64,000 nucleotides of DNA from Auanema rhodensis (lineage: Eukaryota > Animalia > Nematoda), in contig OZ059895.1 in NCBI GenBank assembly GCA_964057225.1, forward strand, positions 17,422,001 through 17,486,000, written 5' to 3'. How positions within the stretch are numbered: position 1 is the stretch's first letter; each line of letters begins with the position of its first letter. The notes under the pieces are model-generated. The model was not told the origin of the DNA. It ran no database searches and saw only the letters and a program-made list of their open reading frames with translations. The translations under genes and the position numbers were made by a program. This document shows positions 1 through 64,000 of this stretch, piece by piece.

Positions 1-55
1 GCATTGTTGAAAGTGACTAAGAGATTATAATCGAGAAATGAGAATAACTTTTTAA

Positions 56-127
56 GCCTCATTGGCTCAGGGGCAGAGCGTCTGTCTAGTAAACAGTAAG
101 TCGCTGGTTTGATTCCAGCATGAGGCA
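56..127 (+). pseudogene. Variant tRNA-Thr(AGT) with anticodon-stem mismatch and T-loop TTTGA (C56T)
   Basis: ACAGTAAGTC instead of ACAGAAGGTC; GGTTTGATTCC instead of GGTTCGATTCC (B-box damaged). Confidence 0.7.
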
Positions 128-299
128 TCGTTTTAGACTTCTTCAAACTATTTTGAGGATTAATTCGTGCTTCTTGAAGCTTTTACTTCAGGTTACATCT
201 TCTGTTATTCATTCGAATGAAATATTTTACTTCAATACGGAGCAGTATTGTTAAAAGTGACTAAGAGATTATAATAGAGAAATGAGAATAACTTATCAA

Positions 300-371
300 G
301 CCTCATTGGCTCAGGGGCAGAGCGTCTGTCTAGTAAACAGAAGGTCGCTGGTTCGATTCCAGCATGAGGCA
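300..371 (+). tRNA. tRNA-Thr(AGT), representative intact copy (well over 100 intact copies in the window)
   Basis: Full cloverleaf: acceptor GCCTCAT/ATGAGGC + A73; D arm GCTC/GAGC; anticodon arm TCTGT-CT AGT AA-ACAGA; variable loop AGGTC; T arm GCTGG-TTCGATT-CCAGC; no encoded CCA. Confidence 0.96.
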
Positions 372-388
372 TCGTTTTAGACTTTTTC
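372..388 (+). terminator. RNA polymerase III oligo-T terminator (representative; follows every unit)
   Basis: TCGTTTTAGACTTTTT (T4 then T5) directly after the discriminator base; some units have TCTTTTT. Confidence 0.75.
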
Positions 389-543
389 AAACTATTTTGA
401 GGATTAATTCGTGCTTCTTGAAGCTTTTACTTCAGGTTACATCTTCTCTTATTCATTCGAATGAAATATTTTACTTCAATACGGAGCAGTATTGTTAAAA
501 GTGACAAAGTGATTATTATCGACAAATGAAAACAACTTATCAA

Positions 544-596
544 GCCTCATTGGCTCAGGGGCAGAGCGTCTATCTAGTCGATTCCAGCATGAGGCA
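544..596 (+). pseudogene. tRNA-Thr pseudogene with 19-bp internal deletion (representative of the 225-bp unit)
   Basis: ...TCTAGT^CGATTCC...; AAACAGAAGGTCGCTGGTT is missing, removing the 3' anticodon stem, variable loop, 5' T stem and the start of the B box. Confidence 0.93.
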
Positions 597-3500
597 TCGT
601 TTTAGACTTTCTCAAACTATTTTGAGGATTAATTCGTGCTTCTCGAAGCTTTTACTTCAGGTTACATCTTCTCTTATTCATTCAAATGAATTGTTTCAAT
701 TGAATATGTAAACGCATTGTTGAAAGTGACTAAGAGATTATAATCGAGAAATGAGAATAACTTTTTAAGCCTCATTGGCTCAGGGGCAGAGCGTCTGTCT
801 AGTAAACAGAAGGTCGCTGGTTCGATTCCAGCATGAGGCATCGTTTTAGACTTTTTCAAAATATTTTGAAGATTAATTCGTGCTTCTTGAAGCTTTTACT
901 TCAAGTTACATCTTCTCTTATTCATTCGAATGAAATATTTTACTTCAATACGGAGCAGTATTGTTAAAAGTGACAAAGTGATTATTATCGACAAATGAAA
1001 ACAACTTATCAAGCCTCATTGGCTCAGGGGCAGAGCGTCTGTCTAGTAAACAGAAGGTCGCTGGTTCGATTCCAGCATGAGGCATCGTTTTAGACTTTTT
1101 CAAACTATTTTGAGGATTAATTCGTGCTTCTCGAAGCTTTTACTTCAGGTTACATCTTCTCTTATTCATTCAAATGAATTGTTTCAATTGAATATGTAAA
1201 CGCATTGTTGAAAGTGACTAAGAGATTATAATCGAGAAATGAGAATATCTTTTTAAGCCTCATTGGCTCAGGGGCAGAGCGTCTGTCTAGTAAACAGAAG
1301 GTCGCTGGTTCGATTCCAGCATGAGGCATCTTTTTAGACTTTCTCAAACTATTTTTAGGATTCATTCGTGCTTCTCGAAGCTTTTACTTCAGGTTACATC
1401 TTCTCTTATTCATTCGAATGAAATATTTTACTTCAATACGGAGCAGTATTGTTAAAAGTGACAAAGTGATTATTATCGACAAATGAAAACAACTTATCAA
1501 GCCTCATTGGCTCAGGGGCAGAGCGTCTGTCTAGTCGATTCCAGCATGAGGCATTGTTTTAGACTTTCTCAAACTATTTTGAGGATTAAATCGTGCTTCT
1601 CGAAGCTTTTACTTCAGGTTACATCTTCTCTTATTCATTCAAATGAATTGTTTCAATTGAATATGTAAACGCATTGTTGAAAGTGACTAAGAGATTATAA
1701 TCGAGAAATGAAAATAACTTTTTAAGCCTCATTGGCTCAGGGGCAGAGCGTCTGTCTAGTAAACAGAAGGTCGCTGGTTCGATTTCAGCATGAGGCATCT
1801 TTTTAGACTTTCTCAAACTATTTTTAGGATTCATTCGTGCTTCTCGAAGCTTTTACTTCAGGTTACATCTTCTCTTATTCATTCGAATGAAATATTTTAC
1901 TTCAATACGGAGCAGTATTGTTAAAAGTGACAAAGTGATTATTATCGACAAATGAAAACAACTTATCAAGCCTCATTGGCTCAGGGGCAGAGCGTCTGTC
2001 TAGTAAACAGAAGGTCGCTGGTTCGATTCCAGCATGAGGCATCGTTTTAGACTTTTTCAAACTATTTTGAGGATTAATTCGTGCTTCTTGAAGCTTTTAC
2101 TTCAGGTTACATCTTCTCTTATTCATTCGAATGAAATATTTTACTTCAATACGGAGCAGTATTGTTAAAAGTGACAAAGTGATTATTATCGACAAATGAA
2201 AACAACTTATCAAGCCTCATTGGCTCAGGGGCAGAGCGTCTGTCTAGTAAACAGAAGGTCGCTGGTTCGATTCCAGCATGAGGCATCGTTTTAGACTTTT
2301 TCAAACTATTTTGAGGATTAATTCGTGCTTCTTGAAGCTTTTACTTCAGGTTACATCTTCTCTTATTCATTCGAATGAAATATTTTACTTCAATACGAAG
2401 CAGTATTGTTAAAAGTGACAAAGTGATTATTATCGACAAATGAAAACAACTTATCAAGCCTCATTGGCTCAGGGGCTGAGCGTCTGTCTAGTCGATTCCA
2501 GCATGAGGCATCGTTTTAGACTTTCTCAAACTATTTTGAGGATTAATTCGTGCTTCTCGAAGCTTTTACTTCAGGTTACATCTTCTCTTATTCATTCAAA
2601 TGAATTGTTTCAATTGAATATGTAAACGCATTGTTGAAAGTGACTAAGAGATTATAATCGAGAAATGAGAATAACTTTTTAAGCCTCATTGGCTCAGGGG
2701 CAGAGCGTCTGTCTAGTAAACAGAAGGTCGCTGGTTCGATTCCAGCATGAGGCATCGTTTTAGACTTTTTCAAAATATTTTGAAGATTAATTCGTGCTTC
2801 TTGAAGCTTTTACTTCAGGTTACATCTTCTCTTATTCATTCGAATGAAATATTTTACTTCAATACGGAGCAGTATTGTTAAAAGTGACAAAGTGATTATT
2901 ATCGACAAATGAAAACAACTTATCAAGCCTCATTGGCTCAGGGGCAGAGCGTCTGTCTAGTCGATTCCAGCATGAGGCATTGTTTTAGACTTTCTCAAAC
3001 TATTTTGAGGATTAAATCGTGCTTCTCGAAGCTTTTACTTCAGGTTACATCTTCTCTTATTCATTCAAATGAATTGTTTCAATTGAATATGTAAACGCAT
3101 TGTTGAAAGTGACTAAGAGATTATAATCGAGAAATGAAAATAACTTTTTAAGCCTCATTGGCTCAGGGGCAGAGCGTCTGTCTAGTAAACAGAAGGTCGC
3201 TGGTTCGATTCCAGCATGAGGCATTGTTTTAGACTTTCTCAAACTATTTTGAGGATTAAATCGTGCTTCTCGAAGCTTTTACTTCAGGTTACATCTTCTC
3301 TTATTCATTCAAATGAATTGTTTCAATTGAATATGTAAACGCATTGTTGAAAGTGACTAAGAGATTATAATCGAGAAATGAAAATAACTTTTTAAGCCTC
3401 ATTGGCTCAGGGGCAGAGCGTCTGTCTAGTAAACAGAAGGTCGCTGGTTCGATTCCAGCATGAGGCATCTTTTTAGACTTTCTCAAACTATTTTTAGGAT

Positions 3501-3864
3501 TCATTCGTGCTTCTCGAAGCTTTTACTTCAGGTTACATCTTCTCTTATTCATTCGAATGAAATATTTTACTTCAATACGAAGCAGTATTGTTAAAAGTGA
3601 CAAAGTGATTATTATCGACAAATGAAAACAACTTATCAAGCCTCATTGGCTCAGGGGCAGAGCGTCTGTCTAGTCGATTCCAGCATGAGGCATCGTTTTA
3701 GACTTTCTCAAACTATTTTGAGGATTAATTCGTGCTTCTCGAAGCTTTTACTTCAGGTTACATCTTCTCTTATTCATTCAAATGAATTGTTTCAATTGAA
3801 TATGTAAACGCATTGTTGAAAGTGACTAAGAGATTATAATCGAGAAATGAGAATAACTTTTTAA

Positions 3865-3889
3865 GCCTCATTGGCTCAGGGGCAGAGCG
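3865..3889 (+). pseudogene. 5' part of tRNA-Thr interrupted by LTR element 1 (3' part at 11643-11694)
   Basis: GCCTCA...GCAGAGCG then the LTR; the gene resumes at GAGCGTCTGTCTAGT at 11643. Confidence 0.95.
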
Positions 3890-4304
3890 TATCGCGAATG
3901 CGATTATCCATCATTCAATCGATGCAATCTCATCACGTTGGCTGATGAGATTCACGGGCACTCTGTTTTATACCACCGTCGCGGACGGTCGCTTTTCTCT
4001 CTCCTCGTTGCTGTCTTTATCTTATGACTCATCTAGTCTGAACCACCGTTTTATCCTTGTCCTTTAGTAAGACTATCTCTAGTCTCATTAGTGATGTATA
4101 TCTAGTCTTATTACATTCACTCTAGTCTTCTATGTATTTTATCTAGTCTTATTATATATCTTCTAGTCCTTATATTCTGTATTATGTATATCTGAATGGC
4201 ATATGAATGAATCTTTCTTCCTCTAATAGTATTTTACGTTAACAGGGCATAGAATAGAAAGTGTGAACCTGGGAGGCTATTTGAAGAGCCCTCTATCTTC
4301 AAAA
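3890..4304 (+). repeat. 5' LTR of element 1 (415 bp, TATCGCG...CTTCAAAA)
   Basis: Direct repeat of 11228-11642; followed immediately by the PBS. Confidence 0.95.
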
Positions 4305-4316
4305 TGGTGCATCGGC
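4305..4316 (+). promoter_or_regulatory. Primer binding site, probably for tRNA-Gly(GCC)
   Basis: TGGTGCATCGGC directly after the 5' LTR; complementary to ...CGATGCACCA, the 3' end of invertebrate tRNA-Gly(GCC) as I recall it. Confidence 0.8.
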
Positions 4317-4326
4317 ATCACTTTCT

Positions 4327-5330
4327 ACTCTATGACCTTTCTATTGCGCTACTTTATCTTTTTTCTTTTTTTTTCTTCAAGCCAGTCTGCTCGTTAATAG
4401 TGACTCGTTGGATGTCCTTTACAGTATAAGTTCACTGATCTAAATACTCTAAAGGAATCGTATGTCAGTATGACATAATTGGTTGTTAAATATTGTCTAG
4501 ATATCAGTGATAATTAAACATTATTTAAAATTTTGGTTGATACCATATTTTTGTACCACATGATTACAGAAAGTAACATAGTGGGTTGTTCGCTATATAA
4601 ACTCTATTGGATTACCCAATGGCTACTTCCTTTAACTTGCCGGCAGTGACTCAGCTGGGATTGATCACCCCTTATTATGTTTCACAGTATTTTCCTAGGA
4701 AGAATATGCGAGAGTACGAGAAAAATGCAGACAAAGTACCAACAAACACATTTTATGGCGATCTTATTTTTACTGACTGAGGACAGTGAGAAACAATGAT
4801 ATGAATTACGCATTAGCAAAGCTACCGTCTAAAAACGCTATTTATTCATTTATTCTTTGATTTTGAGACCTTTTTATATCTTTTATATTTTACGTAACTT
4901 TCAATAATCATTGCAAACAGTTTTGATAGACTTCGAGTGCAAAAGTTATTTTAACAATTGTGAATCAATTGAATAGGTGACTAAAAGGCATCTTAGACCA
5001 ATGTCTCCTTGCTATATGAGTAATGCTGTCTGTTTCCTCATCTGTAAAGGAGTCAGTATCTTAGAGATCAACGATTATTTGTGAACATGTGTGGAAGGAG
5101 CCTATCAACAAGGAACGTCTGTTGACCTACTTGTTGATGTTTGTTTGGTACCCTTGCACTCTCGGTAGGTGTTGTTTATATAAAAATGCGAAAGAGTTCC
5201 GAGTTTTTACTATTTACGGCTTGTTTTATAGTTTTTAAATTTCTTTATTCATCCATTGTCTGTAAATCTATTGTTTCCAACCATATGAGTCATATGTAAC
5301 GACCAACGGGTCAATGAGAAAGGTCAGAGT
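4327..5330 (+). other. Predicted large nested fold-back RNA structure in the element leader
   Basis: About ten complementary segment pairs in nested order, found by eye (see findings). Confidence 0.55.
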
Positions 5331-6994
5331 CCAAATCATGAAATTCATAAAATTTATATATTTTATCTTATATAAGATCATCACCCACGTTCTATAGGAC
5401 AAAATACATTAACTATATTGTTAAAATCCTACGCAGATGAAAATTTCTGTGAAAAATCACAAAACATCATAATATCCCATCCTACATAGATGAGATAATG
5501 ATAAGACACGAAAGAGCTACGAATTATCATCCTACGCATGTTAAAGCATAAAATATAAATCTCAGCAAAGGTTAAGAGATATTTCCAACATTTTGCACCA
5601 AAAAGTCGATTTTAGCAAATATGTTGACAAGATACGCGAAAAAAGACAAAAGATGTTGCCATCTGTTCATTGACCTGGTGCGGCGCCATTAGCACCACGC
5701 AAACATCTCTCACACATTATCTAGGTCATCATCGAATGACATGGAATATCAAAACATTTTAAAATGTTATGAGAAGTTAACCCACTCGTTTTGTTTCAAA
5801 CGCATTAAATAATCTCATTTAATAATCTTACATATACTTTTTGCAGATTAGCTCCTCCCTCTTAACATCCCACACGGCCTAGCTGCCAGACAGGTCATTC
5901 ATTCCGCCGCTACAACCAGCCACAGCACCCGACGCCATCTGCTAACCTATTCACCAGACAAGGACAATCGACATCAAGGATCCTCAAGGAGAATCAAGTT
6001 AGTTTTCATTTGTTCGCATTAACACTTTAACCGCTTATTGAATTTGAATTGATACTCTCTGGTATCAATTATACATTTACATTAAGTTGGTAAGTTATTT
6101 TATAATTTCAATTTGTTTTATTTTAATTTTATTATTTCACATTTTATATTGTTTATATTTCATTCACATCTGTTATCTTATACAATTTCCTTTGTTCATC
6201 TGTCCAGAAATAAATCTTTTGTCTCAAATCACTCATCCTTTTCATACACATACTTTCTGATCAATCAAACAATAATATTTTGAATATTTTTTGGATATCC
6301 TTATTATATTTCAACCAATTAATATTAATATTGATATTATATTTTTTGATAAAAAACAACAGCATATTTAGTATCAAATTACTCAGAAAACTTTACTGAA
6401 TTCATCCAAGCTAGTTTGCTCACATTTTTTGATCGATTTTGGGAAACTCAATTTTTTCTCTCTATTTCCTACAGTAATCTCTCAACTTGAATTGTTCTCT
6501 CATCTAGTGAATCATCCAATTTTTCTTTTTTAACCAGAGAAAGATACTTATTGAATTATCTTTGCCTGAACAATCTCCATTTTAAAAAAAAAAAAAAAAA
6601 AAATTAAAAATATACTAACTTAGCTAACAAAAAAAAAAAAAAATATATTCAAAAGATAAAACATACATTTTTTTACAAAAGATTCCACACAAGTAATTTA
6701 ACGAAACAGTAACAACTACACGAAAAAACTAACAGTATAACTCTCCAAAGAAAAAACTGTTAACAAATATTCAACTAAATATTCATTGTACCTTCTAATA
6801 GTGAACTATTTGCTTATCTTATTTGCTTATATTACTTGTTTATTTATATTCCTATTTATATTATATATTGTTATTCCTTCTATCGACAGCTATTATATTC
6901 GGACTTTAATTCAATTGATTTTAATAATCAATCCACAAATTAGCTAGATTAAACACAAAATTAACTTGAACAATAATATTTCTCTTCAAACAAA

Positions 6995-7039
6995 ATGATT
7001 ATGAGTCCCTCTTCTCCATCGGAAACTCGTAACTCGTAA
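6995..7039 (+). other. Short upstream ORF (MIMSPSSPSETRNS*), probably the original start of the long ORF, separated from it by a 7-bp tandem duplication
   Basis: AACTCGT duplicated at 7024-7037; removing one copy puts ATG 6995/7001 in frame with the long ORF. Confidence 0.65.
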
Positions 7040-7094
7040 CCTGACTGCCTTAGCAAGACAGTTAAGTTGTTTAAAAAGAAATATAACTCACGCG

Positions 7095-10000
7095 TTGAAG
7101 TTGTTCAACACGGTGAAGGAGGACATCCTCCCGTACCATCAAGCATTCATCTTCCCCCCGGTTGATGACATTGACAGATGTCGAGAGTTCATACATACGC
7201 ACAAGCCTAGCTTGATGCGTATATATTATAAAGCCATCCCGGTTGGGGACGTCTTCCGATCACTACGAGATCAGTTAGACGAACATCGAGTGGTGCTCGA
7301 GGAACGCACCCATGTGGACTACCCAGCAACTTGGTTGGAATTATACCAAGGTAGCTATAAAAGGATGTTGGCCAAACACCCTCAAGCCCATAAGACCATG
7401 AAAGCTCATGAAATCGACCAACTTGTCACCAAAGACATTGGCGAAGAACATCCGCCCACAGTTGCAAAACTGATCAAGGGCATTTTGGACTATTGTGATG
7501 AGAGAGATCTCATTGTGAACACAGGCGAAGTTGAGGAATATACTCAACTTATCCAACTTCGCCGAGATGAACTCGATGACTATCAGAGTTCATTTGACTC
7601 TACAGTACATGACTCAACAACATTGCAAAATGACATGAACAGAATGAAATACTCCAGAAAAAATTTAGAGATGAGTTTCTTTTCTGGAATACAAAAACAT
7701 TTAAACAACATTCAGAAAACACTTGACAAAATTTGGCAACGATGGCATAATGAATATGTCGTCGCCCTTCGAGCAACACACATGTTGGATCACAAGCAAG
7801 GACATTTCTCCACAGCTACACCAAAAGTAGGCACAGTAGTGCTAATGTCAGATGACAATACGAAACGAAACCAGTGGAAAATGGGTTTAATAACAAGCAT
7901 ACAGAACACGGAATCTGTGAGAGTTGCAGAAGTCCGTACATCTGATGGACACAAACTAATTAGACCCATCAATCGCCTGATTCCCCTTGAAATTCCTTCC
8001 GACAACGAGCATCATACGGAAAACAGTCATACGCAGTCCCCACACAAATCAGACAAAACTGTCACGTTTAAAGAAACTCCAGAGGTCATTTTACTCGATA
8101 ACGAAGTATCCACCGTTGTGGAAACCAGCACATCGACCGGACCCAATACAACTGAAAACGTGATAGACCCAAACGTTATCACTATCAACGATGATGATGA
8201 CATCGAAGTGATCACCATTGCAGATGATGAAGGTGAAAATGAACCACAACCTCGAAAACGACAACGTCTCCCCAGTTACACACATTTTTTCATAGCCATG
8301 ATACTGGGTATTCTCGTCAATACAATGTCCGCAACCAACATCTGCCAGTTCTCTTGCATCAAAGGAGGAGTAGGCATATCAAACTGCGGTACTGGACATC
8401 CCATCCGAGTTTGTGCCCGAGAAACATGTGTAGAGTACAACCCAAATACTCCCAACTTCACCATAGTATTTCCGGCTCATGTTGTATTGCATGACCACAC
8501 ATTCATCTCACGACATATTATCGATAAAAATGACACATTTGCATTGCATCAACTGGATTGTCCAGCAACTCCGTTTTGCGATATGATTCAATGTCTGTTC
8601 TGTCTTGAACTACTCCACAACCCATCTTGTTTCCCATACGCAGCACTCTCGGCGACCGCACTCATCATATGGCTCATTCTATTTAGCATTCTTTTAAGCA
8701 TCATAGTCATCCGAATTTGTTCTAAAAAATTTGTTCATATTGCACAATACACCCTTTTTTCCGTTTGGCGTATGATCACTCAATGTCTCCCATCTCATAT
8801 AAGATCTCATATCTCTATTCAGGAAGAACGATCGGTACTCGAGTACGTCCCGCTCAGTTCTCACAAGCTACCTCGATGGCAGAAGTCTACACCCTCACAA
8901 CGATCACGACAACGTGACCGATTAGTTCACCGAGTCGGGTATCTTTTGGTTGCAATAATCGTCATTTTTTTGATTGAATCTCTTGTAGTTAATGCATGTA
9001 CTATTGTTCCTCCGAGTATATCACATGTTCCAGGCAACTCCGTCTCGAACTTATCACCTACCCACCAAGTCAACCAAGTCAGCAGCTCCACCACCCTCCA
9101 TACTTACGATAATGAGGTATGTTTCACAACTTCACATTCAAACCGATCATACGCCAATCCCCTCACGAACTCACACCTGCGCATCAAACTTATGTATACA
9201 CGTATACTGTGCACGAAAGTATCCTTATTTTTTACACGTCACACCATCGTAAAAACTGAATCCGCAAAACGGTGTCCCCATATGGGCTCTTGTGTAGGAT
9301 CGTTTTGTGCGAACGTTCGACCCAATACATCAATCTCAGAACTCTCATTAGCCAACCAATATCCAGGTACCAGCTATTGTTCAGAAAGCTGTGGATTTCT
9401 ATCATGCGGTTGTGCGTTGCCAACTTCTGGTTGTCTCTTCTATCGCAACTTTCATGTTCCCAATGACAATATCACCCACGAAGTTTTCTACTGCTCACGA
9501 TGGACACCTAGGGTTTTTCTCCAGATTAGCATCCATACAGCTATTGAGAACAAAACTGAAACGATCTCGCACGTCCCCTTTTTACCACACTCTACAAAAA
9601 TCATTAACGGGTACCATATTACTCTTGGGAGAATAACATATTCTGATAATGAAATCCTCCATAGACGATTCATTACTTCCAACTCGAGAATTGCAGTTTT
9701 ACCTCACTCTGCTACATTTTCATACTCGTGCGGAAAAGTTAAAACCGCTGACCCATTCTCCGAATGTACTGTAACAGACACATGTTCATGCAGACCAGCC
9801 GAAACAGTCGAAAATTGCTATTGTCAGGACAGCAATCCTAACATGCTCTATACTAATAACTACACCCTACCATTATCTCTTCCATCTCTGACCATGATCC
9901 CAAAAAACAATCTCATTTTTGCTCATCCCATAAGCGCTGTTGACATTAAAATGTGGACAAATATCTCAGATGTCACTTATGAATACGACAATAGTCCTAC

Positions 10001-10637
10001 TATTTGCGAACTAAAATCCAAAGACCTAGTTGGATGTTTTGACTGTGTTACTGGAGCAACAACAATCATTACTTGCATCAGTACATCATCCCACATTCGA
10101 ATTTCGTGCGACGATGAAGAATTTCTGCTTACATGCAATTCTCAGGGTTACAACAACTCTATTCCCATACAGAGCAATTTTTCAACACCGTCTATAACGT
10201 GTACTCATCCGTGTACTTCCGCCACATTACATCTCAAAGGCAACTTGTACTACGTGAACGAATACATAGGTTTTGAACAGTCCACTCATCAGATTACAAA
10301 CAGTTCATTCAGTCTCCTGAACGTCGAGTTTACCATACCGAGCTTTTTTGTACCCACTCACTTAATCAGCTCACTTGTTTCGTTTTACTCGGACTACCTT
10401 AAAACGATTGTAATACTATTGAGTGTTTTGATCACAGTACTCGGCTTTGTAACCGCCGTAATTGACCGCGTCTTCCAGTTGTCAAGTACACCCGCTCTCC
10501 TAGCATATTTACCCATACAAATACTTATTATCTGCGCAATTCCTTTTCGCATCATTTTTTTCACAATTCATTTGTTGTTCAAGATTGTAGTTCGAGCCAG
10601 TCATAGCGCAGTGGCTAAGGGTACGCACTCTCAGTGA
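7095..10637 (+). CDS. Internally deleted BEL/Pao polyprotein: gag-like N-terminus, integrase C-terminal (DUF5641-like) domain, phlebovirus-like Gn/Gc envelope
   Basis: LDKIWQRWHNEY...PKVGTVVL...RNQWKMGLI...RPINRLIPLE (~7720-7995); signal-like FFIAMILGILVNTMSA; Cys-rich Gn with TM; second signal ending VVNA|C; Gc motifs RCPHMGSC and CSESCGFLSCGCALPTSGCLFYR; C-terminal TMs. Called start is TTG; frame is open from 7005; first in-frame ATG is 7215. Confidence 0.88.
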   Translation: MKLFNTVKEDILPYHQAFIFPPVDDIDRCREFIHTHKPSLMRIYYKAIPVGDVFRSLRDQLDEHRVVLEERTHVDYPATWLELYQGSYKRMLAKHPQAHKTMKAHEIDQLVTKDIGEEHPPTVAKLIKGILDYCDERDLIVNTGEVEEYTQLIQLRRDELDDYQSSFDSTVHDSTTLQNDMNRMKYSRKNLEMSFFSGIQKHLNNIQKTLDKIWQRWHNEYVVALRATHMLDHKQGHFSTATPKVGTVVLMSDDNTKRNQWKMGLITSIQNTESVRVAEVRTSDGHKLIRPINRLIPLEIPSDNEHHTENSHTQSPHKSDKTVTFKETPEVILLDNEVSTVVETSTSTGPNTTENVIDPNVITINDDDDIEVITIADDEGENEPQPRKRQRLPSYTHFFIAMILGILVNTMSATNICQFSCIKGGVGISNCGTGHPIRVCARETCVEYNPNTPNFTIVFPAHVVLHDHTFISRHIIDKNDTFALHQLDCPATPFCDMIQCLFCLELLHNPSCFPYAALSATALIIWLILFSILLSIIVIRICSKKFVHIAQYTLFSVWRMITQCLPSHIRSHISIQEERSVLEYVPLSSHKLPRWQKSTPSQRSRQRDRLVHRVGYLLVAIIVIFLIESLVVNACTIVPPSISHVPGNSVSNLSPTHQVNQVSSSTTLHTYDNEVCFTTSHSNRSYANPLTNSHLRIKLMYTRILCTKVSLFFTRHTIVKTESAKRCPHMGSCVGSFCANVRPNTSISELSLANQYPGTSYCSESCGFLSCGCALPTSGCLFYRNFHVPNDNITHEVFYCSRWTPRVFLQISIHTAIENKTETISHVPFLPHSTKIINGYHITLGRITYSDNEILHRRFITSNSRIAVLPHSATFSYSCGKVKTADPFSECTVTDTCSCRPAETVENCYCQDSNPNMLYTNNYTLPLSLPSLTMIPKNNLIFAHPISAVDIKMWTNISDVTYEYDNSPTICELKSKDLVGCFDCVTGATTIITCISTSSHIRISCDDEEFLLTCNSQGYNNSIPIQSNFSTPSITCTHPCTSATLHLKGNLYYVNEYIGFEQSTHQITNSSFSLLNVEFTIPSFFVPTHLISSLVSFYSDYLKTIVILLSVLITVLGFVTAVIDRVFQLSSTPALLAYLPIQILIICAIPFRIIFFTIHLLFKIVVRASHSAVAKGTHSQ

Positions 10638-10668
10638 TTGATGACGGGTTCAATACCCAGTGAGTCCT
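10597..10668 (+). ncRNA. Degenerate tRNA-like sequence with Pol III A and B boxes inside the element
   Basis: A box TAGCGCAGTGG 10604-10614; B box GGTTCAATACC 10647-10657 within a GGG/CCC T-stem; partial D and acceptor stems; T4 at 10676-10679. Confidence 0.55.
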
Positions 10669-10864
10669 CGATTTATTTTCTCGATTTCTTAGTTCCCTAT
10701 CATAGCAAACGATTGTTCAATTTGATTTACACCAGTCCTACACAATTTATCATTTTGCCGCGGGGAGGTATACTACGTATAAAAACCATCATTATTTCAG
10801 TCTTGATAACATCAAAGAATGGAGCGATTCCCTTGATCAACTCCAGGATAACGGCAACTCAAAG

Positions 10865-11194
10865 ATGCCTAACAAAAGTCAGAATACGTCTGCACCAAAA
10901 AAGCAGAACAACTCTAAAGTGAAGTACAGAAAAATGGAAGAAGACATGAAATGTCAACTCTGTTGGAAGAAGGGCCACACCATGGGAAAATGCACAGTCT
11001 ACAAGACTGCAGCACAACGCGTCAAGCGTTGCAAGTTGATCAACATGTGCTTGAAGTGTTTGCGGAACCACTTTGGAAAACCGTGTGTGGAGAAGATGAA
11101 GAAAATATGTCATGTGTGCAAAGGAAGCGGACTGGACCACGATCATCCTGGTGTATTATGCAAGCTGCAGTTTGCGGAGGAACTAGCAGAATGA
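10865..11194 (+). CDS. Stand-alone basic nucleocapsid-like protein with three BEL/Pao Gag-type zinc knuckles (109 aa)
   Basis: CQLCWKKGHTMGKC; CLKCLRNHFGKPC; CHVCKGSGLDHDHPGVLC; Lys-rich; own ATG; TATAAAAA at 10778 and TTTCAG acceptor at 10795-10800 upstream. Confidence 0.8.
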   Translation: MPNKSQNTSAPKKQNNSKVKYRKMEEDMKCQLCWKKGHTMGKCTVYKTAAQRVKRCKLINMCLKCLRNHFGKPCVEKMKKICHVCKGSGLDHDHPGVLCKLQFAEELAE

Positions 11195-11218
11195 AATCAG
11201 TTCTGATTTCTCTCTCCT

Positions 11219-11227
11219 GGCCCGGAA
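11219..11227 (+). promoter_or_regulatory. Putative plus-strand primer (PPT position)
   Basis: GGCCCGGAA immediately before the 3' LTR; only weakly purine-rich. Confidence 0.55.
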
Positions 11228-11642
11228 TATCGCGAATGCGATTATCCATCATTCAATCGATGCAATCTCATCACGTTGGCTGATGAGATTCACGGGCACT
11301 CTGTTTTATACCACCGTCGCGGACGGTCGCTTTTCTCTCTCCTCGTTGCTGTCTTTATCTTATGACTCATCTAGTCTGAACCACCGTTTTATCCTTGTCC
11401 TTTAGTAAGACTATCTCTAGTCTCATTAGTGATGTATATCTAGTCTTATTACATTCACTCTAGTCTTCTATGTATTTTATCTAGTCTTATTATATATCTT
11501 CTAGTCCTTATATTCTGTATTATGTATATCTGAATGGCATATGAATGAATCTTTCTTCCTCTAATAGTATTTTACGTTAACAGGGCATAGAATAGAAAGT
11601 GTGAACCTGGGAGGCTATTTGAAGAGCCCTCTATCTTCAAAA
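11228..11642 (+). repeat. 3' LTR of element 1 (415 bp)
   Basis: No difference from 3890-4304 seen by eye; followed by TSD GAGCG. Confidence 0.95.
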
Positions 11643-14600
11643 GAGCGTCTGTCTAGTAAACAGAAGGTCGCTGGTTCGATTCCAGCATGAGGCATCGTTT
11701 TAGACTTTTTCAAAATATTTTGAAGATTAATTCGTGCTTCTTGAAGCTTTTACTTCAGGTTACATCTTCTCTTATTCATTCGAATGAAATATTTTACTTC
11801 AATACGGAGCAGTATTGTTAAAAGTGACAAAGTGATTATTATCGACAAATGAAAACAACTTATCAAGCCTCATTGGCTCAGGGGCAGAGCGTCTGTCTAG
11901 TCGATTCCAGCATGAGGCATTGTTTTAGACTTTCTCAAACTATTTTGAGGATTAAATCGTGCTTCTCGAAGCTTTTACTTCAGGTTACATCTTCTCTTAT
12001 TCATTCAAATGAATTGTTTCAATTGAATATGTAAACGCATTGTTGAAAGTGACTAAGAGATTATAATCGAGAAATGAAAATAACTTTTTAAGCCTCATTG
12101 GCTCAGGGGCAGAGCGTCTGTCTAGTAAACAGAAGGTCGCTGGTTCGATTCCAGCATGAGGCATCTTTTTAGACTTTCTCAAACTATTTTTAGGATTCAT
12201 TCGTGCTTCTCGAAGCTTTTACTTCAGGTTACATCTTCTCTTATTCATTCGAATGAAATATTTTACTTCAATACGGAGCAGTATTGTTAAAAGTGACAAA
12301 GTGATTATTATCGACAAATGAAAACAACTTATCAAGCCTCATTGGCTCAGGGGCAGAGCGTCTGTCTAGTAAACAGAAGGTCGCTGGTTCGATTCCAGCA
12401 TGAGGCATCGTTTTAAACTTTTTCAAAATATTTTGAGGATTAATTCGTGCTTCTTGAAGCTTTTACTTCAGGTTACATCTTCTCTTATTCATTCGAATGA
12501 AATATTTTACTTCAATACGGAGCAGTATTGTTAAAAGTGACAAAGTGATTATTATCGACAAATGAAAACAACTTATCAAGCCTCATTGGCTCAGGGGCAG
12601 AGCGTCTGTCTAGTAAACAGAAGGTCGCTGGTTCGATTCCAGCATGAGGCATCGTTTTAGACTTTTTCAAACTATTTTGAGGATTAATTCGTGCTTCTTG
12701 AAGCTTTTACTTCAGGTTACATCTTCTCTTATTCATTCGAATGAAATATTTTACTTCAATACGAAGCAGTATTGTTAAAAGTGACAAAGTGATTATTATC
12801 GACAAATGAAAACAACTTATCAAGCCTCATTGGCTCAGGGGCAGAGCGTCTGTCTAGTCGATTCCAGCATGAGGCATCGTTTTAGACTTTCTCAAACTAT
12901 TTTGAGGATTAATTCGTGCTTCTCGAAGCTTTTACTTCAGGTTACATCTTCTCTTATTCATTCAAATGAATTGTTTCAATTGAATATGTAAACGCATTGT
13001 TGAAAGTGACTAAGAGATTATAATCGAGAAATGAGAATAACTTTTTAAGCCTCATTGGCTCAGGGGCAGAGCGTCTGTCTAGTAAACAGAAGGTCGCTGG
13101 TTCGATTCCAGCATGAGGCATCGTTTTAGACTTTTTCAAAATATTTTGAAGATTAATTCGTGCTTCTTGAAGCTTTTACTTCAGGTTACATCTTCTCTTA
13201 TTCATTCGAATGAAATATTTTACTTCAATACGGAGCAGTATTGTTAAAAGTGACAAAGTGATTATTATCGACAAATGAAAACAACTTATCAAGCCTCATT
13301 GGCTCAGGGGCAGAGCGTCTGTCTAGTCGATTCCAGCATGAGGCATTGTTTTAGACTTTCTCAAACTATTTTGAGGATTAAATCGTGCTTCTCGAAGCTT
13401 TTACTTCAGGTTACATCTTCTCTTATTCATTCAAATGAATTGTTTCAATTGAATATGTAAACGCATTGTTGAAAGTGACTAAGAGATTATAATCGAGAAA
13501 TGAAAATAACTTTTTAAGCCTCATTGGCTCAGGGGCAGAGCGTCTGTCTAGTAAACAGAAGGTCGCTGGTTCGATTCCAGCATGAGGCATCTTTTTAGAC
13601 TTTCTCAAACTATTTTTAGGATTAATTCGTGCTTCTTGAAGCTTTTACTTCAGGTTACATCTTCTCTTATTCATTCGAATGAAATATTTTACTTCAATAC
13701 GGAGCAGTATTGTTAAAAGTGACAAAGTGATTATTATCGACAAATGAAAACAACTTATCAAGCCTCATTGGCTCAGGGGCAGAGCGTCTGTCTAGTCGAT
13801 TCCAGCATGAGGCATTGTTTTAGACTTTCTCAAACTATTTTGAGGATTAAATCGTGCTTCTCGAAGCTTTTACTTCAGGTTACATCTTCTCTTATTCATT
13901 CAAATGAATTGTTTCAATTGAATATGTAAACGCATTGTTGAAAGTGACTAAGAGATTATAATCGAGAAATGAAAATAACTTTTTAAGCCTCATTGGCTCA
14001 GGGGCAGAGCGTCTGTCTAGTAAACAGAAGGTCGCTGGTTCGATTCCAGCATGAGGCATCTTTTTAGACTTTCTCAAACTATTTTTAGGATTAATTCGTG
14101 CTTCTCGAAGCTTTTACTTCAGGTTACATCTTCTCTTATTCATTCGAATGAAATATTTTACTTCAATACGGAGCAGTATTGTTAAAAGTGACAAAGTGAT
14201 TATTATCGACAAATGAAAACAACTTATCAAGCCTCATTGGCTCAGGGGCAGAGCGTCTGTCTAGTCGATTCCAGCATGAGGCATTGTTTTAGACTTTCTC
14301 AAACTATTTTGAGGATTAATTCGTGCTTCTCGAAGCTTTTACTTCAGGTTACATCTTCTCTTATTCATTCAAATGAATTGTTTCAATTGAATATGTAAAC
14401 GCATTGTTGAAAGTGACTAAGAGATTATAATCGAGAAATGAGAATAACTTTTTAAGCCTCATTGGCTCAGGGGCAGAGCGTCTGTCTAGTAAACAGAAGG
14501 TCGCTGGTTCGATTCCAGCATGAGGCATCGTTTTAGACTTTTTCAAAATATTTTGAAGATTAATTCGTGCTTCTTGAAGCTTTTACTTCAGGTTACATCT

Positions 14601-17600
14601 TCTCTTATTCATTCGAATGAAATATTTTACTTCAATACGGAGCAGTATTGTTAAAAGTGACAAAGTGATTATTATCGACAAATGAAAACAACTTATCAAG
14701 CCTCATTGGCTCAGGGGCAGAGCGTCTGTCTAGTAAACAGAAGGTCGCTGGTTCGATTCCAGCATGAGGCATCTTTTTAGACTTTCTCAAACTATTTTGA
14801 GGATTAATTCGTGCTTCTCGAAGCTTTTACTTCAGGTTACATCTTCTCTTATTCATTCAAATGAATTGTTTCAATTGAATATGTAAACGCATTGTTGAAA
14901 GTGACTAAGAGATTATAATCGAGAAATGAAAATAACTTTTTAAGCCTCATTGGCTCAGGGGCAGAGCGTCTGTCTAGTAAACAGAAGGTCGCTGGTTCGA
15001 TTCCAGCATGAGGCATCTTTTTAGACTTTCTCAAACTATTTTGAGGATTAATTCGTGCTTCTCGAAGCTTTTACTTCAGGTTACATCTTCTCTTATTCAT
15101 TCAAATGAATTGTTTCAATTGAATATGTAAACGCATTGTTGAAAGTGACTAAGAGATTATAATAGAGAAATGAGAATAACTTTTTAAGCCTCATTGGCTC
15201 AGGGGCAGAGCGTCTGTCTAGTAAACAGAAGGTCGCTGGTTCGATTCCAGCATGAGGCATCGTTTTAGACTTTTTCAAAATATTTTGAAGATTAATTCGT
15301 GCTTCTTGAAGCTTTTACTTCAGGTTACATCTTCTCTTATTCATTCGAATGAAATATTTTACTTCAATACGGAGCAGTATTGTTAAAAGTGACAAAGTGA
15401 TTATTATCGACAAATGAAAACAACTTATCAAGCCTCATTGGCTCAGGGGCAGAGCGTCTGTCTAGTCGATTCCAGCATGAGGCATTGTTTTAGACTTTCT
15501 CAAACTATTTTGAGGATTAAATCGTGCTTCTCGAAGCTTTTACTTCAGGTTACATCTTCTCTTATTCATTCAAATGAATTGTTTCAATTGAATATGTAAA
15601 CGCATTGTTGAAAGTGACTAAGAGATTATAATCGAGAAATGAAAATAACTTTTTAAGCCTCATTGGCTCAGGGGCAGAGCGTCTGTCTAGTAAACAGAAG
15701 GTCGCTGGTTCGATTCCAGCATGAGGCATCTTTTTAGACTTTCTCAAACTATTTTTAGGATTAATTCGTGCTTCTCGAAGCTTTTACTTCAGGTTACATC
15801 TTCTCTTATTCATTCGAATGAAATATTTTACTTCAATACGGAGCAGTATTGTTAAAAGTGACAAAGTGATTATTATCGACAAATGAAAACAACTTATCAA
15901 GCCTCATTGGCTCAGGGGCAGAGCGTCTGTCTAGTCGATTCCAGCATGAGGCATTGTTTTAGACTTTCTCAAACTATTTTGAGGATTAATTCGTGCTTCT
16001 CGAAGCTTTTACTTCAGGTTACATCTTCTCTTATTCATTCAAATGAATTGTTTCAATTGAATATGTAAACGCATTGTTGAAAGTGACTAAGAGATTATAA
16101 TCGAGAAATGAGAATAACTTTTTAAGCCTCATTGGCTCAGGGGCAGAGCGTCTGTCTAGTAAACAGAAGGTCGCTGGTTCGATTCCAGCATGAGGCATCG
16201 TTTTAGACTTTTTCAAAATATTTTGAAGATTAATTCGTGCTTCTTGAAGCTTTTACTTCAGGTTACATCTTCTCTTATTCATTCGAATGAAATATTTTAC
16301 TTCAATACGGAGCAGTATTGTTAAAAGTGACAAAGTGATTATTATCGACAAATGAAAACAACTTATCAAGCCTCATTGGCTCAGGGGCAGAGCGTCTGTC
16401 TAGTAAACAGAAGGTCGCTGGTTCGATTCCAGCATGTGGCATCGTTTTAGACTTTTTCAAACTATTTTGAGGATTAATTCGTGCTTCTCGAAGCTTTTAC
16501 TTCAGGTTAGATCTTCTCTTATTCATTCAAATGAATTGTTTCAATTGAATATGTAAACGCATTGTTGAAAGTGACTAAGAGATTATAATCGAGAAATGAA
16601 AATAACTTTTTAAGCCTCATTGGCTCAGGGGCAGAGCGTCTGTCTAGTAAACAGAAGGTCGCTGGTTCGATTCCAGCATGAGGCATCTTTTTAGACTTTC
16701 TCAAACTATTTTAAGGATTAATTCGTGCTTCTCGAAGCTTTTACTTCAGGTTACATCTTCTCTTATTCATTCAAATGAATTGTTTCAATTGAATATGTAA
16801 ACGCATTGTTGAAAGTGACTAAGAGATTATAATCGAGAAATGAGAATAACTTTTTAAGCCTCATTGGCTCAGGGGCAGAGCGTCTGTCTAGTAAACAGAA
16901 GGTCGCTGGTTCGATTCCAGCATGAGGCATCGTTTTAGACTTTTTCAAAATATTTTGAAGATTAATTCGTGCTTCTTGAAGCTTTTACTTCAGGTTACAT
17001 CTTCTCTTATTCATTCGAATGAAATATTTTACTTCAATACGGAGCAGTATTGTTAAAAGTGACAAAGTGATTATTATCGACAAATGAAAACAACTTATCA
17101 AGCCTCATTGGCTCAGGGGCAGAGCGTCTGTCTAGTAAACAGAAGGTCGCTGGTTCGATTCCAGCATGAGGCATCGTTTTAGACTTTTTCAAACTATTTT
17201 GAGGATTAATTCGTGCTTCTCGAAGCTTTTACTTCAGGTTACATCTTCTCTTATTCATTCAAATGAATTGTTTCAATTGAATATGTAAACGCATTGTTGA
17301 AAGTGACTAAGAGATTATAATCGAGAAATGAAAATAACTTTTTAAGCCTCATTGGCTCAGGGGCAGAGCGTCTGTCTAGTAAACAGAAGGTCGCTGGTTC
17401 GATTCCAGCATGAGGCATCTTTTTAGACTTTCTCAAACTATTTTGAGGATTAATTCGTGCTTCTCGAAGCTTTTACTTCAGGTTACATCTTCTCTTATTC
17501 ATTCAAATGAATTGTTTCAATTGAATATGTAAACGCATTGTTGAAAGTGACTAAGAGATTATAATCGAGAAATGAGAATAACTCTTTAAGCCTCATTGGC

Positions 17601-20600
17601 TCAGGGGCAGAGCGTCTGTCTAGTAAACAGAAGGTCGCTGGTTCGATTCCAGCATGAGGCATCGTTTTAGACTTTTTCAAAATATTTTGAAGATTAATTC
17701 GTGCTTCTTGAAGCTTTTACTTCAAGTTACATCTTCTCTTATTCATTCGAATGAAATATTTTACTTCAATACGGAGCAGTATTGTTAAAAGTGACAAAGT
17801 GATTATTATCGACAAATGAAAACAACTTATCAAGCCTCATTGGCTCAGGGGCAGAGCGTCTGTCTAGTAAACAGAAGGTCGCTGGTTCGATTCCAGCATG
17901 AGGCATCGTTTTAGACTTTTTCAAACTATTTTGAGGATTAATTCGTGCTTCTCGAAGCTTTTACTTCAGGTTACATCTTCTCTTATTCATTCAAATGAAT
18001 TGTTTCAATTGAATATGTAAACGCATTGTTGAAAGTGACTAAGAGATTATTATCGACAAATGAAAACAACTTATCAAGCCTCATTGGCTCAGGGGCAGAG
18101 CGTCTGTCTAGTCGATTCCAGTATGAGGCATTGTTTTAGACTTTCTCAAACTATTTTGAGGATTAAATCGTGCTTCTCGAAGCTTTTACTTCAGGTTACA
18201 TCTTCTCTTATTCATTCAAATGAATTGTTTCAATTGAATATGTAAACGCATTGTTGAAAGTGACTAAGAGATTATAATCGAGAAATGAGAATAACTTTTT
18301 AAGCCTCATTGGCTCAGGGGCAGAGCGTCTGTCTAGTAAACAGAAGGTCGCTGGTTCGATTCCAGCATGAGGCATCTTTTTAGACTTTCTCAAACTATTT
18401 TTAGGATTCATTCGTGCTTCTCGAAGCTTTTACTTCAGGTTACATCTTCTCTTATTCATTCGAATGAAATATTTTACTTCAATACGGAGCAGTATTGTTA
18501 AAAGTGACAAAGTGATTATTATCGACAAATGAAAACAACTTATAAAGCCTCATTGGCTCAGGGGCAGAGCGTCTGTCTAGTAAACAGAAGGTCGCTGGTT
18601 CGATTCCAGCATGAGGCATCGTTTTAGACTTTTTCAAACTATTTTGAGGATTAATTCATGCTTCTCGAAGCTTTTACTTCAGGTTACATCTTCTCTTATT
18701 CATTCAAATGAAATGTTTCAATTGAATATGTAAACGCATTGTTGAAAGTGACTAAGAGATTATAATCGAGAAATGAGAATAACTTTTTAAGCCTCATTGG
18801 CTCAGGATCAGAGCGTCTGTCTAGTAAACAGAAGGTCGCTGGTTCGATTCCAGCATGAGGCATCGTTTTAGACTTTTTCAAACTATTTTGAGGATTAATT
18901 CGTGCTTCTTGAAGCTTTTACTTCAGGTTACATCTTCTCTTATTCATTCGAATGAAATATTTTACTTCAATACGGAGCAGTATTGTTAAAAGTGACAAAG
19001 TGATTATTATCGACAAATGAAAACAACTTATCAAGCCTCATTGGCTCAGGGGCAGAGCGTCTGTCTAGTAAACAGAAGGTCGCTGGTTCGATTCCAGCAT
19101 GAGGCATCGTTTTAGACTTTTTCAAACTATTTTGAGGATTAATTCGTGCTTCTTGAAGCTTTTACTTCAGGTTACATCTTCTCTTATTCATTCGAATAAA
19201 ATATTTTACTTCAATACGGAGCAGTATTGTTAAAAGTGACAAAGTGATTATTATCGACAAATGAAAACAACTTATCAAGCCTCATTGGCTCAGGGGCAGA
19301 GCGTCTGTCTAGTCGATTCCAGCATGAGGCATCGTTTTAGACTTTCTCAAACTATTTTGAGGATTAATTCGTGCTTCTCGAAGCTTTTACTTCAGGTTAC
19401 ATCTTCTCTTATTCATTCAAATGAATTGTTTCAATTGAATATGTAAACGCATTGTTGAAAGTGACTAAGAGATTATAATCGAGAAATGAGAATAACTTTT
19501 CAAGCCTCATTGGCTCAGGGGCAGAGCGTCTGTCTAGTAAACAGAAGGTCGCTGGTTCGATTCCAGCATGAGGCATCGTTTTAGACTTTCTCAAACTATT
19601 TTTAGGATTCATTCGTGCTTCTCGAAGCTTTTACTTCAGGTTACATCTTCTCTTATTCATTCAAATGAATTGTTTCAATTGAATATGTAAACGCATTGTT
19701 GAAAGTGACTAAGAGATTATAATCGAGAAATGAGAATAACTTTTTAAGCCTCATTGGCTCAGGGGCAGAGCGTCTGTCTAGTAAACAGTAGGTCGCTGGT
19801 TTGATTCCAGCATGAGGCATCGTTTTAGACTTCTTCAAACTATTTTGAGGATTAATTCGTGCTTCTTGAAGCTTTTACTTCAGGTTACATCTTCTGTTAT
19901 TCATTCGAATGAAATATTTTACTTCAATACGGAGCAGTATTGTTAAAAGTGACTAAGAGATTATAATAGAGAAATGAGAATAACTTATCAAGCCTCATTG
20001 GCTCAGGGGCAGAGCGTCTGTCTAGTAAACAGAAGGTCGCTGGTTCGATTCCAGCATGAGGCATCGTTTTAGACTTTTTCAAACTATTTTGAGGATTAAT
20101 TCGTGCTTCTCGAAGCTTTTACTTCAGGTTACATCTTCTGTTATTCATTCGAATGAAATATTTTACTTCAATACGGAGCAGTATTGTTAAAAGTGACAAA
20201 GTGATTATTATCGACAAATGAAAACAACTTATCAAGCCTCATTGGCTCAGGGGCAGAGCGTCTGTCTAGTAAACAGAAGGTCGCTGGTTCGATTCCAGCA
20301 TGAGGCATCGTTTTAGACTTTTTCAAACTATTTTGAGGATTAATTCGTGCTTCTCGAAGCTTTTACTTCAGGTTACATCTTCTCTTATTCATTCAAATGA
20401 ATTGTTTCAATTGAATATGTAAACGCATTGTTGAAAGTGACTAAGAGATTATAATCGAGAAATGAGAATAACTTTTTAAGCCTCATTGGCTCAGGGGCAG
20501 AGCGTCTGTCTAGTAAACAGAAGGTCGCTGGTTCGATTCCAGCATGAGGCATCGTTTTAGACTTTTTCAAAATATTTTGAAAATTAATTCGTGCTTCTTG

Positions 20601-23600
20601 AAGCTTTTACTTCAGGTTACATCTTCTCTTATTCATTCGAATGAAATATTTTACTTCAATACGGAGCAGTATTGTTAAAAGTGACAAAGTGATTATTATC
20701 GACAAATGAAAACAACTTATCAAGCCTCATTGGCTCAGGGGCAGAGCGTCTGTCTAGTCGATTCCAGTATGAGGCATTGTTTTAGACTTTCTCAAACTAT
20801 TTTGAGGATTAAATCGTGCTTCTCGAAGCTTTTACTTCAGGTTACATCTTCTCTTATTCATTCAAATGAATTGTTTCAATTGAATATGTAAACGCATTGT
20901 TGAAAGTGACTAAGAGATTATAATCGAGAAATGAGAATAACTTTTTAAGCCTCATTGGCTCAGGGGCAGAGCGTCTGTCTAGTAAACAGAAGGTCGCTGG
21001 TTCGATTCCAGCATGAGGCATCTTTTTAGACTTTCTCAAACTATTTTTAGGATTCATTCGTGCTTCTCGAAGCTTTTACTTCAGGTTACATCTTCTCTTA
21101 TTCATTCGAATGAAATATTTTACTTCAATACGGAGCAGTATTGTTAAAAGTGACAAAGTGATTATTATCGACAAATGAAAACAACTTATCAAGCCTCATT
21201 GGCTCAGGGGCAGAGCGTCTGTCTAGTAAACAGAAGGTCGCTGGTTCGATTCCAGCATGAGGCATCGTTTTAGACTTTTTCAAACTATTTTGAGGATTAA
21301 TTCGTGCTTCTCGAAGCTTTTACTTCAGGTTACATCTTCTCTTATTCATTCAAATGAAATGTTTCAATTGAATATGTAAACGCATTGTTGAAAGTGACTA
21401 AGAGATTATAATCGAGAAATGAGAATAACTTTTTAAGCCTCATTGGCTCAGGATCAGAGCGTCTGTCTAGTAAACAGAAGGTCGCTGGTTCGATTCCAGC
21501 ATGAGGCATCGTTTTAGACTTTTTCAAAATATTTTGAAGATTAATTCGTGCTTCTTGAAGCTTTTACTTCAGGTTACATCTTCTCTTATTCATTCGAATG
21601 AAATATTTTACTTCAATACGGAGCAGTATTGTTAAAAGTGACAAAGTGATTATTATCGAGAAATGAGAATAACTTTTTAAGCCTCATTGGCTCAGGGGCA
21701 GAGCGTCTGTCTAGTAAACAGAAGGTCGCTGGTTCGATTCCAGCATGAGGCATCGTTTTAGACTTTTTCAAACTATTTTGAGGATTAATTCGTGCTTCTC
21801 GAAGCTTTTACTTCAGGTTACATCTTCTCTTATTCATTCAAATGAATTGTTTCAATTGAATATGTAAACGCATTGTTGAAAGTGACTAAGAGATTATAAT
21901 CGAGAAATGAGAATAACTTTTTAAGCCTCATTGGCTCAGGGGCAGAGCGTCTGTCTAGTAAACAGAAGGTCGCTGGTTCGATTCCAGCATGAGGCATCGT
22001 TTTAGACTTTTTCAAAATATTTTGAAAATTAATTCGTGCTTCTTGAAGCTTTTACTTCAGGTTACATCTTCTCTTATTCATTCGAATGAAATATTTTACT
22101 TCAATACGGAGCAGTATTGTTAAAAGTGACAAAGTGATTATTATCGACAAATGAAAACAACTTATCAAGCCTCATTGGCTCAGGGGCAGAGCGTCTGTCT
22201 AGTCGATTCCAGTATGAGGCATTGTTTTAGACTTTCTCAAACTATTTTGAGGATTAAATCGTGCTTCTCGAAGCTTTTACTTCAGGTTACATCTTCTCTT
22301 ATTCATTCAAATGAATTGTTTCAATTGAATATGTAAACGCATTGTTGAAAGTGACTAAGAGATTATAATCGAGAAATGAGAATAACTTTTTAAGCCTCAT
22401 TGGCTCAGGGGCAGAGCGTCTGTCTAGTAAACAGAAGGTCGCTGGTTCGATTCCAGCATGAGGCATCTTTTTAGACTTTCTCAAACTATTTTTAGGATTC
22501 ATTCGTGCTTCTCGAAGCTTTTACTTCAGGTTACATCTTCTCTTATTCATTCGAATGAAATATTTTACTTCAATACGGAGCAGTATTGTTAAAAGTGACA
22601 AAGTGATTATTATCGACAAATGAAAACAACTTATCAAGCCTCATTGGCTCAGGGGCAGAGCGTCTGTCTAGTAAACAGAAGGTCGCTGGTTCGATTCCAG
22701 CATGAGGCATCGTTTTAGACTTTTTCAAACTATTTTGAGGATTAATTCGTGCTTCTCGAAGCTTTTACTTCAGGTTACATCTTCTCTTATTCATTCAAAT
22801 GAAATGTTTCAATTGAATATGTAAACGCATTGTTGAAAGTGACTAAGAGATTATAATCGAGAAATGAGAATAACTTTTTAAGCCTCATTGGCTCAGGATC
22901 AGAGCGTCTGTCTAGTAAACAGAAGGTCGCTGGTTCGATTCCAGCATGAGGCATCGTTTTAGACTTTTTCAAAATATTTTGAAGATTAATTCGTGCTTCT
23001 TGAAGCTTTTACTTCAGGTTACATCTTCTCTTATTCATTCGAATGAAATATTTTACTTCAATACGGAGCAGTATTGTTAAAAGTGACAAAGTGATTATTA
23101 TCGACAAATGAAAACAACTTATCAAGCCTCATTGGCTCAGGGGCAGAGCGTCTGTCTAGTAAACAGAATGTCGCTGGTTCGATTCCAGCATGAGGCATCG
23201 TTTTAGACTTTTTCAAACTATTTTGAGGATTAATTCGTGCTTCTTGAAGCTTTTACTTCAGGTTACATCTTCTCTTATTCATTCGAATGAAATATTTTAC
23301 TTCAATACGGAGCAGTATTGTTAAAAGTGACAAAGTGATTATTATCGAGAAATGAGAATAACTTTTTAAGCCTCATTGGCTCAGGGGCAGAGCGTCTGTC
23401 TAGTAAACAGAAGGTCGCTGGTTCGATTCCAGCATGAGGCATCGTTTTAGACTTTTTCAAACTATTTTGAGGATTAATTCGTGCTTCTTGAAGCTTTTAC
23501 TTCAGGTTACATCTTCTCTTATTCATTCGAATGAAATATTTTACTTCAATACGGAGCAGTATTGTTAAAAGTGACAAAGTGATTATTATCGACAAATGAA

Positions 23601-26600
23601 AACAACTTATCAAGCCTCATTGGCTCAGGGGCAGAGCGTCTGTCTAGTCGATTCCAGTATGAGGCATTGTTTTAGACTTTCTCAAACTATTTTGAGGATT
23701 AAATCGTGCTTCTCGAAGCTTTTACTTCAGGTTACATCTTCTCTTATTCATTCAAATGAATTGTTTCAATTGAATATGTAAACGCATTGTTGAAAGTGAC
23801 TAAGAGATTATAATCGAGAAATGAGAATAACTTTTTAAGCCTCATTGGCTCAGGGGCAGAGCGTCTGTCTAGTAAACAGAAGGTCGCTGGTTCGATTCCA
23901 GCATGAGGCATCTTTTTAGACTTTCTCAAACTATTTTTAGGATTCATTCGTGCTTCTCGAAGCTTTTACTTCAGGTTACATCTTCTCTTATTCATTCGAA
24001 TGAAATATTTTACTTCAATACGGAGCAGTATTGTTAAAAGTGACAAAGTGATTATTATCGACAAATGAAAACAACTTATCAAGCCTCATTGGCTCAGGGG
24101 CAGAGCGTCTGTCTAGTAAACAGAAGGTCGCTGGTTCGATTCCAGCATGAGGCATCGTTTTAGACTTTTTCAAACTATTTTGAGGATTAATTCGTGCTTC
24201 TCGAAGCTTTTACTTCAGGTTACATCTTCTCTTATTCATTCAAATGAAATGTTTCAATTGAATATGTAAACGCATTGTTGAAAGTGACTAAGAGATTATA
24301 ATCGAGAAATGAGAATAACTTTTTAAGCCTCATTGGCTCAGGATCAGAGCGTCTGTCTAGTAAACAGAAGGTCGCTGGTTCGATTCCAGCATGAGGCATC
24401 GTTTTAGACTTTTTCAAAATATTTTGAAGATTAATTCGTGCTTCTTGAAGCTTTTACTTCAGGTTACATCTTCTCTTATTCATTCGAATGAAATATTTTA
24501 CTTCAATACGGAGCAGTATTGTTAAAAGTGACAAAGTGATTATTATCGACAAATGAAAACAACTTATCAAGCCTCATTGGCTCAGGGGCAGAGCGTCTGT
24601 CTAGTAAACAGAATGTCGCTGGTTCGATTCCAGCATGAGGCATCGTTTTAGACTTTTTCAAACTATTTTGAGGATTAATTCGTGCTTCTTGAAGCTTTTA
24701 CTTCAGGTTACATCTTCTCTTATTCATTCGAATGAAATATTTTACTTCAATACGGAGCAGTATTGTTAAAAGTGACAAAGTGATTATTATCGAGAAATGA
24801 GAATAACTTTTTAAGCCTCATTGGCTCAGGGGCAGAGCGTCTGTCTAGTAAACAGAAGGTCGCTGGTTCGATTCCAGCATGAGGCATCGTTTTAGACTTT
24901 TTCAAACTATTTTGAGGATTAATTCGTGCTTCTTGAAGCTTTTACTTCAGGTTACATCTTCTCTTATTCATTCGAATGAAATATTTTACTTCAATACGGA
25001 GCAGTATTGTTAAAAGTGACAAAGTGATTATTATCGACAAATGAAAACAACTTATCAAGCCTCATTGGCTCAGGGGCAGAGCGTCTGTCTAGTCGATTCC
25101 AGCATGAGGCATCGTTTTAGACTTTCTCAAACTATTTTGAGGATTAATTCGTGCTTCTCGAAGCTTTTACTTCAGGTTACATCTTCTCTTATTCATTCAA
25201 ATGAATTGTTTCAATTGAATATGTAAACGCATTGTTGAAAGTGACTAAGAGATTATAATCGAGAAATGAGAATAACTTTTCAAGCCTCATTGGCTCAGGG
25301 GCAGAGCGTCTGTCTAGTAAACAGAAGGTCGCTGGTTCGATTCCAGCATGAGGCATCGTTTTAGACTTTCTCAAACTATTTTTAGGATTCATTCGTGCTT
25401 CTCGAAGCTTTTACTTCAGGTTACATCTTCTCTTATTCATTCAAATGAATTGTTTCAATTGAATATGTAAACGCATTGTTGAAAGTGACTAAGAGATTAT
25501 AATCGAGAAATGAGAATAACTTTTTAAGCCTCATTGGCTCAGGGGCAGAGCGTCTGTCTAGTAAACAGAAGGTCGCTGGTTCGATTCCAGCATGAGGCAT
25601 CGTTTTAGACTTTTTCAAACTATTTTGAGGATTAATTCGTGCTTCTTGAAGCTTTTACTTCAGGTTACATCTTCTCTTATTCATTCGAATGAAATATTTT
25701 ACTTCAATACGGAGCAGTATTGTTAAAAGTGACAAAGTGATTATTATCGACAAATGAAAACAACTTATCAAGCCTCATTGGCTCAGGGGCAGAGCGTCTG
25801 TCTAGTCGATTCCAGCATGAGGCATCGTTTTAGACTTTCTCAAACTATTTTGAGGATTAATTCGTGCTTCTCGAAGCTTTTACTTCAGGTTACATCTTCT
25901 CTTATTCATTCAAATGAATTGTTTCAATTGAATATGTAAACGCATTGTTGAAAGTGACTAAGAGATTATAATCGAGAAATGAGAATAACTTTTCAAGCCT
26001 CATTGGCTCAGGGGCAGAGCGTCTGTCTAGTAAACAGAAGGTCGCTGGTTCGATTCCAGCATGAGGCATCGTTTTAGACTTTCTCAAACTATTTTTAGGA
26101 TTCATTCGTGCTTCTCGAAGCTTTTACTTCAGGTTACATCTTCTCTTATTCATTCAAATGAATTGTTTCAATTGAATATGTAAACGCATTGTTGAAAGTG
26201 ACTAAGAGATTATAATCGAGAAATGAGAATAACTTTTTAAGCCTCATTGGCTCAGGGGCAGAGCGTCTGTCTAGTAAACAGTAGGTCGCTGGTTTGATTC
26301 CAGCATGAGGCATCGTTTTAGACTTCTTCAAACTATTTTGAGGATTAATTCGTGCTTCTTGAAGCTTTTACTTCAGGTTACATCTTCTCTTATTCATTCA
26401 AATGAATTGTTTCAATTGAATATGTAAACGCATTGTTGAAAGTGACTAAGAGATTATAATCGAGAAATGAGAATAACTTTTTAAGCCTCAATGGCTCAGG
26501 GGCAGAGCGTCTGTCTAGTAAACAGAAGGTCGCTGGTTCGATTCCAGCATGAGGCATCGTTTTAGACTTTTTCAAACTATTTTGAGGATTAATTCGTGCT

Positions 26601-29600
26601 TCTTGAAGCTTTTACTTCAGGTTACATCTTCTCTTATTCATTCGAATGAAATATTTTACTTCAATACGGAGCAGTATTGTTAAAAGTGACAAAGTGATTA
26701 TTATCGACAAATGAAAACAACTTATCAAGCCTCATTGGCTCAGGGGCAGAGCGTCTGTCTAGTAAACAGAAGGTCGCTGGTTCGATTCCAGCATGAGGCA
26801 TCGTTTTAGACTTTTTCAAACTATTTTGAGGATTAATTCGTGCTTCTCGAAGCTTTTACTTCAGGTTACATCTTCTCTTATTCATTCAAATGAATTGTTT
26901 CAATTGAATATGTAAACGCATTGTTGAAAGTGACTAAGAGATTATAATCGAGAAATGAGAATAACTTTTTAAGCCTCATTGGCTCAGGGGCAGAGCGTCT
27001 GTCTAGTAAACAGAAGGTCGCTGGTTCGATTCCAGCATGAGGCATCTTTTTAGACTTTCTCAAACTATTTTTAGGATTCATTCGTGCTTCTCGAAGCTTT
27101 TACTTCAGGTTACATCTTCTCTTATTCATTCGAATGAAATATTTTACTTCAATACGGAGCAGTATTGTTAAAAGTGACAAAGTGATTATTATCGACAAAT
27201 GAAAACAACTTATCAAGCCTCATTGGCTCAGGGGCAGAGCGTCTGTCTAGTCGATTCCAGCATGAGGCATTGTTTTAGACTTTCTCAAACTATTTTGAGG
27301 ATTAAATCGTGCTTCTCGAAGCTTTTACTTCAGGTTACATCTTTTCTTATTCATTCAAATGAATTGTTTCAATTGAATATGTAAACGCATTGTTGAAAGT
27401 GACTAAGAGATTATAATCGAGAAATGAAAATAACTTTTTAAGCCTCATTGGCTCAGGGGCAGAGCGTCTGTCTAGTAAACAGAAGGTCGCTGGTTCGATT
27501 CCAGCATGAGGCATCTTTTTAGACTTTCTCAAACTATTTTTAGGATTCATTCGTGCTTCTCGAAGCTTTTACTTCAGGTTACATCTTCTCTTATTCATTC
27601 GAATGAAATATTTTACTTCAATACGGAGCAGTATTGTTAAAAGTGACAAAGTGATTATTATCGACAAATGAAAACAACTTATCAAGCCTCATTGGCTCAG
27701 GGGCAGAGCGTCTGTCTAGTAAACAGAAGGTCGCTGGTTCGATTCCAGCATGAGGCATCGTTTTAGACTTTTTCAAACTATTTTGAGGATTAATTCGTGC
27801 TTCTTGAAGCTTTTACTTCAGGTTACATCTTCTCTTATTCATTCGAATGAAATATTTTACTTCAATACGGAGCAGTATTGTTAAAAGTGACAAAGTGATT
27901 ATTATCGACAAATGAAAACAACTTATCAAGCCTCATTGGCTCAGGGGCAGAGCGTCTGTCTAGTAAACAGAAGGTCGCTGGTTCGATTCCAGCATGAGGC
28001 ATCGTTTTAGACTTTTTCAAACTATTTTGAGGATTAATTCGTGCTTCTTGAAGCTTTTACTTCAGGTTACATCTTCTCTTATTCATTCGAATGAAATATT
28101 TTACTTCAATACGAAGCAGTATTGTTAAAAGTGACAAAGTGATTATTATCGACAAATGAAAACAACTTATCAAGCCTCATTGGCTCAGGGGCAGAGCGTC
28201 TGTCTAGTCGATTCCAGCATGAGGCATCGTTTTAGACTTTCTCAAACTATTTTGAGGATTAATTCGTGCTTCTCGAAGCTTTTACTTCAGGTTACATCTT
28301 CTCTTATTCATTCAAATGAATTGTTTCAATTGAATATGTAAACGCATTGTTGAAAGTGACTAAGAGATTATAATCGAGAAATGAGAATAACTTTTTAAGC
28401 CTCATTGGCTCAGGGGCAGAGCGTCTGTCTAGTAAACAGAAGGTCGCTGGTTCGATTCCAGCATGAGGCATCGTTTTAGACTTTTTCAAAATATTTTGAA
28501 GATTAATTCGTGCTTCTTGAAGCTTTTACTTCAGGTTACATCTTCTCTTATTCATTCGAATGAAATATTTTACTTCAATACGGAGCAGTATTGTTAAAAG
28601 TGACAAAGTGATTATTATCGACAAATGAAAACAACTTATCAAGCCTCATTGGCTCAGGGGCAGAGCGTCTGTCTAGTCGATTCCAGCATGAGGCATTGTT
28701 TTAGACTTTCTCAAACTATTTTGAGGATTAAATCGTGCTTCTCGAAGCTTTTACTTCAGGTTACATCTTCTCTTATTCATTCAAATGAATTGTTTCAATT
28801 GAATATGTAAACGCATTGTTGAAAGTGACTAAGAGATTATAATCGAGAAATGAAAATAACTTTTTAAGCCTCATTGGCTCAGGGGCAGAGCGTCTGTCTA
28901 GTAAACAGAAGGTCGCTGGTTCGATTCCAGCATGAGGCATCTTTTTAGACTTTCTCAAACTATTTTTAGGATTCATTCGTGCTTCTCGAAGCTTTTACTT
29001 CAGGTTACATCTTCTCTTATTCATTCGAATGAAATATTTTACTTCAATACGGAGCAGTATTGTTAAAAGTGACAAAGTGATTATTATCGACAAATGAAAA
29101 CAACTTATCAAGCCTCATTGGCTCAGGGGCAGAGCGTCTGTCTAGTAAACAGAAGGTCGCTGGTTCGATTCCAGCATGAGGCATCGTTTTAGACTTTTTC
29201 AAACTATTTTGAGGATTAATTCGTGCTTCTTGAAGCTTTTACTTCAGGTTACATCTTCTCTTATTCATTCGAATGAAATATTTTACTTCAATACGGAGCA
29301 GTATTGTTAAAAGTGACAAAGTGATTATTATCGACAAATGAAAACAACTTATCAAGCCTCATTGGCTCAGGGGCAGAGCGTCTGTCTAGTAAACAGAAGG
29401 TCGCTGGTTCGATTCCAGCATGAGGCATCGTTTTAGACTTTTTCAAACTATTTTGAGGATTAATTCGTGCTTCTTGAAGCTTTTACTTCAGGTTACATCT
29501 TCTCTTATTCATTCGAATGAAATATTTTACTTCAATACGAAGCAGTATTGTTAAAAGTGACAAAGTGATTATTATCGACAAATGAAAACAACTTATCAAG

Positions 29601-32600
29601 CCTCATTGGCTCAGGGGCAGAGCGTCTGTCTAGTCGATTCCAGCATGAGGCATCGTTTTAGACTTTCTCAAAATATTTTGAAGATTAATTCGTGCTTCTT
29701 GAAGCTTTTACTTCAGGTTACATCTTCTCTTATTCATTCGAATGAAATATTTTACTTCAATACGGAGCAGTATTGTTAAAAGTGACAAAGTGATTATTAT
29801 CGACAAATGAAAACAACTTATCAAGCCTCATTGGCTCAGGGGCAGAGCGTCTGTCTAGTCGATTCCAGCATGAGGCATTGTTTTAGACTTTCTCAAACTA
29901 TTTTGAGGATTAATTCGTGCTTCTCGAAGCTTTTACTTCAGGTTACATCTTCTCTTATTCATTCAAATGAATTGTTTCAATTGAATATGTAAACGCATTG
30001 TTGAAAGTGACTAAGAGATTATAATCGAGAAATGAAAATAACTTTTTAAGCCTCATTGGCTCAGGGGCAGAGCGTCTGTCTAGTAAACAGAAGGTCGCTG
30101 GTTCGATTCCAGCATGAGGCATCTTTTTAGACTTTCTCAAACTATTTTTAGGATTCATTCGTGCTTCTCGAAGCTTTTACTTCAGGTTACATCTTCTCTT
30201 ATTCATTCGAATGAAATATTTTACTTCAATACGGAGCAGTATTGTTAAAAGTGACAAAGTGATTATTATCGACAAATGAAAACAACTTATCAAGCCTCAT
30301 TGGCTCAGGGGCAGAGCGTCTGTCTAGTCGATTCCAGCATGAGGCATTGTTTTAGACTTTCTCAAACTATTTTGAGGATTAATTCGTGCTTCTCGAAGCT
30401 TTTACTTCAGGTTACATCTTCTCTTATTCATTCAAATGAATTGTTTCAATTGAATATGTAAACGCATTGTTGAAAGTGACTAAGAGATTATAATCGAGAA
30501 ATGAGAATAACTTTTTAAGCCTCATTGGCTCAGGGGCAGAGCGTCTGTCTAGTAAACAGAAGGTCGCTGGTTCGATTCCAGCATGAGGCATCGTTTTAGA
30601 CTTTTTCAAAATATTTTGAGGATTAATTCGTGCTTCTCGAAGCTTTTACTTCAGGTTACATCTTCTCTTATTCATTCGAATGAAATATTTTACTTCAATA
30701 CGGAGCAGTATTGTTAAAAGTGACAAAGTGATTATTATCGACAAATGAAAACAACTTATCAAGCCTCATTGGCTCAGGGGCAGAGCGTCTGTCTAGTCGA
30801 TTCCAGCATGAGGCATTGTTTTAGACTTTCTCAAACTATTTTGAGGATTAAATCGTGCTTCTCGAAGCTTTTACTTCAGGTTACATCTTCTCTTATTCAT
30901 TCAAATGAATTGTTTCAATTGAATATGTAAACGCATTGTTGAAAGTGACTAAGAGATTATAATCGAGAAATGAAAATAACTTTTTAAGCCTCATTGGCTC
31001 AGGGGCAGAGCGTCTGTCTAGTAAACAGAAGGTCGCTGGTTCGATTCCAGCATGAGGCATCTTTTTAGACTTTCTCAAACTATTTTTAGGATTCATTCGT
31101 GCTTCTCGAAGCTTTTACTTCAGGTTACATCTTCTCTTATTCATTCGAATGAAATATTTTACTTCAATACGGAGCAGTATTGTTAAAAGTGACAAAGTGA
31201 TTATTATCGACAAATGAAAACAACTTATCAAGCCTCATTGGCTCAGGGGCAGAGCGTCTGTCTAGTCGATTCCAGCATGAGGCATTGTTTTAGACTTTCT
31301 CAAACTATTTTGAGGATTAATTCGTGCTTCTCGAAGCTTTTACTTCAGGTTACATCTTCTCTTATTCATTCAAATGAATTGTTTCAATTGAATATGTAAA
31401 CGCATTGTTGAAAGTGACTAAGAGATTATAATCGAGAAATGAGAATAACTTTTTAAGCCTCATTGGCTCAGGGGCAGAGCGTCTGTCTAGTAAACAGAAG
31501 GTCGCTGGTTCGATTCCAGCATGAGGCATCGTTTTAGACTTTTTCAAAATATTTTGAAGATTAATTCGTGCTTCTTGAAGCTTTTACTTCAGGTTACATC
31601 TTCTCTTATTCATTCGAATGAAATATTTTACTTCAATACGGAGCAGTATTGTTAAAAGTGACAAAGTGATTATTATCGACAAATGAAAACAACTTATCAA
31701 GCCTCATTGGCTCAGGGGCAGAGCGTCTGTCTAGTAAACAGAAGGTCGCTGGTTCGATTCCAGCATGAGGCATCGTTTTAGACTTTTTCAAACTATTTTG
31801 AGGATTAATTCGTGCTTCTCGAAGCTTTTACTTCAGGTTACATCTTCTCTTATTCATTCAAATGAATTGTTTCAATTGAATATGTAAACGCATTGTTGAA
31901 AGTGACTAAGAGATTATAATCGAGAAATGAAAATAACTTTTTAAGCCTCATTGGCTCAGGGGCAGAGCGTCTGTCTAGTAAACAGAAGGTCGCTGGTTCG
32001 ATTCCAGCATGAGGCATCTTTTTAGACTTTCTCAAACTATTTTTAGGATTCATTCGTGCTTCTCGAAGCTTTTACTTCAGGTTACATCTTCTCTTATTCA
32101 TTCGAATGAAATATTTTACTTCAATACGGAGCAGTATTGTTAAAAGTGACAAAGTGATTATTATCGACAAATGAAAACAACTTATCAAGCCTCATTGGCT
32201 CAGGGGCAGAGCGTCTGTCTAGTAAACAGAAGGTCGCTGGTTCGATTCCAGCATGAGGCATCGTTTTAGACTTTTTCAAACTATTTTGAGGATTAATTCG
32301 TGCTTCTTGAAGCTTTTACTTCAGGTTACATCTTCTCTTATTCATTCGAATGAAATATTTTACTTCAATACGGAGCAGTATTGTTAAAAGTGACAAAGTG
32401 ATTATTATCGAGAAATGAAAACAACTTATCAAGCCTCATTGGCTCAGGGGCAGAGCGTCTGTCTAGTAAACAGAAGGTCGCTGGTTCGATTCCAGCATGA
32501 GGCATCGTTTTAGACTTTTTCAAACTATTTTGAGGATTAATTCGTGCTTCTTGAAGCTTTTACTTCAGGTTACATCTTCTCTTATTCATTCGAATGAAAT

Positions 32601-35600
32601 ATTTTACTTCAATACGAAGCAGTATTGTTAAAAGTGACAAAGTGATTATTATCGACAAATGAAAACAACTTATCAAGCCTCATTGGCTCAGGGGCAGAGC
32701 GTCTGTCTAGTCGATTCCAGCATGAGGCATCGTTTTAGACTTTCTCAAACTATTTTGAGGATTAATTCGTGCTTCTCGAAGCTTTTACTTCAGGTTACAT
32801 CTTCTCTTATTCATTCAAATGAATTGTTTCAATTGAATATGTAAACGCATTGTTGAAAGTGACTAAGAGATTATAATCGAGAAATGAGAATAACTTTTTA
32901 AGCCTCATTGGCTCAGGGGCAGAGCGTCTGTCTAGTAAACAGAAGGTCGCTGGTTCGATTCCAGCATGAGGCATCGTTTTAGACTTTTTCAAAATATTTT
33001 GAAGATTAATTCGTGCTTCTTGAAGCTTTTACTTCAGGTTACATCTTCTCTTATTCATTCGAATGAAATATTTTACTTCAATACGGAGCAGTATTGTTAA
33101 AAGTGACAAAGTGATTATTATCGACAAATGAAAACAACTTATCAAGCCTCATTGGCTCAGGGGCAGAGCGTCTGTCTAGTCGATTCCAGCATGAGGCATT
33201 GTTTTAGACTTTCTCAAACTATTTTGAGGATTAAATCGTGCTTCTCGAAGCTTTTACTTCAGGTTACATCTTCTCTTATTCATTCAAATGAATTGTTTCA
33301 ATTGAATATGTAAACGCATTGTTGAAAGTGACTAAGAGATTATAATCGAGAAATGAAAATAACTTTTTAAGCCTCATTGGCTCAGGGGCAGAGCGTCTGT
33401 CTAGTAAACAGAAGGTCGCTGGTTCGATTCCAGCATGAGGCATCTTTTTAGACTTTCTCAAACTATTTTTAGGATTCATTCGTGCTTCTCGAAGCTTTTA
33501 CTTCAGGTTACATCTTCTCTTATTCATTCGAATGAAATATTTTACTTCAATACGGAGCAGTATTGTTAAAAGTGACAAAGTGATTATTATCGACAAATGA
33601 AAACAACTTATCAAGCCTCATTGGCTCAGGGGCAGAGCGTCTGTCTAGTCGATTCCAGCATGAGGCATTGTTTTAGACTTTCTCAAACTATTTTGAGGAT
33701 TAATTCGTGCTTCTCGAAGCTTTTACTTCAGGTTACATCTTCTCTTATTCATTCAAATGAATTGTTTCAATTGAATATGTAAACGCATTGTTGAAAGTGA
33801 CTAAGAGATTATAATCGAGAAATGAGAATAACTTTTTAAGCCTCATTGGCTCAGGGGCAGAGCGTCTGTCTAGTAAACAGAAGGTCGCTGGTTCGATTCC
33901 AGCATGAGGCATCGTTTTAGACTTTTTCAAAATATTTTGAAGATTAATTCGTGCTTCTTGAAGCTTTTACTTCAGGTTACATCTTCTCTTATTCATTCGA
34001 ATGAAATATTTTACTTCAATACGGAGCAGTATTGTTAAAAGTGACAAAGTGATTATTATCGACAAATGAAAACAACTTATCAAGCCTCATTGGCTCAGGG
34101 GCAGAGCGTCTGTCTAGTAAACAGAAGGTCGCTGGTTCGATTCCAGCATGAGGCATCGTTTTAGACTTTTTCAAACTATTTTGAGGATTAATTCGTGCTT
34201 CTCGAAGCTTTTACTTCAGGTTACATCTTCTCTTATTCATTCAAATGAATTGTTTCAATTGAATATGTAAACGCATTGTTGAAAGTGACTAAGAGATTAT
34301 AATCGAGAAATGAAAATAACTTTTTAAGCCTCATTGGCTCAGGGGCAGAGCGTCTGTCTAGTAAACAGAAGGTCGCTGGTTCGATTCCAGCATGAGGCAT
34401 CTTTTTAGACTTTCTCAAACTATTTTTAGGATTCATTCGTGCTTCTCGAAGCTTTTACTTCAGGTTACATCTTCTCTTATTCATTCGAATGAAATATTTT
34501 ACTTCAATACGGAGCAGTAATGTTAAAAGTGACAAAGTGATTATTATCGACAAATGAAAACAACTTATCAAGCCTCATTGGCTCAGGGGCAGAGCGTCTG
34601 TCTAGTAAACAGAAGGTCGCTGGTTCGATTCCAGCATGAGGCATCGTTTTAGACTTTTTCAAACTATTTTGAGGATTAATTCGTGCTTCTTGAAGCTTTT
34701 ACTTCAGGTTACATCTTCTCTTATTCATTCGAATGAAATATTTTACTTCAATACGGAGCAGTATTGTTAAAAGTGACAAAGTGATTATTATCGAGAAATG
34801 AAAACAACTTATCAAGCCTCATTGGCTCAGGGGCAGAGCGTCTGTCTAGTAAACAGAAGGTCGCTGGTTCGATTCCAGCATGAGGCATCGTTTTAGACTT
34901 TTTCAAACTATTTTGAGGATTAATTCGTGCTTCTTGAAGCTTTTACTTCAGGTTACATCTTCTCTTATTCATTCGAATGAAATATTTTACTTCAATACGG
35001 AGCAGTATTGTTAAAAGTGACAAAGTGATTATTATCGACAAATGAAAACAACTTATCAAGCCTCATTGGCTCAGGGGCAGAGCGTCTGTCTAGTCGATTC
35101 CAGCATGAGGCATCGTTTTAGACTTTCTCAAACTATTTTGAGGATTAATTCGTGCTTCTCGAAGCTTTTACTTCAGGTTACATCTTCTCTTATTCATTCA
35201 AATGAATTGTTTCAATTGAATATGTAAACGCATTGTTGAAAGTGACTAAGAGATTATAATCGAGAAATGAGAATAACTTTTTAAGCCTCATTGGCTCAGG
35301 GGCAGAGCGTCTGTCTAGTAAACAGAAGGTCGCTGGTTCGATTCCAGCATGAGGCATCGTTTTAGACTTTTTCAAAATATTTTGAAGATTAATTCGTGCT
35401 TCTTGAAGCTTTTACTTCAGGTTACATCTTCTCTTATTCATTCGAATGAAATATTTTACTTCAATACGGAGCAGTATTGTTAAAAGTGACAAAGTGATTA
35501 TTATCGACAAATGAAAACAACTTATCAAGCCTCATTGGCTCAGGGGCAGAGCGTCTGTCTAGTAAACAGAAGGTCGCTGGTTCGATTCCAGCATGAGGCA

Positions 35601-38600
35601 TCGTTTTAGACTTTTTCAAACTATTTTGAGGATTAATTCGTGCTTCTCGAAGCTTTTACTTCAGGTTACATCTTCTCTTATTCATTCAAATGAATTGTTT
35701 CAATTGAATATGTAAACGCATTGTTGAAAGTGACTAAGAGATTATAATCGAGAAATGAGAATAACTTTTTAAGCCTCATTGGCTCAGGGGCAGAGCGTCT
35801 GTCTAGTAAACAGTAGGTCGCTGGTTTGATTCCAGCATGAGGCATCGTTTTAGACTTTTTCAAAATATTTTGAAGATTAATTCGTGCTTCTTGAAGCTTT
35901 TACTTCAGGTTACATCTTCTCTTATTCATTCGAATGAAATATTTTACTTCAATACGGAGCAGTATTGTTAAAAGTGACAAAGTGATTATTATCGACAAAT
36001 GAAAACAACTTATCAAGCCTCATTGGCTCAGGGGCAGAGCGTCTGTCTAGTCGATTCCAGCATGAGGCATTGTTTTAGACTTTCTCAAACTATTTTGAGG
36101 ATTAAATCGTGCTTCTCGAAGCTTTTACTTCAGGTTACATCTTCTCTTATTCATTCAAATGAATTGTTTCAATTGAATATGTAAACGCATTGTTGAAAGT
36201 GACTAAGAGATTATAATCGAGAAATGAGAATAACTTTTTAAGCCTCATTGGCTCAGGGGCAGAGCGTCTGTCTAGTAAACAGAAGGTCGCTGGTTCGATT
36301 CCAGCATGAGGCATCGTTTTAGACTTTTTCAAACTATTTAGAGGATTAATTCGTGCTTCTCGAAGCTTTTACTTCAGGTTACATCTTCTCTTATTCATTC
36401 AAATGAAATGTTTCAATTGAATATGTAAACGCATTGTTGAAAGTGACTAAGAGATTATAATCGAGAAATGAGAATAACTTTTTAAGCCTCATTGGCTCAG
36501 GATCAGAGCGTCTGTCTAGTAAACAGAAGGTCGCTGGTTCGATTCCAGCATGAGGCATCGTTTTAGACTTTTTCAAAATATTTTGAAGATTAATTCGTGC
36601 TTCTTGAAGCTTTTACTTCAGGTTACATCTTCTCTTATTCATTCGAATGAAATATTTTACTTCAACACGGAGCAGTATTGTTAAAAGTGACAAAGTGATT
36701 ATTATCGACAAATGAAAACAACTTATCAAGCCTCATTGGCTCAGGGGCAGAGCGTCTGTCTAGTAAACAGAAGGTCGCTGGTTCGATTCCAGCATGAGGC
36801 ATCGTTTTAGACTTTTTCAAACTATTTTGAGGATTAATTCGTGCTTCTTGAAGCTTTTACTTCAGGTTACATCTTCTCTTATTCATTCGAATGAAATATT
36901 TTACTTCAATACGGAGCAGTATTGTTAAAAGTGACAAAGTGATTATTATCGACAAATGAAAACAACTTATCAAGCCTCATTGGCTCAGGGGCAGAGCGTC
37001 TGTCTAGTAAACAGAAGGTCGCTGGTTCGATTCCAGCATGAGGCATCGTTTTAGACTTTTTCAAACTATTTTGAGGATTAATTCGTGCTTCTCGAAGCTT
37101 TTACTTCAGGTTACATCTTCTCTTATTCATTCAAATGAAATGTTTCAATTGAATATGTAAACGCATTGTTGAAAGTGACTAAGAGATTATAATCGAGAAA
37201 TGAGAATAACTTTTTAAGCCTCATTGGCTCAGGGGCAGAGCGTCTGTCTAGTAAACAGAAGGTCGCTGGTTCGATTCCAGCATGAGGCATCGTTTTAGAC
37301 TTTTTCAAAATATTTTGAAGATTAATTCGTGCTTCTTGAAGCTTTTACTTCAGGTTACATCTTCTCTTATTCATTCGAATGAAATATTTTACTTCAATAC
37401 GGAGCAGTATTGTTAAAAGTGACAAAGTGATTATTATCGACAAATGAAAACAACTTATCAAGCCTCATTGGCTCAGGGGCAGAGCGTCTGTCTAGTCGAT
37501 TCCAGCATGAGGCATTGTTTTAGACTTTCTCAAACTATTTTGAGGATTAAATCGTGCTTCTCGAAGCTTTTACTTCAGGTTACATCTTCTCTTATTCATT
37601 CAAATGAATTGTTTCAATTGAATATGTAAACGCATTGTTGAAAGTGACTAAGAGATTATAATCGAGAAATGAGAATAACTTTTTAAGCCTCATTGGCTCA
37701 GGGGCAGAGCGTCTGTCTAGTAAACAGAAGGTCGCTGGTTCGATTCCAGCATGAGGCATCGTTTTAGACTTTTTCAAACTATTTAGAGGATTAATTCGTG
37801 CTTCTCGAAGCTTTTACTTCAGGTTACATCTTCTCTTATTCATTCAAATGAAATGTTTCAATTGAATATGTAAACGCATTGTTGAAAGTGACTAAGAGAT
37901 TATAATCGAGAAATGAGAATAACTTTTTAAGCCTCATTGGCTCAGGATCAGAGCGTCTGTCTAGTAAACAGAAGGTCGCTGGTTCGATTCCAGCATGAGG
38001 CATCGTTTTAGACTTTTTCAAAATATTTTGAAGATTAATTCGTGCTTCTTGAAGCTTTTACTTCAGGTTACATCTTCTCTTATTCATTCGAATGAAATAT
38101 TTTACTTCAACACGGAGCAGTATTGTTAAAAGTGACAAAGTGATTATTATCGACAAATGAAAACAACTTATCAAGCCTCATTGGCTCAGGGGCAGAGCGT
38201 CTGTCTAGTAAACAGAAGGTCGCTGGTTCGATTCCAGCATGAGGCATCGTTTTAGACTTTTTCAAACTATTTTGAGGATTAATTCGTGCTTCTTGAAGCT
38301 TTTACTTCAGGTTACATCTTCTCTTATTCATTCGAATGAAATATTTTACTTCAATACGGAGCAGTATTGTTAAAAGTGACAAAGTGATTATTATCGACAA
38401 ATGAAAACAACTTATCAAGCCTCATTGGCTCAGGGGCAGAGCGTCTGTCTAGTAAACAGAAGGTCGCTGGTTCGATTCCAGCATGAGGCATCGTTTTAGA
38501 CTTTTTCAAACTATTTTGAGGATTAATTCGTGCTTCTCGAAGCTTTTACTTCAGGTTACATCTTCTCTTATTCATTCAAATGAAATGTTTCAATTGAATA

Positions 38601-41600
38601 TGTAAACGCATTGTTGAAAGTGACTAAGAGATTATAATCGAGAAATGAGAATAACTTTTTAAGCCTCATTGGCTCAGGGGCAGAGCGTCTGTCTAGTAAA
38701 CAGAAGGTCGCTGGTTCGATTCCAGCATGAGGCATCGTTTTAGACTTTTTCAAAATATTTTGAAGATTAATTCGTGCTTCTTGAAGCTTTTACTTCAGGT
38801 TACATCTTCTCTTATTCATTCGAATGAAATATTTTACTTCAATACGGAGCAGTATTGTTAAAAGTGACAAAGTGATTATTATCGACAAATGAAAACAACT
38901 TATCAAGCCTCATTGGCTCAGGGGCAGAGCGTCTGTCTAGTCGATTCCAGCATGAGGCATTGTTTTAGACTTTCTCAAACTATTTTGAGGATTAAATCGT
39001 GCTTCTCGAAGCTTTTACTTCAGGTTACATCTTCTCTTATTCATTCAAATGAATTGTTTCAATTGAATATGTAAACGCATTGTTGAAAGTGACTAAGAGA
39101 TTATAATCGAGAAATGAAAATAACTTTTTAAGCCTCATTGGCTCAGGGGCAGAGCGTCTGTCTAGTAAACAGAAGGTCGCTGGTTCGATTCCAGCATGAG
39201 GCATCGTTTTAGACTTTTTCAAACTATTTTGAGGATTAATTCGTGCTTCTCGAAGCTTTTACTTCAGGTTACATCTTCTCTTATTCATTCAAATGAATTG
39301 TTTCAATTGAATATGTAAACGCATTGTTGAAAGTGACTAAGAGATTATAATCGAGAAATGAGAATAACTTTTTAAGCCTCATTGGCTCAGGGGCAGAGCG
39401 TCTGTCTAGTAAACAGTAGGTCGCTGGTTTGATTCCAGCATGAGGCATCGTTTTAGACTTTTTCAAAATATTTTGAAGATTAATTCGTGCTTCTTGAAGC
39501 TTTTACTTCAGGTTACATCTTCTCTTATTCATTCGAATGAAATATTTTACTTCAATACGGAGCAGTATTGTTAAAAGTGACAAAGTGATTATTATCGACA
39601 AATGAAAACAACTTATCAAGCCTCATTGGCTCAGGGGCAGAGCGTCTGTCTAGTCGATTCCAGCATGAGGCATTGTTTTAGACTTTCTCAAACTATTTTG
39701 AGGATTAAATCGTGCTTCTCGAAGCTTTTACTTCAGGTTACATCTTCTCTTATTCATTCAAATGAATTGTTTCAATTGAATATGTAAACGCATTGTTGAA
39801 AGTGACTAAGAGATTATAATCGAGAAATGAGAATAACTTTTTAAGCCTCATTGGCTCAGGGGCAGAGCGTCTGTCTAGTAAACAGAAGGTCGCTGGTTCG
39901 ATTCCAGCATGAGGCATCGTTTTAGACTTTTTCAAACTATTTAGAGGATTAATTCGTGCTTCTCGAAGCTTTTACTTCAGGTTACATCTTCTCTTATTCA
40001 TTCAAATGAAATGTTTCAATTGAATATGTAAACGCATTGTTGAAAGTGACTAAGAGATTATAATCGAGAAATGAGAATAACTTTTTAAGCCTCATTGGCT
40101 CAGGATCAGAGCGTCTGTCTAGTAAACAGAAGGTCGCTGGTTCGATTCCAGCATGAGGCATCGTTTTAGACTTTTTCAAAATATTTTGAAGATTAATTCG
40201 TGCTTCTTGAAGCTTTTACTTCAGGTTACATCTTCTCTTATTCATTCGAATGAAATATTTTACTTCAACACGGAGCAGTATTGTTAAAAGTGACAAAGTG
40301 ATTATTATCGACAAATGAAAACAACTTATCAAGCCTCATTGGCTCAGGGGCAGAGCGTCTGTCTAGTAAACAGAAGGTCGCTGGTTCGATTCCAGCATGA
40401 GGCATCGTTTTAGACTTTTTCAAACTATTTTGAGGATTAATTCGTGCTTCTTGAAGCTTTTACTTCAGGTTACATCTTCTCTTATTCATTCGAATGAAAT
40501 ATTTTACTTCAATACGGAGCAGTATTGTTAAAAGTGACAAAGTGATTATTATCGACAAATGAAAACAACTTATCAAGCCTCATTGGCTCAGGGGCAGAGC
40601 GTCTGTCTAGTAAACAGAAGGTCGCTGGTTCGATTCCAGCATGAGGCATCGTTTTAGACTTTTTCAAACTATTTTGAGGATTAATTCGTGCTTCTCGAAG
40701 CTTTTACTTCAGGTTACATCTTCTCTTATTCATTCAAATGAAATGTTTCAATTGAATATGTAAACGCATTGTTGAAAGTGACTAAGAGATTATAATCGAG
40801 AAATGAGAATAACTTTTTAAGCCTCATTGGCTCAGGGGCAGAGCGTCTGTCTAGTAAACAGAAGGTCGCTGGTTCGATTCCAGCATGAGGCATCGTTTTA
40901 GACTTTTTCAAAATATTTTGAAGATTAATTCGTGCTTCTTGAAGCTTTTACTTCAGGTTACATCTTCTCTTATTCATTCGAATGAAATATTTTACTTCAA
41001 TACGGAGCAGTATTGTTAAAAGTGACAAAGTGATTATTATCGACAAATGAAAACAACTTATCAAGCCTCATTGGCTCAGGGGCAGAGCGTCTGTCTAGTC
41101 GATTCCAGCATGAGGCATTGTTTTAGACTTTCTCAAACTATTTTGAGGATTAAATCGTGCTTCTCGAAGCTTTTACTTCAGGTTACATCTTCTCTTATTC
41201 ATTCAAATGAATTGTTTCAATTGAATATGTAAACGCATTGTTGAAAGTGACTAAGAGATTATAATCGAGAAATGAAAATAACTTTTTAAGCCTCATTGGC
41301 TCAGGGGCAGAGCGTCTGTCTAGTAAACAGAAGGTCGCTGGTTCGATTCCAGCATGAGGCATCTTTTTAGACTTTCTCAAACTATTTTTAGGATTCATTC
41401 GTGCTTCTCGAAGCTTTTACTTCAGGTTACATCTTCTCTTATTCATTCGAATGAAATATTTTACTTCAATACGGAGCAGTATTGTTAAAAGTGACAAAGT
41501 GATTATTATCGAGAAATGAAAACAACTTATCAAGCCTCATTGGCTCAGGGGCAGAGCGTCTGTCTAGTAAACAGAAGGTCGCTGGTTCGATTCCAGCATG

Positions 41601-44600
41601 AGGCATCGTTTTAGACTTTTTCAAACTATTTTGAGGATTAATTCGTGCTTCTTGAAGCTTTTACTTCAGGTTACATCTTCTCTTATTCATTCGAATGAAA
41701 TATTTTACTTCAATACGGAGCAGTATTGTTAAAAGTGACAAAGTGATTATTATCGACAAATGAAAACAACTTATCAAGCCTCATTGGCTCAGGGGCAGAG
41801 CGTCTGTCTAGTCGATTCCAGCATGAGGCATCGTTTTAGACTTTCTCAAACTATTTTGAGGATTAATTCGTGCTTCTCGAAGCTTTTACTTCAGGTTACA
41901 TCTTCTCTTATTCATTCAAATGAATTGTTTCAATTGAATATGTAAACGCATTGTTGAAAGTGACTAAGAGATTATAATCGAGAAATGAAAATAACTTTTT
42001 AAGCCTCATTGGCTCAGGGGCAGAGCGTCTGTCTAGTAAACAGAAGGTCGCTGGTTCGATTCCAGCATGAGGCATCTTTTTAGACTTTCTCAAACTATTT
42101 TTAGGATTCATTCGTGCTTCTCGAAGCTTTTACTTCAGGTTACATCTTCTCTTATTCATTCGAATGAAATATTTTACTTCAATACGGAGCAGTATTGTTA
42201 AAAGTGACAAAGTGATTATTATCGAGAAATGAAAACAACTTATCAAGCCTCATTGGCTCAGGGGCAGAGCGTCTGTCTAGTAAACAGAAGGTCGCTGGTT
42301 CGATTCCAGCATGAGGCATCGTTTTAGACTTTTTCAAACTATTTTGAGGATTAATTCGTGCTTCTTGAAGCTTTTACTTCAGGTTACATCTTCTCTTATT
42401 CATTCGAATGAAATATTTTACTTCAATACGGAGCAGTATTGTTAAAAGTGACAAAGTGATTATTATCGACAAATGAAAACAACTTATCAAGCCTCATTGG
42501 CTCAGGGGCAGAGCGTCTGTCTAGTAAACAGAAGGTCGCTGGTTCGATTCCAGCATGAGGCATGGTTTTAGACTTTTTCAAACTATTTTGAGGATTAATT
42601 CGTGCTTCTTGAAGCTTTTACTTCAGGTTACATCTTCTCTTATTCATTCGAATGAAATATTTTACTTCAATACGGGCAGTATTGTTAAAAGTGACAAAGT
42701 GATTATTATCGAGAAATGAAAACAACTTATCAAGCCTCATTGGCTCAGGGGCAGAGCGTCTGTCTAGTCGATTCCAGCATGAGGCATCGTTTTAGACTTT
42801 CTCAAACTATTTTGAGGATTAATTCGTGCTTCTCGAAGCTTTTACTTCAGGTTACATCTTCTCTTATTCATTCAAATGAATTGTTTCAATTGAATATGTA
42901 AACGCATTGTTGAAAGTGACTAAGAGATTATAATCGAGAAATGAGAATAACTTTTTAAGCCTCATTGGCTCAGGGGCAGAGCGTCTGTCTAGTAAACAGA
43001 AGGTCGCTGGTTCGATTCCAGCATGAGGCATCGTTTTAGACTTTTTCAAAATATTTTGAAGATTAATTCGTGCTTCTTGAAGCTTTTACTTCAGGTTACA
43101 TCTTCTCTTATTCATTCGAATGAAATATTTTACTTCAATACGGAGCAGTATTGTTAAAAGTGACAAAGTGATTATTATCGACAAATGAAAACAACTTATC
43201 AAGCCTCATTGGCTCAGGGGCAGAGCGTCTGTCTAGTAAACAGAAGGTCGCTGGTTCGATTCCAGCATGAGGCATCGTTTTAGACTTTTTCAAACTATTT
43301 TGAGGATTAATTCGTGCTTCTCGAAGCTTTTACTTCAGGTTACATCTTCTCTTATTCATTCAAATGAATTGTTTCAATTGAATATGTAAACGCATTGTTG
43401 AAAGTGACTAAGAGATTATAATCGAGAAATGAGAATAACTTTTTAAGCCTCATTGGCTCAGGGGCAGAGCGTCTGTCTAGTAAACAGTAGGTCGCTGGTT
43501 TGATTCCAGCATGAGGCATCGTTTTAGACTTTTTCAAAATATTTTGAAGATTAATTCGTGCTTCTTGAAGCTTTTACTTCAGGTTACATCTTCTCTTATT
43601 CATTCGAATGAAATATTTTACTTCAATACGGAGCAGTATTGTTAAAAGTGACAAAGTGATTATTATCGACAAATGAAAACAACTTATCAAGCCTCATTGG
43701 CTCAGGGGCAGAGCGTCTGTCTAGTCGATTCCAGCATGAGGCATTGTTTTAGACTTTCTCAAACTATTTTGAGGATTAAATCGTGCTTCTCGAAGCTTTT
43801 ACTTCAGGTTACATCTTCTCTTATTCATTCAAATGAATTGTTTCAATTGAATATGTAAACGCATTGTTGAAAGTGACTAAGAGATTATAATCGAGAAATG
43901 AGAATAACTTTTTAAGCCTCATTGGCTCAGGGGCAGAGCGTCTGTCTAGTAAACAGAAGGTCGCTGGTTCGATTCCAGCATGAGGCATCGTTTTAGACTT
44001 TTTCAAACTATTTTGAGGATTAATTCGTGCTTCTCGAAGCTTTTACTTCAGGTTACATCTTCTCTTATTCATTCAAATGAAATGTTTCAATTGAATATGT
44101 AAACGCATTGTTGAAAGTGACTAAGAGATTATAATCGAGAAATGAGAATAACTTTTTAAGCCTCATTGGCTCAGGATCAGAGCGTCTGTCTAGTAAACAG
44201 AAGGTCGCTGGTTCGATTCCAGCATGAGGCATCGTTTTAGACTTTTTCAAAATATTTTGAAGATTAATTCGTGCTTCTTGAAGCTTTTACTTCAGGTTAC
44301 ATCTTCTCTTATTCATTCGAATGAAATATTTTACTTCAACACGGAGCAGTATTGTTAAAAGTGACAAAGTGATTATTATCGACAAATGAAAACAACTTAT
44401 CAAGCCTCATTGGCTCAGGGGCAGAGCGTCTGTCTAGTAAACAGAAGGTCGCTGGTTCGATTCCAGCATGAGGCATCGTTTTAGACTTTTTCAAACTATT
44501 TTGAGGATTAATTCGTGCTTCTTGAAGCTTTTACTTCAGGTTACATCTTCTCTTATTCATTCGAATGAAATATTTTACTTCAATACGGAGCAGTATTGTT

Positions 44601-45656
44601 AAAAGTGACAAAGTGATTATTATCGACAAATGAAAACAACTTATCAAGCCTCATTGGCTCAGGGGCAGAGCGTCTGTCTAGTAAACAGAAGGTCGCTGGT
44701 TCGATTCCAGCATGAGGCATCGTTTTAGACTTTTTCAAACTATTTTGAGGATTAATTCGTGCTTCTCGAAGCTTTTACTTCAGGTTACATCTTCTCTTAT
44801 TCATTCAAATGAAATGTTTCAATTGAATATGTAAACGCATTGTTGAAAGTGACTAAGAGATTATAATCGAGAAATGAGAATAACTTTTTAAGCCTCATTG
44901 GCTCAGGGGCAGAGCGTCTGTCTAGTAAACAGAAGGTCGCTGGTTCGATTCCAGCATGAGGCATCGTTTTAGACTTTTTCAAAATATTTTGAAGATTAAT
45001 TCGTGCTTCTTGAAGCTTTTACTTCAGGTTACATCTTCTCTTATTCATTCGAATGAAATATTTTACTTCAATACGGAGCAGTATTGTTAAAAGTGACAAA
45101 GTGATTATTATCGACAAATGAAAACAACTTATCAAGCCTCATTGGCTCAGGGGCAGAGCGTCTGTCTAGTCGATTCCAGCATGAGGCATTGTTTTAGACT
45201 TTCTCAAACTATTTTGAGGATTAAATCGTGCTTCTCGAAGCTTTTACTTCAGGTTACATCTTCTCTTATTCATTCAAATGAATTGTTTCAATTGAATATG
45301 TAAACGCATTGTTGAAAGTGACTAAGAGATTATAATCGAGAAATGAAAATAACTTTTTAAGCCTCATTGGCTCAGGGGCAGAGCGTCTGTCTAGTAAACA
45401 GAAGGTCGCTGGTTCGATTCCAGCATGAGGCATCTTTTTAGACTTTCTCAAACTATTTTTAGGATTCATTCGTGCTTCTCGAAGCTTTTACTTCAGGTTA
45501 CATCTTCTCTTATTCATTCGAATGAAATATTTTACTTCAATACGGAGCAGTATTGTTAAAAGTGACAAAGTGATTATTATCGAGAAATGAAAACAACTTA
45601 TCAAGCCTCATTGGCTCAGGGGCAGAGCGTCTGTCTAGTAAACAGAAGGTCGCTGG
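11643..45656 (+). repeat. tRNA-Thr(AGT) tandem array, segment 2 (~142 units, ~35 with the 19-bp deletion) with higher-order repeats
   Basis: Continuous 244/225-bp units; periodicities of 469, 1426, 1445, 1670, 2383 and 3603 bp are visible in the ORF-track coordinates. Confidence 0.97.
45605..45656 (+). pseudogene. 5' part of tRNA-Thr interrupted by LTR element 2 (3' part at 53412-53436)
   Basis: ...AAGGTCGCTGG then the LTR; the gene resumes at GCTGGTTCGATTCC at 53412. Confidence 0.95.
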
Positions 45657-46072
45657 TATCGCGAATGCGATTATCCATCATTCAATCGATGCAATCTCAT
45701 CACGTTGGCTGATGAGATTCACGGGCACTCTGTTTTTATACCACCGTCGCGGACGGTCGCTTTTCTCTCTCCTCGTTGCTGTCTTTATCTTATGACTCAT
45801 CTAGTCTGAACCACCGTTTTATCCTTGTCCTTTAGTAAGACTATCTCTAGTCTCATTAGTGATGTATATCTAGTCTTATTACATTCACTCTAGTCTTCTA
45901 TGTATTTTATCTAGTCTTATTATATATCTTCTAGTCCTTATATTCTGTATTATGTATATCTGAATGGCATATGAATGAATCTTTCTTCCTCTAATAGTAT
46001 TTTACGTTAACAGGGCATAGAATAGAAAGTGTGAACCTGGGAGGCTATTTGAAGAGCCCTCTATCTTCAAAA
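45657..46072 (+). repeat. 5' LTR of element 2 (416 bp)
   Basis: Direct repeat of 52996-53411. Confidence 0.95.
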
Positions 46073-46084
46073 TGGTGCATCGGC
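46073..46084 (+). promoter_or_regulatory. Primer binding site, probably tRNA-Gly(GCC)
   Basis: TGGTGCATCGGC after the 5' LTR. Confidence 0.8.
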
Positions 46085-48862
46085 ATCACTTTCTACTCTA
46101 TGACCTTTCTATTGCGCTACTTTATCTTTTTTCTTTTTTTTCTTCAAGCCAGTCTGCTCGTTAATAGTGACTCGTTGGATGTCCTTTACAGTATAAGTTC
46201 AATGATCTAAATACTCTAAAGGAATCGTATGTCAGTACGACATAATTGGTTGTTAAATATTGTCTAGATATCAGTGATAATTAAACATTATTTAAAATTT
46301 TGGTTGATACCATATTTTTGTACCACATGATTACAGAAAGTAACATAGTGGGTTGTTCGCTATATAAACTCTATTGGATTACCCAATGGCTACTTCCTTT
46401 AACTTGCCGGCAGTGACTCAGCTGGGATTGATCACCCCTTATTATGTTTCACAGTATTTTCCTAGGAAGAATATGCGAGAGTACGAGAAAAATGCAGACA
46501 AAGTACCAACAAACACATTTTATGGCGATCTTATTTTTACTGACTGAGGACAGTGAGAAACAATGATATGAATTACGCATTAGCAAAGCTACCGTCTAAA
46601 AACGCTATTTATTCATTTATTCTTTGATTTTGAGACCTTTTTATATCTTTTATATTTTACGTAACTTTCAATAATCATTGCAAACAGTTTTGATAGACTT
46701 CGAGTGCAAAAGTTATTTTAACAATTGTGAATCAATTGAATAGGTGACTAAAAGGCATCTTAGACCAATGTCTCCTTGCTATATGAGTAATGCTGTCTGT
46801 TTCCTCATCTGTAAAGGAGTCAGTATCTTAGAGATCAACGATTATTTGTGAACATGTGTGGAAGGAGCCTATCAACAAGGAACGTCTGTTGACCTACTTG
46901 TTGATGTTTGTTTGGTACCCTTGCACTCTCGGTAGGTGTTGTTTATATAAAAATGCGAAAGAGTTCCGAGTTTTTACTATTTACGGCTTGTTTTATAGTT
47001 TTTAAATTTCTTTATTCATCCATTGTCTGTAAATCTATTGTTTCCAACCATATGAGTCATATGTAACGACCAACGGGTCAATGAGAAAGGTCAGAGTCCA
47101 AATCATGAAATTCATAAAATTTATATATTTTATCTTATATAAGATCATCACCCACGTTCTATAGGACAAAATACATTAACTATATTGTTAAAATCCTACG
47201 CAGATGAAAATTTCTGTGAAAAATCACAAAACATCATAATATCCCATCCTACATAGATGAGATAATGATAAGACACGAAAGAGCTACGAATTATCATCCT
47301 ACGCATGTTAAAGCATAAAATATAAATCTCAGCAAAGGTTAAGAGATATTTCCAACATTTTGCACCAAAAAGTCGATTTTAGCAAATATGTTGACAAGAT
47401 ACGCGAAAAAAGACAAAAGATGTTGCCATCTGTTCATTGACCTGGTGCGGCGCCATTAGCACCACGCAAACATCTCTCACACATTATCTAGGTCATCATC
47501 GAATGACATGGAATATCAAAACATTTTAAAATGTTATGAGAAGTTAACCCACTCGTTTTGTTTCAAACGCATTAAATAATCTCATTTAATAATCTTACAT
47601 ATACTTTTTGCAGATTAGCTCCTCCCTCTTAACATCCCACACGGCCTAGCTGCCAGACAGGTCATTCATTCCGCCGCTACAACCAGCCACAGCACCCGAC
47701 GCCATCTGCTAACCTATTCACCAGACAAGGACAATCGACATCAAGGATCCTCAAGGAGAATCAAGTTAGTTTTCATTTGTTCGCATTAACACTTTAACCG
47801 CTTATTGAATTTGAATTGATACTCTCTGGTATCAATTATACATTTACATTAAGTTGGTAAGTTATTTTATAATTTCAATTTGTTTTATTTTAATTTTATT
47901 ATTTCACATTTTATATTGTTTATATTTCATTCACATCTGTTATCTTATACAATTTCCTTTGTTCATCTGTCCAGAAATAAATCTTTTGTCTCAAATCACT
48001 CATCCTTTTCATACACATACTTTCTGATCAATCAAACAATAATATTTTGAATATTTTTTGGATATCCTTATTATATTTCAACCAATTAATATTAATATTG
48101 ATATTATATTTTTTGATAAAAAACAACAGCATATTTAGTATCAAATTACTCAGAAAACTTTACTGAATTCATCCAAGCTAGTTTGCTCACATTTTTTGAT
48201 CGATTTTGGGAAACTCAATTTTTTCTCTCTATTTCCTACAGTAATCTCTCAACTTGAATTGTTCTCTCATCTAGTGAATCATCCAATTTTTCTTTTTTAA
48301 CCAGAGAAAGATACTTATTGAATTATCTTTGCCTGAACAATCTCCATTTTAAAAAAAAAAAAAAAAAAAATTAAAAATATACTAACTTAGCTAACAAAAA
48401 AAAAAAAAAAATATATTCAAAAGATAAAACATACATTTTTTTACAAAAGATTCCACACAAGTAATTTAACGAAACAGTAACAACTACACGAAAAAACTAA
48501 CAGTATAACTCTCCAAAGAAAAAACTGTTAACAAATATTCAACTAAATATTCATTGTACCTTCTAATAGTGAACTATTTGCTTATCTTATTTGCTTATAT
48601 TACTTGTTTATTTATATTCCTATTTATATTATATATTGTTATTCCTTCTATCGACAGCTATTATATTCGGACTTTAATTCAATTGATTTTAATAATCAAT
48701 CCACAAATTAGCTAGATTAAACACAAAATTAACTTGAACAATAATATTTCTCTTCAAACAAAATGATTATGAGTCCCTCTTCTCCATCGGAAACTCGTAA
48801 CTCGTAACCTGACTGCCTTAGCAAGACAGTTAAGTTGTTTAAAAAGAAATATAACTCACGCG

Positions 48863-51800
48863 TTGAAGTTGTTCAACACGGTGAAGGAGGACATCCTCCC
48901 GTACCATCAAGCATTCATCTTCCCCCCGGTTGATGACATTGACAGATGTCGAGAGTTCATACATACGCACAAGCCTAGCTTGATGCGTATATATTATAAA
49001 GCCATCCCGGTTGGGGACGTCTTCCGATCACTACGAGATCAGTTAGACGAACATCGAGTGGTGCTCGAGGAACGCACCCATGTGGACTACCCAGCAACTT
49101 GGTTGGAATTATACCAAGGTAGCTATAAAAGGATGTTGGCCAAACACCCTCAAGCCCATAAGACCATGAAAGCTCATGAAATCGACCAACTTGTCACCAA
49201 AGACATTGGCGAAGAACATCCGCCCACAGTTGCAAAACTGATCAAGGGCATTTTGGACTATTGTGATGAGAGAGATCTCATTGTGAACACAGGCGAAGTT
49301 GAGGAATATACTCAACTTATCCAACTTCGCCGAGATGAACTCGATGACTATCAGAGTTCATTTGACTCTACAGTACATGACTCAACAACATTGCAAAATG
49401 ACATGAACAGAATGAAATACTCCAGAAAAAATTTAGAGATGAGTTTCTTTTCTGGAATACAAAAACATTTAAACAACATTCAGAAAACACTTGACAAAAT
49501 TTGGCAACGATGGCATAATGAATATGTCGTCGCCCTTCGAGCAACACACATGTTGGATCACAAGCAAGGACATTTCTCCACAGCTACACCAAAAGTAGGC
49601 ACAGTAGTGCTAATGTCAGATGACAATACGAAACGAAACCAGTGGAAAATGGGTTTAATAACAAGCATACAGAACACGGAATCTGTGAGAGTTGCAGAAG
49701 TCCGTACATCTGATGGACACAAACTAATTAGACCCATCAATCGCCTGATTCCCCTTGAAATTCCTTCCGACAACGAGCATCATACGGAAAACAGTCATAC
49801 GCAGTCCCCACACAAATCAGACAAAACTGTCACGTTTAAAGAAACTCCAGAGGTCATTTTACTCGATAACGAAGTATCCACCGTTGTGGAAACCAGCACA
49901 TCGACCGGACCCAATACAACTGAAAACGTGATAGACCCAAACGTTATCACTATCAACGATGATGATGACATCGAAGTGATCACCATTGCAGATGATGAAG
50001 GTGAAAATGAACCACAACCTCGAAAACGACAACGTCTCCCCAGTTACACACATTTTTTCATAGCCATGATACTGGGTATTCTCGTCAATACAATGTCCGC
50101 AACCAACATCTGCCAGTTCTCTTGCATCAAAGGAGGAGTAGGCATATCAAACTGCGGTACTGGACATCCCATCCGAGTTTGTGCCCGAGAAACATGTGTA
50201 GAGTACAACCCAAATACTCCCAACTTCACCATAGTATTTCCGGCTCATGTTGTATTGCATGACCACACATTCATCTCACGACATATTATCGATAAAAATG
50301 ACACATTTGCATTGCATCAACTGGATTGTCCAGCAACTCCGTTTTGCGACATGATTCAATGTCTGTTCTGTCTTGAACTACTCCACAACCCATCTTGTTT
50401 CCCATACGCAGCACTCTCGGCGACCGCACTCATCATATGGCTCATTCTATTTAGCATTCTTTTAAGCATCATAGTCATCCGAATTTGTTCTAAAAAATTT
50501 GTTCATATTGCACAATACACCCTTTTTTCCGTTTGGCGTATGATCACTCAATGTCTCCCATCTCATATAAGATCTCATATCTCTATTCAGGAAGAACGAT
50601 CGGTACTCGAGTACGTCCCGCTCAGTTCTCACAAGCTACCTCGATGGCAGAAGTCTACACCCTCACAACGATCACGACAACGTGACCGATTAGTTCACCG
50701 AGTCGGGTATCTTTTGGTTGCAATAATCGTCATTTTTTTGATTGAATCTCTTGTAGTTAATGCATGTACTATTGTTCCTCCGAGTATATCACATGTTCCA
50801 GGCAACTCCGTCTCGAACTTATCACCTACCCACCAAGTCAACCAAGTCAGCAGCTCCACCACCCTCCATACTTACGATAATGAGGTATGTTTCACAACTT
50901 CACATTCAAACCGATCATACGCCAATCCCCTCACGAACTCACACCTGCGCATCAAACTTATGTATACACGTATACTGTGCACGAAAGTATCCTTATTTTT
51001 TACACGTCACACCATCGTAAAAACTGAATCCGCAAAACGGTGTCCCCATATGGGCTCTTGTGTAGGATCGTTTTGTGCGAACGTTCGACCCAATACATCA
51101 ATCTCAGAACTCTCATTAGCCAACCAATATCCAGGTACCAGCTATTGTTCAGAAAGCTGTGGATTTCTATCATGCGGTTGTGCGTTGCCAACTTCTGGTT
51201 GTCTCTTCTATCGCAACTTTCATGTTCCCAATGACAATATCACCCACGAAGTTTTCTACTGCTCACGATGGACACCTAGGGTTTTTCTCCAGATTAGCAT
51301 CCATACAGCTATTGAGAACAAAACTGAAACGATCTCGCACGTCCCCTTTTTACCACACTCTACAAAAATCATTAACGGGTACCATATTACTCTTGGGAGA
51401 ATAACATATTCTGATAATGAAATCCTCCATAGACGATTCATTACTTCCAACTCGAGAATTGCAGTTTTACCTCACTCTGCTACATTTTCATACTCGTGCG
51501 GAAAAGTTAAAACCGCTGACCCATTCTCCGAATGTACTGTAACAGACACATGTTCATGCAGACCAGCCGAAACAGTCGAAAATTGCTATTGTCAGGACAG
51601 CAATCCTAACATGCTCTATACTAATAACTACACCCTACCATTATCTCTTCCATCTCTGACCATGATCCCAAAAAACAATCTCATTTTTGCTCATCCCATA
51701 AGCGCTGTTGACATTAAAATGTGGACAAATATCTCAGATGTCACTTATGAATACGACAATAGTCCTACTATTTGCGAACTAAAATCCAAAGACCTAGTTG

Positions 51801-52405
51801 GATGTTTTGACTGTGTTACTGGAGCAACAACAATCATTACTTGCATCAGTACATCATCCCACATTCGAATTTCGTGCGACGATGAAGAATTTCTGCTTAC
51901 ATGCAATTCTCAGGGTTACAACAACTCTATTCCCATACAGAGCAATTTTTCAACACCGTCTATAACGTGTACTCATCCGTGTACTTCCGCCACATTACAT
52001 CTCAAAGGCAACTTGTACTACGTGAACGAATACATAGGTTTTGAACAGTCCACTCATCAGATTACAAACAGTTCATTCAGTCTCCTGAACGTCGAGTTTA
52101 CCATACCGAGCTTTTTTGTACCCACTCACTTAATCAGCTCACTTGTTTCGTTTTACTCGGACTACCTTAAAACGATTGTAATACTATTGAGTGTTTTGAT
52201 CACAGTACTCGGCTTTGTAACCGCCGTAATTGACCGCGTCTTCCAGTTGTCAAGTACACCCGCTCTCCTAGCATATTTACCCATACAAATACTTATTATC
52301 TGCGCAATTCCTTTTCGCATCATTTTTTTCACAATTCATTTGTTGTTCAAGATTGTAGTTCGAGCCAGTCATAGCGCAGTGGCTAAGGGTACGCACTCTC
52401 AGTGA
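48863..52405 (+). CDS. Internally deleted BEL/Pao polyprotein with phlebovirus-like Gn/Gc (copy 2)
   Basis: Translation identical to 7095-10637; the same 7-bp duplication lies upstream (48792-48805). Confidence 0.88.
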   Translation: MKLFNTVKEDILPYHQAFIFPPVDDIDRCREFIHTHKPSLMRIYYKAIPVGDVFRSLRDQLDEHRVVLEERTHVDYPATWLELYQGSYKRMLAKHPQAHKTMKAHEIDQLVTKDIGEEHPPTVAKLIKGILDYCDERDLIVNTGEVEEYTQLIQLRRDELDDYQSSFDSTVHDSTTLQNDMNRMKYSRKNLEMSFFSGIQKHLNNIQKTLDKIWQRWHNEYVVALRATHMLDHKQGHFSTATPKVGTVVLMSDDNTKRNQWKMGLITSIQNTESVRVAEVRTSDGHKLIRPINRLIPLEIPSDNEHHTENSHTQSPHKSDKTVTFKETPEVILLDNEVSTVVETSTSTGPNTTENVIDPNVITINDDDDIEVITIADDEGENEPQPRKRQRLPSYTHFFIAMILGILVNTMSATNICQFSCIKGGVGISNCGTGHPIRVCARETCVEYNPNTPNFTIVFPAHVVLHDHTFISRHIIDKNDTFALHQLDCPATPFCDMIQCLFCLELLHNPSCFPYAALSATALIIWLILFSILLSIIVIRICSKKFVHIAQYTLFSVWRMITQCLPSHIRSHISIQEERSVLEYVPLSSHKLPRWQKSTPSQRSRQRDRLVHRVGYLLVAIIVIFLIESLVVNACTIVPPSISHVPGNSVSNLSPTHQVNQVSSSTTLHTYDNEVCFTTSHSNRSYANPLTNSHLRIKLMYTRILCTKVSLFFTRHTIVKTESAKRCPHMGSCVGSFCANVRPNTSISELSLANQYPGTSYCSESCGFLSCGCALPTSGCLFYRNFHVPNDNITHEVFYCSRWTPRVFLQISIHTAIENKTETISHVPFLPHSTKIINGYHITLGRITYSDNEILHRRFITSNSRIAVLPHSATFSYSCGKVKTADPFSECTVTDTCSCRPAETVENCYCQDSNPNMLYTNNYTLPLSLPSLTMIPKNNLIFAHPISAVDIKMWTNISDVTYEYDNSPTICELKSKDLVGCFDCVTGATTIITCISTSSHIRISCDDEEFLLTCNSQGYNNSIPIQSNFSTPSITCTHPCTSATLHLKGNLYYVNEYIGFEQSTHQITNSSFSLLNVEFTIPSFFVPTHLISSLVSFYSDYLKTIVILLSVLITVLGFVTAVIDRVFQLSSTPALLAYLPIQILIICAIPFRIIFFTIHLLFKIVVRASHSAVAKGTHSQ

Positions 52406-52436
52406 TTGATGACGGGTTCAATACCCAGTGAGTCCT
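52365..52436 (+). ncRNA. Degenerate tRNA-like A/B-box module (copy 2)
   Basis: Same sequence as 10597-10668. Confidence 0.55.
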
Positions 52437-52632
52437 CGATTTATTTTCTCGATTTCTTAGTTCCCTATCATAGCAAACGATTGTTCAATTTGATTTACAC
52501 CAGTCCTACACAATTTATCATTTTGCCGCGGGGAGGTATACTACGTATAAAAACCATCATTATTTCAGTCTTGATAACATCAAAGAATGGAGCGATTCCC
52601 TTGATCAACTCCAGGATAACGGCAACTCAAAG

Positions 52633-52962
52633 ATGCCTAACAAAAGTCAGAATACGTCTGCACCAAAAAAGCAGAACAACTCTAAAGTGAAGTACAGAAA
52701 AATGGAAGAAGACATGAAATGTCAACTCTGTTGGAAGAAGGGCCACACCATGGGAAAATGCACAGTCTACAAGACTGCAGCACAACGCGTCAAGCGTTGC
52801 AAGTTGATCAACATGTGCTTGAAGTGTTTGCGGAACCACTTTGGAAAACCGTGTGTGGAGAAGATGAAGAAAATATGTCATGTGTGCAAAGGAAGCGGAC
52901 TGGACCACGATCATCCTGGTGTATTATGCAAGCTGCAGTTTGCGGAGGAACTAGCAGAATGA
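52633..52962 (+). CDS. Stand-alone triple zinc-knuckle nucleocapsid-like protein (copy 2)
   Basis: Identical to 10865-11194. Confidence 0.8.
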   Translation: MPNKSQNTSAPKKQNNSKVKYRKMEEDMKCQLCWKKGHTMGKCTVYKTAAQRVKRCKLINMCLKCLRNHFGKPCVEKMKKICHVCKGSGLDHDHPGVLCKLQFAEELAE

Positions 52963-52995
52963 AATCAGTTCTGATTTCTCTCTCCTGGCCCGGAA

Positions 52996-53411
52996 TATCG
53001 CGAATGCGATTATCCATCATTCAATCGATGCAATCTCATCACGTTGGCTGATGAGATTCACGGGCACTCTGTTTTTATACCACCGTCGCGGACGGTCGCT
53101 TTTCTCTCTCCTCGTTGCTGTCTTTATCTTATGACTCATCTAGTCTGAACCACCGTTTTATCCTTGTCCTTTAGTAAGACTATCTCTAGTCTCATTAGTG
53201 ATGTATATCTAGTCTTATTACATTCACTCTAGTCTTCTATGTATTTTATCTAGTCTTATTATATATCTTCTAGTCCTTATATTCTGTATTATGTATATCT
53301 GAATGGCATATGAATGAATCTTTCTTCCTCTAATAGTATTTTACGTTAACAGGGCATAGAATAGAAAGTGTGAACCTGGGAGGCTATTTGAAGAGCCCTC
53401 TATCTTCAAAA
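52996..53411 (+). repeat. 3' LTR of element 2 (416 bp)
   Basis: Preceded by GGCCCGGAA and followed by TSD GCTGG. Confidence 0.95.
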
Positions 53412-54790
53412 GCTGGTTCGATTCCAGCATGAGGCATCGTTTTAGACTTTCTCAAACTATTTTGAGGATTAATTCGTGCTTCTCGAAGCTTTTACTTCAG
53501 GTTACATCTTCTCTTATTCATTCAAATGAATTGTTTCAATTGAATATGTAAACGCATTGTTGAAAGTGACTAAGAGATTATAATCGAGAAATGAAAATAA
53601 CTTTTTAAGCCTCATTGGCTCAGGGGCAGAGCGTCTGTCTAGTAAACAGAAGGTCGCTGGTTCGATTCCAGCATGAGGAATCGTTTTAGACTTTTTCAAA
53701 ATATTTTGAAGATTAATTCGTGCTTCTTGAAGCTTTTACTTCAGGTTACATCTTCTCTTATTCATTCGAATGAAATATTTTACTTCAATATGGAGCAGTA
53801 TTGTTAAAAGTGACAAAGTGATTATTATCGACAAATGAAAACAACTTATCAAGCCTCATTGGCTCAGGGGCAGAGCGTCTGTCTAGTAAACAGAAGGTCG
53901 CTGGTTCGATTCCAGCATGAGGCATCGTTTTAGACTTTTTCAAACTATTTTGAGGATTAATTCGTGCTTCTTGAAGCTTTTACTTCAGGTTACATCTTCT
54001 CTTATTCATTCGAATGAAATATTTTACTTCAACACGGAGCAGTATTGTTAAAAGTGACAAAGTGATTTATATCGACAAATGAAAACAACTTATCAAGCCT
54101 CATTGGCTCAGGAGCAGAGCGTCTGTCTAGTCGATTCCAACATGAGGCATCGTTTTAGACTTTCTCAAACTATTTTTAGGATTCATTCGTGCTTCTTGAA
54201 GCTTTTACTTCAGGTTACATCTTCTCTTATTCATTCGAATGAAATATTTTACTTCAATACGGAGCAGTATTGTTAAAAGTGACAAAGTGATTATTATCGA
54301 CAAATGAAAACAACTTATCAAGCCTCATTGGCTCAGGGGCAGAGCGTCTGTCTAGTAAACAGAAGGTCGCTGGTTCGATTCCAGCATGAGGAATCGTTTT
54401 AGACTTTTTCAAAATATTTTGAAGATTAATTCGTGCTTCTTGAAGCTTTTACTTCAGGTTACATCTTCTCTTATTCATTCGAATGAAATATTTTACTTCA
54501 ATACGGAGCAGTATTGTTCAAAGTGACAAAGTGATTATTATCGACAAAAGAAAACAACTTATCAAGCCTCATTGGCTCAGGGGCAGAGCGTCTGTCTAGT
54601 CGATTCCAGCATGAGGCATCGTTTTAGACTTTCTCAAACTATTTTGAGGATTAATTCGTGCTTCTTGAAGCTTTTACTTCAGGTTACATCTTCTCTTATT
54701 CATTCGAATGAAATATTTTACTTCAATACGGAGCAGTATTGTTGAAAGTGACTAAGAGATTATTATCGACAAATGAAATTAACTTATCAA

Positions 54791-54845
54791 GCCTCATTGG
54801 CTCAGGGGCAGAGCGTCTGTCTAGTAAACATTCCAGCATGAGGCA
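54791..54845 (+). pseudogene. tRNA-Thr pseudogene with a distinct 17-bp deletion (also at 56143, 59596, 60740, 62977)
   Basis: ...CTAGTAAACA^TTCCAGC...; GAAGGTCGCTGGTTCGA is missing. Confidence 0.9.
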
Positions 54846-57800
54846 TCTTCTTAGACTTTCTCAAACTATTTTTAGGATTCATTCGTGCTTCTCGAAGCTT
54901 TTACTTCAGGTTACATCTTCTGTTATTCATTCGAATGAAATATTTTACTTCAATACGGAGCAGTATTGTTAAAAGTGACTAAGAGATTATAATAGAGAAA
55001 TGAGAATAACTTATCAAGCCTCATTGGCTCAGGGGCAGAGCGTCTGTCTAGTCGATTCCAGCATGAGGCATCGTTTTAGACTTTCTCAAACTATTTTGAA
55101 GATTAATTCGTGCTTCTTGAAGCGTTTACTTCAGGTTACATCTTCTCTTATTCATTCGAATGAAATATTTTACTTCAATACGGAGCAGTATTCTTGAAAG
55201 TGACTAAGAGATTATTATCGACAAAAGAAAATAACTTATCAAGCCTCATTGGCTCAGGGGCAGAGCGTCTGTCTAGTCGATTCCAGCATGAGGCATCGTT
55301 TTAGACTTTCTCAAACTATTTTGAGGATTAATTCGTGCTTCTTGAAGCTTTTACTTCAGGTTACATCTTCTCTTATTCATTCGAATGAAATATTTTACTT
55401 CAATACGGAGCAGTATTGTTGAAAGTGACTAAGAGATAATTATCGACAAAAGAAAATAACTTATCAAGCCTCATTGGCTCAGGGGCAGAGCGTCTGTCTA
55501 GTCGATTCCAGCATGAGGCATCGTTTTAGACTTTCTCAAACTATTTTGAGGATTAATTCGTGCTTCTTGAAGCTTTTACTTCAGGTTACATCTTCTCTTA
55601 TTCATTCGAATGAAATATTTTACTTCAATACGGAGCAGTATTGTTAAAAGTGACTAAGAGATTATAATAGAGAAATGAGAATAACTTATCAAGCCTCATT
55701 GGCTCAGGGGCAGAGCGTCTGTCTAGTCGATTCCAGCATGAGGTATCGTTTTAGACTTTCTCAAACTATTTTGAGGATTAATTCGTGCTTCTTGAAGCTT
55801 TTACTTCAGGTTACATCTTCTCTTATTCATTCGAATGAAATATTTTACTTCAATACGGAGCAGTATTGTTGAAAGTGACTAAGAGATAATTATCGACAAA
55901 AGAAAATAACTTATCAAGCCTCATTGGCTCAGGGGCAGAGCGTCTGTCTAGTCGATTCCAGCATGAGGCATCGTTTTAGACTTTCTCAAACTATTTTGAG
56001 GATTAATTCGTGCTTCTTGAAGCTTTTACTTCAGGTTACATCTTCTCTTATTCATTCGAATGAAATATTTTACTTCAATACGGAGCAGTATTGTTGAAAG
56101 TGACTAAGAGATTATTATCGACAAATGAAAATAACTTATCAAGCCTCATTGGCTCAGGGGCAGAGCGTCTGTCTAGTAAACATTCCAGCATGAGGCATCT
56201 TCTTAGACTTTCTCAAACTATTTTTAGGATTCATTCGTGCTTCTCGAAGCTTTTACTTCAGGTTACATCTTCTGTTATTCATTCGAATGAAATATTTTAC
56301 TTCAATACGGAGCAGTATTGTTAAAAGTGACTAAGAGATTATAATAGAGAAATGAGAATAACTTATCAAGCCTCATTGGCTCAGGGGCAGAGCGTCTGTC
56401 TAGTCGATTCCAGCATGAGGCATCGTTTTAGACTTTCTCAAACTATTTTGAAGATTAATTCGTGCTTCTTGAAGCGTTTACTTCAGGTTACATCTTCTCT
56501 TATTCATTCGAATGAAATATTTTACTTCAATATGGAGCAGTATTGTTAAAAGTGACAAAGTGATTATTATCGACAAATGAAAACAACTTATCAAGCCTCA
56601 TTGGCTCAGGGGCAGAGCGTCTGTCTAGTAAACAGAAGGTCGCTGGTTCGATTCCAGCATGAGGCATCGTTTTAGACTTTTTCAAACTATTTTGAGGATT
56701 AATTCGTGCTTCTTGAAGCTTTTACTTCAGGTTACATCTTCTCTTATTCATTCGAATGAAATATTTTACTTCAATACGGAGCAGTATTGTTAAAAGTGAC
56801 AAAGTGATTATTATCGACAAATGAAAACAACTTATCAAGCCTCATTGGCTCAGGGGCAGAGCGTCTGTCTAGTAAACAGAAGGTCGCTGGTTCGATTCCA
56901 GCATGAGGCATCGTTTTAGACTTTTTCAAACTATTTTGAGGATTAATTCGTGCTTCTTGAAGCTTTTACTTCAGGTTACATCTTCTCTTATTCATTCGAA
57001 TGAAATATTTCACTTCAATACGGAGCAGTATTGTTAAAAGTGACAAAGTGATTATTATCGACAAATGAAAACAACTTATCAAGCCTCATTGGCTCAGGGG
57101 CAGAGCGTCTGTCTAGTAAACAGAAGGTCGCTGGTTCGATTCCAGCATGAGGCATCGTTTTAGACTTTTTCAAACTATTTTGAGGATTAATTCGTGCTTC
57201 TTGAAGCTTTTACTTCAGGTTACATCTTCTCTTATTCATTCGAATGAAATATTTTACTTCAATACGGAGCAGTATTGTTAAAAGTGACAAAGTGATTATT
57301 ATCGACAAATGAAAACAACTTATCAAGCCTCATTGGCTCAGGAGCAGAGCGTCTGTCTAGTCGATTCCAGCTTGAGGCATCTTTTTAGACTTTCTCAAAC
57401 TATTTTTAGGATTTATTCGTGCTTCTCGAAGCTTTTACTTCAGGTTACATCTTCTCTTATTCATTCGAATGAAATATTTTACTTCAATACGGAGCAGTAT
57501 TGTTAAAAGTGACAAAGTGATTATTATCGACAAATGAAAACAAATTATCAAGCCTCATTGGCTCAGAGGCAGAGCGTCTGTCTAGTCGATTCCAGCATGA
57601 GGCATCGTTTTAGACTTTCTCAAACTATTTTTAGGATTCATTCGTGCTTCTCAAAGCTTTTACTTCAGGTTACATCTTCTCTCATTCATTCGAATGAAAT
57701 ATTTTACTTCAATACGGAGCAGTATTGTTAAAAGTGACAAAGTGATTATTATCGACAAATGAAAACAACTTATCAAGCCTCATTGGCTCAGGAGCAGAGC

Positions 57801-60800
57801 GTCTGTCTAGTCGATTCCAGCTTGAGGCATCTTTTTAGACTTTCTCAAACTATTTTTAGGATTTATTCGTGCTTCTCGAAGCTTTTACTTCAGGTTACAT
57901 CTTCTCTTATTCATTCGAATGAAATATTTTACTTCAATACGGAGCAGTATTGTTAAAAGTGACAAAGTGATTATTATCGACAAATGAAAACAAATTATCA
58001 AGCCTCATTGGCTCAGAGGCAGAGCGTCTGTCTAGTCGATTCCAGCATGAGGCATCGTTTTAGACTTTCTCAAACTATTTTTAGGATTCATTCGTGCTTC
58101 TCAAAGCTTTTACTTCAGGTTACATCTTCTCTCATTCATTCGAATGAAATATTTTACTTCAATACGGAGCAGTATTGTTAAAAGTGACAAAGTGATTATT
58201 ATCGACAAATGAAAACAACTTATCAAGCCTCATTGGCTCAGGGGCAGAGCGTCTGTCTAGTAAACAGAAGGTCGCTGGTTCGATTCCAGCATGAGGCATC
58301 GTTTTAGACTTTCTCAAACTATTTTTAGGATTCATTCGTGCTTCTCAAAGCTTTTACTTCAGGTTACATCTTCTCTTATTCATTCGAATGAAATATTTTA
58401 CTTCAATACGGAGCAGTATTGTTAAAAGTGACAAAGTGATTATTATCGACAAATGAAAACAAATTATCAAGCCTCATTGGCTCAGAGGCAGAGCGTCTGT
58501 CTAGTCGATTCCAGCATGAGGCATCGTTTTAGACTTTCTCAAACTATTTTTAGGATTCATTCGTGCTTCTCAAAGCTTTTACTTCAGGTTACATCTTCTC
58601 TCATTCATTCGAATGAAATATTTTACTTCAATACGGAGCAGTATTGTTAAAAGTGACAAAGTGATTATTATCGACAAATGAAAACAACTTATCAAGCCTC
58701 ATTGGCTCAGGAGCAGAGCGTCTGTCTAGTCGATTCCAGCTTGAGGCATCTTTTTAGACTTTCTCAAACTATTTTTAGGATTTATTCGTGCTTCTCGAAG
58801 CTTTTACTTCAGGTTACATCTTCTCTTATTCATTCGAATGAAATATTTTACTTCAATACGGAGCAGTATTGTTAAAAGTGACAAAGTGATTATTATCGAC
58901 AAATGAAAACAAATTATCAAGCCTCATTGGCTCAGAGGCAGAGCGTCTGTCTAGTCGATTCCAGCATGAGGCATCGTTTTAGACTTTCTCAAACTATTTT
59001 TAGGATTCATTCGTGCTTCTCAAAGCTTTTACTTCAGGTTACATCTTCTCTCATTCATTCGAATGAAATATTTTACTTCAATACGGAGCAGTATTGTTAA
59101 AAGTGACAAAGTGATTATTATCGACAAATGAAAACAAATTATCAAGCCTCATTGGCTCAGAGGCAGAGCGTCTGTCTAGTCGATTCCAGCATGAGGCATC
59201 GTTTTAGACTTTCTCAAACTATTTTGAAGATTAATTCGTGCTTCTTGAAGCTTTTACTTCAGGTTACATCTTCTCTTATTCATTAGAATGAAATATTTTA
59301 CTTCAATACGGAGCAGTATTGTTAAAATTGACAAAGTGATTATTATCGACAAAAGAAAACAACTTATCAAGCTTCATTGGCTCAGGGGCAGAGCGTCTGT
59401 CTAGTCGATTCCAGCATGAGGCATCGTTTTAGACTTTCTCAAACTATTTTGAGGATTAATTCGTGCTTCTTGAAGCTTTTACTTCAGTTTACATCTTCTC
59501 TTATTCATTCGAATGAAATATTTTACTTGAATAAGGAGCAGTATTGTTGAAAGTGACTAAGAGATTATTATCGACAAATGAAAATAACTTATCAAGCCTC
59601 ATTGGCTCAGAGGCAGAGCGTCTGTCTAGTAAACATTCCAGCATGAGGCATCGTTTTAGACTTTCTCAAACTATTTTGAGGATTAATTCGTGCTTCTTGA
59701 AGCTTTTACTTCAGGTTACATCTTCTGTTATTCATTCGAATGAAATATTTTACTTCAATACGGAGCAGTATTGTTAAAAGTGACTAAGAGATTATAATAG
59801 AGAAATGAGAATAACTTATCAAGCCTCATTGGCTCAGGGGCAGAGCGTCTGTCTAGTCGATTCCAGCATGAGGCATCGTTTTAGACTTTCTCAAACTATT
59901 TTGAAGATTAATTCGTGCTTCTTGAAGCTTTTACTTCAGGTTACATCTTCTGTTATTCATTCGAATGAAATATTTTACTTCAATACGGAGCAGTATTGTT
60001 AAAAGTGACTAAGAGATAATAATAGAGAAATGAGAATAACTTATCAAGCCTCATTGGCTCAGGGGCAGAGCGTCTGTCTAGTCGATTCCAGCATGAGGCA
60101 TCGTTTTAGACTTTCTCAAAACATTTTTAGGATTCATTCGTGCTTCTCGAAGCTTTTACTTCAGGTTACATCTTCTGTTATTCATTCGAATGAAATATTT
60201 TACTTCAATACGGAGCAGTATTGTTAAAAGTGACTAAGAGATTATAATAGAGAAATGAGAATAACTTATCAAGCCTCATTGGCTCAGGGGCAGAGCGTCT
60301 GTCTAGTCGATTCCAGCATGAGGCATCGTTTTAGACTTTCTCAAACTATTTTGAAGATTAATTCGTGCTTCTTGAAGCGTTTACTTCAGGTTACATCTTC
60401 TCTTATTCATTCGAATGAAATATTTTACTTCAATATGGAGCAGTATTGTTAAAAGTGACAAAGTGATTATTATCGACAAATGAAAACAACTTATCAAGCC
60501 TCATTGGCTCAGGGCCAGCGTCTGTCTAGTAAACAGAAGGTCGCTGGTTCGATTCCAGCATGAGGCATCGTTTTAGACTTTTTCAAACTATTTTGAGGAT
60601 TAATTCGTGCTTCTTGAAGCTTTTACTTCAGGTTACATCTTCTCTTATTCATTCGAATGAAATATTTTACTTCAATACGGAGCAGTATTGTTAAAAGTGA
60701 CAAAGTGATTATTATCGACAAATGAAAACAACTTATCAAGCCTCATTGGCTCAGGGGCAGAGCGTCTGTCTAGTAAACATTCCAGCATGAGGCATCTTTT

Positions 60801-61097
60801 TAGACTTTCTCAAACTATTTTTAGGATTCATTCGTGCTTCTCGAAGCTTTTACTTCAGGTTACATCTTCTGTTATTCATTCGAATGAAATATTTTACTTC
60901 AATACGGAGCAGTATTGTTAAAAGTGACAAAGTGATTATTATCGACAAATGAAAACAACTTATCAAGCCTCATTGGCTCAGGGGCAGAGCGTCTGTCTAG
61001 TAAACAGAAGGTCGCTGGTTCGATTCCAGCATGAGGCATCGTTTTAGACTTTTTCAAAATATTTTGAAGATTAATTCGTGCTTCTTGAAGCTTTTAC

Positions 61098-61995
61098 GGC
61101 AGAGCGTCTGTCTAGTAAACAGAAGGTCGCTGGTTCGATTCCAGCATGAGGCATCTTTTTAGACTTTCTCAAACTATTTTGAGGATCTATTCGTAGTTCT
61201 TAAAGCTTTTACTTCAGGTTACATCTTTTATTATTCAATCAAATGAAATCTTTATATTCAATATGTATACGCATTGTTGAAAGTGGCGCAGAGATTATAA
61301 TCGAGAAATGAAAACGATTTATCAAGCCTCATTGGCTCAGGGGCAGAGCGTCTGTCTAGTAAACAGAAGGTCGCTGGTTCGATTCCAGCATGAGGCATCT
61401 TTTTAGAATTTCTAAAACTATTTTGAGGATCTATTCGTAGTTCTTAAAGCTTTTACTTCAGGTTACATCTTTTCTTATTCAATCAAATGAAATCTTTATA
61501 TTCAATATGTATACGCATTGTTGAAAGTGGCGCAGAGATTATAATCGAGAAATGAAAACGATTTATCAAGCCTCATTGGCTCAGGGGCAGAGCGTCTGTC
61601 TAGTACACAGAAGGTCGCTGGTTCGATTCCAGCATGAGGCATCTTTTTAGAATTTCTAAAACTATTTTGAGGATCTATTCGTAGTTCTTAAAGCTTTTAC
61701 TTCAGGTTACATCTTTTCTTATTCAATCAAATGAAATCTTTATATTCAATATGTATACGCATTGTTGAAAGTGGCGCAGAGATTATAATCGAGAAATGAA
61801 AACGATTTATCAAGCCTCATTGGCTCAGGGGCAGAGCGTCTGTCTAGTAAACAGAAGGTCGCTGGTTCGATTCCAGCATGAGGCATCTTTTTAGAATTTC
61901 TAAAACTATTTTGAGGATCTATTCGTAGTTCTTAAAGCTTTTACTTCAGGTTACATCTTTTCTTATTCAATCAAATGAAATCTTTATATTCAATA
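61098..61995 (+). repeat. Block of units with a third, divergent spacer type, starting at a 129-bp deletion junction
   Basis: Junction CTTTTAC^GGCAGAGCG; spacer carries GATCTATTCGTAGTTC, GTATACGC and GTGGCGCAGAG; tRNAs at 61326, 61570, 61814. Confidence 0.85.
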
Positions 61996-64000
61996 CGGAG
62001 CAGTATTGTTAAAAGTGACAAAGTGATTATTATCGACAAATGAAAACAACTTATCAAGCCTCATTGGCTCAGGAGCAGAGCGTCTGTCTAGTCGATTCCA
62101 GCTTGAGGCATCTTTTTAGACTTTCTCAAACTATTTTTAGGATTTATTCGTGCTTCTCGAAGCTTTTACTTCAGGTTACATCTTCTCTTATTCATTCGAA
62201 TGAAATATTTTACTTCAATACGGAGCAGTATTGTTAAAAGTGACAAAGTGATTATTATCGACAAATGAAAACAAATTATTAAGCCTCATTGGCTCAGAGG
62301 CAGAGCGTCTGTCTAGTCGATTCCAGCATGAGGCATCGTTTTAGACTTTCTCAAACTATTTTTAGGATTCATTCGTGCTTCTCAAAGCTTTTACTTCAGG
62401 TTACATCTTCTCTCATTCATTCGAATGAAATATTTTACTTCAATACGGAGCAGTATTGTTAAAAGTGACAAAGTGATTATTATCGACAAATGAAAACAAC
62501 TTATCAAGCCTCATTGGCTCAGGGGCAGAGCGTCTGTCTAGTAAACAGAAGGTCGCTGGTTCGATTCCAGCATGAGGCATCGTTTTAGACTTTTTCAAAA
62601 TATTTTGAAGATTAATTCGTGCTTCTTGAAGCTTTTACTTCAGGTTACATCTTCTCTTATTCATTAGAATGAAATATTTTACTTCAATACGGAGCAGTAT
62701 TGTTAAAATTGACAAAGTGATTATTATCGACAAAAGAAAACAACTTATCAAGCTTCATTGGCTCAGGGGCAGAGCGTCTGTCTAGTCGATTCCAGCATGA
62801 GGCATCGTTTTAGACTTTCTCAAACTATTTTGAGGATTAATTCGTGCTTCTTGAAGCTTTTACTTCAGTTTACATCTTCTCTTATTCATTCGAATGAAAT
62901 ATTTTACTTGAATAAGGAGCAGTATTGTTGAAAGTGACTAAGAGATTATTATCGACAAATGAAAATAACTTATCAAGCCTCATTGGCTCAGGGGCAGAGC
63001 GTCTGTCTAGTAAACATTCCAGCATGAGGCATCGTTTTAGACTTTCTCAAACTATTTTGAGGATTAATTCGTGCTTCTTGAAGCTTTTACTTCAGGTTAC
63101 ATCTTCTGTTATTCATTCGAATGAAATATTTTACTTCAATACGGAGCAGTATTGTTAAAAGTGACTAAGAGATTATAATAGAGAAATGAGAATAACTTAT
63201 CAAGCCTCATTGGCTCAGGGGCAGAGCGTCTGTCTAGTCGATTCCAGCATGAGGCATCGTTTTAGACTTTCTCAAACTATTTTGAAGATTAATTCGTGCT
63301 TCTTGAAGCTTTTACTTCAGGTTACATCTTCTGTTATTCATTCGAATGAAATATTTTACTTCAATACGGAGCAGTATTGTTAAAAGTGACTAAGAGATAA
63401 TAATAGAGAAATGAGAATAACTTATCAAGCCTCATTGGCTCAGGGGCAGAGCGTCTGTCTAGTCGATTCCAGCATGAGGCATCGTTTTAGACTTTCTCAA
63501 AACATTTTTAGGATTCATTCGTGCTTCTCGAAGCTTTTACTTCAGGTTACATCTTCTGTTATTCATTCGAATGAAATATTTTACTTCAATACGGAGCAGT
63601 ATTGTTAAAAGTGACTAAGAGATTATAATAGAGAAATGAGAATAACTTATCAAGCCTCATTGGCTCAGGGGCAGAGCGTCTGTCTAGTCGATTCCAGCAT
63701 GAGGCATCGTTTTAGACTTTCTCAAACTATTTTGAAGATTAATTCGTGCTTCTTGAAGCGTTTACTTCAGGTTACATCTTCTCTTATTCATTCGAATGAA
63801 ATATTTTACTTCAATATGGAGCAGTATTGTTAAAAGTGACAAAGTGATTATTATCGACAAATGAAAACAACTTATCAAGCCTCATTGGCTCAGGGCCAGC
63901 GTCTGTCTAGTAAACAGAAGGTCGCTGGTTCGATTCCAGCATGAGGCATCGTTTTAGACTTTTTCAAACTATTTTGAGGATTAATTCGTGCTTCTTGAAG

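What the first reader, a model, noticed from the sequence alone, without database searches (positions are those of the whole stretch)
3885..53416. Both elements inserted inside the tRNA-Thr coding sequence, next to the A and B boxes, in the same orientation
Seen: insertion 1 duplicates GAGCG (D-stem 3' strand, standard positions 22-26, just after the A box). Insertion 2 duplicates GCTGG (T-stem, positions 49-53, at the B box). Both hit intact-type gene sequence and are co-oriented, and both sites read G-N3-G then T. The gene is only ~30% of a unit, so two of two is ~9% by chance: suggestive only. Known: Ty1/Ty3 and Dictyostelium elements target tRNA gene flanks. I know of no BEL/Pao family that targets the inside of tRNA genes. 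Inference: TFIIIC- or sequence-guided targeting to a redundant safe-harbour array.
Basis: partly seen in the sequence, partly recalled or inferred. Interest (0 to 1): 0.8.

Follow-up and report, generated by a model that had tools for sequence, protein, structure and literature searches.

The report
Retrovirus-like element inside tRNA genes, twice
Two young copies of one worm retrovirus-like jumping gene sit inside transfer-RNA genes of a long tandem array, at two different spots; the family likely prefers such genes, which our searches found reported for no member of its group, but two copies cannot prove it.

Summary
Two independent, very young insertions (7.75 kb, identical LTR pairs, 5-bp TSDs at tRNA positions 22-26 and 49-53) interrupt intact-type tRNA-Thr(AGT) genes, in the same orientation. 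The element is a non-autonomous, env-bearing nematode-type BEL/Pao (belpaovirus) derivative that lacks RT and the integrase core. A longer form branches off at the deletion point in 2 of 4 runs laid there. Chance that both sites fall in gene sequence is 6.5% (3.4% for intact genes). A plain GC-rich site preference would raise this to 71%. The shared G-N3-G-T motif, the orientation and A/B-box proximity are not significant. Stronger hints: two copies of a family of roughly 3-30 lie within 48 kb; none of 8 runs clearly breaks at both LTR ends, as fixed copies in unique DNA should; Drosophila Pao elements prefer AT-rich sites; and the integrase tail has three SUMO-binding-like motifs, against at most one in each of 58 relatives. 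No third junction could be read, so targeting stays untested. Best reading: loose, chromatin-tethered preference for tRNA genes (about 0.42), against repeat-compartment plus GC preference (0.27) or chance (0.27).

The parts
1..64000 (+). Tandem tRNA-Thr(AGT) array: 201 gene starts, 244-bp units with a whole gene (132 genes of 70-72 bp) mixed with 225/227-bp units whose gene lacks 17-19 bp (69)
3865..3889 (+). 5' part of interrupted tRNA gene 1, ending in the left TSD GAGCG (3885-3889; standard positions 22-26)
3890..11642 (+). Element copy 1, 7753 bp, non-autonomous env-bearing BEL/Pao derivative
3890..4304 (+). 5' LTR, 415 bp, identical to 3' LTR; termini TA...AA rather than TG...CA
4305..4316 (+). 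Primer-binding site starting TGG; only its first 6 nt complement the array's tRNA-Thr 3' end, so the primer is another tRNA (Gly-like, recalled, untested)
   Evidence: comparison by eye
7005..10637 (+). 1210-codon open frame (stop to stop): unassigned N-terminal part, likely a Gag remnant, fused in frame at about 7701-7707 to DUF5641 (aa 234-328), tail, then Env with Phlebovirus_G2 (aa 693-974); no RT, RNase H or integrase-core hit
7995..8279 (+). 95-aa tail between DUF5641 and the Env signal peptide, with an RVxF-like motif (8055-8069), three SIM-like motifs (8085-8105, 8175-8201, 8208-8231) and a basic NLS-like run (8250-8267); candidate tether, untested
   Evidence: motif patterns recalled
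10706..11194 (+). 162-codon frame after env with three Cys/His knuckle-like clusters; weak matches to related polyproteins (best E 1e-6 in a 153-protein search)
   Evidence: no Pfam hit
11228..11642 (+). 3' LTR of copy 1, preceded by a purine-poor PPT position (11216-11227)
11643..11694 (+). Right TSD GAGCG (11643-11647) and rest of interrupted gene 1, intact type
45605..45656 (+). 5' part of interrupted tRNA gene 2, ending in the left TSD GCTGG (45652-45656; standard positions 49-53)
45657..53411 (+). Element copy 2, 7755 bp; LTRs 45657-46072 and 52996-53411 (416 bp, identical); 3 substitutions and 4 one-base indels from copy 1
53412..53436 (+). Right TSD GCTGG (53412-53416) and rest of interrupted gene 2

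Best explanation
Two copies of a young, non-autonomous BEL/Pao element lie at two different positions inside tRNA-Thr genes of this array, likely because the integrase of a longer helper copy is drawn to tRNA-gene chromatin and then cuts loosely within the gene. SHOWN: independent insertions with 5-bp TSDs; no RT or integrase core in these copies; a longer form branching off at the deletion point in other runs; an integrase-tail region with three SIM-like motifs, an RVxF-like motif and a basic run. INFERRED: mobilisation in trans by the longer form; regional preference; a protein tether rather than DNA-sequence recognition, since the sites share no significant motif. GUESSED: the tether is tail binding to SUMO-marked Pol III chromatin (about 0.15 on its own). 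Hundreds of identical genes would make the array a low-cost landing place.
For: (1) One hypothesis explains both the regional and the in-gene placement. Region: rough copy number 3 (X11) to 12-30 (X3) from variant depths. Random expectation in 48 kb is 0.0006-0.024 copies; P of 2 or more in the whole Thr array is under 0.05 in 14 of 18 assumed parameter sets. (2) In-gene: 6.5% by length, 0.2-3.3% under a Drosophila Pao-type AT-rich preference (PMC3276498 passages). Both sites match 2 of 10 motif positions; about 10% of array positions score that low. (3) Contigs cross both LTR ends unbroken in 5 of 8 runs and only one end breaks in the other 3; a fixed copy in unique DNA should break both (inference from recalled assembler behaviour). 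(4) Tail: 3 SIM-like motifs versus none in 56 and one in 2 of 58 relatives with a usable DUF5641 end (58 of 153 proteins held); 112 of 20,000 shuffles reach 3. (5) Precedent: the Ty1 integrase C-terminus tethers to Pol III (PMC7459421, PMC10050235, search listing only); SUMO is enriched at active human tRNA genes (PMC3787255 passages).
Against: n = 2, and the window was picked because it shows this. No third junction was read. 0 of 8 runs gave an LTR-to-array joint, and insertion 2's own junction was not seen either, so that test is insensitive. A GC-rich site preference gives P = 0.71 for both in-gene. Contig depth is not a copy number (tool warning), genome size was assumed, and 4 of 18 parameter sets give P of 0.05-0.48. 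Unbroken LTR ends also fit unfixed insertions anywhere. The SIM pattern was chosen after seeing the tail, and SUMO also marks satellite repeats. Known Pol III-tethered LTR elements land beside, not inside, the gene (PMC5911963 passages).
Confidence: 0.42

Rival explanations
1. The element prefers, or survives in, repetitive low-selection chromatin in general (satellite and RNA-gene blocks, possibly germline-restricted), and its integrase likes GC-rich 5-mers, which in this AT-rich array are almost all in the gene.
For: Both TSDs are 80% GC; gene GC 0.56 versus spacer 0.29; 84% of such 5-mers are in gene-derived DNA. In the nematode Auanema rhodense 19,554 tRNA loci are annotated, tRNA arrays are among the eliminated DNA, TE-derived genes are enriched there, and the authors call it weakly surveilled (bioRxiv 10.64898/2026.08.27.747507, passages). 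ZAM shows that an LTR integrase can prefer a GC-rich site (PMC2527525 passages). SIM-like motifs would fit SUMO-rich heterochromatin as well.
Against: It needs two separate assumptions. All LTR families in the Drosophila survey, Pao included, had AT-rich palindromic motifs. Survival alone is unlikely to give a roughly 100-fold local excess of brand-new copies (inference). Whether this array is germline-restricted was not tested, and the host species is not established.
Confidence: 0.27
2. Chance plus ascertainment: an active family inserts nearly at random, the array is large, and a scan of many windows turns up one with two hits.
For: With 30 copies and a 0.7-3 Mb array, P of 2 or more reaches 0.05-0.48 in 4 of 6 such sets; in-gene 6.5%, orientation 0.5 and motif 17% are each unremarkable.
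Against: It needs both the regional and the in-gene coincidence; no run shows the two-sided LTR break expected of fixed copies in unique DNA (weak).
Confidence: 0.27
3. Dada-like recognition of a fixed DNA sequence or of the A/B boxes, or homology-guided insertion.
For: Both sites read G-N3-G-T; Dada targets cluster at the A box and anticodon (PMC8869645 passages).
Against: Two different positions 27 bp apart; contexts no more alike than random in-gene pairs; longest LTR-gene match 6 nt; the PBS does not fit tRNA-Thr beyond 6 nt.
Confidence: 0.03
4. One insertion copied by array turnover, or an assembly artefact.
For: The copies differ at only 7 places in 7.75 kb.
Against: Different TSDs and gene positions; a 1-bp LTR difference shared by both LTRs of each copy; both LTR length forms occur in independent runs.
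Confidence: 0.01

Closest known systems
Nematode belpaoviruses with phlebovirus-like Env (Atlas virus of Ancylostoma ceylanicum; Cer13 named as its neighbour), PMC9094657 and bioRxiv 10.64898/2026.03.22.711591 (passages)
   Same: LTRs, DUF5641 followed by Phlebovirus_G2 Env in one frame, three Cys/His knuckle-like clusters; the five best named relatives are from Ancylostoma, Auanema, Cylicostephanus and Trichostrongylus at 30-34% identity.
   Different: Internally deleted; knuckle frame lies after env; termini TA...AA; SIM-rich tail; the Atlas papers give no hit for 'tRNA' (both) or 'target site' (PMC9094657).
Pol III-targeting LTR retrotransposons Ty1, Ty3, Tj1, DGLT-A, Skipper-2 (PMC5911963 passages)
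   Same: LTR element associated with tRNA genes; a candidate targeting module in the integrase C-terminus.
   Different: Those are copia or gypsy elements of fungi and amoebae and insert upstream or downstream, leaving the gene whole; here the gene is broken and targeting is unproven.
Dada DNA transposons (PMC8869645 passages) and non-LTR families NeSL-1_TV, LIN15_SM, LIN25_SM (PMC4640811 passages)
   Same: Specific for multicopy tRNA genes; Dada inserts inside the gene.
   Different: Different element classes; Dada uses fixed positions with conserved target sequence, whereas here the two positions differ and share no significant motif.
Drosophila Pao-group elements roo, 3S18, Max (PMC3276498 passages)
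   Same: 5-bp TSD.
   Different: Their target motif is AT-rich and palindromic (AWTAWNWTAWT); these two sites match 2 of 10 positions and are GC-rich.

Membership tests
BEL/Pao (Belpaoviridae), nematode env-bearing type | Direct LTRs with PBS and 5-bp TSD | tested here: met
   415/416-bp identical LTRs, TGG-starting PBS, 5-bp TSDs; 5 bp is the Pao-group length
BEL/Pao (Belpaoviridae), nematode env-bearing type | DUF5641 followed by phlebovirus-like Env in one polyprotein | tested here: met
   PF18701 E 1e-14, PF07245 E 3e-64; same order in 4 of 4 relatives scanned
BEL/Pao (Belpaoviridae), nematode env-bearing type | RT, Pao peptidase A17 and integrase core (autonomy; RT phylogeny) | tested here: not met
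   No such Pfam hit in either frame of 150+ codons; so filed only as a non-autonomous derivative
BEL/Pao (Belpaoviridae), nematode env-bearing type | Three CCHC knuckles in Gag NC | tested here: inconclusive
   Three knuckle-like clusters present, but in a separate frame after env
BEL/Pao (Belpaoviridae), nematode env-bearing type | TG...CA LTR termini (recalled norm) | tested here: not met
   All 4 of 4 LTRs read TA...AA
Pol III-tethered LTR elements (Ty1/Ty3/DGLT-A/Skipper-2 type) | Insertion in the flank, gene left intact | tested here: not met
   2 of 2 inside the gene
Pol III-tethered LTR elements (Ty1/Ty3/DGLT-A/Skipper-2 type) | Most genomic copies at Pol III genes | tested here: inconclusive
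   No genome held; no further junction read in 8 runs
Pol III-tethered LTR elements (Ty1/Ty3/DGLT-A/Skipper-2 type) | Integrase binds the Pol III machinery | not testable with these tools
   Only motif-level hints in the tail
Fixed-site tRNA-gene inserters (Dada type) | Same position and conserved target sequence in independent copies | tested here: not met
   Positions 22-26 versus 49-53; context similarity at chance level

The most novel reading that the evidence does not exclude
An animal LTR retrotransposon of the BEL/Pao group that homes to the inside of tRNA genes in giant tandem arrays, without a fixed site, through an integrase tail that binds SUMO-marked Pol III chromatin. It would be a third way of tRNA-gene targeting, beside flank tethering (Ty1/Ty3) and fixed-site recognition (Dada).
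Probability: 0.3. Interest if true: 0.8.

Novelty: new variant of a known kind. Interest (0 to 1): 0.52.

Why it matters
In the review passages read, tRNA-targeting LTR elements are copia or gypsy types from fungi and amoebae that spare the gene. A BEL/Pao family of an animal that breaks tRNA genes inside redundant arrays would be a new convergence. It would show that giant tRNA arrays act as landing places, and it points to a short, testable integrase-tail module. If the genome-wide test fails, what remains is a young, internally deleted, env-retaining element with unusual termini: minor.

Tried and rejected
Own genome: none held. LTR-end patterns: 0 matches in metagenome and viral contigs. 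Related loci: 0 confirmed of 2 and of 13 candidate stretches. Word-index protein searches: nothing for the Env region at near length or for the 162-aa frame; 5 distant full-length relatives among longer proteins. The protein atlas gave no answer. Eight of 11 runs were laid, all contigs: no LTR-to-array joint; contigs drop rare junctions, so this is no evidence of absence. A 6-bp TSD with the LTR starting one base later was considered because both targets go on with T; rejected as less likely since the T belongs to all four LTRs, an X8 contig starts on it and 5 bp is the group's norm. Primer- or homology-guided targeting rejected (6-nt matches only). No complex was folded: no host SUMO or Pol III sequence was on hand. 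The Cer-element survey (Ganko 2001, recalled) is not held. PMC5006619 and PMC5741268 gave no useful passage. Not in print as far as searched: searches listed no BEL/Pao family that targets tRNA genes; some searches sought nematode tRNA arrays. The library lacks most subscription papers, and Repbase reports were not searched. Supplements of the A. rhodense preprint (repeat, RNA-gene and TE tables) were not seen and may bear on the compartment rival.
Full report
OBSERVATION. The window is one tandem tRNA-Thr(AGT) array: 201 gene starts, 132 whole genes of 70-72 bp and 69 with an internal 17-19-bp deletion. Two 7.75-kb elements interrupt it, at 3890-11642 and 45657-53411. Each has identical LTRs (415 and 416 bp) and a perfect 5-bp TSD: GAGCG at standard positions 22-26, and GCTGG at 49-53 (numbering by eye). 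Both genes are intact-type and both elements lie on +. The copies differ by 3 substitutions and 4 one-base indels; one indel is shared by both LTRs of each copy, and both LTR length forms occur in independent runs. Neither insertion has been duplicated with the array; the unit hit by copy 1 belongs to a class of 17 identical units among 200. These are two independent, very recent events.

WHAT THE ELEMENT IS. One 1210-codon frame holds DUF5641 (E 1e-14) and Phlebovirus_G2 (E 3e-64), with no RT, RNase H or integrase-core hit. The five best Env relatives, looked up out of 150 listed (814 hits), are nematode proteins at 30-34% identity; 4 of 4 scanned relatives have the same domain order. This fits nematode belpaoviruses such as Atlas (PMC9094657 and bioRxiv 2026.03.22.711591, passages). 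Contigs of X3 and X11 leave the element exactly at the fusion point before DUF5641, so a longer form exists; that it is an autonomous helper is inferred, and its coding content was not read. The LTR termini are TA...AA. The host is a nematode by inference only.

IS IN-GENE PLACEMENT MORE THAN CHANCE? On the rebuilt 48,482-bp empty array, both TSDs fall in gene-derived DNA with P = 0.065, in intact genes with P = 0.034. But gene GC is 0.56 and spacer GC 0.29; 84% of 5-mers with four or more G/C lie in gene sequence, so a GC-rich preference gives P = 0.71. The shared G-N3-G-T is met or beaten by 17% of random in-gene pairs, and the 35-bp contexts by 36%. Orientation is a coin toss. On the other side, the Drosophila Pao group prefers AT-rich palindromic sites (PMC3276498, passages). 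Both sites here match 2 of 10 positions of that motif, and weighting by it lowers P to 0.002-0.033. So the sites are atypical for the group whichever reading holds.

IS THE ARRAY ITSELF PREFERRED? No genome is held, and collection scans found no relatives with flanks. Eleven public runs of three studies hold the element, all as contigs; eight were laid. Variant depths suggest about 3 copies in X11 and 12-30 in X3; the tool warns that depth is no copy number. With 3-30 copies and an assumed 60-250 Mb genome, 0.0006-0.024 copies are expected in 48 kb. P of two or more in the whole array is under 0.05 in 14 of 18 parameter sets and up to 0.48 in the rest; window selection is not corrected for. 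Contigs cross both LTR ends unbroken in X1, X2, X4, X5 and X6 (in X5 the letters before the LTR were not shown). X8 breaks at the 5' end only; X11 and X3 appear to break at the 3' end only (X11 inferred from distance-to-end figures; X3's 5' end uncertain). A fixed copy in unique DNA should break both ends (inference from recalled assembler behaviour), so copies seem to lie in repeats or to be unfixed. Against: no LTR-to-array joint was seen in 8 of 8 runs, though the window's own second junction was also unseen, so the test is blunt. Low spacer-to-element depth in X2 and X5, and no spacer at the listed position in X4, suggest copies outside this array.

CANDIDATE MECHANISM. The 95 residues between DUF5641 and the Env signal peptide carry three SIM-like motifs, an RVxF-like motif and a basic run (patterns recalled). 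Of 153 related proteins held, 58 had a usable DUF5641 end: 56 have no SIM-like motif, 2 have one. 112 of 20,000 shuffles of the tail reach three, with the pattern chosen after seeing the tail. Ty1 targets Pol III genes through a short integrase C-terminal segment (PMC7459421, PMC10050235; search listing). SUMO is enriched at active tRNA genes, and also at satellite repeats, in fibroblast ChIP data (PMC3787255, passages). A tail-to-chromatin tether followed by loose cutting would explain regional excess, in-gene sites and the lack of a fixed position. All of this is inferred or guessed; none was tested.

RIVALS. Repeat-compartment preference or survival plus GC-rich sites (0.27) has a precedent in A. 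rhodense, whose eliminated DNA includes tRNA arrays and is rich in TE-derived genes (bioRxiv 2026.08.27.747507, passages; supplements not seen); whether this array is of that kind is unknown. Chance with ascertainment (0.27) cannot be excluded at n = 2. Fixed-site recognition (0.03) and duplication or artefact (0.01) are contradicted by the data.

KNOWN SYSTEMS. It is a non-autonomous derivative of nematode env-bearing BEL/Pao elements. If targeting is real, it works like Ty1/Ty3/Skipper-2 (tether) but lands like Dada (inside the gene), and fails a defining test of each (PMC5911963, PMC8869645, PMC4640811; passages). Six searches listed no BEL/Pao family that targets tRNA genes, within a library that lacks most subscription papers. 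Earlier scan notes held nothing on this genome; word look-ups added only non-LTR precedents and self-priming notes.

VERDICT. Observation confirmed; interpretation partly supported and untested. A junction census in the source reads would settle it. Interest 0.52; 0.8 if targeting holds (probability about 0.3 for the full novel reading, 0.42 for tRNA-gene preference by any tether).

Noticed in passing
window 3890-3892, 4302-4304, 11228, 11642, 45657, 46072, 52996, 53411: All four LTRs have TA...AA termini instead of the usual TG...CA (norm recalled), yet both insertions have perfect 5-bp TSDs.
   Followed up: partly
window 7701-7707 (49469-49475 in copy 2): In-frame fusion point just before DUF5641. 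Contigs of X3 and X11 leave the element here (over 255 letters on both sides in X3), so a longer form exists; the deleted form keeps an open env frame.
   Followed up: partly
window 7995-8279: Integrase-tail region with three SIM-like motifs, an RVxF-like motif and a basic run; 0 of 58 relatives have two or more SIM-like motifs, 2 of 58 have an RVxF-like one.
   Followed up: partly
window 10706-11194: Separate frame with three knuckle-like clusters downstream of env, an odd place for a nucleocapsid-like module.
   Followed up: partly
window 4244-4338: U5, PBS and leader fold into one long hairpin (z = -4.35, 0 of 200 shuffles) in which part of the PBS pairs with the LTR; earlier scan notes report LTR-paired primer sites in other BEL/Pao families, but here the PBS starts with a normal TGG.
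   Followed up: partly
window 4330-7000: About 2.7 kb of AT-rich DNA between PBS and the long frame with no frame of 100 codons; origin unexplained.
   Followed up: no
window 54000-64000: About 1 kb right of insertion 2 the array turns to mostly deleted, more diverged units, as at an array edge; left of it short higher-order blocks of units recur.
   Followed up: no
runs X2, X4, X5 laid on window 45413-46140: The element is over 99.8% identical in runs under different organism labels (X4: 2 other letters and at most 1 gap in each of two 3.2-kb contigs), while another tRNA-Thr gene type is at far higher depth than this array's spacer in X2 and X4; mixed samples, cross-contamination or transfer between species are all open.
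   Followed up: no

What the first reader, a model, noticed from the sequence alone, without database searches (positions are those of the whole stretch)
3890..11642. Recently mobile pol-less BEL/Pao element that keeps an intact phlebovirus-like envelope: a possible helper-dependent, two-component endogenous virus
Seen: a ~3.5 kb uninterrupted frame fusing a short N-terminal region to the BEL integrase C-terminal tail and full Gn/Gc, with no PR, RT, RH or integrase core. LTR pairs match and the two insertions are independent. Known: nematode belpaoviruses (some C. elegans Cer elements, the Ancylostoma Atlas element) carry phlebovirus-like class II fusogens, normally at the end of a complete gag-pol-env polyprotein. 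Inference: this element needs a helper for RT/IN. The in-frame deletion and intact env suggest it supplies envelope (and NC) in trans, a division of labour rather than simple decay.
Basis: partly seen in the sequence, partly recalled or inferred. Interest (0 to 1): 0.88.

Follow-up and report, generated by a model that had tools for sequence, protein, structure and literature searches.

The report
Young pol-deleted nematode endogenous virus copy
This is a recently inserted, internally deleted copy of a nematode retrovirus-like element that keeps its envelope gene but has lost its copying enzymes, and it most likely hitch-hikes on a near-identical longer relative that appears to carry its own envelope, so it is probably an ordinary freeloader, not one half of a two-part virus.

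Summary
Observation confirmed: two 99.9% identical copies (3890-11642, 45657-53411), identical LTRs, different 5-bp TSDs, and a 1210-codon frame with DUF5641 and phlebovirus-like Gn/Gc but no PR, RT, RH or integrase core. The division-of-labour reading is not supported. Public contigs show a longer form, over 99% identical, that parts from this element at a 7-nt overlap (7701-7707), exactly where DUF5641 begins, and likely continues into the same env. One sample holds both the deleted junction and the 3' side of the longer form. The long frame has no start of its own: the ATG at 7001 opens 12 codons, and the first in-frame ATG is codon 71. Env differs from the longer form at 11 sites, 7 amino-acid-changing and 4 silent, which fits neutrality; an intact env is expected at this age. 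Best reading: a non-autonomous deletion derivative mobilised in trans (0.8). New member of a known kind.

The parts
3885..3889 (+). Left target-site duplication GAGCG (nt 21-25 of a tRNA-Thr(AGT) gene); right copy at 11643-11647
3890..4304 (+). 5' LTR, 415 nt, ends TA..AA (not TG..CA), no terminal inverted repeat
4305..4316 (+). Primer-binding site TGGTGCATCGGC directly behind the LTR; match to the tRNA-Gly(GCC) 3' end is recalled, not tested
   Evidence: sequence
4317..7000 (+). 2.7-kb AT-rich (31% GC) leader without Pfam-detectable coding remains; present in the longer form too
7001..7039 (+). Likely gag start codon; in the window copies it opens only 12 codons, a frame break near 7026-7030 separating it from the long frame
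7005..7700 (+). Helical N-terminal part of the long frame, inferred Gag N-terminus (matrix-like); similarity to known Gag starts not significant
7701..7707 (+). Deletion junction: 7 nt shared by the 5' and 3' sides of the longer form; about 4.4 kb inferred missing
7704..7988 (+). DUF5641, C-terminal tail of the BEL/Pao integrase
8286..8984 (+). Gn-like glycoprotein: signal-like segment, Cys-rich ectodomain, transmembrane helix, second signal
8985..10637 (+). Gc-like class II fusion protein with C-terminal transmembrane helices
9034..9116 (+). Exon of the zinc-knuckle gene lying inside env in another frame; holds an ATG at 9112 in register with the 3' exon
9117..10800 (+). 1684-nt GT..AG intron (donor GAG|GTATGT, acceptor ATTTCAG|) that removes most of Gc
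10801..11194 (+). 3' exon: three Cys/His zinc knuckles, Cer19-ORF2-like accessory gene
11228..11642 (+). 3' LTR, identical to the 5' LTR
45657..53411 (+). Second, independently inserted copy; TSD GCTGG (nt 48-52 of a tRNA-Thr gene)
1..64000 (+). Host array of 244/225-nt units, each a tRNA-Thr(AGT) gene or a 19-nt-shorter pseudogene; 132 genes called, all on +; fills the window outside the two elements

Best explanation
The element is a young deletion derivative of an envelope-bearing nematode belpaovirus that has lost its capsid-to-integrase middle and is likely copied and inserted by enzymes of a near-identical longer relative, its envelope gene probably surviving because too little time has passed to break it. 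Shown: LTRs, PBS, TSDs, two separate insertions, no pol, a 7-nt overlap at the junction, a longer form over 99% identical, a long frame without its own start, a spliced zinc-knuckle gene. Inferred: the deletion arose by template switching or end joining at the 7-nt overlap; it removed CA, NC, PR, RT, RH and the IN core (about 4.4 kb); the deleted RNA keeps the cis signals, is packaged by helper Gag-Pol and may outnumber the helper, as D-type bovine ERVK does. Env and the knuckle gene are inherited from the parent, not a new role. The knuckle protein is likely still made from the deleted copies.
For: Junction: X8 contig 23 follows 6953-7707 and then runs on for 862 other letters; another X8 contig enters at 7701 with 255 or more other letters before it; DUF5641 starts at nt 7704. 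Coexistence: X4 has a contig bridging 7447-7761 in the deleted form (depth 32.4) and one entering at 7701 (depth 6.4). Env in X8: contigs over 7732-10990 with 1, 6 and 9 differences and no gaps. Neutral-looking env: 7 N to 4 S of 11. No own start; the break is shared by both window copies and by the X1 and X4 contigs over that place. In 20 of 20 full-length relatives examined the IN C-tail starts at aa 1519-1952, against 233 here. Three other pol-less gag+env gene models (P0015, P0086, P0144) each form a one-member cluster, as expected of separate accidents. Precedent: defective LTR-flanked, glycoprotein-bearing BEL/Pao copies (50 against 13 complete, PMC7642597); D-type ERVK keeping gag and env flanks (PMC10924933).
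Against: The extra letters of the longer form were not read, so pol is inferred, not seen. The link from the entering contig to env is overlap of contigs, not one molecule. In X4 only the 3' side of the longer form was listed. In X1 and X2 a contig runs unbroken across the deleted junction and no longer form was listed, so a helper is not shown in every holder (contigs drop rare variants). Eleven differences give little power: 4 of 11 silent is slightly above the neutral 23-28% and does not exclude purifying selection. RNA-like contigs bridge the deleted junction and cover parts of env (X2, X14), so env could be translated from an internal start. Depths are no copy numbers.
Confidence: 0.8

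Rival explanations
1. Two-component endogenous virus: the pol-less element supplies envelope (and the knuckle protein) to a helper that supplies Gag-Pol.
For: Env is whole and of normal length; the join keeps the frame; RNA-like contigs match the window's alleles across the junction and at 9125 (X2, X14); the knuckle gene is spliced; in X8 depth over env is about twice that over the gag part, hinting at further env-bearing forms (depth is weak evidence).
Against: The longer form likely has its own env. The long frame lacks its start, and no strong splice acceptor lies between 7005 and 9033 in a consensus scan. Env differences fit neutrality. No close conserved pol-less relative: the best 150 of 2684 hits are 24-41% identical.
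Confidence: 0.06
2. Partial contributor: a freeloader for Gag-Pol and env, but selected to keep and express the spliced zinc-knuckle protein, which aids export, packaging or reverse transcription of its own RNA (as CERV does for Cer1).
For: Splice joint in 3 of 3 RNA-guessed runs laid and in X2; ATG, donor, acceptor and phase are intact; post-env knuckles recur in gene models of several nematode genera.
Against: Function untested; the gene lies next to 3' cis signals and would be kept passively; the helper has it too (X8 contig to 10990); too young to show selection.
Confidence: 0.1
3. Host-useful envelope: the deleted copies are kept because Gn/Gc serves the worm (interference or cell fusion).
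For: Intact env; domesticated env genes are known in other animals (introduction of PMC9094657 relatives).
Against: Copies are days-young in evolutionary terms (identical LTRs), multi-copy, in a tRNA repeat array, lack the start, and differ between samples.
Confidence: 0.02

Closest known systems
Atlas virus of Ancylostoma ceylanicum and other env-bearing nematode belpaoviruses (PMC9094657: passages and section 6 read; bioRxiv 10.64898/2026.03.22.711591: part 1 of 6 read)
   Same: LTR element with DUF5641 followed by phlebovirus-like Gn and Gc in one frame; Gc matches PDB 7a4a at E 5e-33; helical N-terminal region where Atlas has its four-helix matrix.
   Different: No CA, NC, PR, RT, RH or IN core; 2.7-kb leader; long frame without its start; separate spliced knuckle gene; only about 30% identity to any catalogued relative.
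Cer19 of Caenorhabditis with ORF2 (PMC7084138: passages, section 7, supplement passages and part 2 of 3 read)
   Same: A separate zinc-knuckle gene between the LTRs, with the same Cys/His/Arg spacing of the first knuckle and a half (compared by eye); the C. inopinata homologue has gag-pol-env plus ORF2.
   Different: Here ORF2 lies 3' of env and its upstream exon sits inside env in another frame; the text I could read does not give the exon structure or side of Cer19-ORF2 (figure not seen). Orthology not tested by tree.
Non-autonomous ERV morphs: bovine ERVK[2-1-LTR] D-type, IAP I-Delta-1, ETn, RecKoRV (PMC10924933: abstract and section 20 read)
   Same: Central loss with LTRs and gag/env flanks kept; mobilised in trans; can outnumber the helper.
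   Different: Belpaovirus rather than retrovirus; clean deletion at a 7-nt overlap rather than swap of a central segment; env kept whole.
Defective Anakin BEL/Pao elements of mosquitoes (PMC7642597: passages read)
   Same: LTR-flanked BEL/Pao copies with a viral glycoprotein but without all domains (50 against 13 complete in Table 1).
   Different: Chuvirus glycoprotein, insects; recent mobility of the defective copies was not seen in the passages read.

Membership tests
Belpaoviridae (BEL/Pao), env-bearing nematode clade | Two LTRs, 5-bp TSD, tRNA primer site | tested here: met
   identity of the primer tRNA is recalled
Belpaoviridae (BEL/Pao), env-bearing nematode clade | LTR termini TG..CA | tested here: not met
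   both copies end TA..AA between 5-bp TSDs; usual TGN/NCA ends per PMC554778
Belpaoviridae (BEL/Pao), env-bearing nematode clade | PR, RT (YVDN), RNase H, integrase core | tested here: not met
   0 of 75 segments hit these families; 0 motif matches in six frames. The element is a derivative, not an autonomous member
Belpaoviridae (BEL/Pao), env-bearing nematode clade | DUF5641 integrase tail followed by phlebovirus-like Gn/Gc | tested here: met
Belpaoviridae (BEL/Pao), env-bearing nematode clade | Gag with DUF1759 and triple Cys-His box | tested here: not met
   absent from the long frame; a triple box stands only in the 3' gene; N-terminal part not significantly like 23 Gag starts
Belpaoviridae (BEL/Pao), env-bearing nematode clade | Placement by RT tree | not testable with these tools
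   no RT in the element; the longer form's RT was not available
Non-autonomous internal-deletion derivative | Near-identical longer relative sharing both flanks of the junction | tested here: met
   X8 both sides, X4 3' side; 7-nt overlap 7701-7707
Non-autonomous internal-deletion derivative | Deleted form itself retrotransposed | tested here: met
   two sites, two TSDs, copy-specific change in both LTRs
Non-autonomous internal-deletion derivative | Longer relative encodes working pol | not testable with these tools
   no genome held; only the lengths of the extra parts were used
Two-component (division-of-labour) endogenous virus | Pol-containing partner lacks env | tested here: not met
   longer form overlaps into env contigs in X8 and X4; by contig overlap, not by single molecule
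Two-component (division-of-labour) endogenous virus | Env of the pol-less part under purifying selection | tested here: inconclusive
   7 N: 4 S of 11, neutral expectation 72-77% N
Two-component (division-of-labour) endogenous virus | Env translated from the pol-less part | not testable with these tools
   no own start; contigs cannot show translation
Cer19-ORF2-like accessory gene | Separate expressed zinc-knuckle gene between the LTRs | tested here: met
   spliced joint in X12, X13, X14, X2; RNA status of these runs is a guess; zf-CCHC clusters nearest at 0.89, a lead only

The most novel reading that the evidence does not exclude
A belpaovirus lineage with TA..AA ends that favours tRNA genes has split into an autonomous helper and a more numerous pol-less partner that pays its way by making the spliced zinc-knuckle protein and, from an internal start, a class II envelope for shared particles: an incipient two-component endogenous virus caught within a fraction of a percent of its origin.
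Probability: 0.07. Interest if true: 0.8.

Novelty: new member of a known kind. Interest (0 to 1): 0.33.

Why it matters
As a freeloader it is ordinary, but it marks a currently active envelope-bearing belpaovirus family in a nematode, with helper and defective form in one sample, which makes trans-complementation observable in an animal where such activity is rarely caught. It gives the exon structure of a Cer19-ORF2-type accessory gene (first exon inside env, intron removing Gc, much like accessory genes of complex retroviruses), which I did not find described. The TA..AA termini would be missed by TG..CA-based annotation and raise a question about end processing by this integrase. If env were really supplied in trans to an env-less helper, it would be a first for LTR elements in the searches made; the evidence points away from that.

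Tried and rejected
Word-based protein searches found nothing, nor did a metagenome scan; these are insensitive at 30% identity and are no evidence. No listed holder is on record as RNA: 'no RNA holder listed'. Lack of cover at 6900-7189 is a filter effect (X4 covered it) and was not used. Single-sequence AlphaFold models of the N-terminal part (pLDDT 42) and of the knuckle exon (pLDDT 45) were too poor for a fold search, which was not run. ESM Atlas on the N-terminal part gave generic helical hits at low recognition; Pfam EspA (below cut-off) and globin-like PDB hits (E over 0.3) were rejected as helical noise. A profile of 23 Gag N-termini did not beat shuffles (37 of 300 as high); a three-member profile chosen afterwards gave 8 of 300, the best single pair 1 of 300 among 23 tests: not significant. 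Rfam: one match at E 0.15, rejected. Array duplication as origin of the second copy: rejected by different TSDs. Assembly artefact: rejected, since contigs of X1, X2 and X4 bridge the deleted junction. tRNA-specific targeting: 2 of 2 insertions lie in tRNA gene bodies that make up about 20% of the array (chance about 0.04, chosen after the fact), but at different positions; not accepted as site specificity. Bowen and McDonald 1999 and Ganko et al. 2001 are not held; they may already describe spliced accessory genes and LTR ends of Cer7-Cer20. Earlier findings of the scan gave nothing on this locus.
Full report
Observation. The window is a tandem array of tRNA-Thr(AGT) units (132 genes called) broken only by two copies of a 7.75-kb element, 3890-11642 and 45657-53411, 99.91% identical. 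Each copy has identical LTRs; the extra T of copy 2 is in both of its LTRs; the TSDs are GAGCG and GCTGG at tRNA nt 21-25 and 48-52. These are two separate retrotranspositions. The LTRs end TA..AA, not TG..CA. A primer site follows the 5' LTR directly (tRNA-Gly identity recalled). The frame 7005-10637 has 1210 codons, with DUF5641 at aa 234-328 and Phlebovirus_G2 at aa 693-974, a partial G1 match and Atlas Gc at E 5e-33. Of 75 six-frame segments of 40 aa or more, none hits a pol or capsid family.

Relatives. HMMER against 1.84 billion representatives gave 2684 hits; the best 150 are 24-41% identical. Of 20 looked up, the 16 named representatives are nematode proteins. In 20 full-length polyproteins the integrase tail starts at aa 1519-1952 (median 1710); here it starts at 233, so about 4.4 kb is missing. 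Gn and the linker before it are of ordinary length. The N-terminal 232 aa are predicted helical at low confidence and are not significantly like 23 Gag starts; that they are Gag is inferred from their position.

The parent. No genome is held, but 15 public runs of 4 studies hold the element or part of it; 7 were laid. In X8 one contig follows 6953-7707 with 5 substitutions and 1 gap and then runs on for 862 other letters; another enters at 7701 with at least 255 other letters before it; env follows in contigs over 7732-10990 with 1, 6 and 9 differences and no gaps. The two sides overlap by 7 nt, 7701-7707, and DUF5641 begins at 7704. This is the mark of a deletion at a short repeat. X4, of another study, has the deleted junction (contig 7447-7761, depth 32.4) and the contig entering at 7701 (depth 6.4); depth is no copy number, and the 5' side of the longer form was not listed there. 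X1, a possible source of the window, and X2 show only the deleted junction. The extra letters were not read, so pol in the longer form is inferred; its env is linked by contig overlap, not by one molecule.

Is env kept on purpose? The long frame has no start of its own. The ATG at 7001 opens 12 codons; the first in-frame ATG is codon 71, behind 36 ATGs of the leader and gag start. X8's copies differ in length near 7026-7030 and are, by frame arithmetic, in register with that ATG, whereas both window copies and the X1 and X4 contigs over the place share the break. A consensus scan found no strong acceptor between 7005 and 9033. Within env, X8 and the window differ at 11 sites (all of those counted in X8's two env contigs that fall in the frame): 7 change the residue, 4 do not; neutrality predicts 72-77% changing; about 60-70% of such copies would be stop-free by chance. 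This neither shows selection nor excludes it. Three other gag+env gene models without RT turned up among 20 hits picked from the 150 for a Pfam scan (P0015, P0086, P0144); each is a one-member cluster, which fits repeated accidents or prediction errors better than a conserved lineage.

The knuckles lie in a frame 3' of env. A joint skipping 1684 nt with GT..AG ends stands in X12, X13 and X14 (3 of 3 RNA-guessed runs laid, one study) and in X2, and is not listed for X1, X4 or X8. The donor is GAG|GTATGT at 9116, the acceptor ATTTCAG| at 10800, and an ATG at 9112 is in register with the knuckle frame. X2 is labelled DNA by guess, so the joined form could exist as DNA; its size (31 million letters) is nearer the RNA-like runs than X8 (76 million), and it holds spliced and unspliced forms, so I take it to be RNA. 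X2 matches the window without differences from 7280 to 11230 and bridges the deletion, so the deleted copies are likely transcribed. A separate knuckle gene between the LTRs is known as Cer19-ORF2, with a gag-pol-env homologue in C. inopinata (PMC7084138), and knuckles follow env in seven nematode gene models among the 150 hits. It is a feature of the parent family. By analogy with CERV of Cer1 (PMC10309623, passages) it may serve RNA export or packaging; this is untested.

Mechanism. Shown: cis signals intact, pol absent, separate insertions, near-identical longer form, spliced accessory gene. Inferred: a deletion at the 7-nt overlap made a shorter genome; its RNA is packaged, reverse-transcribed and integrated by the helper's proteins; it may outnumber the helper, as D-type bovine ERVK does while keeping gag and env flanks (PMC10924933). 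Defective LTR-flanked BEL/Pao copies with a viral glycoprotein are common in mosquitoes (PMC7642597). Env is most likely a passenger.

Against this reading. Pol was not seen; a helper was not listed in X1 or X2; RNA-like contigs cover part of env; X8's env depth is about twice its gag depth, which hints at other env-bearing forms; and the silent share is a little above neutral. These keep a small chance for trans supply of env (0.06) or of the knuckle protein (0.1).

Novelty. Ten paper searches showed, at the level of listings and the passages named above, no pol-less env-supplying belpaovirus, no exon map of an ORF2-type gene inside env, and no account of TA..AA ends or tRNA-array insertion for this group. 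The two main Cer papers are not held, figures were not seen, and supplements of the bioRxiv preprint were not opened; they may bear on these points. PMC554778 was read in passages. Verdict: real feature, new member of a known kind, interest 0.33. The side findings (spliced accessory gene, odd termini, tRNA array) are worth more than the two-component idea.

Noticed in passing
window 9034-9116 and 10801-11194: Spliced triple zinc-knuckle gene whose upstream exon lies inside env in another frame; the exon is stop-free from an acceptor-like site at 9033, so a further upstream exon or spliced leader is likely. Similar knuckles follow env in gene models of C. remanei (P0037, P0099), C. brenneri (P0124), Ostertagia (P0141), Acrobeloides (P0111), Trichostrongylus (P0123) and Caenorhabditis sp. 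36 (P0079).
   Followed up: partly
window 3890, 4304, 11228, 11642, 45657, 53411: LTR termini are TA..AA. The right end reads CA plus AAA directly before the primer site, as if the letters behind CA were not trimmed before integration (speculation).
   Followed up: partly
window 1-64000 outside the elements: Array of about 200 units of 244 or 225 nt, each a tRNA-Thr(AGT) gene or a pseudogene lacking 19 nt of the anticodon and variable arms, with higher-order repeats. Two paper searches gave no account of such an array in a nematode.
   Followed up: partly
window 3865-3889 and 45605-45656: Both insertions fall inside long (intact-type) tRNA gene bodies, on the same strand as the tRNA, at nt 21-25 and 48-52.
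   Followed up: partly
run X8, laid on 5361-10931: A second, more diverged relative (about 85-90% alike, depth about 50) matches leader, env and knuckle gene in patches, so the family has at least two subfamilies; env depth is about twice gag depth in this run.
   Followed up: no
proteins P0015, P0086, P0144: Gene models of Trichostrongylus, Ditylenchus and C. remanei join Gag (DUF1759, knuckles) to Gn/Gc without RT or integrase core; real deletions or gene-prediction artefacts, each a one-member cluster.
   Followed up: partly
window 4032-4168: Six copies of TCTAGTC at 20-45 nt spacing inside the LTR, a possible enhancer-like repeat.
   Followed up: no
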